Shown: in pieces, positions 1-64,000 of the stretch
How the letters are laid out: every line of letters starts with the position of its first letter
Numbering within the stretch: position 1 is the first letter of the stretch
Origin: Ginglymostoma cirratum
Lineage: Eukaryota
Length of the DNA: 64,000 nucleotides
Reading direction: 5' to 3'
Assembly: GCA_024137785.1 (NCBI GenBank)
Contig: JAHRHZ010000040.1
Location: 9,527,649 to 9,591,648 of the forward strand
The notes under the pieces: model-generated
The model's database searches: none
Told to the model about the DNA's origin: nothing
What the model saw: the letters and a program-made list of their open reading frames with translations, nothing else
Program-made: the position numbers and the translations under genes

Positions 1-134
1 TCATTTCTGATGAAGGGTCTCGGCCCGAAACGTCAAGCTTTCCTGCTCCTATGATGCTGCTTGGCCTGCTGTGTTCATCCAGCTCCACACCTTGTTATCT
101 CGGATTCTCCAGCATCTGCAGTACCTATTATCTC
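1..134 (+). mobile_element. Short hammerhead-motif retroelement copy (family A, Penelope-like derived), cut by the window start
   Basis: CTGATGA (7-13), A, GGGT/GCCC stem, then GAAACGTC (27-34). The body AAGCTTTCCTGCTCCTATGATGCTGCTTGGCCTGCTGTGTTCATCCAGCTCC recurs at 13655, 32151 and 42178. Confidence 0.75.
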
Positions 135-1159
135 AGGTTCAAAGGGCTGTATAACACACTAATGGTCCTATTCCTTATATTGTATTGGAAGATCAGTGTA
201 GGAGCTAAGGTGGCTGATTCAGGGGAGGCGCCTCCAGAGTGAACAGATTCAATTTTTGAAAGGAAGAAAGCATCTATCGATCTCTTATGTTGTTGAAAAT
301 GAGGATGTGGGAGCAAAAGGTAAAGTGGAAATGGTATATCGTCAAGAAGAAACAGGTAATTAACTGTAGAGCAGAAAAAGAATTTGGCAGCCTTACTTAA
401 GTTGGTCTAGATACAAATTCTGGTGTCTGAGGAGCTAGTTATGTGGCAGGTGCGCTTAAGTCAAAGTGCACAGCTTTAAGTCAGCCAGTGTTAAATGTAA
501 ACCCAGAAATCTGGATGTTTTTGTCCCAGAATTACTAAACATGTTAATATAGGACAAGTTGAAGATTAATGCTGTAGCAGTTCCGTTCTGCAAAGTCTTA
601 TAGCATAAGCTCTGTTTATTCATTTGTCATCAATAAATCTGTCTCTAATACTCAATTAAAGCGTATTCATATCCAAAACAATCCCTTCTAACATTAAAAT
701 AATGATATAATGTCACAAATAGGAACTTGAAACAAATGAAATATTCAGTGAAAGTTCAAATTATTACTGTATCTCATTTCTAATTGACTTGGCAAGTTTT
801 GAAATGTGCAAAGATCAAATGTCATTTTGAGTGGAGTGAGATCAAAAACTCTTGAGTTATGTGGGGGAATGTACTTCTCTTTAAATTTTTGCTTTTCAAG
901 ATGATGGATAGTAGAACTGGGAAACAAAACAGTTTCCATTTTAGGCAGCATTAGTCACTTCAAGGCCAGGTAGAAAACAATTAGATGCAGCTCCAAGTTG
1001 CCTGACATCAGTATTAACAATCTGCCTGAATTCCATTGCTAAAGGTCATTCCACAGTGCATGAAGTGAAATTTTCCTTAACAGTCATTAAGCAATTGGTA
1101 ATTAATTAACAAAGTTGTGGCAATTTTTTTTTCCTAAGAGGCAATGAACATTATAAACT

Positions 1160-1169
1160 NNNNNNNNNN
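1160..1169. other. Assembly gap (10 N)
   Basis: Run of N characters. Confidence 1.
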
Positions 1170-2145
1170 TCCCTTTCTGTTTGCTGTAAACAGCTTCCTA
1201 ACAAAGACACATAGTTAAGTGAGTAATGCCTGCACTGCCTTAGTCATGTTAGATGATTGCTGGAAACCTAGACATGTTGTGAGTAGTGAGCTAGGTGTCA
1301 TCCTGGATGTCCATAGCTCCATGACAAGAACACCTGCAAGAGAGATATGAAGATAGCAGACATTGTCATTAACAAATGTTGTCTGTGGCCTTTGGAAAGG
1401 CATTTGAAGGGGCAAGCAGAAATGACAAGATCAGCTGGCCAAGAATAGAGTCAGGGGACGCAAAGACCAGCAAATGGTACACCTTCGCAGGTCACTGTCT
1501 TCATCTGCAGAAGATGCAGCAGAGTCTGCCATACTAGAACTGGGGTACTGAGTGACACCAAGCAATACTTATTACAATTGACCACCCCAGTGTAAAACTC
1601 ATCCTACTAGACGAAAGACTGCCACTAAATCCAGAAACTGGGCTGGTTCTTGCATATACTAAGTCAAGCTCTGACGTTCAATCTGCAGGGGGTGGCTTAT
1701 TGGGACCAGAATTCGGACCCACTATTGGCTATCAGTGGATGGGCCCAAATTGGAGACTCCCTGTATTAGAGATACTTTCTGTAGTATATTAGATTGCATG
1801 TATTTTGCCAACTGTGATAACTGTGTTATCACCTGTGGGTATGGGTCAAAAGTGTAACCTGGACTATTAAAAAAAGGAGACAATTTTTATTACATTTTAA
1901 AAATGTCCTGTGTACAAGAATGAACAAAAAGGAAATAAATGCTTTGTTGTGATGGGACCGAGCACTCCACTCTGTAACTGAACACTTCTGTAATGGATTT
2001 TCCAGCCTCTTTGACACTGGAGATCCCCTTGCTGGGTGCAGAGCAAAGTATGAGAGCAAAGCAAATTAAGAAAGTTCTCAATGACTGTGGAACACCTTTC
2101 AACATCAGCAGCGGGATTTGCAACTGGTTGTATTTGTGTCCTTTT

Positions 2146-2770
2146 TCTATTCATTTGTGGGATGTGGACGTCATTGACTGGCCAGTATTTATTGCCCATT
2201 CTTGTCAGCCATGAAAAGGTGGTGGCTAGCTGCCTTCTTGAACCGCTGCAGTCCACCTGCTGTGTGTTGACCCACAATGCCATTCGGGAAAGAATTCCAG
2301 GATTTTAACCCAGTGACAGTGAAGGAACAGTGATATATTTCCAAGTCAGGATGGTGAGTGGCTTGGCGGTGAACTTGAAGGTGGTTGTGTTTTCATGTAT
2401 CTGCTGCCCCTGTCCTTCTAGATGGAAGTGGTCGTGGGTTTGAAAAGTGCTGTCTGAGGATCTTTGTTGAATTTCTGAAGTATATCTTGTAGGTTGTACA
2501 TAGTGCGGCTACTGAGCATCAGTGGTGGAGGAAATGGATGGTTGTGCCAATCTAATGTGCTGCTTTGTCCTGGATGGTGTCAAGCTTGTTGAGTGTTGTT
2601 GGAGCTGCACCCCTCCAGTCAAGGGGGGAGTATTCCATTGCACTCCTGACTTGTGCCTTGTAGATGGTAGACAAGCTTCGGCGAGTCAGGAAGTGAGTTA
2701 CTCGCTGCAGTATTCCTAGCCTCTGACCTGGTCTTGTAGCCACTATGTTTATGAGGTCAGTCCCATTGAG
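2146..2770 (-). mobile_element. 5'-truncated CR1/L2-group LINE, 3' fragment
   Basis: Minus-strand ORF 2552-2743 (LSTIYKAQVRSAMEYSPLDW...LNKLDTIQDKA) resembles a LINE ORF2 C-terminus. The same 3' region recurs at 56540-56970 (-) and 27795-27910 (+). Confidence 0.75.
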
Positions 2771-4223
2771 TATGCCAACATAGATCCAATTACTGATTTT
2801 TGAGATGAGTAATTCTGTAAAAAAAGTCTTAGCAGAATTATAACATGCCTATAACACTACCCAGGAAATGATTTTAGATACGTATGCCTAAATGTTGTCA
2901 CAACTCTTCTTTCCTTCACATTGTTCCTTGAGTCCCAACTCTCATCTTTAGTTGTGATTGACGGGCATTCAAGGTTGTCAAATTTGTCAATGTTATTCCA
3001 TTATTCATCTACAGTGACAATGATTTATCAGCTACAGAAAAGGGATCAAAGGGGATGTTAAAGTAATCAGTTAGCTATCAATATAATAATATAATAATAA
3101 TTTTCAATGATTATAGCACTGTAGCATATTACCACAAAGATGTCTCCTAAATTTCTGATTCATAATATGTTCAGAAAATGTCATCAATCCTATGCCTGGA
3201 AAGGGAGATTTAGACTCCCAAAAACCATTTTTTCTCTTCTTTGAGGTACAGGTGGAACCAATTCATACCTGATCTTATACTGAGCTTAACATAAGATGTA
3301 GACTTAGAGTCCAGCCTGCCTTCACGGCCATGCCCAGCATTAAACTAAAGTTACTCCCAGCTATTACTGGAGCTCATTACTAGTGCCAAGTGTTAAATGG
3401 TATGTTAATATAGGGAAGGAATCTGATCTCTTCTACTTATATGCTAACTTGCAACATTTAAATTTAGGTTTCAGCAAAGCACTGCTTGAAGTTTACATCT
3501 TTCAAAGAAAAGATCCTTCCTTGAAACCAAATGTTCAAGGTTGGAATAAATATAGCCTATTTAGATCAAATAGATTACGTTTACAGAAGTTCTTTCCAAG
3601 CAACAGATTATTGACGCATATCAGTCTCAGAAATCGTAATGGAAAATGAAGTTAATAAATGACAGTTGTATTTTTTCTCAAGTAGCACTATTCAAGGTGT
3701 GGCTTTCTGATGACTTTGAGCAAATGCTCGGCATTCCTAGCCTGGGGCATCAAAGAACAGATATCGTAATTCCAGAAAATTATGGATCAGGATTTACATA
3801 GAATCTGGGGCAAAAATGTGACCTCGCTGCACCCATTTTATGAATATAAAACAGGTATAGCAAAGCAAATTTCAGAGACTAGTATTCTGTGTTCTACTGG
3901 AAGCAAAGAGGCATCCCAGCCAATTTTAGATCAGGCAATTTTTCAGTACTTAGGTAGATTGGGCCTGAGGTTTATTTCATATGTAAGGGAAGAACTTAGT
4001 GCCTGCTTTATGGGCCTTTTACAGGAATTAGATAGGCATGATCAGAGTAGGAGTTAGGATTGTTACATGTAAGGTTCTTCAGTGGCTGCCAACAAAAGGT
4101 CAATAACAACTCCCAACTTTCTGAGATTGATATCTATTAATAATCTGTTGCTTGGAAAGAAGTTCTGTAAACTGTAATCTATTTGTTCTAAATGGGCTAT
4201 ATTTATTCCAGCCTTGAACATTT

Positions 4224-4582
4224 GGTGGGTAGGCAATGGCCTAGTGGTGTTATCGCTGGGCTGTTAATCCAGAGACCCAGATAATGTTCTGGTAATGTTT
4301 GAATCCTGCCACTGCAGCTGGTGGAATTTGAATTCAATGAAAGTACCTAGAATTAAGAATCTAATGATGACCATGAACCCATTGTCGATTGTTGGAAAAG
4401 CCCATCTGGCTTATTAATGTCCTTTAGGGAAGGAAACTGCATTCTTACCTGGTCTGGCCTACATGTGACTCCAGACCCACAGCAATGTGGTTGACTCTAA
4501 ACTGCCCTCTGGGCAAATAGGGACGGTCAATAATTGCTGCCTGGTCAGTGACGCCCTCATCCTGTGAATGAATAAAGAAAAA
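4224..4582 (+). mobile_element. tRNA-derived SINE with a LINE-derived 3' tail
   Basis: Pol III box A TGGCCTAGTGG (4237-4247) and box B GTTTGAATCC (4297-4306). The tail resembles the 3' end of the LINE at 2146. Other copies lie at 28945, 31795, 37220 and 56230. Confidence 0.8.
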
Positions 4583-7087
4583 CTCAACACATGCACCCCA
4601 AAATCAATTGTTCTCACAATTACATTTTTAAGATTTACCTAACATCTTTAGTGTAACAAAACATTCAAAGGCATTTCACAGGAACACTCAAATACAAAGA
4701 ATGGGACTGAGGAGGAGTCTGGTCAGATGATCAAAAGCTGGCAGGAGACACATGACAGAAATTAGTAGCGAACTCAAAATAAACAAGGACCACATCAGGA
4801 CTTTGGGCCATTCATGTGATCTAATGGTTAAGCATTTGAAGGTGAACAACTAACAATTTGTACCCTGGTCATGCTATTGAAATTATAGGGAGTGACATAA
4901 TGGATTGAATGATAGAATTGAAGGAGAGGGACGAGGTTCTGAAATATGAAGAGTTTTATTTCAACTGTGAGACTTGAAATTAGTGTGTTTTGAGGGTCTA
5001 CTGTTCATAAGCCGGAGTGGTTGGGTCAGTAGAGGTAGAAGTTGAATTAGGATAGCTTGGATGAAGCACTACCAGTTCATTTGATGCCAAACCATGGGAG
5101 GCAGAATTTGTCAAGTGCTGTGCATCTCAGGATTAGATTACAATTCAAAATCACAAAAGTAAGATGATGTGATATGTTCATCATGCAGTGAGCGATTCCA
5201 GATATTAGCACCAATACAAATTGCTGTTACTGTGTACAATCAGAGGTTCAAGCTAAGGCCAATTGGATTGTAACATGACCTGTTCTCTTTCAAATAGCAA
5301 AATTTGACGGCAGTGGAAAATTTTCCATAAATGCATCGCAGAAACAAGAACATAATCAAAGATGGGTTTGCACTATAACAAGATGAAGAAATCTGGTGCA
5401 GAACACAAAAATGGCGGACTGAACAGGGAATTAGAAACCACCTGATAGCACTTTGCTAGTGATACCGCTAAAAATCATAAGATATAACATCAGTGAACAT
5501 TTAGGCTGGTGTTCATTAAGAAAGGAAGTGGAATACAGATTTATCAGGGACAAATTATACGATATTAATTGCATTTTTTAAAGGAAATCTCCGACAGTTG
5601 CGAACGAAACGTGAGCAGTGTCAATTGCTCTCAGTCTCCTAAAATGGAGTAAGGTCTCTGTGCACAACTTAAACTTGGTCAGATTTCACCAATTCGCTTC
5701 TCCAAATTCCTAAACCCAGCAGCCGATTCGTCCAACAGAAATACTTCAGGCCTCAAAACCTAAACAACGAGCAAAACAAGCCGGAGCTGTTCAACTTTGC
5801 ATGATTCTCAAATAACGGCGAATCATTTGTCACTTTCAGGCCGCGGGATTCCGAAGAACTGCCTTGGAAATTAACAAACTGGCCCAGTTTAGTGATTTCC
5901 CACCGCGCTCATTGCCTGGAGTCATTACCAAGGAACATCAGATAATCGCCTGGAGTTGAGTTTAAATGTCATTATTTTATATAGATATATAGCTTATTAA
6001 ATATATAAACACATTGGTTACATTTGTGGTGTAGGTGCATCTCTACCTTCGATTAAAACACTTCTCCTTGCCTGATAGTTCTTGGGTTTCATTGTTACCA
6101 CATAAACGGGCCATCTTTTTCAGGTTAAATAGTTATCCGGTGGGCAACATGGGCTGCCCCTACCCTTTAAATAAGCCCTTCCTAAAGCACTGATTTCCAT
6201 TTCACAGTGGGCTGAATTCAAAACAGCAGGGATTGAACAGACTCGATCAGATCGGGAAAAGTGAAAATCCCAGTTCTGGAATAAAAACAGCCCCATGTCA
6301 CTTCCATCCTTCCAGGTTCGGAGCGCCGGGCCGAGAGCGAATCTGATGATGAGTTATTAATCTCCACAGTCAGGGAACTTCTTTTCGTTTACAGAATCAA
6401 TCACGTCTACCATAAATCTTGTCCGCGGGCAGTCATCTCCATCTCCACCTGCACAAACAAGTCCAAGAACAGAGAAAACCAGGCTTCATAAATCTCGCAC
6501 CGCTGCTTTTCCACGTCCTTAATTTACTGCCCCGTCGTTTTACATTCCATAAAACACTGAGTTTGCGGATATATTCCCACAGCGCTCAGCTGCAGCGTGT
6601 CGCAGGGAGCAACCCAGGCAGCAGCAAGGTGTGTGAGGACAATTCAAATCCAATCGACAATGCCAGGCAGGAAGGGAAATATGTGGAAATCAGGAAACAA
6701 TTAGCGGTGAAATGTGAAGCCTGTGTTTCCCGCAGCTTGAGGCGTGTTCCCAGCTTTCTAGAGATGTATTCTTGTCAACCAGCAGAGACATTGATGCGAA
6801 GACGCGGCACAAGATGGACTAATCCCTGCCATGCTTCTCTGTAACAGTTCAGCAGCCAGTTAGGTTTTCCTCGGAAATTCAAAAGCGATCTCGCAGCTAA
6901 AGTTTAAGCATAGCGAGAAAGCAAAAGGGCATCTTCGGACCAACTCACTCGAATGCATTGTGTTGTTTTGTGAAGCTGGCTACATCAGAGGGTTTCCTGT
7001 AAAGATCTGTCGAACATTCTTGATCGGTCATCCTGTTGCATTTTTAGCACCTGAAACAAAGTGTTATGAGGCCGCACTGTGTGTACA

Positions 7088-7122
7088 AGCACACACAGAC
7101 ACATACACACAAACACACACAC
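7088..7122. repeat. Imperfect (CA)n microsatellite
   Basis: CACACACAGACACATACACACAAACACACACAC. Confidence 0.85.
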
Positions 7123-7206
7123 TCTCCTGAATTTGTTCTGGCTCTTGACCTGGAAGACCCTGGACCATCAAATAACAAATACATAAAGACAACTCTCCTC
7201 AATACA

Positions 7207-7311
7207 GGTTCTGAGGAAGGGTCACCGGACCTGAAACGTTAACTCTTTTTTTTCTTCACAGATGGTGCCAGACATGCTGAGCTTTTCTAGCAACTTTGTT
7301 TTTGTTCCTGG
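7207..7311 (+). mobile_element. Short hammerhead-motif retroelement copy (family B) with 8-bp target-site duplication (TSD)
   Basis: GGTT-CTGAGGA-A-GGGTC-ACCG-GACCT-GAAACGTT-AACT, flanked by TCAATACA at 7199-7206 and 7312-7319. Confidence 0.8.
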
Positions 7312-7449
7312 TCAATACACCATGGGCACATCATGTTACCCCAGGCCTGTCCGCGAACTTTACCCAAAGCGGCGCTGTTTTGAAACATCATCCCTTATCG
7401 AACTTTTTTTTCTAAAAGCATGTCGGATCCCACCTGGCATAACTCCAAA

Positions 7450-7592
7450 TGGATTTATAGAGCCTGCTGTGCTCTCATGCCATCCCAGAGCAGTAAGGTC
7501 CTTTCCAATTGCGCGCCGAAAGGAAGTGCGGTGCACAGTGAGATTCCATAAGCAGCACCGAGATAAATGACCAGGTCATCTCTCTTTTAGTC
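7450..7592 (-). mobile_element. Degraded Deu-domain SINE fragment (SacSINE1/AmnSINE1-like)
   Basis: GTGCACAGTGAGATTCCATAAGCAGCACCGAGATAAATGACCAGGTCATCTCTCTTTTAG resembles the reverse strand of the Deu-SINE 3' region as I recall it. Confidence 0.45.
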
Positions 7593-8062
7593 AAATAAAA
7601 CTGCTGGGTTTACTTTATAGAAACTGACGGTTGTTTTGAAAACGCACTCCTATCTCGATCTGTCAGGGCCTTGCTTTCTTGAAAAATAAAATGCTTGCCG
7701 TCGAGTAAACAAGGTGAATTAATACATGTGGATGCAGTAGAGCCCACTCGGCTCGGGCCCCCGGTCACCGAGACCCGGCTCACAGCCCTGTCTTTTCTCT
7801 CACTTGGAAGGGGTTGGAAATGGCACTTTCACCGCAGCATGTCACCTACATAACCAGTTCGAGCATCTCCCTGGACAGCCGAATTACTTCAGCATCAATT
7901 CAACAGAACTTTAAAAGAAAGTTTGCAGGAAACGAGAACATAAAATATGCGATAATTCGGTGCAGTTAAATACAGGGACTAAACTATTACCTCTTTTCCA
8001 TACATTTCAATATGATTTTTTTTGAACTTGACAGAATAACTCAGGGCATGTGAATGTCACGA

Positions 8063-8070
8063 TATATAAA
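8063..8070 (+). promoter_or_regulatory. Candidate TATA box of TCF21
   Basis: TATATAAA about 300 bp upstream of the ATG, within CpG-rich sequence. The transcription start site is not known. Confidence 0.35.
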
Positions 8071-8371
8071 CGTGGTTGAGGGTTGGTGTTCCAGGTTAGC
8101 CAGAGAGAGGGCTGAATTTCTTTAATCTTTCTTCCTGGACTTGGCGCGGGTCTAGCGCTTGTCAACATCCACTTGGTCCCTCCTTTCAAGCTGCGAGATC
8201 CCGCCTCCAAGCGAGCCGAGATAAATTCCGGGTGTCGCATCCATTTCGCGGGGTCTTCAATCAAACAGAGTCGTGAGGAATCCACTGCAACTGAAAAGCT
8301 GCACGCTGCTAACCCTCTCGGTCTCTTTTCTATCTCTAAACGCCAGCTTTGCAGGAGATCCTGGCGCTACC

Positions 8372-8833
8372 ATGTCCACTGGGTCCGTTAGCGATGCAGA
8401 AGACCTTCAGGAAATGGAAGTGCTGGGAGCAGAGGGCGAATGCGACGGGCTAAAGAGGAAATCGAACAAGGATTTCTGCACTTCCAATGACAGCAACGAA
8501 GACAGCTCCAATTATGAGCACGAGTCCCCAAAGAAAGGCAGGGGGGCTTCGGGAAAGGGCCGCAAGACGGCCTCCAAGAAATCCTCTCTGAATGGGGTGA
8601 CCCAGGAAGGGAAACAGATCCAGCGTAATGCTGCAAATGCCAGGGAGAGGGCCAGGATGAGGGTGCTCAGTAAAGCCTTCTCCAGGCTCAAAACCACCTT
8701 ACCCTGGGTTCCACCAGACACTAAACTCTCCAAACTCGACACCCTCCGGCTGGCATCCAGCTACATCGCCCACCTGAGACAGATACTAGCCAACGACAAG
8801 TATGAGAATGGCTACATTCACCCAGTAAATCTG
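8372..8833 (+). CDS. TCF21: Transcription factor 21 (capsulin/Pod1/epicardin), coding exon 1 including the bHLH domain
   Basis: ATG in context GCTACCATG. Translation [14 protein letters not shown]...[71 protein letters not shown] matches TCF21 ([14 protein letters not shown]) rather than musculin. Phase-0 donor CTG|GTAGGA at 8833/8834. Confidence 0.97.
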
Positions 8834-11324
8834 GTAGGACCCCACCTTCTAGAAAAAAAGAGCTTTGCTCGTGTGTGTGTTTGTGTGTATGCCCGGGTGG
8901 TGTAGTTCTAGTGTGTGTGTGCTTATAAATGTATATAAACATATATATATGTGTATGTTCGGGAGTACATAATCTGGTTGTTTCTGTGCATTCCTATGTA
9001 AGTCTACATTGACCCATACAAGTAAAAGTATATGCATGTGTGTAAATGAAGAAGTTTGCATCTATTCGTGTGTGCGTCTGTGTGATTATGTGGATGCGGG
9101 TCTCCGTGATTATATTTGCGTGTGTCCGTATGAGAAAGGGAGAGAGACGATGCGAATCCATCTGCATCATGGTACAGAGTGGGATATTCACAGGTCAGTT
9201 GTGTATTCGGACTACTCGGCAGTTTGGTGTTAATGAAAGCGGCCAGACAGCAAACTGATAAACAGACCAGGGCTTCTTCTGGACATCTCGGAGACAGCGA
9301 ACACTCGCTGCTTCTCCGATCCGAAAATCTCGTTTCCATTTAAAAGCACGGAGATTATTGCGGTTCTTTGGGTCAAATTCTTAGCACAATTGCCGGAAGT
9401 GAGAGGTTTAGTGTGCTCCGTCGAGGTAGAAGAGAAGCTGATTAGCAAATTGCAAAGGATGATCGTGGTAATTTAGCCAATGAGCCTTTAAACACCCACA
9501 TGAAACATGAACTGTGCTCCCAAAGTGAAAACGCGCTTAAACTTGGGTTACATTGAAAAACAGCGATAGAAAATTAATCTAATCCTGTGTAGATTTACTG
9601 GAGAAATACTGAACGTAAATTCCAAATAAGTGCAAACAATTTTGACATAAAATATATGGTGAGCCAGTCTGATTTACAATATAACCAGAGAGATGTACAC
9701 AGTACACAAATTTCACCCAATAAAAAACTGCATTAGATTTTCAACAGCTAGTTACACAACACCTCAACTGAACAATAACTAATGTAGCTAGTTGATGTAA
9801 CATTTTAAAGGGTGGGAACACATTTTAAGTATTTTAATATCCCGTTAGCATGGGGCTGAATTGCTTGATTATCTCGCGTCCCATTTAAACGGCAATCTTA
9901 ATTCGTGTTTTCTGTCCCCTCCGCATAGTGGAACTAACCTCTGCAGGTTTACTGCTGAACTGAAACAAAACCAAGAGGAAATTGGTGAAATGCATTGTGT
10001 GCAGATGTGGCGAAATAGTGGGGCATTTACAATATCTGTTTGATATTTAGCAGTGATTATTATCTTCCCCACTGGAATCATCTTGGGAAATCAGATTAGC
10101 TCATTGTAATGGAGAACAAATTGATTTCTTCGGAGGTTGTTCTAGAAAGTGGGAAAGGTGATGAATTTAATAGTTTCGCCCGTGCTTAATGGAAAATGTG
10201 GATTTGCAGTTTCTCGTTGAAATAACAAATTTCAAGCCATCTTTCAAACTCAAATCTCATGAAAAATCATTAACTGAAACAAAGGAGGGTGAGAAGTTCA
10301 TAACACCGAGGAAGTTGGTAAATCTCTATGAAGGACAAAACGTTCGAAAATAGTGTTTTTCCACCAGATCTTGTCCCTGTCCATTTAAGGAAAATATGAA
10401 CAAAGTAGCAATCTTTTTATTGCTGACCTCTTAGGTAATTGACTTTCAATTTTAAGCGCTAGAACTGTAATGGTTCGCAATCAACATAATTTTATTCTAA
10501 AATAGCAGTTATTCCTTTGTAGCTTATAAATCGATACATTTTAAACGAATAGTTCACCTGCAATATCTTAGTGAATTTTGTGGATCAATCATTTGTTTCA
10601 CTTACTCAATACTTAAGAACACGACGGAGGATTGAAATTGTGATTACACCCTGCCTCCTATTCTCAAAATCCGAGATCAGATTAGTTTCAATAATGAACT
10701 ATATAAATTAAACCGGTTCTTTCGAATTTTGAATTGCGCGAGTACAGCAACCCGTCAGTACCACTCAATCTAAACCCCAACTGTTTTGATACCTGGAGTG
10801 AATCTGTTGTCTGCTAAATTATTTGTAATGTGCTACCGTCGAGAAGCCAATTTAAATTTGTAGCAATTTAAACTAAATTGAAGTTGTCACGAAAGCAACC
10901 AAATTTGAAGCTGCGAAGTTCCGTTGTCCTAAAGTATGGTAGTGTTTGGGGTGCCCGTTTGTCCAGCACTTGTATTATTGCTGTCTTCGTTTATCGTGTA
11001 ATGCGACAATAATCACAACTCACGTTCTCTTCTTGTTTCGTTCCCGTTACTTTATTTTTTCTTCGAACGCTCACACTAAATAAAATTGGCTTCCATTTGT
11101 AAAGATTCCACATCGATGTTCTGAGAATAATATATAAACTTTGGACACTTTGGGTTTAGATTTAGGTGGAGGTATTTTATCTCTAGTTCTATGTACACCG
11201 CCAGCACTTTCTAGATCAAGGGTGATGTAAAACAAAAAGAAACGAAACGGCACCAGCCAAGGAATCTCTAATTTCTTGTTTTAATGAGCAAATGCCACCA
11301 AACATTTTTTCCTTTCTGTTCCAG
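8834..11324 (+). other. TCF21: TCF21 intron 1 (GT-AG)
   Basis: GTAGGA donor; polypyrimidine tract TTTTTTCCTTTCTGTTCCAG at the acceptor. Confidence 0.95.
8871..9130. repeat. Degenerate (TG)n/(TA)n simple repeat in the intron
   Basis: Multiple GTGTGTGT and ATATATAT tracts. Confidence 0.8.
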
Positions 11325-11414
11325 ACGTGGCCCTTCATGGTGGCCGGGAAACCAGAGAACGAGCTAAAAGAGGTCGTGAACACGGCTCGTTTGTGTGGGA
11401 CTACGGCGTCGTGA
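11325..11414 (+). CDS. TCF21: TCF21 coding exon 2
   Basis: After CCAG, reads ACG TGG CCC TTC... = [29 protein letters not shown] then TGA, matching the TCF21 C-terminus. Total protein 183 aa. Confidence 0.97.
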
Positions 11415-11768
11415 CAAAAAGAAAAATCCCGCTCAAACGAAGCCGGAGGATTAAACGAGAAGCCGATAAATGGACAAACGATGAGCTAAAAGCCGCCGGG
11501 GCCGTATAATCATCTCAGCCTGGGCTATATCACGGGAGAATGTTCTTAACACTCCTATCATGTCGATATTGTTCCAGTACTTTGCTGGTCAAAGTGCCAA
11601 AAGGGGTTTATACATCTTCATTTGTAATAGTGACAGACTTTAATGTTGTGCAAGATAATGTAGGTATGTTGAATTTCAGCAATGGCTTTGATAGTCAAAT
11701 GCTGTGTAAGGAAGCATCATATAAAAGATATATATTTTCTTTAACCACAGGTCTTTTCAAATCATGTA

Positions 11769-11774
11769 AATAAA
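11769..11774 (+). terminator. Candidate polyadenylation signal of TCF21
   Basis: AATAAA about 355 nt after the stop codon, with TGTA just upstream and T/GT-rich sequence downstream. Confidence 0.6.
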
Positions 11775-13653
11775 AGTTTGCTTTATATTTAAAAGTCTGT
11801 AGCCGTGTGGGTACATCTTACATTCTTTCTCATCTTGGGCCAGTCATATTTGTATGTCTACCCGCATGTTTGTGCTGATTGATTGTCGAAAACAGGCTGT
11901 TTCTAACAGATCCCAACCTCCACAATAGACGCAACCAAGTGACAACAGTAATGATTTGTTTATTTCCCCCACTAAAAGGATAAGAAGGAGATATCTCATG
12001 TTATTGAGTCAGGACTCAAAGAAAACAAACATCTGCACCAGCTTTGCATCCTTGGAGCTCAGGCATGGCCGCTGACCCTGCGGAAAAAGAAGTTCTGATC
12101 TTAAAAACGAGCAATAAAAACCTTTTAAGCATAATGTCGCCTCGTTAACAAAGAAGCAGGGCAGCTGTAGGCTTTAAGTTCAAGGTGATTCTAACGGTAA
12201 CGCGGTTAAGTGCTGCAAACTCAGTTCTGCCAAGTTGCAGGGAGGTTCTACAGGTTTCTAGACGAGGTGGCATTTTAAGGAATTTCAGATTCTAACAGAA
12301 ACAGGTACCAACCAGGAACAGAATCGCTTCATTAGATTTCCCCCTGTCCTGTTACTAACTAAACCACATGTATTGGCAGAGGTCTCCTAAGGCCATTGCC
12401 ACCTGGACTTGTAGCTGACCCCAAGCAGGTTGGCAGAGGTCAGTACCTTTGGCCGGCTGGGCAAAGTACAAAGTCCAGATCATTATTCAGTTATGCATTG
12501 TTAGGGCATTCGGGCATTGGACAATCCTCAACCCCACAATCCCGTCCCACCCCCCACCCCCACTACCCCACATCTCATTCGCACCCGATGGCTATTTAGA
12601 CAGAGGGATCAGCGATGTCAAGTATCCATAATCCGTGGAATTTCACACCAGTGAGTCACCGACCAGATTAGCTTTCATTGTATAGTTCATTCGTTAAAAC
12701 TTCAAGCATTAAAATATGATCTTAAACGGAAACACATGTTAAGGCACGTCTAAGCAACAGGCCGTTTTGGTCGTGGCGTTGTAGCGCACTCAAGGTGTGG
12801 CTGCCTGGAGACATTGTCACTGAAATTGCCTGCCAGCATTCATTGAAGATGCCGCAAGGCTCTGCGGTGTCTATAGCGCTTTAGCTAAAGCCCTCACCGA
12901 ACAGTTGACGGTGAGTTCAAGTGCTACTTAAAAGGATATCACCATTTAAATTCACCATTTCACCATCACAGCTGGAGCTATGAAGAGAAGATCTGAAACA
13001 CATCTGGGGGCTTTCTGAGACACTTTCTCACGGGCTTCGCAGACACCCCAATTCTGGAAATTATCTGAGTACTTCCTAATAGTGAGTTCCGTGCTCCTCA
13101 ACTTTAGAGGAGCCGGCAGGAGAAAAAAAAAGACCAAACCGAACAGCGCCGACTACGGCAGCAGAGGAGGCTGAGGTGAACTGAGGTCCATCAGGATCTC
13201 TTCCATAAGGCCTCCAGTACTACAGCCAATAACCTTTACAGTCCCCTTCTTTGCGGGCAGTCAAAAACCTGCTGCTGTGTGCCCGCAAGAAGCACTGTAC
13301 AACTTCATTGGAAGTGGGTGTAAAGTTCCCCCATATACAGCTCCATGAAAACTGTGTCTATTTGGCATGTTAACGCTGCAACTACAACATGATCGAACCA
13401 TATTAATCATCACTTAGTCTGAAATTGTGAGCTAATATCCGGCCTTTCAAACTGGCATTTCTTATTAACAAGGCACCCATTTAATAGCTGTTGATTTAAA
13501 GTACTTGTGTTTTGATCTTATACATTTTTTTATTTTGAAAGTGAAATGGAAAAGCGGTATCTTCACTTTTGGTTACAGAAAGGCAGTAACAAACAGGTAT
13601 TTAACCTTTAAATTGTTGATTATGCCAACCCTGTCCTTGGTATTTTTTTCAAT

Positions 13654-13745
13654 TTGAAGAAGGGTCTAGGCCCGAAATGCCAGCCTTCCTGCTCCTCTGA
13701 TGCTGCTTGGCCTGCTGTGTTCATCCAGCTCTACACCTTGTTATC
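13654..13745 (+). mobile_element. Hammerhead-motif short element (family A), decayed core
   Basis: TTGAAGAAGGGTCTAGGCCCGAAATGCC followed by the family A body. Confidence 0.75.
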
Positions 13746-15299
13746 AATAATTCATATATTGGGGGAGATTTTTCAATTTTATTAGTCTCTTTTTGGTTTG
13801 TTCTAAAATATTCACTATTTTAATTTCAGTTTTAAAATCTGACTTACTTATATGATAGTTTTACTTTATTTTAAGCTTAACTTCCCAATGTATTTCTTCT
13901 CCTGTGCCAAGAGCACCCTACACTCCATTATTAAACTGGGCTGCACACCTCTTAAATTTGTTTCTGGTTGGTTTCAACCCATTATCAAAGATTGGTTTTC
14001 CACTCAGCCACGAGACTAAACACGACTGTTAACTCTATTATCTCAATGGCATTTGTAGATCAAAATTTAACAGTTTTGTTGGTTTCCTGTTTTAAGTACA
14101 AAATTGCAAATAGAATAACCAATCAGCAGTCTAGCAGAGACTGTACACCAAACTAATCTGTCACATCACTAACATTCCAATAGCATGTTTTTATTTGAAC
14201 TATTCCTGAATATGGACCTTTGGTTCTCACTATATGGTATTCTGTTTGTAAGAACAGAAAAATGTTTGGAACAACCTTGACCTGTCATATTCCACATACC
14301 ATATTCCTGAGATTTCAATTACCCCAACCATAAAATCTGTTTCTAGAGCACACAAAACAACACTTTTCACTATCTCAGTACATGAGACCACAATAAATCA
14401 AATCAAACTACCTCTCAATCCGTAAAGGGATACGTTGCTACTTGGTGTGGGTATGTGATTTTTTTAAAACAAAAGTAGCAAATAAGCTGATTTTAATCAT
14501 TTGGGAGTTTGTACTACACCTGTTTCTCACAGGGATGTTTTGATTAAAATTGAAGGATTAAGAAGTACTGTATGCTTCTATGTCCATAAAGCCAGTTACA
14601 CTGTTCTGAATCAACAACTTATCCGATTCTTTTTAAAGATGTGCAACAGTAACAGTTTTGTTTTCTGTGAGCCTGTTTCGTACATCTATTTCAGTGCTCC
14701 TTTCAAGCTTGTTAATGTTGTGCTCATTCAGTTCCACAAATCACCTAATCACATCTCCGTTATTTATTGCTTTCAACATGTTAATGACCTATTTCATGTG
14801 CCCTTTTGATCTTCTTCCTTACATAGAAAAATCAAATGCACTCTGTAACATAAAATATAGCTATATTGATACTTCTGTTTTGCTGCAAATCACCTGCTAC
14901 TTTGCAGCAATGCCAGAGAGGCTTTAAGATCCAAAGACCTACAGTGTGCAACTCATAGGTCCTCATACGCATTGTGAATTCAATATCTGTGCAGCTTAGC
15001 TCCAATGGCATGCCCAGTTGCATTTAAAAAGTGCTTGGCGATACATTCAATCTCCTGGACACTTTGTAAACCTAGGCAGAATCTTCTGTAATAATTAGTT
15101 TGTTAAAAAAAGACACTTCCGCAAATGCTCCAAAAATATTATAAACATATTTAAGTGGAAAGATTATGGTTGGCAGCCAAGCAAATTCATTAAGACATGG
15201 TATCGCAAATCAAACTGTGAACCTACTGATCTCAGATACAACAGTCTCTTGTTTTTTTTGGGTTTTCAGTACTAGAATCATTCTTATCAATTATAACCA

Positions 15300-15438
15300 T
15301 TTATGTTTGCAAAACGGCTGCCTCATTTATCTACATACAACAGTCATTTCATGCCAATATGATTAATTGGATGTGAAGTACTTTGAGATGTTTGTCAATA
15401 GCTTAATAAAGAGTATTATGTGAATGCAAGTCTTTTTT
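15300..15438 (+). mobile_element. Degraded Deu-domain SINE 3' fragment
   Basis: GGCTGCCTCATTTATCTACATACAACAGTCA...ATTGGATGTGAAGTACTTTGAGATG...GAATGCAAGTCTTTT resembles the SacSINE1/AmnSINE1 3' part. A related fragment lies at 33380-33545. Confidence 0.5.
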
Positions 15439-18400
15439 AATCTCTATAATCTAATTGTCAAATTTTGTCTATGTTGAAATGAAGATGGATACAATCATTC
15501 CCATCAAAATGTCTTTTACAATATTGAGATTTCCTCAGATGATGAAACTTCTAATGTGACCAGGAGTAAATATGGCATCATAAGAAATAAGCAGAATTGA
15601 GATTCATTGTACCATTATCACTTTTGGAAAAGGCTTACAAGGTCTTTCCTCCAGATCTGTCCAATGCAACAAAATTTAACATGCGCTTGAAGACTTTAGA
15701 ATGATATTTTTCAGTTAGGTAGTTAAAAATTAATTAGTATTTGAAACATTTTCTTGTAAAAAATTGAGATTTAGTATATTTACTATAAGCAGTTTTGCAT
15801 TCTGTGTTATAACAAACTGGTAAGAAGTCTCTCTTATTTATGTAAATACAAAAATGTAAGTTAAATCATGGCATGTGTCCCATTTTCATTATTATTTACT
15901 CACAAAAACTCAATAATAGCTTGATCTATGTGAAACAATCATAAGATTGATCTGACTCTGAAAGTGCAATTTAAAGCTGTGGTTTCTTAAAGTTTACTTT
16001 TTGAAGGCTGACTGTCTCAACACTGCTAATATGGCAATGATAACTCAGTGTGACATTCAACCCGCCTGATCCTTCACAAGTGTCTAATAGTTTGGGGTTA
16101 TGGCCTGGTCTGTTTATAAAACCTCTTTAACTGTTTAGGCCTCAAGCAAGTAACATTCATTTAACAGAATGTTCATTTTCTGTTCTTTTTTCTACTTTAC
16201 CTTTTAAATCTGAGTGAGTTTTTTTTCCCTTTTCCTACTAATTCATGAATCTGCTTTGCTTGCTTGACTTGGATTTGTTGAAATCAGTAAGGTAGTATTT
16301 GATCAGTGCCCAGATTACACTCTTAGGCCCCTACTATCATTTGGCAAAATGCATCAAGAGCTTCCTATGCTAGTATTGCTCTTCAAACATCTTGCTCTGC
16401 TTCTGCTCAGTATCTCACTACTTGACATGTCTACAGATTGGGATTTAAGTGTAAAAGGAATGTAAATCTTAAATTAATTCACTAATTCTCAGCACTATAC
16501 TCCCTTGTGATTGTTTATATTTTCAGTGGATTGAGAGCAGGGAAATTACACACTAACTCACCATGTTTTATTTTCCCTTTTATTATTAATGTATACTTTG
16601 TGTGCCAATCATGATTGTCATATGGTTGTAATGAGAAAATTTTGATTTTAATCATTTAGTATGAAATTATCAAATTATTTTATCAATAATCTGTCTTTAT
16701 AAAAATATGAAAATGCCTACCTAAAGTGGACGTAATTGTGCAGGAAAAATCACGCCTTAGTTCCCAGTTACATTGTAGTATCAGCATGGAATTATGTTTC
16801 AGACCACTGCCACTCTGTTAATCCATGCTCTCATTTGTTCGTTGTCAGATGAGTGGCTTAATGAGAGTGTCAAAGTGCAGCATTGTTTTTCACTGGGGCT
16901 AGAGGGAGGCAAGGGTGGGGAAAGGAGACAAATTCCTCACACTCTACCACAAACTAGTCTTCTGTTGGCTGGCTATGAATCTGTATTGAAGTTTATGCCA
17001 TGGATGAATATGTGATCCACTGTCTTGCAAATGAAAGATATATGGGAATGACATTTTGGCACATACAAAAGTAACAAACATGTTTTTATTTAAAAGCCAT
17101 AAATCTTGCGTATATTTGTATAAACACTGTTATAGATTACAAGTTAAGCACACTGATGCCATCCTATCCAAAATAGATTATGGCATAAATAAAACTAGAA
17201 ATGTATAACTGAAGCATTTTAAAATATGTTTCTTAATACAGCAGTACCAAAATTCAAACTGAGTCTATAGATCAACTATTGAAACTTAATCTTTTTGAAA
17301 CAGGGTAGAGTTTGCTTGAAACAAAACAAAAAATATTTTTAAAAAATATTAAAATGACCACAAATATTTAAAAAATAAACATTTATTCTATAAATAACAT
17401 TTTGTTTCTTTACTATCAAGAGAAACCATAACAATACAAAGTCCATTTTCAACCATATCCGTTAAGCCTATACTGTGAAATTAGTTTTTTTTCAGTAAAA
17501 CAAACTTCTGGCCTGAAATGCCTTACTTTATAAATTCTGTACCATTCTGAAGAAATATGCTGTTGCAATAATGTTGCTTAGCCGCATTTTTCAGAATCAT
17601 AGCAAATAATCTTCAGTGTAGATTTCAAGGGTTTGAGTTAGAGACTTGCTTCACAAGTTATTGACAAAATCCAATATTAGATTATATTAAATATTTACAC
17701 GATGAACTTAAAACTATTGGATGACTTCTGTAGATTTATTTTGCATTCACTTTTGAAAGTTTCACATAGCCTTGGATGTTATGTAAGATATCAACAGACT
17801 GAAATCAGACAATGGATGATGTGAATAGAACTGATTGTCAATATGTTTTTATTGGTCCTGGTTTCATTCTCTTGGTGATGAACTACTCCTGTAATAATGA
17901 AAATTTCTGCAGTATCACATACAAGTCAAATTGCAAAGGATAACAATTTCAAATGGCATTTGTATGTGTGACAACAGCCTTTCAGCTAGGTTTAATTGGC
18001 AATTGTAATTTTTGCATTTTGTTTTGATATGGTCATCACATTCTGATAGATTAAGTTCAAGCGTTCTTGTCACATGCCAGCATTCACCATATTTATTCTA
18101 ACATACCTGGGTATTCTTTGACAACCTGTCACATTTTGGATGCAAATTAGGACAGGAGTAGATTGGGAAGTGAGAAGTTTGTATCCCTCACCTTTGTTAT
18201 GACTTTCCTACTAAATGGTTTCTGAGCTCACTATGTCCAATTACGTAGGTAACACTTAGTGTTACTTTAAATACTTCCAAGTTTAAAGTAAAATCTGTTT
18301 AGAAAAATAGCTTAGCTCATCTGCAATGTCCTGGTATTTCATAGGGAAAGCAGGTCATACATTTCAGTGAAATGAGAGTTTATGTACAGTAAAAGTCAAG

Positions 18401-19920
18401 CTTACAAGGCATTCTTCAGCTCCACTTACTTCCTTTGCAAGAGCCACACACAATATATCATCCAGAGATGTGGCAAGCATCTACATCATCCTGGCCAGAC
18501 CACCACTGAGAAAATAAACTTGGAAGCATTCTCCCAGCACAGCTGCATGGCTGCTCCAGATCTGCAGAACGTTGCATTGTAGGAGGATGGTCATTAAAGA
18601 GATGGAAAACAAGTTCCCATGGATTTTGGGATCAAGCTAATTCTACAGCTGGACTTGTGCCTGGAATTTCACCGGGTTGTCCGGATGCAACATTTATCTT
18701 AAATTTTAATTTATGCCATTAAAACTCACTGCGATGCCAAAAACATATTGAAATATTTTAACATTAGTCCAGTGCCATTAAACTCTTATTGAACATACAA
18801 AGGTTCATAGTCAGAAGGATAAAGCCCATTCCAAACAGAGCAGATTGTACGTTTTTTTTAACTCACCCAATAGATAAGGCAAAGGGAAAAGACGGCATTG
18901 TCAAATAAACAGTGGCCCAGCAGCATAGACGTATTGATGTTTGAAAATCTATTAGGCGGGTAAAACCAGGATTCTCTTATGGAATTTTAATATGATCAAT
19001 TCCTGACCTTGGCTGACTGACTAAAATATCGACTGGAAACACTGGCGCACCCCATAGGATGGGGAGAGAAATGCAGCATTTCTTGTGTCACCCAGTACTG
19101 ACAGAGAATCTGTTTGCAGGTGGAGACCTGACAGCAGGACATTTATCTATTTTCTTAGCTGTGAAAAAGTGCCTAAGTAGGGAACAGTGTAAGCAAAACA
19201 ATGAAAAAACATGTAACAAGTGTTTCCATCAGGATTGTGTTATTGTTACTTATGTGTTTGAGAATATGCCATACTATTGAAATTGCTTGGAATGGAAAAA
19301 TACTTCATAATATTTCAGTTGTTAAAGATACAAATAGCTAATGAACTAATTTTTAAATTATCTAACAGATTTTGTTTAAAACTGATCAAAGTGACATAAA
19401 TGGTGCTCAATTCTATATTTACTGACTCCCAACAATTTCAAGTTAATCAATTGTCTATCTAATGGTGAACAGGTCTCACATGGAGTGTAGTGTAGATGGA
19501 ATTTCATCATTCACCCACAAAGATTTTATTTGTCTACATATTTTTGATTCTTGTTATTTTCACATCATGCCAGTTTTCATGTTTGAGGACAGCCATATGG
19601 ATTGTTGAGGCTTCTTGGCTATGTACTGTAACCTTATTGTCTTAATGCTGCACGGACATCATCAAACAGAAAATTAATCAAACGTTTTTTCAACTCCATG
19701 AATCTGATTTCAGGTGGATGACTGGATGCTCTAAGATTGAAAAAAGTACAGTTTAATGAGATAAAGAAGACCAAGCTATAATTCAATGCAAATCATATTG
19801 CAAAAACAGAGTTGTATTGTACTGCATCAATAGGTTTGATTTTGCATATGTGAGGCAACTTGAACACCTTGAGTTATTGATAATACATTATGGAATCTCT
19901 GCCTCACTTCCTTGGTGTCA

Positions 19921-20398
19921 TTACATTGGAGACAGTGCAGAGAAGGTCCATGAGGCTGATGAGGAGAGTTAGACAATATTGTGCCTTTGCTCACTGGAAT
20001 ATAGAAGAATGTAAGGCAACATTATTGATTAATGCAAGATTCTTAAGGAACTTGACAAGGTAAATTGTGAAAAATAGTTTCCCCTTGTGGGAGAGTCTAC
20101 AACCAGAGGGCATCACCAAAGAATAAGTGGCCCCACTTTTAAGACAGAGATGAGGAGGAATTTCTTCTCTCTGAGAATAGTGAACCTGTGGAATGCTTTA
20201 CTGGAGAGGCTGGGTCATTTAAATACATTAAACGCTGAGATGGACAAATTTTAATCAGTAGAGGAATCAAGGGTTATGGGGAAGAAGCAGGAAAGTGGAG
20301 TTGACGATTATGAGATCAGCCATGAATGCATAGAATGACAGAGAAAACTCAATGAATACTGACTTGTATACTTCTGCTCCTACATCTATGGTCTTATC
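19921..20398 (+). mobile_element. CR1 LINE 3' fragment
   Basis: GTGCAGAGAAGG...GAGATGAGGAGGAATTTCTTCTCT...GTGAACCTGTGGAATGC: typical CR1 ORF2 end plus 3' UTR, repeated many times in the window. Confidence 0.8.
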
Positions 20399-21699
20399 TC
20401 TCATTACATCTTTAGTCTGATTCTCTTTATAACCTACAATAGCTAGAGATTGAAAGAAAGGAGAGAACTGCTGTTTAAGTGTACTAATTAACCTTATCAT
20501 GCAGGCTCTAATCTAAAGGAATGGCTCGGGCTTTGTGGTTGAAAGGAAGTTGAGCTTGTTAGCATTCGTTGTCATTACTCCTCTGAAACTTTTAGCAGTT
20601 TCTAGTATCTGTACATGTGCAGTTAAACTTAGATATCTAGAAGCTACTTTCAGCATTTCCCTGCTCAGAGTGAGAAGAAAAAGACCAAGCAAGAGGCTGC
20701 AACGCCCAACAGCAAAAATTGCCTTTATCCATCTCATCAGTCTTTTGGATTTCAGCTTTAGGTGTTGCTTGCTTTCCTGATCAAGTTAATATTTGCATCA
20801 TATTTAACTGTTGCTTCTTAATAAACTATCCTAAAAATGCATAGGAGCTGGATCCACTTTTCGGGTAATCTGTGATTCCCAAACTTAAATCTTACAGTTC
20901 AAGGCGGTGAGCCAGCAAAACCTAATGCATGTGATGAAAAACAAAAGCAACCAAAAGGCACTTATTGGTCATTAGCATACCCTTGACAATGACATAATAA
21001 TGCTTTCCAAACTTCATGCATGGCAAATAGGGATCCCAAGCCTTCTGTTACCCAGTCAATTAAAGCTAGTAATTTTTCATGCACGTTCAGAATTCTTGAC
21101 TGGTAGTTCAGCTTTTTGGTAGATGCACATCTCTGTGATTTGCTGGCAAGAAGAGACAAGATGCAAGAAACATTGTAGAGATGGACTAAACAGAAAGATG
21201 AAGGTTCCAGAGCCAGACACTTCATCTGCTAGAATTTGTTAGCTGAAGCGGTGTCTTCAGAGACATACATTCAATGTTTCAGGACTTATGAATGATGGAA
21301 GGAAGGGACAGGGACAAGGGAAATCCAGGGACCTGAAGCTGCACATCAATGGCAACAGGAGAATGAAGAGCTGTACTCTGCGCCCGTCCAGAATCCACCA
21401 GGGTACCATCAGGAGCTGATCCAGGAAACAGGCAAAAGATGGGAACACCCCTTATTTTAGATTAATCAGAGCTTGAACTGACTACCTGTAGTTATCTAAC
21501 TGAAAATACCAGAGACGATTACGCCATTCTAGGCAGTCAATCATTGACCTCTGCAAAATGCTGTGAGACAACCAGCATCCAGTGGTGTTGGATGATGTCA
21601 GTGATGCTGTCGAGTTAAACTCTTATACAAATGTACCTTTTCAAGAATCTATTGGAGATGTGTTGGCTATGACAGGTGGTCAAATATTATTGCCTCAGA

Positions 21700-23000
21700 G
21701 ATTCATGAAGGTTCAATTTAAAATACCAGGAGAGTTTGTATGATTATGTAGAGTCCTGGAAAGCCTGGCTATGTTCTTATAGACTTTGGGGTCACTTCAG
21801 TCTTGTCAATTGTGCAAGGAGTTACAGAATATGCATGTTAATGGCTATGAATACTACACTGGCCAAGCCTGCTGTCTTGTCTTCATCAATAAGCAGGATG
21901 TTCTACTCTATTAACATGTTGTTAGTATGTGACTAAGAACAAAGAACAAAGAACAAAGAAAACTTACGGCCCGGGAACAGGCCCTTCGGCCCTCCAAGCC
22001 TGCGCCGATCCAAATCCACTGTCTAAACCTATCGCCCAATTCCTAAGGATCTGTATCCCTCTGCTCCCCACCTACTCATGCATCTGTCCAGACGCACCTT
22101 AAATGAATCTACCATGCCTGCCTCTACTACCTCCGCTGGCAACGCATTCCAGGCACCTACCACCCTCTGTGTAAAGTACTTTATCTATGACTATGAGAAA
22201 CACATCCTTCAAGTCTGGACCCATTTTCTGGGAAGCCCTCGTGATTCATTTATTCAGTGATGGTCGCAATACCGCATCTGTTTGAAACTGTCACACAGCT
22301 CAATAGAGGATCCTTCATAACACTTTTGTAGCGTCACAAAATAGAGTTTTTAACACCGTGAGAAACCCTAATACTGAGTTAGAGATTTAATGCATCACCT
22401 CATATTGTTTCCGCCATGCCATGACAAAGCAGAGAATTACCTTTATGGAGATGAGATTCCAGTGTCTACACCATTCATGGGCTGTTCTACAAACCAGTAA
22501 GGGGCACCACAATCATTGTAGTGTGCTGCAGTCTTAGTAATTTTGCGCAACAAAGATTCAGGAGTGGTGATGGGTGCCTTGAATCCTGACAAAAATGCAG
22601 GGCATTGTTTTTGGAAGAGGAGGCTGAGAAAGCAGTATAATGTCTAAACCTGAAGTCAGAGTACTGGTGAAGCATGCTTAAAGAGGTTTGAGAAAATCTC
22701 ATTTAGAGTCAATTCCTCAGTCCATGAGCTTATTGGAAGCTCAAGTACTCAATTACCACTGTGGACATCTACTCCACATCTGCAACATTTTCACCACTCA
22801 TCGTACAATGTAGGCACTTCAAGCATGATTAAGTCATGTACAGAGACTACGAGATAGCTAAAGGCATATACATATCTACCACTGTAATGCAACTAAATCA
22901 TCCCATGAAAATGCTAATGTTTGTTCCAATAAACTATAGCCACTTCATCTACAGCTGAGCCGGAGAGAGGGTCCTGGGTGTGTCACCCTATTTCATGAGA
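21700..23000 (+). mobile_element. Possible highly decayed Gypsy-type gag/protease remnant, interrupted by a CR1
   Basis: Broken frames resemble gag motifs (ESWKAWL; RDSFIQ..YRICLKL). Weak. Confidence 0.25.
21935..22181 (-). mobile_element. Young CR1 LINE 3' end with (AAGAACA)n tail
   Basis: AAGAACAAAGAACAAAGAACAAAGAA tail followed by ACAGGCCCTTCGGCCC; CpGs are retained. Confidence 0.85.
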
Positions 23001-23739
23001 TAACCTTGACGGCTATTGTTAGGGTGTTTCAGCCTTTGAAACAAACGGCACACTGAGAGAGTCTTTAATCTGAACAGAGGTCTCCACTGTGGCCTTTTCT
23101 ATTTGAAGTGCTTGTGTCACTAACAGAGGGGGAAAGGGAGGCATCTGTCCAATCTTGGATTGCCATGAGAAAAACCCTCAACTGTGACAGCCTGCAGTTG
23201 CTTCTCCCTCTTGGTGCATAACGGCATTCCCTTGGATATCAGAGTAGGTTGTTGACATAGATGTGATTCCAGTCTCATTGTTCCTCCATGTCATTGTCAT
23301 AGTAGAGACTAGTAAGATTTTAGTTTTTGATTATAATCCAAAAAAAATCAGAATTAAAGTTTATAAACCAAAATATGAAAAAAGTTACAAAGAGTAGCAA
23401 ACACAAGTTGTACACTCTATTATAAATAGGAAGTTATGTTAAGGTTACTTTTAAAAATACAATTAATTTAAATAGTTAGATTCTAAATTGAACATTTTCA
23501 CTGTATTTTCCATTAGATTTGAACCCCACAACTCTCATGTCAGATTGTTAGCAAAACTTGAAAGATTAATTGCTTAATCTACACTATGTCACCATTTGTA
23601 AACAGGCCAAGATTTCTTGGGTCTTCTGTTTGCCAATAGATTCAGACTAACAGACAAAGATTTTCTTTATGCAGAGAGTTTATTGACTATACAAACCAAC
23701 TGTTCTCTTTTCCAGTCGCTTCTGTTCCCCCTTTTTTTC

Positions 23740-23852
23740 AATATTTTCTAATCAACCTGTTTCAGCAAAGTTCTTAAACATCTCTAGAGAAGGTCGCACT
23801 GGAGCCCAGGCCCCCTGGTTCAGAAGTAGGGACACTACCACCGTACCACAAA
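23740..23852 (-). mobile_element. Short tRNA-like SINE fragment
   Basis: The reverse strand starts with a box A-like TGGTACGGTGG and ends AACAGGTTGATTAGAAAA. A second copy lies at about 55420-55510. Confidence 0.5.
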
Positions 23853-23910
23853 AACAACCTGTTGCCCTTTTCTATGTCTAGATATCAATTAATCAATTAA
23901 AAGCCAGCAC

Positions 23911-24010
23911 TTCTGAAGAGGGATACCTGAACCCAAAATGTTAACTCTGCTTTCTCTCCATAGACGCTGTCAGACCTGCTGAGTTTTTCCACCAATTTCT
24001 ATTTTTTATC
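23911..24010 (+). mobile_element. Hammerhead-motif short element (family B), decayed
   Basis: TTCTGAAGAGGG...CCCAAAATGTTAACTCTGCTTTCTCTCCATAGACGCTGTCAGACCTGCTGAG. Confidence 0.7.
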
Positions 24011-24224
24011 AACCATCACTTGTTCCCCTTCTAACCTTAATTACTTGTTATATTAACAGTGTTTATTTCCACCAAGTTGAGCTCTTCAAATTGTCACCTA
24101 CCATCTTCAGGTTGCGAGCTCCCTATTCAAGGTAGGTGGCCATTTTGGGTTAGAACTTGCTTCCTTCTAATCCTCAGTAACTATTGTATTTGGTATCCAG
24201 AACTTTCTCCATTCAGTTTGACTA

Positions 24225-24772
24225 TTCAGAAATGCAGTATTGGTCTTCTTATCTGAGGAAGAATGTTCATGCCATAGAGGAAGTGCAGCAAAGGATTACC
24301 AGATTGATTCCTGGAATGGTAGGACTGGCATATGAGGAAAGATTGAGTCAGTTAGGATTATATTCACTGGAGTTTAGAAGACTGAGGGAGGTCGTCATAG
24401 AAACCTATAAAATTCTAACAGTACTAAATAGGGTAGACGAGGGAAGCATATTCCCGATGGCTGGGGGAGTCCAGAACCGGGGGTCACAGTTTAAGGTTAA
24501 GAAGTAAACCTTTTAGGACTATGAGGAGAAATTTCTTCTTCCAGTGAGTGGTGGCCCTATGGAATTTACTATCACAAAAAGCAGTCAAGGCTAAAACGTT
24601 GTGTATTTTCAGGAAGGAAGTAGGTACCGCTCTTGTGGCTAAGGGGATCAAGGGATATGGAGGGAGAGTGTGATCAGGGTAATAAGCCCAAAGGTCAGTC
24701 ATATTGAATGGCAGAGAATCTCAAGGGTTCAGATGGCTTACTCCTCCTCCTATCTTCCCTGTTTCTATGTAG
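24225..24772 (+). mobile_element. CR1 LINE 3' fragment
   Basis: ORF 24184-24507 (QYWSSYLRKNVHAIEEVQQRITRLIPGMVGLAYEERLSQLGLYSLEFRRLR) is the CR1 ORF2 C-terminus. Confidence 0.9.
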
Positions 24773-24894
24773 ATTCTTTCAGTTAACAGAAGTTCTAACT
24801 TTTTCAACCAGCAGGAGTCAGCTATGGCTCAGAACTAAAAGGTGTTGGAAAGGAGGTCGAAATTATTTTCAAAAGGTAATTTCCCAACACCATC

Positions 24895-25026
24895 CAGTTT
24901 TGAAGACGAATCATACCAGAATTGACCAGAAACTGTTTTTCTCTCTGTACAGATGCTGCCGGACCTGCTGAGTTTCTCCAGCTTTCTGAATTTGTTTCAG
25001 ATTTTCAATATCTGTTGTATTTTACC
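24895..25026 (+). mobile_element. Hammerhead-family short element (family B-like), decayed
   Basis: CAGTTTTGAAGA...CAGATGCTGCCGGACCTGCTGAGTTTCTCCAGC. Confidence 0.6.
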
Positions 25027-25387
25027 TGTATCAATCTTGATATTATCCAGTAGATTTAGCAGGGATGTCCGTGGTCCACACAGCACTGGGGAACAGTTGA
25101 TGGTTAGATGTTAATGGAGGGTAATAATGTGAGAATTTGTCTGGATGCGTACAGTAATCAGTGGTGCTGGAGTCGGTGTGAGAATTAGTATAAAACTCTG
25201 ACTAGTAAAGCACGTATGCCTGGACTTTGTCTAACAACATTTAACCTCTGGTGCTTAACAGATCCTCTGAGCTTTCAACTTTTAACCACTATGAGGCATT
25301 CCTTAGGCTGACATCAGGTAGGCCATGCACACTTTAGGATTCTAACTCCTGACTGAAAAGAATACTAAAGCCAAAGAAAACTAAGTC

Positions 25388-25980
25388 CAAGATGGCAGCA
25401 GAGTAGGACGTTGTGGTTGGAGGTCCTCTGCTCGCCAGGTCCTTTACCGCTTTTCACTCTTTTTATTCTCTCTTTTACCCTTTCTCCACCCCACCCCCTG
25501 CAGAGAGTGGAGTTGTGGAGGACTGGAGTGCGTGGGTCAAGACCTGTAGCAGGCCCAGAGAGAGCAGCGTGGCCTTGCACTCAGGGCTCTGCAGGCACGC
25601 CCCGGAAGCCCTGGAACACCGTGAACAGTGAGCCCTGGAGCAGCATGTGGGCTGTGAGCCTGGAGCAGCACGGGGAAGAAGCCCTGCAGAAGCACATGGG
25701 AAGCAACTCCGAGAGCAGTGTGCAGGCAACAAGTCCTAATAGAGACCAGTGTAAGGGGACAATCCTTACCTTAGAGCACTGTAATGTTAACCCCTTAATA
25801 TACCTAAATATTCCTATTTTAAACTTATTTTCAACTATGTAATTAAGCAACAACTTTTATCCCTCTGTTGTATCCAAGCGTTGTACCTAGGTACTTGAAC
25901 CTAAGGTGTTGCCATAAGAAGGCAGACATTGTAAAAGTTTTTCATTGTATTCCTACGAAGTGGCACACGTGAAAATAAAA
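25388..25980 (+). mobile_element. Non-coding interspersed element with a YY1-like head, internal short repeats and a Rex1/Babar-like tail
   Basis: Starts CAAGATGGCAGCAGAGTAGG, which matches 60945-60964 at 19/20. Ends TTTTCATTGTATTC...CACGTGAAAATAAAA. Confidence 0.55.
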
Positions 25981-26639
25981 GGATGTTGTATACTGTATTA
26001 TCAATCCTTCTAATTGAATTGCCTACAACCACATCTTTCTATTCCTCACACGTGCAAAGCCTTCAGTTTTATGTACCTTGGTCAACATTCTGGCTATTCT
26101 TCCCACAATTTTCTTATCCTTACAGCTATAAGTTACTTTGTAATGGTTGAACAGGAGCAGTTTCGCTGCATCTCTTTGTTTTTCTCCTTACCTGACAGTC
26201 ACATTCTCAGCTTCCCACACCTATGCATACATCTGGTGTACACACGTACTCTGAAATGCTTTGTCCAGTCACTCTTTATTTAGTAGAATGATTCTAGTTT
26301 GGAATTCAGCTCAAAGACTCAAAGCTGAAGTGTGTCAAGTCAGAGAGATTCTTGCAGATGTGACAGTCCCATTATCCACAAGCTCTCCTCGGTTACAATA
26401 CTGACCTACTGTCTTCACTGCCAACCCTTTATTAATTATATCACTGGTGGGTGGACAAAATCAAAGATAGGCCTGACAGAGGATGCATACTACTGTTTTT
26501 AAAATAGATGGCAATGTTTTCAACCTGTGACAACTACGTACATATACCAAAACCATAGAAGGGTTTATCCTGGAGCCTCTGTTATCAATGGTTGCTTCCT
26601 TCTTACACACAAGAAGTATACAATGCAACCTATTGTAAA

Positions 26640-26850
26640 CTCTTTCTTTGAATTCGTCAGCATAGATTTATAATGGGGAAATTGTGATTAACTAACTTGG
26701 GAGTTTTTTGAAGAAATAACAGAAAGTATCTATGAGGGTCATGCTTTTGATGTGGGACAGGTAGACTTTCAGAAGATGTTTGATGCAGTGCCACACTGCA
26801 GACTTGTGAGGAAAGTTACAGGTCATGGTATAAAATTGACAGTTGCAGCC
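26640..26850 (+). mobile_element. CR1 reverse-transcriptase fragment
   Basis: Broken frame reads ..EFFEEITESIYEGHAFDVGQVDFQKMFDAVPH.., the CR1 RT motif DFQKAFDKVPH. Confidence 0.75.
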
Positions 26851-28944
26851 ATCACTGGTTACGCTTCTGCTTTATGAATAACTGTGCCCCATTACGTGAG
26901 TCCGAAGTGCACTTTGGAAATGCTTTAAAGGTTTTCTGAAAAGATCGTTCTCTCTGTTTGTCATCGAATGTGTGAATGGAGAAAGCTGTGGACAGAGACA
27001 ACGGGTGCACAACGACCTGTAAAGGAACTAAAAAATTTGGGACAGATTTAGGTCTCCCAGAGCCTTTCCAAACTAAGAGTTGCAAATTGCCTGCAGATCA
27101 AGAATTGCTGCCGTCAGTAAATGAAAATTATGTCAACTACCACAGACTTATTAATGTTAACTTATTAATTCATATGATTTATTACTTTGCATTTCAGCAG
27201 GTAATTGCATCTCCAAATGCTATTTTCCTTAGAATTGCAGTTACTTGCAATGATACTTAATCCTTACTAATTCTAACACTACACTAACCATGAAAGGTAC
27301 AAAAGTAGAAATTTGAAGCAGTATTGTACAAATAAACTTTTAGCTAACTAAACATTGAAACTCTTTTTAAGGTGTGAATCTACATAATTCTTTTCATTTT
27401 TTCGGATACAGCTGCTCCTCTATGTGTTGAAATACAATGTTACTCTGTCAATTACATCTGGTATGATTATTCACGTATTTACTTCTGTCCTTTATTTTAA
27501 ATTACTAATCAACTCCATTCATTGCACCAAATTAACATCTCGCTAAATTCCCTTTCCTACTGTATTTTGTTCCTTAGTTGCAAAAGTGATGATCCTCAAG
27601 TGTACTTAATTGGTAAAGAAGCATTTAGGGCTTGTGTTTGTGAAAGGTTCTACATACAAGTTTTATTCTTAGAGAATCATTCAATTCACCTGACACTTTT
27701 AGCTCTGTGTTTTTGTATAGCAAAGTTGCATATTAAACAATGCACAACAATAATCCATGATATTGATTATTATTGAAAATGACACCATTTGCACTCATTA
27801 TTGGACTGCAACTGTTCAAGAAGGCAGCTTATCACCACCTTCTCAAGTGCAGCTATGGACAGGCAATAAGCGCTTGCACAGTCGGCAACACCCAGATCCC
27901 ACGAGTGAACTTAAAGACTACATACAAGAATACAAATTTAAATGGAAACAATATTTATACTATATGAGAAAGGAGCGCTAACTGGTCTGCAAGTGGGCTC
28001 TGACTGATCTAGGCATTGTCGTGGATAATGCATCAGTTAATGATGACTGACGGTTAACTAACAGATTTTTCTTACACTTTCAACCAGGCAGGTTGACTCT
28101 GATTGGTCAAGATATTCTCAGATGAGCTCAGTCCCTAACAATACCACTCATAAATTTTATAAAGTTGGTTAAATTGCTTGGTGTATTGACATGTCTGTTT
28201 CAGGCAGAAGATTCCTTGCTCCATTTAAATAATATAAATTTGCACATCATATGAAAATCAGGTGGATATCCACTTAGACCAGGCATAAAATAGGAATATA
28301 CTCAATCATTGCAACCATTGGTGTGTGGCCCATTTTTAAGCACCAAAAATATATTATAGCTCTTAGACTTGAGGCAAGATTGCAATCATGACTCTACAGG
28401 AGTTTTGATCAGCCTCTCCCCACTATGGTCCACTCTGCCTTGTTTCCCATTTTCAGGATTTAGCAGAGATGCAGAGGCGGTGCGGTAGTCAGTATGAAAT
28501 TGATCTGACCTCGGTGGTGAGTTACTGGTGGAGGTATGACCAGCTTGAATAGGGAGAGAATGCCTGAGAAGCAATTTCTTTTAATCCTTTGGATTCTGCT
28601 TTCAGGTTCTGCAATGCTGGGAAAGCATTGCCAGATTAATTTCTGGCCCATATTTTCTTTCTCATCTGAAGTTTAAGCGAAATTGCTGAATTGGTGTCAC
28701 AGATGCCAGTATGAAGATTAGTTTCTTGAACAGGAAATGGAGAATTGTTGAAAGCTATTTCAGCTGCATCATTAAAAGACTGGCTCCCTGATCAAGTATT
28801 GCAAGTGAAGGCCAAGAAGCTGTAAGCAAATCAGAGAAACAGTCAGTGCAAAATCATCAATGAGGAGAAACATTCTTCAGTAAAAGATACACACTCATTA
28901 ACTGGCCAAGAAAATGGAGCTTTTTTTTAACTACTTCCAATCAA

Positions 28945-29108
28945 ATATTCATCCTTACCTGGTCTTCCTTACCTGATCTGGCCTAAATGTAATGCTACAT
29001 CCAGACTCAGAGCAATGTGGTTGACTCTCAACTGCCCTCTGGGCAATTAGGATGGGTCATAAATGCTGACCTAGCCAGCAACACCCATATCCTGTGAATG
29101 AATAAACA
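28945..29108 (+). mobile_element. 3' half of the tRNA-SINE family seen at 4224
   Basis: CCAGACTCAGAGCAATGTGGTTGACTCTCAACTGCCCTCTGGGCAATTAGG...CCTGTGAATGAATAAA. Confidence 0.75.
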
Positions 29109-29639
29109 ATTGTGAAAATATCTATGTGCGTAGTATTTAAATGCTTATACGTTGATTTGTGTACATCGGTGTACACTGATTGCATGTGTATTTATACAGT
29201 TAGAATTTATAAATGAGCTCTAAAGTGTTATTAATTAATTAAAAATCCCTTTGAAAGCATTAAGAGGTCAAATAATTAAGTTGACAAGTGCAAGAGGCAA
29301 TTGAATAGTCAAATAGTTCTTTTTTTAATGCTGGCATTAATGTTGTCCGATTCTTTGATAAAATGGTTTGTCAAAACTGGTTGGAGAACAGATCCAAGAA
29401 GAAAAATGTTTTTGAAACTTTGAAGCAGTTTATAAGTTTTGATATCCTAATTTGGATAAGTACATTTCATATTTACAAATTCTGTACTAACAAGACAGCA
29501 GCCAGCATTAATAAATCAGGCTAACATAATAATGATTCGTTTTCATTGCGGTTATGGTGACAAGATGACATTTTATTAATTACATTTTTTCTCCCTTTAT
29601 TTACACAACTGCAAAATTTTATAACTAACATACAATAAA

Positions 29640-30035
29640 AGTATACAACACAGCAGGAGGCCATTCAATTTGTTGTGTCTCTGCCATCTTTTTGCAAGGG
29701 CAGTTCAAAAATAATCCCTCCCAGCTCCACTCTGTTCCCACAGCCTTGTAGCTTCCTATGCTTCAAATATTTACCCACTTTTCCAGTAAAAGATGCAATC
29801 AGCTGGACTTCAACCAATCCCTATGGCAATGAATTCCATCATCTCTCTAAAAAGAAGTTATTCAATTTTCTGTCCTTAAATGCTGCGATATAATTTTAAA
29901 TTGATGACATCTCATAATTTCCCAGGCAAAGGAAATCATCTACCCTCATTTACTTCTTTAAAACACTTTATTATTATTAAAATAAAACTATTCTTAGCCA
30001 ACATTTTTCCAACGGTGACAATCCCAGTCTCCTGA
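29640..30035 (-). mobile_element. Old CR1 LINE 3' fragment
   Basis: CAGCAGGAGGCCATTC...GGCAATGAATTCCA: reverse of a CR1 3' end. Confidence 0.6.
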
Positions 30036-31334
30036 AAGATAAGTTTCTTTGCTGTCTTCAGCACTTAGCCTCTATTAAGCTGTTTATGTGCAAAACACTC
30101 GGTGGAAGGAAAATTAGATGGACTCCATGTCATACTAGACAGAAGCTGTCAACCACGCCATCTAAAGAGAGATGCATCTCACTGTTTACTTCTTCAATAT
30201 TACCTTCATCTCTGCATCTCCATGCATTGCTGTTCTTCTAGTTCCAAATGGATAACGTACTGATTTGCTCTGAGTTTGGGATGTGCTTGAAAAGTAGTGT
30301 GGGTGAAAATGAAAGCTGTTGTGAGAGCCTCTGCGCTGACTGCCAAAGTCAGCAAAACCTTTCGTTATGAATTCTAAATAAGAGTAAAATTGGACTTGAT
30401 ACATTGAATCTTGTTTCTGCCTCCACAGATGCTGCCATATCGCCTGAGTATTTTCCAAGCAGCTTCTATTGTTATTTGAAACCCTTTATTCCTTTGCCAT
30501 TGACTTTTTTCAGACTCTGAGACAGGACAAGGCATGCCTTTCAGTCTATTGTATAACTTATTAAGCAGTTTAGCCCTGTTAATTCAAGGTCACCACTAAT
30601 CTCAATAATCCATACTGATCCCTATAGTCAATACATGAGGGCATACTGATTTTCAGCAGTGGCTGGAGTCCTTTGTGGCCAGGGTGAGTTTAACTGTGCT
30701 GTTCCTGATGCTGTCATCAGAACTCCTCAATAAAAAATGCTACCAGCCATGAATGTCTCGCTGCTGTTCAATCACCATAAAAAGAATCATATAAGGCTGT
30801 ACTAAAGACTTCAATGAGCATGGTTCAGAGCACCCAAGACAGACTTTGGTCCCCCTGTATCCCAATTTGTCAACAGTCCCAACCCCTACCCATGTCCTGT
30901 CTTCTTTCCAGCCTTCTTGTTCTCCAGCTTCTCCCCTTTAGACCTAGCCATCTGAGCCCCTTCCCCACACCAGCCTACTCCCAGCTCAGCCCTGTGCCTC
31001 AGCCCCTGGCTATCATGAGTCTTTCACAAAATGTTGATTACCAGGGTCACTTCCCAAGGGACTGCAGCTATGACCTTCTGTTGCTCGAATCACAGACTGT
31101 CCATTTGGCTGGCTGCTTGGTGGGAAACACAAGAAAAAATGTTCGGGTCAGCAGGACCTCAACATCATTAGCTAGGGTGGTCACACTATGTGATTTTTGA
31201 CTCGAACCATGGTCATTCTCTCTCTATAGAAAAATAGAGCCATCAAATTCTGAAAGATATTCAGGTCAAAGTTAAAATCAACTTTGAAGATGACCAGTGG
31301 ACCACCATCTGCAGGTTTTCTGAAGGATCCTCTT

Positions 31335-31765
31335 TGACTGTGATGACAGGACTGACATATAAAGAGAAGCTGGAATGGTTAGGACTATATTCATTAGAGT
31401 TTAGAAAAATGACGAGGGATCTCATGGGAAGCTATACAATTCTCACAGAACTAGAAAGACTAAATGTAGGAAAATTGATACCAATGACCGGGGAGTCTAG
31501 AACCAGAGATCACAGTTTAAGGGCATATGTAGGCCATTTAGGACTGAGATGAGGAGAAATTTCTTTACCTAGAGAATGGTGAGTCTGTCGAATTCTTTGC
31601 CACAGAATGCAGTTGAGACCAAACATTGAATACTTTCAAGAAGGAGATGGATTTGGCTCTTAGGCCAAAAATGGGAACAGGATACTGTGTTGGTTAATCA
31701 GATATGATCATACTAATTGGCTTCAAGAACCAAATGGCCTACTTCTGTTTCTACTTTCTAACTCT
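31335..31765 (+). mobile_element. CR1 LINE 3' fragment
   Basis: ORF 31334-31552 (GLTYKEKLEWLGLYSLEFRKMTRDL). Confidence 0.85.
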
Positions 31766-31794
31766 TTCTCTCTCACAAGACCCTTACATCCGGG

Positions 31795-32340
31795 AACTAG
31801 TAGTGTATGTGTAACGTCACTAAGACAGTAATCTAGTGCCCCAAGCTTTGTTCTGAGCACTTGGGTTCAAACCCAATACAGTAGAAGGTGAAATTTGACT
31901 CCATTGAATACATGAAAATAAAATTTAGCTTAATGGTGATTGCTGATTGTTGTAAAAATCAATGTATTCTTTAGGAAGCAAATCTGTTTTCCCTACCTGG
32001 TCTGACTTATATGTGAGTCCAGACCCACAGCAGTGTGATTGACTCTTAGCTGAAGTCTGGGCAACAAGATAACAAGGTGTGGAGCTGGATGAACACAGCA
32101 GGCCGACCAGCATCATAGGAGCAGGAAAGCTTGACGTTTCGGGACTAGACGTCATTTCGGATGAAGGGTCTAGGCCCGAAATGTCAAGCTTTCCTGCTCC
32201 TATGATGCTGCTTGGCCTGCTGTGTTCATCCAGCTCCACACCTTGTTATCTCAGATTCTCCAGCATCTGCAGTTCCTATTATCTCTGGGCAACAAGGTCT
32301 GGGTGATAAATGCTTGCAGCCAATGAACAAATAAATAAAA
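31795..32340 (+). mobile_element. Decayed tRNA-SINE (4224 family) split by a nested palindromic insertion
   Basis: GGGTTCAAACCC box B, then TTAGGAAGCAAATCTG...CCAGACCCACAGCAGTGTG before the insertion and the tail after it. Confidence 0.65.
32069..32283. mobile_element. Head-to-head (palindromic) double copy of the family A element with 13-bp TSD
   Basis: 83-bp inverted arms at 32068-32150 and 32168-32250. TCTGGGCAACAAG occurs at 32056-32068 and 32284-32296. Confidence 0.9.
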
Positions 32341-32394
32341 TAAGTACGTATAATCCTAAATTTAATCACTGCTTGAAGATGAGCCAGGGCGTTG

Positions 32395-33320
32395 GATCAT
32401 AAGGAATAGGAACAGGATTAGGACCCTTGTACATACTCCGCTTTTCAACAGGATCATGTCAAATCCTACATTCCTCACATTCATTGTCCTGCTCTTTCCC
32501 CAAAATCTTTGATTCCCCCACTGATCTAGAATCTGTCTCAGGCTTAAATATACACAAGGACTATGCCCCCCAGCTCTCTGTGGCAAAGAGTTTCAGTAAT
32601 CCTCTGAGAGAAGAAATTCCTCCTTATCTCAATCTTAAATTGATGCCCCTTTATTCTAATACTCTGCTTCCTGGTCTTAAACTATTCCATGAGAGAAAAT
32701 ATCCTTTCAAGTCCTTTAAGATTCCTATATGTTTCAATGAGATCACCTCTCATTCTTCTAAACTTCAGTGAGTTGGGTCCCAGTCTGTTTGGTTTTTGTA
32801 CATAAGACAATCCCTCCATATTGGGGATCATTCTCATGAACCTTCTCTGATGTTTCTCCAATGAAATGATATCTTTCCTTAAAAAAGGGGATCAAAACTG
32901 TTCATAGTACTTCAGAAGTGGTCTCACGAGCACTTTGTGCAATTGCAATAAGATTTCCCTACTCTTATACTCCAACCCATTCAAAATAAGGGCCAACATT
33001 CTATTAGCTTTCCTAAATACCTGCTGCACCTGTGTGCTAGCTTTCTGTGTTTATGCACCAATAATTCGAAGTGGTTTTGTGTTGCAGCTTTCTGCAGTTT
33101 TCTCCTTTTAAACAATACACTGTTCTTTTGTTCTTCCTTTCAAAATTAGCAGCTTCACATTTTCTCACATTATAATCCACTTGACAGCTATCTGCTCACT
33201 TACATAACCTATCTCTCTTTAAACAGTTTGTATCTCTCTTGTAATCTGTCTTTCCACCTATTTTTGTGTCATCTACAAATTTGGCACCACTACATTCGTG
33301 CCTTTCCTCCATGTTTCTCG
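32395..33320 (-). mobile_element. CR1 LINE 3' fragment
   Basis: CATAAGGAATAGGAACAGGA tail; GTGTCATCTACAAATTTGG is the reverse of the KF(A/V)DDT RT motif. Confidence 0.85.
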
Positions 33321-35429
33321 ATGAATGCCTACTGCTATCTATTAGCTGCATGACCAAAATTTACGCCTCAAGAAGAAACAGATTATTTGTCATTTATCTT
33401 GCAGATGTGTGCAACCTTGCAGTATGCAAATTGGCTCCAGCCAATGGCTATCAGGCAAGAGTGACTGACGCTTCATCAGTTGGGAAGCATGTTTGGACAC
33501 TCTGAAGACATGACTGGCCCTGTAAAACTATAAAGTCTTGCTTTATGTGCATCCAGTGGTGAGTCGCCCCTTCAGTTCAAGAGAAGCCAATTTACTCATT
33601 CATGTTTGCCTGCTAAGCTTGATCTCTGCTTTGAACATGGGAGTTCTATCTTACTGTGGCAAAAGGTCAACATGAACGGAAGATAGTTTGTAAATCATAT
33701 GGTTCTCTTGAAAGTTTCTCTTGTTCCCATGCAGCCCTAAAATCTCAGTGCCAAAAAAATTCCCTCTCATAATCAAACATAATCTCATTCATTCTGTTAA
33801 TAAACATGCTGAATAGAATTAATCAATGGTTGTTTAACATTAATTTACATTTGCTGGGAACTTTCAATGGACTGCTGGAAAGATGCACTCATTCCGCTTT
33901 ATTAAAAGATTAAAAAGTTTAGTTTGTTTTATTCCAGACTTTGGGCTACATTTTCAAAAGGTGTGTTTCTTCCCACAGTTTCACAGGAAATCACAGTTGT
34001 ACTGGGGAACTTTATTATCACCAGAACAAAATCAGAATTACACACATGTGTGTCTGCATCCATAAGACATTTCTTTTTTTAATTAGAGGCCTACTTCCTA
34101 ATTTGAATAGTTTACAGCGACAGATAAATCTTGCTAAAATTTGGTTAGAGTGCTCTCACTTAGCAAGTGTCAAATCTGGCCTGCTTCTGTGCTAGAAGAG
34201 CTCAGTATTAGTTAATGATGACTTAGCTGCCAGTTCCTGGATAGCAGTCACTGACAAACAGATTATATTTCTATACAAGATGCAATAAATTTTTTAAATA
34301 ATCACTTAGCAAGGATGATAGAACTCACAAAGCCCCATGTGCGTCTCCTTATAGCTGAGAGAATCTTGTCACTCCATGAAAACTCTGTACTGTGATGTCC
34401 TATTTCCATGATAAAATTAATGAATTGACCATTGAAATATCATTAGCATGAGCTGAACCTAAAGCTGGTGCTATGTTAACATTAATTGTGTATAAACTAT
34501 ATCTATAAGCCTGGTAGGGGAGAACAATCCCTATTGTCTTCTACCATCAGCTTTCAATCCCATATGATATAGTTGCATGATGACATAGCTTCTTACACAC
34601 ATACACTAGTTTTTTCGTTAGAAAATTGGTACAGTTAACCCTTTACTGCACTGGGGCTACCCTGTATAAATAGAATAAGTTAAATTCGTCTGCATCGGCA
34701 GTGTGCCATTAATGCGTGGCATGTCAACATATCAATGGTTTTTTTAGCTTCAGACATTTGAGGACAATTGAATGCCTCACAATGAGTGTATCATACCATC
34801 CTCATGACCAGGTGAAGAGGGATGAATCAGTTCTGTTTTTTTTAACCTCCTCTGTTCGTCACAGAAACTATTTTCTTTGTTTTTAGCGTGCAGCTATTTC
34901 ACCTCTCAATTAAAACAAAGTTACTAGATCCGAAATAAGGAGCCAATTGGAAAGTTTGATTGAGTGAAAGAAAGAGAATTTTTATTATCTACTAACCATG
35001 AGAAAAATAATAAAACACAATGTCAAACATACTGACAAACAAGTAAAAAGCTTCAGAAGACCAGACTAGCTGGTACAAGAAGTCCTGGCTAAAATAAAAA
35101 TAGGCAATTTAGATGTTCTTAGAGTCTTTGGACTGAATCTTATGCTTTGATTTGGCTTTAACAATGCTGTGTCGGGTTTATTGGATGTCTTTTCATCACA
35201 AGGCCTAGCAAGTTTTCGCATTGTATGTTACCATATTTGTTGCACTAATTACTCATTCTACTCCTGCAGTGTCCATTATATTTAATCCTGGCTCCATCCT
35301 GTCATGCTCTATTCCTTGAATAACTCACTGCTCAGTGGATACTGTGGAAATACTGACATCTTTGGTGTCCCTGCCATCTCAACATTGCCGCTGGGCACCT
35401 GGATTGAGCACTGGTGTTCCAAAGTTGCC

Positions 35430-35650
35430 CTGCCCACGGTGTCTGAGCATGTTGAATATCTCTGACAGAGATCTGGAGGTCTGAATGCACAGGGTGGTGC
35501 AAAGGAGAGGAGTCCTCATCAGTGAAGACTGGCAGAGGAGGCTACACCACCAGACATTGAGGTTTTCAGTGTTATCTCGAGGGTGCAGAGGAATGGCCAA
35601 CAGCGTCGAAAGAAGGTGGATGAATTTCTCTGCTGTGTCGGGGTGAGAGC
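35430..35650 (+). mobile_element. Decayed PIF/Harbinger Myb/SANT-like ORF exon
   Basis: Broken frames read SDRDLEV*MHRVVQRRGVL...QRNGQQRRKKVDEF followed by G|GTGAGA. This resembles the Harbinger DNA-binding protein motif (FSD..LE.L...R..QCRKK.ND). Confidence 0.5.
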
Positions 35651-35912
35651 CACACTCTTCCCTCAGCTACCTTGCACTCAGTCTACCTCTATTAACCCAC
35701 CAGCCTCCCACCAAGGTTTATGTGCTGCCACTCTCACTGTTGCTTGCAACATTATCCCTCACTTACTCTCACCTCCTCAACCCCCAACATCTCACACCAC
35801 TAGCTGAAGGGCTGAAGAGGTCACAGCAGTGTGGCAGTGAGAAAGGGACTCATTGAGTTCACTGCAGGGAACATCTTCAAAGTGGGCTTCCTTTGAAGAG
35901 ACTTTGCAATGA

Positions 35913-36052
35913 TATAAACTTGGTTATAGACAAAAATACTGCAGATGTTAGAATCCAGGAAGACAAACAGGAAGCTGGAAGGACACAGCAAACCAGGCAG
36001 CATCTGGCAGATTCCAGCATCTGAAGTTTTTTTGTCTCTAACCAAGTTTATA
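35913..36052. repeat. Fold-back element with about 43-bp inverted arms, related to the hammerhead-family tail
   Basis: TATAAACTTGGTTATAGACAAAAATACTGCAGATGTTAGAATC pairs with GATTCCAGCATCTGAAGTTTTTTTGTCTCTAACCAAGTTTATA. Confidence 0.8.
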
Positions 36053-37221
36053 CCACTGCGAACTCTCTTCAAAGGATATCCACTTTGAAGAAATCCCCTG
36101 ACTCCCTCAGACATGAACTCAGTGAGACCCTTCTCACTGTGACACTGCTGTGACCTCTTCAACCCTTCAGCTATTCAACCACACCATGAAACAAGTACTG
36201 AAGAAGGGTAATACCCAAAAAGTTGGCTGCTCCTTTTCTCCAAATGCTGCCTGACTTGATGTATTCTTCCAGCCACCTGTTTGTCTCACACACCACTTAC
36301 CCTGCATGGCCTCTGTAGTGCCTCCCCACTCCCTCAGAACTCCACCAGCTATTACAGCACTAACATTATTGCCACCCACTTTCATCGCACTCAACTTTAC
36401 TCCCACCCCGAGAAGGATGGAATTCTGGTTCTCGCTGAAGAAAGCTGCAGCCATTCTGCAGTGATATATCCATGTCCTGATAACTGAGGAAGTACCACTC
36501 TTCATTCCACTGCGTCTCTCATATTAACTCTTCTGTCGTTGCATGAATGACACCACTTCTAACCACCAGCCAAAGTTTCCCTCTGTCACCAGGTAGTTAG
36601 TATCTCTACCACATTCACAAGGAGATACTTCCTCAACCTTTGAAGATGAATGTGCAACGGCTACAGAGGAAGCAGCGGCAAGTCTGCCTCCTGCAACATG
36701 TCCCACCACCACCCCAGTTACTGGCAACTAGATAGAACACCTGAGGCTTCTAGATTGTGCTGGACATCTTAATGTGACAACTCTGCAGCTGGCTGAGGAG
36801 GAAAGCCCCTCCCCCTCACACCCTCACTGACAATCAACACTCAGGACCTTTGCCTACATGCGCAGGGAAGAAAGAAGCGACAGATACGGATGAGGGACAC
36901 GACGGCCTTTATTGCCCAGATGCTGCAGCAGTGCAATGAATCATGCATCTGTCTGGGTGCCTCCATGCACAGGGTGGTGGCTGCCACAGGGATCCAGGCC
37001 CAGCACCCTCAGGGTCTGCAGGAGAGCTGCACATACCAGCACATTGTGCACAGCTATGAGTCAAGTGCTGGAAAAGTGGGATTCGAACAGTTCAGGAGTT
37101 GTTTTTGACTGGCACAGAATCAATGGGCCAAAGGGCTTTTTTCAACACTGTAGACCTGTATGACCCTCTGACTATGTCACTCAGTTGCCCCAGCTATGGA
37201 TTCTCAGGACCAAAGTAATCC

Positions 37222-37590
37222 TTCATTCATTCATGTGATTAGGGCATCACTGACCAAATAGCATTTATTGTCCATCCCTAATTGCCCAGAGGGCGGTTCA
37301 GAGTCAACCACATTGCTGTCGGTCTGGAATCACATGTAGGCCAGACCAGGTAAGGAAGGTAGTTTCCTTCCCTAAAGGAAATTAGTAAATCAGATGGATT
37401 TTTCCTACAATCAACAATGAGTTCATGGTCATCATTAGATTCTTAATTCCAGATAGTTTATTGAATTCAAATTCTACCATCTGCTGTGGCGGGATTTGAG
37501 CCCAGGTCCCCAGGATGTTATCTCTGGATTATCTCTGGATCTCTGGGTCTCTGGATTAACAGTCCAGTGATAATACCACTAGGACTTTGC
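37222..37590 (-). mobile_element. Near full-length tRNA-SINE (4224 family)
   Basis: Reverse complement of 4224-4582; ends TAATACCACTAGG (box A on the minus strand). Confidence 0.8.
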
Positions 37591-38384
37591 ATGGTGTTGA
37601 TGGAATGATGATAAGGGGAGGGGTACCAAGCCCACATGACAGGTATCCCTTCCACACAAGGAGAAAGGGTGTTGCCAGGATGCACCCCAGCTAGAGGACA
37701 GCTCCCTTAGAAGTCTCCAGTGAGAATATTCCACCTCAACGTCGCCTGCCCCTCTCTGAACCTTGGAAGTTCATGCCAAGGAGGGTCAGCTTACCTCTGG
37801 CAAGAAGACCACTAGGTAGACCTTCAGGTCCAAAGGTCTCCACTGCTGAGCAGGATCCATTAACCCCAGCTAGGGAACCAGGGAGTACACCAAGATACAG
37901 TGGAAGGGAGAGAAAGAAGAAAATTAAATGGGGTGTGGGTCATAATGGCATAGTTAATTGCAAATGATTGTGAACTTCAGTGTAAATGTATGTGTTTTAA
38001 TCATAGAATTGGTTGCTAGTCTCTCTGTGTTGGGCTGAAAAGCAATGCTACCCCATCCAACATCAATTAGGTGAGATTCCTTGGATGGAGGTAAGTGCTG
38101 AGAGCTGACTACATCACTTGTACGTGTCTTTGTATCAAGCTGACACTTTTGACCTTCTACACAGCCACTGTGACCCAAAATGTAGCTTCCATTTATTTGT
38201 CCAACAGTGTCTGCAGCAGGATGTGCAACATACAGAAATGGGCAGTGCTTTAGAATGGCCAGGGTATAGGGACTCCACAGGTCTATGCTCTGTACAGTCA
38301 TATGGGCTGCGCACAATATTCTTTCCCTTTAAAAGCTCGAACATCAGTGGGCCCTGCAGCCCGTCTCTCACAGGTTAAGTCACT

Positions 38385-38970
38385 CACAAGTAAACTGCAT
38401 GTGCAGCAGATGGCAAAGAAGGCAAATGGTGTGTTGGCCTTCCTAGCAAGACAGTTTGAGAACAGGTGTAGGTATGCCTTGCTCCAATTTTACAGGGAGA
38501 GCAAACCTAGAGAATTGAGAGCAGTTTTGATCTCCTTAGGACAATATTCTCCACTTGGGATTATATTCCCTCGTATTTAGAAGAATAGGGGGTATCTCAG
38601 GAGCCTACAAAATTCTAACAGGACCAGACATGGTAACCACAGGAAAAATGTTCCCAATGGCCGGAGAGTCCAGAATTGGACTCAGTTTAACAATACAGAG
38701 TAGGCCATTTAAGACTGAGATGAGGTGTAAATTCTTCACCCAGACAATGCTGAATTTATGGGATTCTCTACCACAGAAAGAGGTTGAATATTTTTAAGAA
38801 CCATCTAGATACAGTTCTTCGGGCTAAAAGGAATCAAACGGTATAGGTATCATATGGTATCAAACAGAAACATGGGACTAATTTGGATATCAGTCATGAT
38901 CATATTGAACAGTGTAGCAGGTTTGAAGGGCTGAATGGCCTACTGCAGCTCCTATTTTCTAAGTTTTCTA
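38385..38970 (+). mobile_element. CR1 LINE 3' fragment
   Basis: Reads VQQMAKKANGVLAFLAR...GLYSLVFRR, followed by a CR1 3' UTR. Confidence 0.85.
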
Positions 38971-39852
38971 CGAGTCACTTACCCTTCCTACCCTGAGTGT
39001 GGGTGCAGTCTTTTTCTTCAGCATTGTACCCTTATAATTTCCAGCATGATGAAAGGCAACAGGGAGCACTCCTCATTTACTGGTTTGTAGCCTCAGCCTC
39101 TGTATATCGGTGAACCGCAGAACATTCAGTCAACCCCATGGCCTTCACAACGCCCCAGGCCCCACGCAAACTGTTTACATGAGCTTGAACCTGTCCATCT
39201 ACCCCAAACCCCCAACTACTTCCATTACCAACATTACCACAACAATTCCCTTTCCCCTTAATTTCTGTGAATGGTAACTAAGGATAGATCATAACCCACA
39301 CCCTTGAGCAACCTTACTGGACAGACTTGGATGAGAAGCGCTTAGATCTTGACTGGTGGCTGTTTATTTGCCCTGACTATGTTAGCCCATTTCCCCCGAG
39401 CCTGGCCACGATAGAGCCACATGACTGACTGTGACCCACTCCATGGCTTGCAGCGACCTGGCCCCCTCACCAGAGAACACTTCGACTGGGCACCTGATTG
39501 TGACAGTTTTAGGAGGCTACCCTTGATGTAGAATGCCAGGACCTCCTGACTGATAAGTGCCTCCCTGGGTTTCAGCGAAAAATACCCCCCCAAGCCTTTG
39601 AGACTTGTTTGTTGTTTGCCGCAAATGCAATATATTTGTCACATAAACTGTTGGCATATGGAACGGGTGTGGGATTGACATAGCACATAGCTGTACAGCA
39701 AGATGTTCACCCCATTTGTCTGAGGATTGTTGACGAGCAAGTCAAGCTGCCTAGGTGTGCGTCTGATCCAACTGGCAAGGCATGGATTCTGTGTGCATTC
39801 AGGTAGACGCTAAGTGAGTTCTAGGAGAGTAAACAAACACTCCTGAGAAGTA

Positions 39853-39939
39853 ACAAAAACAAAGTTGCTGGAAAAGCTCAGCAGGTCTGGCTGCACCTGT
39901 GAAGGAGAAAACAGCGTTAACGTTTCAGGTCCGGTGACC
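39853..39939 (-). mobile_element. Hammerhead-motif short element (family B) with 13-bp TSD
   Basis: Reverse strand reads GGGTCACCGGACCTGAAACGTTAAC. CTCCTGAGAAGTA occurs at 39840-39852 and 39940-39952. Confidence 0.85.
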
Positions 39940-40296
39940 CTCCTGAGAAGTAGCCTGGTGCAATCCATGGACTGGCTGCCTGTCTCTCCTCATAAAATGT
40001 CTCCACTGTAGCCTTTCAATGTTAATTGCCGATACTCCCAAAAAGCAAGTCTGTGCTTCCTGAGTGTGCTGCCAGTGTTTTGGAGAGATGCCACGATGGG
40101 TTGGCAGGTGCCAGATGCCAACGTCCATAGATGATGAGTTCGCATGGCTAGTGCTCATGGATCATCAGTTTGGTTGAATGCAATGTGGAGGTGCTTCAGA
40201 GCAAGCAGTGAGCTGAATCCACCAGGTACCTGCTCAGGTCCATGTTGAGTTTTGTTGACATCAAGCTTGTTTGATGCTTTGATTTAGCTTATCACT

Positions 40297-40596
40297 GGCG
40301 GCACAGGCCTCAGTGTCTAACACTGCTGCCTCACAGCACCGGGTTCAATTCCAGCTTCAGGTGACTGTGTGGAGTTTGCACATTCTCCCTGTGTCTGCAT
40401 AGGTTTCCTTGGGTGCTCTGGTTTCCTCCCACAGTCCAAAAGTTAGGTGGATTGGTCATGCTAAATTGCTCGTAGTGTACAGAGATGTGCAGGCTATGTA
40501 GGTTAGCCATGGGTAATGCAGCTGGGTCTGGGTGTGTTGCTCTTAGAAAACATGATGGGCTGAATGGCCTACTTATACAATGTGGTGATTCTATGA
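40297..40596 (+). mobile_element. HE1-type V-SINE (elasmobranch)
   Basis: tRNA-like head with GGTTCAATTCC, V-domain TGTGTGGAGTTTGCACATTCTCCC...GGTTTCCTCCCACAGTCCAAA, and a CR1-like tail GGGCTGAATGGCCT...GATTCTATGA. Confidence 0.85.
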
Positions 40597-40604
40597 ACAG
40601 CACC

Positions 40605-41450
40605 TGTTATTGTCATATGTATTGAGATACAGTAGAAAGTATTGTTTTGTGTGCTAACCAGACAAATCATACCATACATAAGTACATCAGCGTAATAGGA
40701 CAGAATGCAGAATATAGTGTTATAGTCACAGAGAAAGTCCAGAGAAAGATCAACTGTTATGTATGAGAGGTCCAATCATAAGTCTGATAACAACGCGGAA
40801 GAAGCTGTTCTTAAATTTTTTGGTACATGTTTACAAATTTTTATATCTTCTGCCTGGTGGAATAGGGTGGAAGAGAGTATAACCAGGTGGGAGGGTCTTT
40901 GATAATGTTGGCTGCTTTCCCAAGGCAGCGGGAAGTATAGATGGAGCCAATGGAAGGATGGCTGGTTTTTGTGATGGACTGGGCTGCATTCACAAATTGC
41001 AGTCTTGAGCAGAGCAGTTGCCATGCCAAACTGTGAGGTATTCAGATAGGAGGCTTTTTATGGTGCATCTATAAAAATTGATAAGAGTCATTATGGACAT
41101 GCTGAATTTCCTTAGTCTCCTGAGGGAGTAAAGCCATTGGTGGGCTTTCTTGACTGTAACGTCAACACGGATGGACCAGGATGGATTGTTGGTGATATTT
41201 ACTCATAGGAACTTGAAGCTCTTGACCACCTCCACCACCGATACAGACAAAGGCATGGCCTCCTCTCTGCTTCCTGAAGTCAATGACCAGCTCCTCTATT
41301 TTGCTGATATTGAGGGAAAGATTGCTGTCTTTACACCATGCTACACAACTCTCTACCTCTTTCCTATACTCTGTCTCGTCATTGTTTGAGATCTGACCCA
41401 CTACGGCGGTGTCATCAGCAAATTTGTAAATGGAGTTAAAGCTGAATTTG
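40605..41450 (-). mobile_element. Rex1/Babar-type LINE 3' fragment
   Basis: Minus strand reads NSIYKFADDTAVVGQISNNDETEYRKEVESCVAWCKDSNLSLNISKIEELVIDFRK. Confidence 0.85.
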
Positions 41451-42177
41451 AGCTTGGTAAGATAGAAAGTTAAATGTAAACAAGGTGATTAGGTCAACAA
41501 CATGGTGGTATAGAATGAATTGTCCCTCTTAATTGGCAACTTGCTGCTGCGTAGTAAGAAAATCAAACCACTACTTATGAAAAATATAAATTTGAAGCAA
41601 ATTGCTCCCGACATCAAGCCAGGCCTTACTAGATTTCTTGTCCAATTCTGCCGCACATCTTGGTACGGCCAACATTGCCCACATCCCTATAAGATCTTAC
41701 CTCTGAGTTACTGTAGTTGAATCCGAGACCATGTCTGTTGAGTTAATGTCTTGAATTTTCACTGTAGTGAGATTGTAGAACCCTTGAGTTTTTGGCAAAT
41801 TGATGTTTCTCTGATTTGTTTCATCATGGGAACTGACTTTCAAGATAATCAGAAGGAAATATTGAGAGTGGAAGTTGTCTGTCTGTGCTGTTGTTGATGT
41901 ATCCTCTTTTACCTCTGTCTGTTACTCTGCCAACCAGCTATTAAAATATGTTCATTTGTATATTCTCAAGTCTAACTCCATTGTCTTTTCAAACTGGATA
42001 TTTGCAGGCAATCCTTTCTTATCCAAGATTACATTATCTCAGACAAATGTAAATTGAAACAGGAAATCTGAGTTTCTTGACCTCAACTCAATAAGTTGTT
42101 TTCAATATCTTTAGGTGATTTCACTTCAGCAAGTCTTGTTGGTTCCATATTGGTTTTACAAACTTTTCTAGTCTGTG

Positions 42178-42263
42178 ATATCAAGGTGTGGAGCTGGATG
42201 AACACAACAGGCCAAGCAGCATCAGAGGAGCAGGAAGGCTGACGTTTCGGGCCTAGACCCTTC
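42178..42263 (-). mobile_element. Hammerhead-motif short element (family A) with 12-bp TSD
   Basis: Reverse strand reads GAAGAAGGGTCTAGGCCCGAAACGTCAGC. TTCTAGTCTGTG occurs at 42166-42177 and 42264-42275. Confidence 0.85.
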
Positions 42264-42339
42264 TTCTAGTCTGTGGTCTAGTTATTGCTCCAGCTATTTA
42301 AGATCTGTGTTTCTTCCTTTTTAAAACCATTTTAGTGAT

Positions 42340-44665
42340 ACAAACATACAAACAGGAGCCTGTAATGGCCATTCAACACTTTGAGCTTGTTTGCTATTCA
42401 ATAAGGTCATCGCTGATAGAATTGTAACCTCAAATCTGCATTGCTTTTTATCTCACAGCCTTTTGCACCTTCCCAAACCTCCCATTGTTTATCATCTCTG
42501 CCTCAAAAATATTCAACACTTCTTTCACCAAATTTTCAGGAGATTTCTAATGACTCCCCACCCCTCAGAAAGATAAAGATTTACCTCAATCCTATCTTAA
42601 ATTGGCAACTTTTTAAACAGTGACCCCTAGTTCCAGATCCCCTAACAAAACATCTTATCCACCTCCATCCTGTCAAGGTTATGGATGTGTTAATTAATTG
42701 CTGCTCAACTAAACTCCAATGGATAAAATCTAGGTTGTCCAACCTTTCCTCATGGTCAGCTTGCTGATTTCACGCATTGTTCTAGTAAATCTTCTCTGAG
42801 CTCTATCACAGAATTATAGAACATTTAAGGCTCAAAAGGAGGCCATTCAATCCATTGTACCCGAACTGGTTCTATTAACTAGTGTTAATCTCCTGCTTTC
42901 CGCCATATCCCTGCACAGCATTTCTATCTAAATCACCATCCATTGCCCTCTTGAATGCCTGAGTTGAACCTACATCCACCACATTTCCAGGCAAAGCATT
43001 CCATACCCCAACTACTCGATGTGTGAGAAGTGTGGAGCTGGAGGAACACAGTAGGCCAGGCAACATCAGAGGAGCAGGACTTTCTGTTACTGCCTGGCCT
43101 GCTGAGCTCCTTTAGCTCTACACTGTGTTATCTCTGACTCCAGTTCTTACTATCTCGATGTGTGAGTACATTTTTTTTCTCATATCCCTTCTTTTACACC
43201 TCACTTTAAGTCTATGCCCTCTTTTTTTTTCTCTTTTACTAGCAAGAATAGCTTCTCCCTGTCTACTCTGACAAGCCCAACCACAACTCTGAAAACCTCT
43301 ATCAAATCTCCACTCAGCCTTCTTCTATCTAAGGAGAACAGTAAAAACTCCCTCAATCTATCCTCATATTTGAAGTTCATCATTCCTGGAAGCATTCTTA
43401 TAAATTGTTTCTGCACTCTCCCCAGTGCATCCTCATCTTTCCCATAATGTGACGCCCACAATTGTATATAATACTCCAGGTGAGGTCTAGTAAGTGTCTT
43501 GTATGAGTTTGACATCAACTGCCAGCTCTTGTACTCTATGCCCCATTAATAAAACTGAGAATGCTGTTTGCTTTATTAAATGCTTTCTCCACCTGTTCCA
43601 TCATCTTCAATGTTCTATGCATTTATATATCCAGCTCCATCTGCTCCTGCATCCCCTTTAGACCCGCACTCCTTATTTTATGTTGTCTTCCAATGCTCTT
43701 CCAACAAAAGTGCATCATGTTAAATGTCTCTGCGTTGCAGACTGCTCTACATATCTGCCCATTCTACCAACCTGTCAATGTCCTTTCGGAGTTCCACATT
43801 GTCCTTGTCACAGTTTACAATTCTTCCAGTTTACGGCCAACTTTGAACTTTGAAGCCGTCCTCTGCACACCAAGATCCACATCATTAATATAGATCAGGA
43901 AAAGCAGGGGTCTCAACACTGACCCTGCGGAACTCCACTGCAAACCTTCCTCCAGCTCAAAAAAAATCTGTTGACGATAACTTGCTTTTTCTTATCACTC
44001 AGTCAATGCTGTATTCATGTTGATACTGTCTCTTTTATAGCATGACCTATAATTTTTCTCACAAATTTTTTGTGGAACATTATATCAAACATCTTCTGGA
44101 AATCTATATTTACCACATCAACAGCATTATCCTCATTGAATCTTTCTGTTACCTCTTCAAAACACTCCAGGAAGTTAGTGAAACACAATTTCCCTTTAAA
44201 AAGTCATGCTAAACCTTCCTAACCAACTCATCATTTCAATGTGGTTATTCATTCTAACCCGAACAATTCTTTTTAGACATTTTTTCAGCCAGTTAGATAA
44301 ACTAGTTTATAAACAAAGCTGTAATGTTTGTAATTTTCCAGTCTTCTGACAACGCCCCCACGTCCAGAGAAATCTGAAAGATTATACCAGTGCACCCATA
44401 ATTTTAGCCCTTGCTTCCTTCAAGCTCCTTGGTCACATCTCATCTCGTGTCTGTGTCATTTCAGCTTTACTTACCACCTATCCAAGACTTTATTAATCTT
44501 CAACCCTTGCAGTGACAGAGTTTCCTCCTCTTTCACCATGGCCTGGGCAGCATCCTCTTCGTTTGTAATGACAGATGTAAAGTATTCATTTGACACCTCA
44601 GCTGTGCCTCCTGCATCCATGTGTAAATCCCTTTCTCGTCTCTTATCTGCCCTACTCCTCCTTTA
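42340..44665 (-). mobile_element. Two adjacent CR1 LINE fragments (second about 1.8 kb, from 42806)
   Basis: ORF 43201-43518 (YKTLTRPHLEYYIQLWASHYGKDEDALGRVQKQFIRMLPG), with RT motifs further upstream on the minus strand. Confidence 0.88.
43028..43153. mobile_element. Palindromic family A-type insertion nested in a CR1, 13-bp TSD
   Basis: CTCGATGTGTGAG at 43015-43027 and 43154-43166, with internal inverted arms. Confidence 0.8.
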
Positions 44666-46724
44666 ACCGCTGTGTTAAAAGCAGTAAGACATTTATATTC
44701 GTCCTTAAATAATGCTGTGCACCATACTCCAGAGTGGCACCCAATGTGAAACTCACATCTGGTTGTTTGCTAATTATTTGGAGCTTTGGCTCCTACTGAT
44801 TTTGTAAACCCTGGCAGGTTCAGTGCTCGCAGGCTATATTGGGCACCATCAATTCAAGAAACAAGATTATGACCTCTACAGATTTTGGCCACATATTACT
44901 TGAATCATAGTACTGAAAAACTTATTGTTATGAAAGTTGCAAAACATAGGTGCATGAGTGGAACTCAGTGTTCCCAGTATTACAGATGTACTTAGATAAA
45001 CAATTATTGCAGAGAGAACAAGAAAGCACAAAATATTGCACATCAACCTGTGCCATAATGCAGAAATAGAATTGAACCTCATAAAACGCTCCCAGTAAAA
45101 ATGATTAACAATCAGATACCACACTATTATTATATTTTCATGTACTTTTCATTTGTTTCCCATAGAGTTCATGATAAGTTGAGACTTGCATACGTCATTT
45201 GCGCTCATACTGATAAAATGCAGTCATTTGTGGCTTTGGATTTCTAGCACAGTAATTTGTACAGAGAAATTGAAGAAAATCTTTTTGAATTGTGTTGATA
45301 TTCTTTGAAATGGTATTATAAAACTTATAGTTTTAAAAGTATTACATGGAAAGGACTATAAAAAAGCAATTCCAATCGGCTTGAAATATTAACTTAGTTT
45401 CTCTACTCAAGCTGCCAAACCAGCTGAGTTTCTGTAGCACTTTCTATTTGTAATATTAAATGAATTAATACAATGCCTGTGAAACAAACATTTTTAAAAG
45501 AATTACGTGGATCCTTATAAGTTTGATTTGCATGAAGAAAGGGGTTTATTTTCTGATTACATGCAGACAGAATGACTTATAATCTAAGACTTTTATTTTC
45601 TGATGAGAGGACATTAGAAATGCTGGACCTGAAAGTAGTGCAAGGAATGAGGAAAGAAGAAATTGGATATCTCTTCACAGTTTGTAGCTGCTATCATCTT
45701 TTGGTTTTTACTATTTATATTTGAATTCTCTCAATCATTCAAACTACAGCCAAAGACAAATCCTGCAGTTCTGCAGCAATGAGTCCACTGATCGAAACAC
45801 ATGGCCATCTGAAGCAATTGGTAGCCTCATCACTCAGAAAGCACAAGCATTACTTGCCTGGCTTTTAGTTTTCATTACTCTATTAAGACAACTCTTGAAA
45901 CAGAGCTTAGAAAGCTTAACATTCTTATATGTGATACTGCAGCATTGCCATGTTTGTCTGTGTGTGCAAGTTGAATGATTGAGTGAATATAGAGATAAAG
46001 AAATAAAAGTAATGGTTGATGTTAGTAATATGCTGGGGGAGGCGTCCAGTGTGCCCTGTAGGGCCAGTGAGTGGGATATTTACTTTACTACTGCCCTCTT
46101 TCTCAGAATGAAAAGGCCAGGGACTGTACAAAGACCACCTCAATCATGCCACATGCTTGACAAAATGTTGCATTGTGATTATTTAAAAACAAATGCTGTA
46201 CTCTCACAAGGACAAACCTATTAAGGAGGGTGTGCATTAAGATCAATTTTAACTTTAGATAAGATTTTCAATGCATAGTATATAGTGCAATTACCTCATA
46301 CCCACAGTTTTTAGATCGAAAAAGTGTGCTGGTAACACAATGATGAAAATTTTATTAAGACTGGCAAGTAAATCAAATGCAGACTGTCAAATATGAAAAG
46401 TCAAGTAGACATTAATCATAAGCCAGCCAGAGTTTGGATATCCACTAATTAGGCTGGCAGGAAATAAGGCAGACCCGCAGTCATTAGATCATAGCACACT
46501 GGAGATGATTAGTCAAGCCCATGGATAAAGAGCTGAAGGATGGCAGCACAAAACCCTCCTATTAAAGATAGCCACAAGAGCTGCCAAACAAAGAATGAAA
46601 AGATTTTAGATTTGGACCTTTTTTTGCTGGACTGAACTGATTTCTACATAAAGAAATGATGACAACCGGGAATTTATGGACTAATTTCTCTTCAAACAAA
46701 GTAACACCACCCTTGTTTTTCACA

Positions 46725-47480
46725 GAATCACCAAATTATTCTGGTGGAGATGGAGGCCATTTGGCCAATGGTATCTGCACAGGTTCACCAAATGAGCATT
46801 ATGATTAAGTATCATTCTCCTACCTTTTCCCCCATAACCCTGTGCTGTTCTGTTTCTCTTCAAATAGTCAATAATGTCCTCTCGAATGCTTCAGTTGAAC
46901 CTGCTTCTAACACACTTCCTGACAGCGCATTCTGGATGCAACCTACACACAGTGAAAAAAGTTTTTCTTACCTTATGTTTGCTTCGTTCACAAATTACTT
47001 TGCATCAGTACTGCCTCACTCACAAGCCCTTGATGAGTGGGAACAGTTTCTCCCTCCCCACTCTGTCCAGACCCCTTGAGGTTTTGAAAACAATAAAATC
47101 TTGTCTTGAACTCTCCTTTCCAAGGAATTCAGTCCTAACTTTTTCATTCTCCTTGGGAAGTGCACGAGGAGTACTTTAGGGGCTGTGGTTGCATTGCTGT
47201 GGCACCTGCAATGACTATTGCTGACTTCATTAAAATATGTTCAGAAAGCTACCTGGCAATAGTTGCTGGTTGGGGCCTGGTTCAAGAGGTGGGTGTCATG
47301 GGTGCACAAGAGTTATTACATAGGAACTTACGAGTTAAGAGGAGGAGTAGATCATTCAGACCCCCAGGCCTGCTTCACCATTCAGTAATACCATAGCTGA
47401 TTATAACTTCAAATCTGCATTCCCTCCTACCTCAGATACCCTTTTGACCACTTGCTCAATGAAAATTATCCACCTCTTGC
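46725..47480 (-). mobile_element. CR1 LINE 3' fragments (46725-47155 and 47320-47480)
   Basis: GGAGGCCATTTGGCC and ACATAGGAAC...GGAGGAGTAGATCATTCAG are reverse CR1 tails. Confidence 0.7.
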
Positions 47481-49029
47481 TAAATACGACTCACATTTGC
47501 AATGAAAGAACTCTGATACTTGGACTGCAATTGGAACTAGAGAACAAGAATACTGTCCATGGTTGTGGGGAGAATGAAATAGATCACCGTATGGGTTGGT
47601 GTCACAGGATATTGTGAGGACATTTTCTTCCATGGATAGAGTGGAAATCTCAGCAGTCATCAAGAACATCAATAATGGCAATCAGACTAGCCCATTTATG
47701 CCTTAATTATAGATGATTACACAATGGATACAAATATACCTTGCCCCCAAAATAGGATGCGCAGTACATAAACCTTGACGTTATGGGATGTCACTAATAT
47801 GCAGCAAGCTGCTCTGGGCTAAAAATGTTGGAACCCAGATCAGCAATGATAATGGAACAACTATCATTATAAATTTTCCAGGTCCACCTACAGAACAGGT
47901 AGCCATTTACATTTCAAAGCAGAGTACCTATTAATCAACAGATGGGTAGTAGCTTTAGACCATTTACTCTACCACCAGAAGTAGAGTTTTCTATAAAGCA
48001 GCACAATGTGCCAGTCTGACTAATCCAAACTACAAAAATGTGACAGCCAAGGACATTGTTTAAAACATTTTTCAATACACGATGATACTTTCTTCATCAG
48101 AAGAGCACTGTAATGCATGTGAACAATTACATAATGATAGGCAATAAAATTATTAAATGACATTTGACAGATTTCTCTGATGAATCAATGCGATAAAAAC
48201 ATACACATTTGAAGCTGTGAAAAATTTCACACTTATGTTTTAGAACGCTACTGACTCCTCAGCAGACTATCCATTTTTCCCATGAATTCTCAAACTGGGC
48301 ATGGATTTAGTAGCCTTCCAAACCCCACACACCACCAGACAATAATGGTATGCAACAGGTTATTCATTTTTGTCTCCTGTACTGCTACAAGCTCGTCAAT
48401 AGTAGTTATTGAAGACACATTTCTACAGGCCTTAGGTCTCTGTTTGCACATGCAACCTCTCCAGACCAGTCCATTCCTACATACAATGGGTCCCATTACT
48501 GAGGAGGTTCTGATCAGGGAAGGTGTTGATGACACTTCAGCAGATTTACAGTATTTCCTAACAGTGTTCAATGTTCCTTTAAGATCTTAAAACCTCATGA
48601 CTGAATGTGCCTCATCCAACCAAATGCCCCAGCAACCCACATTTATAATAAAGCAGCTAATCAGTGATGTGGCACAGAGGATTAAGTTAGTTTGAAATCT
48701 TGACAGCATGCACCCCGATTTGTTGCAGTCTGAACACGGTTTGACATTGGAACATGAGGTCCAATGTACCAGGTAAGCCAGGTGCAAGCTGCAAAAATTG
48801 AGGGTGTTTCAGCACAACTCTGAGGCTCAGACTGAGTTTGGGCTAAAAAATAGCAAGTAACATTTTGCATTACATAATACCAGGTAATGACTATCTCCGA
48901 CAAGAGAGAATGTAACCATCATCTCTTGACATTCAATGGCATTACCATAATTGAATCCCCCTCACTATCAACATCCTTGGGGTTACCATTCACAAGAAAT
49001 TATCAAAAGTCAAGACCCAAAGTCTCGGA

Positions 49030-49900
49030 GACTACATCCTTGCTGAAAGCAAGTTTGTGTCCAACTAAGACTTCTATAATGGTGACCAAACATTTAAGCC
49101 AAGATTAAAGAAACTCTATCCTAAGTTGATGACTCCATTGCCTTTTGTGAGGAATTCCTTAGACCTTCCAGAAACATTATCTTTTCTGTAAAGAAGATTG
49201 GAAACATTTTGTGAAGATCTCATCTGGGTTTTCCAGCCTCCTGAAGTTTCATAGAAAGAAGATTGGATGGCACTTCTGTGGAGAGATTCTAAGCCTTTCT
49301 AAGAGTTTCATCAGTTTACAATATTCCCTTAGTCATGTTGGAAGAGGAGATTCCTAAGCCAGGAAACACACCCGACGGTAAGCATGACAACCTGGTACTA
49401 TCAGGTTCAATTTTATCATTTCAGCAAGGAAATCAAGTGGCACCTTACTGTTCACACCTTATCAAGATCCTCTTGGTAATCTTCCAGTACAGACTGAGCA
49501 GGATTCTTGACCCTTTCCAATAGTGATACCAGTTTATGTGACCAACAGTGTTCACAAAAAAATCCAATATGAGGCGACTGAAGATGCAGTGGAAGTACCC
49601 ACGCTATCAGCTTTACAAGAAGCTCATAATAATTTTTCAATTGACACTAAACAGAAGGAGTTTGATGAGACAAAACCATAGACTCTGTACATAGTGCAGC
49701 AAAACTCTTCAACAGTGCTGAAGCATGAGAAGCATGTTCCACTTTTGTATGAGAGACTAGGAAATTCTCTATCTTCATTGAGTGGTGCCCATATACTGCT
49801 AAGAAAGGCAGCAGTCAATGTTGACATACCTGTTATGTCACCTTTTCATCCACAATACTTCACAGAGACTATGAACATGATCTTGGCAGTCTGTAAAGTG
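49030..49900 (-). mobile_element. Decayed L1/Tx1-type reverse-transcriptase remnant
   Basis: ORF 49452-49640 (NYYELLVKLIA...HIGF...DYQEDLDKV) resembles L1 RT (DYKILAK.LA...QTGF...DQEKAFDRV). Confidence 0.45.
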
Positions 49901-50310
49901 AATCTTCCAGTGTAAGCATTATTTTGACAATGGATCAGAACTCCGAAGTATTACAAGCAATTTTTACTTTTAACTCCAGAATGTGTTGTTTTAAAAGAAT
50001 GCCAGAAAAGTTGTAGATCTAAATTTAGTGACTGCCTGATAAGGTCCATAGAATGTAACATGTACAAATTATTAGGAAAACTTCAAAACGGCAGAGACTA
50101 AATAAGAGGTTATTGAGGGGTGTCGGGTGGTGTCAGGGTGGTGGAGGTGTGAATACCTCTCCCATCACAGTGGAGAACCACCTCCATATTTCTGTTTATT
50201 CTCCAGGAATATATAACAACATGAGTTAAAAGCCAGTTTCAACTCTACAGAAGTGCACTAGTGGTACTGGCCACTCTCATGTATACCATCCTGGGTTTGA
50301 GAATTAGCAT

Positions 50311-50410
50311 CAAAAATAGAGATTGCTGGAAAAACTCAGCAGGCCTGGCAGCATTGATGAAGATAATTCAGAGTTAATGTTTCAGGCCTGGTGACCCTTC
50401 CTCAGAACTG
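50311..50410 (-). mobile_element. Hammerhead-motif short element (family B)
   Basis: Reverse strand reads CAGTT-CTGAGGA-A-GGGTC-ACCA-GGCCT-GAAACATT-AACT. A further fragment lies at 51410-51485. Confidence 0.8.
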
Positions 50411-52744
50411 GATTCTGTTGAGGATTTCAATTGTTATTGAGGGTTAGGGTGTTGTGCATGTTGCAGTAGAAGAATTATCCCAGTTAATCCTACATTCTAG
50501 GAAAGGGAAGACCCTCTCTCTCAGGAAGGGCTGGAAACCAGTTTTAAAGAAGGAATCAGGACTAAGAAACATCCATTAGCACACAAAACCAAGAATCATC
50601 AAAATTGTCAATATGACTGGAGGTGTGATGTTGTTTACAACTGAAGCTGATTGATTTGTGGGTTGTGGCCACTTATCAATTACAAAGGCCTTCGGCTTGC
50701 TAACAGTATTGGTTGTTAGGTATCTGAATAGCTTGGACTGCAAACAAGACAGAGGAAACCTAGTCAGACCCAAAGAGCAACCAACAGGTCTTCAGCAGCC
50801 AAAATCTCTCTCTCTCTCTTTTTCCATCAGTAAATACTGCAAGTAGTGACTTTGAATTGGATAAGTCAGAAACCTTTCCTTAGTGAAACAGCCACCTGTA
50901 TCCCTTGCAAACCAATGGAAGAATTTGGGAAGAGGAAGGTGAAAGAGGTTAGATCAACAAGAACTAACCCAAAAGATCGCATGAACAAGGACAACGGGGC
51001 TGTTTTCCCAGTTTTCTGTCTGCTGTGTGTTTTATTCTCCTGTTTCTGTCTGTCTGTTGATGAGAAATGGAGAGTTTATAAAGACTTTAGAGTTTTGAGA
51101 TGCAGAGTTAATTTAATTTAATTATTTACTTGTAGCTAGAATCTAATGAACTGTAATAAACAGCGATTTCTGTTACGTACAGAAACCTGGCCAATGCTTT
51201 CTACCTACCTGGGTCAGAAAATCAGGTAGTTTGATGATTTTGGGTATTTCTTTAAAAACGTTAACTTTTGTGATGATTTCAGGGATAGTGAGTAGTGACA
51301 TTATTTTGGTCAGGCTGATGTTCTTTAGGATTAGTTACATTTTCCCATGTTTCAACAATTGCAAAACCAAGTTGCTGAGGAGTCCACACTGGTGGAATAT
51401 CCGCTTTAAAAAAACCCAAAAGAACTGCGGATGCTATAAATCAGGAACAAAAACAAAGTTGCTGGAAAAGCTCAGCAGGTCTGCTGGAATATCTGCTTGC
51501 TGACTCATGAGCAAGAATTCTTTTCCCAATTGGTGTAGGTTAGGACACACTGAGCTCAGGACACCCATGTTTAAGCAGAAGTAAGGTTGGGTAGTAAAAA
51601 CTATTTGAATTGTGCAAATTACCACACAGCTTCAAAAAATTTGTTTTCGCTTACCAAGATAGGAGCATTCTTTTAGGGTGTTCACTTGCACTACTATTTA
51701 CAGACACATGGGAAGGTTTCCAGGCCTCAGCTACTCATATAGGCTCAGACTAGCTGTCAATCATCAAAGAGCTGTAAAACTTCCTGGCTTAACTATCCAA
51801 TTACCAAATGCACCACTGAGGGTCGACATGATTCTGAAATTCTTTCATTTGGTATGTCATCTTGACCCCAAGGGAACCTCACTTCCTCCTTTTGGGTTGT
51901 GACAACTTTGAATTTGGGAGCTTGCCACATAACATGCGTTCCTTATGTGCAGTGCATAACTCACCATAAAACAAATGAGCACATTGCCACCATCCGCCTG
52001 ACCGCAGCAAACACACACACTATCAATCAATCGTTCATTACTTGGAGTTAGGAGAACTTCAGCACAGTTTGCTTGCCTGCAACACAAACGTGGTAATTTC
52101 CACAAAGAGAAACAGCGGCATTAACAATGTTGACTTCTGCATAAACTTCAGCCGGTTTCTGCTTTCTTCGGGAAAGAAATCCACTGACAGCTTAACAAAT
52201 CCATTAGACGCCCTTGCATAATGGCTATAATCATTCTGAACAAGATGTAGACCTTTTTTTTCTGAAGCCAAAATACCACAATCATTTTTGCCATGTGGGA
52301 GAAATGCCCTTTTCACTACAACTGATGTGGTAATAAAGTGGTGAAACTCTATATTAAATATATATATAGTGCCCGTGAAAGATGGCAACAGAGAATGTTC
52401 TTGTAAAATGGCCATTCAGGGTTGCTGAGAATTGCCAAAAACATAGGTGGATATTTAAAGAGCTGAATGGACATCGTTGAAGGAAATGTATATTCCTCAC
52501 TTGTTAATGCCTTTGGTTTAATTTTTTGCTGCGCTATATGCGCCATTTGCAGCATGGCTGTTATTTACCTCATTTCCCATTTAAGGGAATGCAAGATAAG
52601 TTCTCCTACTGTGTTTCTGATATTTGACAGAAACAAATGGAGGCCAGACTGCTCAGACAATGTCCAAGTTTCACAGTCTCCATCCATCCCTACCACCACA
52701 TCAGAACACAGCTAAGGAATATTCTATTAGGCAAAAGGTTGATA

Positions 52745-53842
52745 ATCACATGATGGGATAATATTTTCGATATTATGCACATGGACCTCCAAAAGGCATT
52801 TGATGAAGTGCCATTTAACAGGTTTGTCAGCAAAGTTGAAGCCCTGAAATGAAAGGAACTATGGTAGCATGGATACAAGAGAATAACGAACAGTTATTTT
52901 TCTGTCAGACTGCAGGAGCTGGTAGATAATGGGTTCCCTAGGATCAGTAACAGGACTGCAGCCTTACCTGATCTATTTTAACCATGTGGATTTTGGTGTG
53001 AACGACACAATTTGCAAATTTGCAGTGACAAAAACTTGGATGTGTTGTGAGCTATGACAAGAATCGTAACCTTGTGCATTCACAGGAACATGGAATGGAG
53101 AGACATGTGGCAGGTGAAATTTAACCCAGCTAAGTGTGACGTTGTGAAACTTTGGGAGGAAAATGGAGGAGAAATGATATATAATAAAACATTCAATTCT
53201 AAAAGAGACGCAAGAGGAAGGGACCTGAAGGTATATGCGCACATATTAGGACAGTTTGAGAAAATGGTTAGGAAGAAATGTGTAAAAAGAAAAGAGATTT
53301 CTGTGAACTTTTATAAAGTGCTGATTCAACCTCAACTGAACTATTGTATCCAATTCTGGGCACTGTACTTCAGGAAGAATGTATTAGACAGGATGTAGAA
53401 TGGGTTTCCAAGAATGGCTCCAGGAATGTAAGATTGCCATTATGAAGCTGGACTTATGAAGCTGGGGCTGCTCTTCTTGGACGAAGAGATGGCTGACAGG
53501 AGGTTTGATAGAGACATTTAAAATTGTGAGGAACCAGGACAGAGTAAATAGGGGGGGAAACTATAATGATTAGTTAAAGGAGAATCACCAATTCAGGTGA
53601 ATAACAAAATAAAAGATTTGTTTCCTCAGCAAGTAGTCAGGATCTGGAATACACATCCTGACAGTGTGGTGGAGGCCATTCAATTATGACTTCTGAAAGA
53701 GGGTTGGATTATTCACTGAGGTAGAAAACTTTGCAAGGGGGACAGGAGATGAATGGGGCTAGGTGAGTTATGCATACAGACAGCGACATAAACAGGTTAG
53801 GCCAAGTGGCCTTGTTCTGTGCTATAACCATTCTATGATTCT
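52745..53842 (+). mobile_element. Decayed CR1 LINE (RT to 3' end)
   Basis: Reads MDLQKAFDEVP, WQVKFNPAKC and YKVLIQPQLNYCIQFW; tail ATTCTATGATTCT. Confidence 0.85.
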
Positions 53843-53989
53843 TGAGCTATATATCCCATTGTCTTTGTAAGGAGTAGCATAACCCAAAGTTCTGCTTCCC
53901 TAAGGAAGCCTCACTGAGCAGTGCTACTTTTGTTGCAAATTGGTCAACATTGATCAGATTTTTGATGTTATTACACTTTGTTGTGCTAT

Positions 53990-54004
53990 GGTGCCCTCTA
54001 GTGT
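53990..54004 (-). promoter_or_regulatory. CTCF-like motif (reverse orientation)
   Basis: Minus strand ACACTAGAGGGCACC versus core consensus CCACYAGRKGGCRSY. Confidence 0.5.
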
Positions 54005-54447
54005 ACTATAAAACTAATAACTGAGATTGCTCATTTATCTGATATGTAATACTCATAAGGCTCAGTACAATTCCTTAAAGGCTGGAACACAACTATAATA
54101 ATTATTTTTAAATCATGTTGGAAAGAAGATGTGACCATGATATCAAGGTTTGGAAAAACCTCATCAAACACTAGGAGGTAAATAGAAAGCAATGATTGGG
54201 AACAAACTGAAAGAGTTTCATATTCATTATTTTATTTTCCAAAATGTCTATATTGCAATTCCATAATGTTAATCTTAAACATGACATCAGATTTAGGTAA
54301 ACATGTACAGAATCAAAACAGAAATTAAAGAATCTGTAGGTATCTGAAGAGAAAAAGACCAGTGAAGACAAACGTAGTCCCTTCCAATCAGAACCTGTAG
54401 TCATTATAATTTGGGACTAAAGGGATGGTCAACCAGTTATGTACATA

Positions 54448-54569
54448 GATAAAAGGTACTGCAGATGCTGGAGAATCCGAGATAACAAGCATCAGGCTGG
54501 ATGAACACAGCAGGTCAAGCAGCATCATAGGTTGCCGCTTGACCTACTGTGTTCATCCAGCCTCATGCT
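54448..54569. mobile_element. Palindromic family A-type insertion with 13-bp TSD (one mismatch)
   Basis: 43-bp arms at 54482-54524 and 54533-54575. AGTTATRTACATA occurs at 54435-54447 and 54570-54582. Confidence 0.8.
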
Positions 54570-54582
54570 AGTTATATACATA

Positions 54583-55385
54583 CTTTGCTTATCTTCACAA
54601 AGGAGGACGCAAATGTTGTCTCAAAAATATTGGGAAACACAGGTTCTAGTAAGAGGCAAGAATTGAATGAAATCAATATTAGTAGGGAAATGGTGTTGGG
54701 GAGCTTTAAAGGTCAATAAATGCTCAGGGCCTTTTAATCTCCCTCCCAGAGTATTTAAAAACGTCACCTTGGAAATTTCATAGAATTTCAAATCTTCATA
54801 GAATCCCTACAGTGTGAAAACAGGCCCTTCGGCCCAACATGCATTGGTGGACATCTTTCAGATTGTAATGATTCTGGAACAGTTCCGTGAATTGAAGACC
54901 ATGAAAATTTTGCAGTCCATTATAACAGATTCAATAGTCGAATTCTTGGAAAATGGTGGCAGGACCAGACAGTCAGCATGGATCTATATAATGGAAACCA
55001 TGCTTGGCAATTGCAGTGACCTTTTTTGTAGATGTAACTAATAGAGTTGTTAAGGAGAGCTAGTGGATGTGATTTACTTGGATTTTCAGAAGGCTTTCGA
55101 TAAGGTCCCACTTAAGAGATTAACATGCACAACTAAAGTACTTGGGATTGGGTGTTGTTTGGATAGATAACTGGTTGGCAACAGGAAGCAAAGAGTAGGA
55201 ATAGTGGGTCATTTTTCAAGCGGCAGGCAGTGAATAGTGGGATACCATAGGGATCAGTGCTAGGGCCCCAGCTCTTCAGAACATACATAGTTTAGTTTAG
55301 GGAACAAAATGTAATATCTCCAAGCAGATGACACAAAGCTAGATGAGAGGGTAATCTTTGAGGAGGATGCAGAGATGCTTCGATT
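54583..55385 (+). mobile_element. CR1 ORF2 internal fragment
   Basis: Reads F..FTKED, VDVIYLDFQKAFDKVP and GSVLGP in broken frames. Confidence 0.8.
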
Positions 55386-56229
55386 TGCCTTTCCACCGCT
55401 GTTTAATTTTTATTTAATCTATTTTTCTAATCAACCTGTTCAGAGATATTATTACACGCCTCTGGAGGGAGGCCTCCAGGTCTTCTAGTCCAGTGTGGGG
55501 TCACTAACTCTATCGATATAACTTTTGTTTCTTTTTTCCCTCATATTTCTCTATCTTTCCCTTATATCTCAAGGAGTAGTATCTAAAGAAGAGCATAGAT
55601 TTTCCCCCTTTATAAGGAGTAGAAGGAACAACAGTGGGATCTAATGGTGAGAGGATGGGAGTAATAGGTGATGTTATAGTGCAAAGCCAATTCATTGTCA
55701 GTTAAAGCTTAAGTCCTCACAGTCAGGTGTCACCAGGAATGTTCCATGGTCCATCCTCCAAATTTGCCATCTCCAAAGGAGAGGCGACTGGTGGCTATAG
55801 TCAATAAATCACCAGTGCTGCAACTTTGTTATCTTGAACATTCAAGCAGTTCTAAGGAACTGGCAATTATTTTTTCTGCTTTTCTCTTGCATTCTCCATG
55901 CAAGGTGTGAGAAATAGACCTGATAACTCTACATCATTGGTTGGGAGCTCTCTAAAACATGGGCTCAATGACGGACTCTGAGGGCTGAACCTGTGAAAAC
56001 TCTAAATAAGTGGTACAGCTGGGCAAACAGTGGGAATCTTATAAATGCCCTGTGCTAGTAAGCTGTCTAAATTTAGCTGATTCAATGGCAGTAGAACTCC
56101 TGATGATATTTGCCAGGATGGTGTGGCGTACTGTAGGCATTGGATATTGCTATTCAGAGTTTACAGTGTCAGGAACTGAGTCCCTGGGCCACATTCTTTG
56201 TTGGAGACAATGAGCACATAAGGCAAACT

Positions 56230-56970
56230 TCCCCTTAACGAAAGAAATCTGCCATCCTAACCTGGTCTGGTCTGCCTGTGACTTCAGACCTACAGCAATG
56301 TGTTAGAGTCTTAGTTGCCCTTCTAAATGGTCTAGCAAGCCTTCCAACTCAAGGTTAGTTAGGGATAAGCACCAAAATGCTGACCTTGCCTGCAGCGCTC
56401 ACATCTGTGAAATAATAAAAAGGAGAACTTACTATGTAAGTATTACTTTATCATCAACTTTCCATAGAGCCAGGAAAACCAGGAAGACTCCTCGCATCTG
56501 CTCAGTTCTAAAGGCTGACATCTCCTGATGCCTACTTCCTCATTCATGGGATGTGGGCTCGCGGGATAAGCATGCATTTATTGTCCATCCCTAGGTGTCC
56601 TGGTGATAGTGGTGGTGAATTTTTTTTTCACATAACACTGCAGTCCATGTACTGTAGGTCCACCCATAATGCTGTTAGGGAATGGAGTTCCAGGATCTTG
56701 ACCCAACAACAGTGAAGGTACGGCAATCTATATCTAAGTCTGGACGTTGAGTGGCTTGGAGGGGAAATGGCAGGTGGTGGTGACGTTCCCATGTATCTGC
56801 TGTTCTCGTCTTTCTCAATGGAAGTGGTTGTAGGTTTGGAAGATGCTACCTAAGGAGATTTGGTCAATTCCTGAAGTACATTTTGCAGAAGGTACACAAT
56901 GTTGCCACAGAGTGTCAATGATGGAGGGAGTGGTTGTTTGTGGATGTGCTGTCAATTAAGAGAGCTGCTT
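56230..56970. mobile_element. SINE tail (56230-56420, +) and CR1/L2-group LINE 3' fragment (56540-56970, -)
   Basis: Homologous to the elements at 4224 and 2146. Confidence 0.7.
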
Positions 56971-57245
56971 TTAGGAATGTAACTGAAAACCAAAATGGGG
57001 CATGCAGGTGCTAACCCACTCCACACATCAGCCTTCCAAAAGTTGCAATGGCATTGGATGGAGGATTTTTCAAGAATATATACTCTTGAACAGCAACAAA
57101 AATAACTTTGCAACTAAAGTGAACTAATCCCATGTACTGCTGAAGTCAATAATCTTTTCAAGAACTTTGAAGAAGCATTCGGTTGGTAAACCAATTTTTT
57201 GGCTCTTTGACTGAGTACAGCAATACAAGGTAATTTATTGTATTT

Positions 57246-57260
57246 CCACAAGATGGCAAC
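57246..57260 (+). promoter_or_regulatory. CTCF-like motif (forward orientation)
   Basis: CCACAAGATGGCAAC in repeat-free sequence. Confidence 0.45.
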
Positions 57261-58479
57261 GCTACATCACAGCCGAGCTGAAACCCCGCAGACAGGGCTT
57301 TAATACATTTTAAAATGGAAACATTTCAGCAGATGTGAATGTTAAAGTTGGTAATGACAAAGCTCAGAATTTGTTACGTTTTTAAAGTTTCCAGGAATGT
57401 TTCGAAAAAGTTCTAAAACTCTTTCCCTCTTGCAGGGCAGACACACTATTGCACCACTGACCATACTGAATTCCTAGTGGGAGCCTATAGAAGTAGGATC
57501 TGTATTGTCGCGTTGAATAAATTAGATCCAAAATTTGTTTTTGATTAAACCATATTTCACATAAAAGAGATTGCACAGGATTTGAGCCTTTTCTGATCTT
57601 AGGATGCCCCAAGTGATTTGACAACCGATATGATGTAATCAACTTGCAAGGTCAATGTTCGTGGACACCAGGTGTATCAAGGGATATGGCAGTAACGTGG
57701 ATTTAAGATCAAAAATAACCTTTTTGAAGAGCAGAGCAAGACCAAAAGACAATGTCTCCGACTCCTACTTCTTACATTTTATCTGTGCTCTAGCCAACAT
57801 TTCCAGCTCACGGCCCTGGAATGCTGGTTAAACTTATATTGGACTCTGAGCCAGGAATGCTGGCATTCAAAGACATTGAAGATGCCACTATATTGGCCCA
57901 GCCTTGCGCTGGAAGTTTGGTAGTTCCAAATCATTTGACAGAGAAGCTCAGAAACAAAATAATCCAAATATGAGACAGGGTCTGGGCACCTGCCAACACA
58001 TCCATCGAGTGACACAATGCCCATTTCTAGGTCATGTGGTTTTTTTAAAGTGACCATAAACTAGAAAAAGTGTTGACCAGTTTGTGAAATAAATTGAATT
58101 TATAAACCCTTCCTCAGTTGGTTATAATTCATTAAGGTACACAGGGAAGGTAAAGGAGGTGTTTGAGATGTTGGCTAATAGTTATTATTAGCATATTAGG
58201 ATGTAGGCCTGGATTTTCCTGATTTTCTGGAAGGAAAAGACAGGCCCACAGCAATCAAAAAGCCTGCTGGATTTTCCAACAATCTGGCAGCTGATTGGAT
58301 GATGGCTTGCTTCCTGCCAGAATTAGGATTCCAGAGCACGAAAATCAGGCTGCTAAGAAAACAGAAGCAGGTAGCTCCAGAACGCAATAGCACATGTTGC
58401 AGGTTGTTACTAGGGCAACATGCCCCAACTCCTGGATGGAGGATTACTGCCGGAACAGGAAAGTATTTTTTGTACTGAG

Positions 58480-58718
58480 ACATAGAAAGTAGGAGCAGGA
58501 ATAGGCTATTCAGCCCACTGAGTCTGCTCCACTGTTCAATATGGTCATGACTGATCACCTTAGTACCCTCTTCCTGCTTTCTCCCCATATCCGTTAATCC
58601 TTTTAGGCTTAAGAATAACATCTAATGTCTTCTTGGAAATATTCAATGTTCTGGCCTCAGCCACTTTCTGTGACAGAAAATCCACAGGCTCACCACTCTG
58701 TGGGTGAAGAATTTCTCT
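58480..58718 (-). mobile_element. CR1 LINE 3' end
   Basis: CATAGAAAGTAGGAGCAGGAATAGGC...CACCACTCTGTGGGTGAAGAATTTCTC. Confidence 0.8.
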
Positions 58719-60944
58719 CGAGTGGGGTTTGCTGAGTTTGGGGGTCACAAGGAAGTTACAGGAGTTGGGGGTGTGTGAAGAGGAGTTCAGAAGTGAGAAC
58801 TATGGTGTGTCTCTTAATTGTCAAGGCCTCAGTTGGAGGTGAGGAGATAAAACTAGCCATCCCCAGACCACTTTTTAGAAGGGGCCAATTCTACATCATT
58901 AACATCAGTTGGTGGGCAAAACATTGGAATTTTTAATTAATGGTAACATTGGTAAAAATCTAAGCAGATAAGAGGAAGGAGCAGCACTTCAAAGTGAAAG
59001 GATGCCATGTGGTAGGTAAGAAAGTACTGAAATGGGTCACAAAATACCAAATACAAAAGAGTAGCTTTCTGGGTTATTTGGGAGGGGGCAGTGGAAGTGG
59101 AGGAGGTGGGGGATCCCAGGTTATTGAAGTCTTAATGTTTCTTCATGAAGCTCAGAGGAACATTCCTGCTCGTGGAAACCAAAAGTAAACTGATTACATC
59201 AATTTTTAAAACTTTTTTTTAAACTTCTCTGTCGCCAGGTTTCATTGCTTCCACTCACTATGACTTGTACGGCCCTGCATAAAATTCCATTCCTAATGAC
59301 ATTGAAGGGCCTGACTTCAGCATAATTACGAGGTTTTTGCCGACTTGCAGTGAGCACACACAGAGTTAACGATGGAGAACAGCAAACTGGTACTTCCTCA
59401 ACTTTAAACCCTTTGTCTGACTCGTTGGATGAAAGAATGAATTGTGGTTGTGGTTCTTTATTTTATTTTGCAGCAATTTCTTTTGTTACTGCTTTGTGTA
59501 AGAAGTAACATCTCAATAAATTGTACCTAAGATGATGAGTTACCAAACATTCACTTCAGATAAGGCATAAGCTGGCCAAATGCTTGTACTGGCACTTTGA
59601 AATGTTTGATGCATTGAATCATTTGGTTGTGTAGATTATAATTGATACCTGGGATAAAATGGAATGAAATCGAACACATTTTCATTATTTATCAAAATCC
59701 CTCACTTTATCAAGCAGAAAGCAATACTAACATGAGTGAGAATTGGATTTTTAATTTGCAGAAACTCCTTTTACCAGCATGTAATAAAACACTGAGTCCG
59801 ACCCTTGGGTATGCTGGCAATGAATATGATTAATATGGTGCCCTGAGGCTGATACACCAGGGTTGTGGCTTCCAGTTTAGCCAATAGGGGGAGATGCATG
59901 CTTTTGTGCTTTAAATGCCGATGACATCCTACTGCATAAATATAGCTTCGCTTAAATAAAGTTTCATTTTATCCCTTCTCTGTGAAAATCTTTGAAAGAG
60001 GTTTCTGGCTTGTTGTTTCCTGCCTTTATGAATTTCCTACAGGGGCCTTCAAACATTAATATTGCAATGGATTCATATTCTGAATGTCTAATTTTAGAGC
60101 CTAACCATATGAAATGAGATCTATATTTATTTTACTGTGGAGCGCAGGTTGCCATCTGATTTCAGTGAAGCCACAGCAATGTTCGAAACTTGGTCAGACC
60201 TGCAGAGAAGGTGAAGAGCAGAGGGGAAACATCCCACAGAAATAGAGAGAGAAAAAAGAACATAGCTCCAGGACTGTTGATTCTAGGGGCTCGTATTCAC
60301 AGTTACATATTATAGGCAGCCAACCATTTGTGAGTATTTTTCAGATAGTTTGTTGATTTGTAAGAAGCAGCAGCTTGGATATGACACATTAATTAATTAG
60401 ATCATGAAAGTACACAACTGTAACAATTGGGATGGTTGACTGATACCAGAGGACAGGCTGTTGGGGTAGAATATGTCTCTCATTAAAGTGGTGGAGACAG
60501 AATCTTCTTCTCTAGCTAAGATGTTAGGGAACTCTTCCTTGGGGCTTCTTTCTCCTCTTCTTTCGGCCCATGTTTTATTTAGAGAGGACAGCAGCTGGGA
60601 CAAGGACAGCCTTCTACGTGGCCCTCCCTGATGAGGACTGCCCTCCGCCCCTAACCGCTTCTTAATATGACCCACTTTCTAGGGACTGATAGATTACATT
60701 ATACCAATCAATTGCCTGGATGCCTTTGGCCAATGATCATGGGGCAGCTACTCACGACATTGAATGACTGCCGTCCCTTCACCCACCTCCATTTGAAAGT
60801 TAGTTTTTATTCCTTCTAAGGACAAAACCATTTTATTTTTCAAAACATTGTATTCACAATTGGGTAGTGTGCTGCCAATAAATCTTTTGTTTACACTGTA
60901 GAAAGCTAGTTACTGCTGTAAAACTGTTAAATGAGATCTCATAT

Positions 60945-61450
60945 CAAGTTGGCAGCAGAGTAGGGCACTACTGTCAGATCTCGTTTGCTCCACCCCTTCT
61001 CATTCTTTTCTCCTTTTTGTTTTTGTTTTTCTTCCTCTCTGATTTTTTTTTCTTCTTCTTCTCCTTCTTCTTTCTGTCTCTTGGACTCCTGGCCTCTGGC
61101 GATGATTCTGGCCTCCAGTGAGATCCAGACCCCTGGCTTTGTACTCCCGGCCTGCGGAGTGGCCTCTTGCCATGGCATGGCAACTTCCCGACCTCTCACA
61201 GAGACTTCCTGGCATTGGCATGGCGACTTCCTGACCTGGCGTTGGCATGGCGACTTCCTGACCCAGCGCTGGCATTGCGACTTCCCGACCTGGCGTTGAC
61301 ATGGTGACTTTCTGACCTCCCACAGCAGTGTGGTATGTCACCAGCGCGGTGTGGAGACAGGACCCTGTGTGGACTGGAAGTTAGCTGCCAGCATGGTGTG
61401 TCGTACTGAACTTCTATTTCTGTAATGCTGGACATTTTATTTCTCCTTTC
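60945..61450 (+). mobile_element. Second copy of the YY1-like-head element, with an internal minisatellite
   Basis: Head shared with 25388, then a pyrimidine tract and GC-rich tandem repeats. Confidence 0.5.
61210..61317. repeat. 27-bp minisatellite, 4 tandem units plus one upstream unit at 61167-61193
   Basis: Unit TGGCGTTGGCATGGCGACTTCCTGACC starts at 61210, 61237, 61264 and 61291. Confidence 0.92.
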
Positions 61451-64000
61451 TTTGAGAGCCCTGTCTCAGGCTGGGCTCAGATCCATGGCTCGTACTTCAT
61501 GAGTAAATCTAGATCACAAACTGCAGCAGATACTTGGATTGCAGAACAAGACTGCCTATTTTTCAAAAGAATCCCATGCTGAGCAAAATGAATATACTGA
61601 GAGTGTGAAATGGGTGCCAGTTCTCTCTTGTAGGGGAGACTTACTCCATGGACTTTTCAATACAAGTCTGTTGGTAATCTCAATCACAAGAGACATTGGA
61701 GTCAAATCTCCAGTGGCGAATTCTTGTGGCTGGAGAAATACAACATGTGAGGGAGTAACGTACACAAAAATGGATGGCAGTGAGTTCCACCAACTGAGAA
61801 AGCTGAGGGTAAATCTCTTGGCCAGGCCAGTTTTGTTTGACCTATGCCTACCTGTTTTTGTTAGGAGCACGTCTGGTCATATTGGTACCATGTATAGCTC
61901 CTGGGCTGGAAGGAGTCTTGCCACATTATAAAGTTGCAATGCTCTGCGATGTTCATGACATTTGTGCAGGAGGAAATTGATGAAATGGTAAACACTGCAG
62001 AACAATCCCTGATGTATTTGATGTATGTGTGTGTTGTTGGTTTGGTCTGTGTTGCAGATATTCTTAGTGACAGCCTGTAATGAATAAGAGTGGTAGTGAC
62101 CTTAACAACCACCATCAGAGTGTATGCACTGTGGGTGGTAGGCTGCAGTGTAACAATGTGACAGCTTTTAATACAAAATACAGTGTCTGCAGGCGCTGCT
62201 TCATGTTTAAATGCAGATAGGAACACCTTTGTCTAACTCAGAGGGACAAATGTGGAGTTTGTCATCCACATTACTCCTCCACTGCTTCCAAGTGGTCAAA
62301 GATAGAGGGTCTGGCCCCTGGAGAATCCATTTTACCCCCTCTGGAGATGGAAGATGGCAGGGCAGGTGCTCCATTGTCAGTGGCAGGGACCAGACAGCTT
62401 GGGGTTGGGCAGTGAAGGCTTCCTTATTTACCTGCACCAGCTCCCCCGGAGCCCCTCTGTGACAGGGCTGCAGCTGTGGCTCCAAGCCATCAGAGGGAAG
62501 GGGTACCCCCTTCACAACGAAGATGAGGCGGCTGTAGGCAAAGCTAATTTTAACCTTTGCACATCTTCTGAGGGTGCCTCAATCTTGAGGCATCCTCGCG
62601 CTCCATTCTGCTGCAGCTGCACTCACCCTTCCCAACAGGACACTAACCTGGGGCATTCATTCAGCCAGTGGCTCCCTGGCCTGCCCACTGTCCCTAATTC
62701 AACAGTGCTCCCGAAGGTGACTTCTTAACTCGCTGTCTCTGGTAAGATAATACAAGCAAGTGGCCCAGCATCACCAGTGACAGAGCAGCAGCTTTGGCCT
62801 AGTGTCGAGGCCAGTAAGATTCTGCCCCCAGGGTCACACTCCACAGCAACCTTCTACCCAGCCTACCTTTGCGGCCTGGAGAAAAGCTGCCTGGAAATGC
62901 TGCCCTCTTCCTGGACCATATGGAAACTACAGTAGGGTCAGCCACATTTGACATCAGCAAGCAAGGGAAAGGTCATCAGAGGGATTGTTAAAAATGGGTG
63001 TCTAGCTCATTAGGTCAGTCTAAGTTGGCATTGGATTTGGGGGGTCCAAAATGGCTCATTAAGCAAATTACCTCATTTTTGAAAAATATCGGCCCTTTCA
63101 CAAAGCAACCAAGGATCTTTATAAATTGTCTGGAAACTCATTAAATCACTGACTTTTTTCCCTTGTACAGATATAACTCCCTCGCACCTCCTAAAAATGG
63201 ACCGCAGGCTGCTTATAGTCGTGTGTTTGTAGGGTCGGTGTCGGCAACTTTGGGACCTGTCAGTCTCTAACACTCAGAGCACCCCTTTCCTGTGCTCACA
63301 GGCCTCCTCTATCCTTTTGCATCGCCTCTTTCCTGTTCCTTCCTTTCTCTTTTTTAATGTTATCACTTCTCAAGCTAATTAAGAAACAAAGGGGAACCAA
63401 CCTTTTAAACAATGTGTGCATAGACAGACTGGTGTGAGGATCTGTTTCCATTTTATGGGGATATTTCATGCCACAGATCTGGCAATCATCTGTCCTGATC
63501 CGTCTGCGACCCCTACCTGCTGCTGGGTGGTCTGTAACTGGCTGTCTATTTGTGTTTCACCATAACTGCTGTTAATAATAACACAAAAGAATGAACATCA
63601 GTTTAACTTGTGTATGCTGTCTTCATTCTAGCCTCCTTGAAGCTGTACCCAATCCTAGAGCTAACCTGTGCCTTTGAAAAGGAACCATCCTTTTTCCCGA
63701 TCATTTTCCTTCAGTTTAGCAAATACGAAAAGGTCTGACCTGATTGGATCGTGATTTCCTGAACAGAAGAAACCACCGAATTGTCCAGAGTTACCTCTTG
63801 GGTGAAGGAATTCCCAGAGATTGTCTCCCACTTGGCCTTTGTAACGCTAGAGGTATCCCTGCTTATGTGGGAAATGGGGCCTCACAGTACCTCCACTGAA
63901 ATTATACCAGCACAGCGGGAGGGACTCTGAAATTCATCATTAACAATCACTTGCTAACGAGTATGATTATCCACCAAGAAAATCCCATGTCACTGGTCAT

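Follow-up and report, generated by a model that had tools for sequence, protein, structure and literature searches.

Short hammerhead-bearing repeats in a shark genome are mostly front-end pieces of coding Penelope-like elements and may record ribozyme cutting

The short repeats scattered through the 64,000-nucleotide stretch of Ginglymostoma cirratum DNA analysed here (the window) are mostly broken front-end pieces, that is 5′ UTR/pseudo-LTR (pLTR) sequence, of protein-coding Penelope-like elements (PLEs) with a reverse transcriptase (RT) and a GIY-YIG domain. The Penelope origin proposed for them in an initial annotation of the sequence is thereby borne out. Both the motif and its host class have already been published, as minimal hammerheads are known in PLEs (PMC4209133), and the potential value of the shark repeats lies in their junction record rather than in the motif itself: this very young family, present in tens of thousands of copies, offers statistics at single-base resolution on template RNA starts and RT re-initiation, and the junction record specifies the exact RNA ends expected in gonad RNA.

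Insertions in the window and their hammerhead motif

Profiles built from ten window copies matched all 14 places listed in the initial annotation (best arm per place E 1e-39 to 4e-8), confirming its count of at least 13 related short insertions, and the same search revealed an unlisted third-family insertion at ~35780–36287 (no strand assigned), matched weakly in tblastn by the N-terminus of family A (E 0.001 and 0.002). Numbering within the element takes C3 of the CUGA box as +1. Only two window copies passed the minimal-hammerhead descriptor. The first, a family A stub on the plus strand (2..134, −4 to +128; profile match and descriptor), comprises an intact minimal hammerhead, 5′ UTR body and tail, and abuts the window edge, leaving its 5′ junction and target-site duplication (TSD) outside view. 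Its hammerhead (4..37, plus strand; sequence, descriptor and covariation) consists of helix I (4–6/35–37), core (7–13), the extra A (14), helix II (15–26) and GAAA (27–30), with a predicted cut between 34 and 35, as had rightly been placed before. The second is a family B stub (7207..7310, plus strand; profile match and descriptor) with an 8-bp TSD at 7199 and 7312, a core at 7211–7240 and a predicted cut at 7240/7241. Both motifs (7–34 and 7211–7240) combine CUGANGA, the extra A, a 4–5 bp helix II, GAAA, an ACGU palindrome and a 3–4 bp helix I, and the layout originally described, a minimal hammerhead of type I whose helix III is palindromic and whose A9 is followed by an extra base, is real in these two copies, whereas the remaining copies are mutated, begin inside the motif or lack it.

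Core mutations were found in an older family A stub (13650..13747, plus strand; profile match; copy 13654), a B-like stub with a mutated GAAA box (23909..24010, plus strand; profile match; 9-bp TSD with one mismatch; copy 23911), the plus arm of a head-to-head family A insertion (32066..32287; 13–15 bp TSD) and a family B stub on the minus strand, starting from −4, in which one change breaks the helix III palindrome (50309..50410; 9-bp TSD; copy 50311). The plus arm of the head-to-head insertion (32153–32287) starts from −4, and its minus arm (32066–32147) starts inside the motif, from +14. Similarly, two minus-strand copies start inside the motif, a family B stub from near +8 without the CUGA box (39852..39943; profile match; 13-bp TSD) and an older family A stub from +6 (42177..42263; 14-bp TSD); the CUGA at 39853 was rejected as a motif box, its letters being those of the TSD. 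The hammerhead is wholly missing from head-to-head older A-type arms (43028..43157; profile match; ~12-bp TSD), a family B fragment from +60 to +133 (51410..51483, minus strand; 14-bp TSD) and head-to-head family A arms (54447..54575; profile match; 11-bp TSD). Degenerate B-like stubs, all on the plus strand, complete the set: 24895..24998 (a profile match, though this copy helped to seed the B profile; blastn gives an independent match to other loci at E 3e-17), 30374..30472 (decayed hammerhead; profile match E 4e-8) and 45378..45451 (profile match E 3e-9). TSDs of window copies measured 8–15 bp, the copies were dispersed and not in tandem, and no PLE RT or nuclease remnant was detected in the window.

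The descriptor found 28 sites in 451 kb of unmasked, randomly picked DNA together with the window, and none in each of six Markov controls. Exact-pattern matches genome-wide numbered 22,966 for family A and 4,709 for family B (reversed controls 0), so the very high copy number supposed at first holds; a search of Rfam returned no hammerhead match at E ≤ 10. The CUGANGA and GAAA boxes were invariant in ten intact representatives of four families, partly by construction as these were hand-picked by their core. The ACGU palindrome (15.2–16.2, no loop 3) occurred in all ten, the first helix II pair (10.1–11.1) was GC in nine and GU in one, and the extra base between 9 and 10.1 was required at all A and B descriptor sites. 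The proposed check for helix I/II covariation showed the motif to covary across families: 96.7% of cells were paired, seven of nine pairs varied on both sides, and none of 500 shuffles reached the observed score, with 15–43% pairing in slid controls. Helix II variants without GG numbered 3,119, versus 19 with the reversed control, and helix II pairs 2–5 were retained in 29, 28, 27 and 25 of 30 unselected variant loci. Free folding, a method little suited to a dimer ribozyme, formed helix II without the three-way junction in copy 1 and an alternative hairpin in copy 7207.

The coding parent elements

A search for a Penelope parent with the same terminal repeat, as suggested at the outset, found an open-reading frame (ORF) encoding RT and GIY-YIG. 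The two subfamilies first described do share the hammerhead, but they belong to two separate coding PLE families, A and B, with ~62% amino acid identity in in-frame blocks. Stub sequence sits ahead of the ORF start (~+167) and returns after the 3′ UTR, and full-length copies begin at the start base of the stub and continue through it into the ORF. Among 24 listed of 25 ORF N-terminus loci, at least seven begin at −4 to 0 and continue in this way, and two more retain upstream 3′ UTR; 7 of 16 N-terminal loci show an ORF fragment fused to a copy whose start lies at −5 to −3. One locus (L182) forms a partial tandem bearing a hammerhead at each end, one upstream and one downstream of the ORF, and in another (L047) the family B tail likewise continues into the ORF start.

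Stop-free frames of 886 and 981 amino acids were recovered, and in the former Pfam RVT_1 (aa 398–541) and GIY-YIG (aa 772–849) both reach their cutoffs. A first look gave 44,929 RT candidates, none of the copies seen had an ORF that was both complete and intact, and best pairwise matches among 19 long loci were mostly 95–99.7%. A PDB sequence search with the PLE protein returned one weak, unrelated match only. The shark element has a single ORF with RT and C-terminal GIY-YIG, a CX2-5CxxC linker, a CCHH motif, partial tandem pLTRs, inverted 5′ copies, a 30–40 bp tail and TSDs, and its sequence suggests an EN+ PLE of Neptune/Nematis type with a Neptune-type linker, the Neptune label coming from the linker motif. 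It differs from such elements (features per PMC8557442) in that many insertions are the pLTR front end alone.

Stub ends and cut-site junctions

In a random sample of 76 A arms and 39 B arms, 3′ ends fell at +88..101 or +124..138 in 58 and 31 arms, respectively; the two end sites, ~35 nt apart, correspond to the known PLE tail. At the 5′ side, the interval −6..0 holds the ends of 21 of the 62 A arms that start between −100 and +60, against 2.7 under a uniform distribution, and of 16 of 35 B arms, against 1.3. Apparent piles in this sample at +27/+28 (B) and +33..35 (A) were discarded, as they reflect alignments breaking off in diverged copies or beside N runs. Long copies of families A, B and E carry a TATA-like box 32–34 nt upstream, at −34 in 62 of 169 A motifs, at −32 in five of seven long B copies (by eye) and at −33/−34 in two of five E motifs. 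Transcription therefore probably starts at the −4 boundary, from a TATA/initiator promoter in the upstream pseudo-LTR. As the stubs most often start just before the hammerhead, ~30 nt past the TATA-like box, most templates would have been uncut, and as they lack the upstream box, the stubs are likely dead on arrival. In the distant family D the box lies at −47 and six short copies start anywhere from −18 to 0, a poor fit to one start site. Two raw RNA runs over the pLTR-ORF junction showed no start or end pile, the strands being near equal in depth with passive transcription dominant.

A second, smaller set of 5′ junctions coincides with the predicted hammerhead cut at +29. Apparent starts, each with three non-matching upstream bases, numbered 91 at +27, 138 at +28, 602 at +29, 185 at +31, 150 at +33 and 234 at +38, with counts of 203 at +25 (degenerate anchor) and 194 at +21 (includes internal deletions) that are both upper bounds. 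An AAG start at +7 was also frequent (1,131), which shows that AAG starts in these bulk counts are inflated by A-rich microhomology. Of the true junctions, 8 of 27 at +29 but 1 of 38 at +27/+38 had sense-strand element sequence attached to the start (Fisher p=0.003). By-eye tallies of 84 head-to-tail loci placed 46 junctions at +29 or +29/+30, with 11 ambiguous and 14 upstream of the cut. Some of the +29 loci are 68- or 102-nt tandems; the short tandems span +29..+96 and +29..+131, beginning after the cut, and so contain no hammerhead core. The family B cut site gave only 37 matches, and most of the ten viewed were microhomology joins or deletions; these data are powerless, so the footprint is a family A result.

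Judged from sequence, the +29 junctions likely record in vivo hammerhead cleavage followed by RT template jumping, and we think it probable that the genome holds a fossil record of a minimal PLE hammerhead cutting in germ-line cells, with RT running off and jumping at +29. If true, this would reveal that a ribozyme with scarcely any cleavage in vitro, where minimal hammerheads are known to perform poorly (PMC4209133), is active in vivo.

Origin of the stubs and relation to known systems

With considerable confidence, we interpret the stubs as pseudo-LTR pieces generated by internal RT starts and run-off at the RNA 5′ end, a minority of the templates having been cut by the hammerhead. The element's own RT would initiate at either of two internal positions, ~95 or 130 nt from the RNA 5′ end, and a stub would result when it runs off that end. 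Most templates would be uncut and begin at the −4 transcription start, whilst a minority would be cut by the hammerhead, probably as a dimer via the ACGU palindrome and perhaps with protein help, and RT would run off the +29 cut end as at a capped start. At either RNA end RT would probably jump back to an internal start site or onto another element RNA. Such run-off and re-initiation would, if true, provide a mechanism for building the tandems that PLEs need for expression, whose origin has been left open (PMC2377424). In the one reconstituted PLE system the hammerhead is dispensable for insertion (PMC11167929).

Both 5′ piles could instead be RT stalls at the hammerhead helices with microhomology joining, requiring neither a −4 start nor +29 cleavage. 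The piles do flank helix I on both sides, microhomology favours AAG starts, family D stubs start near the 5′ edge of the motif though their TATA-like box lies further off, and the RNA runs lack a start or end pile. For an RT travelling 3′ to 5′, however, first contact with helix I would come at +32/+33, where only 5 of 84 head-to-tail loci lie against 46 at +29, and junctions that have zero or one A before G31 (seven) are far fewer than those that keep both. The −4 pile is situated beyond the structure and stands at TATA spacing in three families. G is over-represented just before C(−4) (51 of 100 listed, against 39 of 200 for the next two positions), as expected of a copied cap, although in 8 of 20 viewed the G was templated by the flank or partner arm. 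We regard stalling as unlikely. A still fainter prospect, to which we give almost no credence, is that, as in D. virilis Penelope, −4 marks a 3′ splice site and the stubs come from spliced RNA whose first exon is tiny: long B copies have a branch-point-like motif, pyrimidine run and CAG directly before the hammerhead, and the Penelope intron end has been mapped to helix I (PMC4209133), yet family A has the same pile without an AG there, and short A copies share no first-exon sequence, their junctions being flank, partner arm or untemplated bases.

The initial annotation had read the repeats as non-autonomous and retrozyme-like, in effect a dedicated retrozyme- or SINE-like family of 100–140 nt, itself transcribed, self-cleaved and re-copied. 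Stubs are indeed more numerous than copies with an ORF (just 23 of 76 arms in A and 5 of 39 in B reach upstream of the pile), the short tandems exist, and PLE-pLTR-derived non-LTR retrozymes have been reported from vertebrates, among them one cartilaginous fish (bioRxiv 10.64898/2026.07.22.740005). Against this, stub sequence is the coding element's own 5′ UTR, stubs miss the upstream TATA-like box, the window holds no tandem arrays of the element and so no tandem units with a complete hammerhead, and the short tandems start past the cut. Nor is there a lineage independent of the coding element: all haplotypes present in at least three short copies recur in long copies (49 short, 85 long; the long set is young-biased), and the largest short-only clade has four tips with support 0. 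A separate retrozyme family is thus largely refuted, and we consider it very improbable. The reported retrozymes are likewise non-coding, hammerhead-bearing and PLE-pLTR-derived but form tandem units each with a complete hammerhead, whereas the shark stubs, flanked by TSDs, occur as dispersed monomers or inverted pairs and do not form a separate lineage.

The run-off interpretation can be set beside other PLEs. The shark motif resembles the minimal hammerheads of metazoan PLE pLTRs (Cervera and De la Peña 2014, PMC4209133) in its core boxes, extra base between 9 and 10.1, G10.1-C11.1, palindromic 15.2–16.2, short helix I and absent loop 3, and in occurring mostly as single dispersed motifs from truncated PLEs and as inverted pairs. 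It differs in a helix II of 4–5 rather than 7–8 bp, in copy number (22,966 exact matches in one subfamily versus the thousands reported) and in its genomic cut-site footprint, none being reported there. The text and two supplement files of that study contain no mention of cartilaginous fish, and we found no published account of the shark copies or of a cut-site footprint in the literature. Poseidon_Ac (PAc) of the green anole (Frangieh et al. 2024, PMC11167929), from a different clade, similarly has two internal RT start sites bounding its tail, at which initiation was observed in vitro; it uses uncut RNA as the main template, as inferred for the shark, and primes both target strands, consistent with the shark head-to-head arms. 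The PAc ORF, however, starts inside the hammerhead, whilst the shark ORF starts ~140 nt past the cut, and PAc lacks RNA-seq ends at the cut, where shark genomic junctions pile. In D. virilis Penelope (Schostak et al. 2008, PMC2377424) the start likewise lies within the pseudo-LTR and expression needs a partial tandem, but the promoter is TATA-less and internal, with an intron, whereas the shark TATA-like box lies upstream of the inferred start, outside the stub.

Hammerhead motif and copy number

The hammerhead feature is real and belongs to a known kind, the minimal hammerhead (min-HHR) of metazoan Penelope-like element (PLE) pseudo-LTRs: every min-HHR sequence feature in the consulted part of PMC4209133 is present, which upholds the ribozyme identity proposed in the initial annotation. 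A min-HHR descriptor detected 28 sites in a 451 kb unmasked sample (the window and seven random blocks, two of them entirely N) vs. none in each of six Markov controls. The window holds just two of these sites (positions 7 and 7211); its remaining copies have a mutated core, begin within the motif or lack it. The suggested helix I/II covariation was borne out in ten hand-picked representatives of four families, where the core was invariant and both sides had changed in 7 of 9 helix pairs; among 30 variant loci selected for a changed second helix II pair, base pairs 2, 3, 4 and 5 of this helix were retained in 29, 28, 27 and 25, respectively. Positions are numbered from C3 of the CUGA box (+1); on this scale the predicted cut follows +28 in family A (34/35 of the window) and +30 in family B. 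Shark terms were absent from the two supplement files of PMC4209133 consulted, and in the openly accessible literature no publication was found that deals with PLE hammerheads of sharks or with a genomic cut-site footprint.

Profiles from ten window copies recovered all 14 insertions listed initially and a further one near 35780–36287. This is a third PLE family (C), with inverted arms into the ORF start followed by a stub (the short hammerhead-headed repeat) beginning at the hammerhead. Target-site duplications (TSDs) of 8–15 bp surround most window copies, and several form head-to-head pairs. Elsewhere, one family A stub (locus L214) sits between direct repeats of ~60 bp, much longer than the usual 8–15 bp. 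The very high copy number claimed was confirmed by 22,966 exact genome matches to a family A 30-mer and 4,709 to a family B 35-mer, vs. 0 for each reversed control; sample densities of 169 (A) and 87 (B) arms (single oriented copies) per Mb extrapolate to several hundred thousand arms genome-wide. At least two more hammerhead families occur in the genome (L310–L339, 3,119 exact pattern matches): D, with a 6-bp helix II, an A-rich body, a TATA-like box at −47 and weak nuclease similarity, and E, related to A and B.

The parent coding element

Many pattern-matched loci, in both families, continue upstream into an ORF. An 886-aa frame contains RVT_1 and GIY-YIG domains at Pfam cutoffs, together with a CX2-5CxxC linker and a CCHH motif, both of which the consulted part of PMC8557442 describes as features of Neptune and Nematis PLEs. 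The nearest named homologues are uncharacterized carpet-shark proteins (77–89% identity), in line with the shark mentioned in the initial annotation, followed by invertebrate proteins near 50%. Family A is young: comparing 19 long loci pair by pair gives top identities of mostly 95–99.7%. Family B is the older of the two and carries frameshifts; its in-frame blocks share about 62% identity with A. Seven of 25 ORF N-terminus loci (24 of them printed) start at −4 to 0 and run through the stub to an ATG near +167, and two more keep the 3′ UTR upstream; the stub is therefore the 5′ UTR of the coding element. The partial tandem L182 is bounded by two hammerheads, one at each end; the element unit would be about 3.4 kb judging from two copies, and in L047 a family B tail continues into an ORF start. 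A whole intact ORF in one single copy was not seen among the loci examined. The Penelope derivation proposed initially thus gains its parent, whilst the proposal of a separate retrozyme family does not stand: all common family A haplotypes occur in both short and long copies, and the largest short-only clade has four tips with support 0 (49 short and 85 long copies, seven adjoining N left out, the long set biased to young copies). Non-LTR retrozymes are defined by tandem units in the consulted part of a survey that includes one cartilaginous fish (bioRxiv 10.64898/2026.07.22.740005), and the stubs fall outside that definition. The stubs are likely 5′ UTR/pseudo-LTR pieces of coding PLEs, probably arising from internal reverse transcriptase (RT) start and run-off at the RNA 5′ end.

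Stub ends and the predicted cut site

Most 3′ ends lie at one of two positions ~35 nt apart (58 of 76 A arms, 31 of 39 B arms); this pattern is the PLE tail, attributed in the consulted part of PMC11167929 to a pair of internal sites at which RT starts on uncut RNA. A pile of 5′ ends occupies −6 to 0 (21 of 62 A arms vs. 2.7 expected if uniform, 16 of 35 B arms vs. 1.3), upstream of the cut, so the templates of these stubs were not cleaved. Upstream there is a TATA-like box, at −34 in A, −32 in B and −33 in E; the sequence around −3 agrees with an initiator consensus, and transcription probably starts within this pile, near −4; family D is at odds with a single start site. The upstream box is missing from the stubs, which are likely single-round by-products. 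A G just before C(−4) occurred in 51 of 100 listed cases vs. 39 of 200 at the next two positions, which only suggests a copied cap, since among 20 such loci viewed it was untemplated in nine, templated in eight and unclear in three. Joins between an ORF fragment and a copy that begins at −5 to −3 occur in 7 of 16 N-terminal loci, which is what RT running off an RNA end and then jumping would produce.

Apparent family A starts (three non-matching bases upstream; corrected for the chance of passing this filter at 40% GC) numbered 602 at +29 (about 1,340 corrected), 194 at +21 (380), 203 at +25 (590), 91 at +27 (200), 138 at +28 (310), 185 at +31 (470), 150 at +33 (540) and 234 at +38 (520), with 1,810 at −4 (3,550) and 1,131 at +7 (2,900). 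The +29 spike is not decisive by itself, because counts are also high at +7, which likewise begins AAG, and because small indels accounted for 2 of 15 viewed +29 matches; junction partners and head-to-tail joins were therefore analysed. True junctions made up 27 of 30 A-free +29 loci, and eight of the 27 had sense element sequence in front (tail ends, ORF start, RT region), vs. 1 of 38 at +27 and +38 after removal of one substitution and one duplication (Fisher p = 0.003). A search for an RT start site followed by +33 within 13–14 bases, with outcomes tallied by eye, gave 99 matches at 84 loci: 46 landed at +29 or +29/+30, 11 were ambiguous through microhomology, seven landed at +30/+31, five at +32/+33 and one at +28; the other 14 lay farther upstream, mostly as fusions of a young tail with an older-subfamily copy. 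Several loci hold short tandems whose period, 67–68 or 102 nt, equals the spacing between +29 and one or the other RT start site. From these results we infer a genuine RNA 5′ end at +29, created by the hammerhead in a few percent of templates. The family A junctions probably record hammerhead cleavage in vivo and RT jumping from the cut end. Against this reading count RNA reads, in which ends did not accumulate (two raw runs, dominated by passive transcription), and the family B cut site, which gave 37 matches, most of the 10 viewed being microhomology joins or deletions. In one head-to-tail search, 10 of 42 loci had a young tail end followed by an older-subfamily copy from +22 to +26, mostly +24; these joins inside the GAAAC box are possibly nested insertions at a preferred site in the hammerhead core.

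Other features of the window

The first coding exon of a bHLH gene lies at 8372–8902 on the forward strand (Pfam HLH E 9e-18), presumably resembling TCF21/musculin, with an intact family B stub about 1.1 kb upstream, at 7207. A ~700-bp MITE or DNA-transposon-like element at 3526–4226 has terminal inverted repeats of roughly 108 bp, and no TSD was seen around it. A further dispersed repeat, which we take to be SINE-like, occurs at 4340–4584, 28950–29111, 31969–32064, 37214–37459 and 56233–56405, one copy containing the PLE insertion at 32066. Fragments at 20120–20217, 24349–24588, 31376–31766 and 38552–38967 resemble, we assume, CR1-type LINE 3′ ends, and a minisatellite with a 27-bp unit in about four copies occupies 61189–61318.
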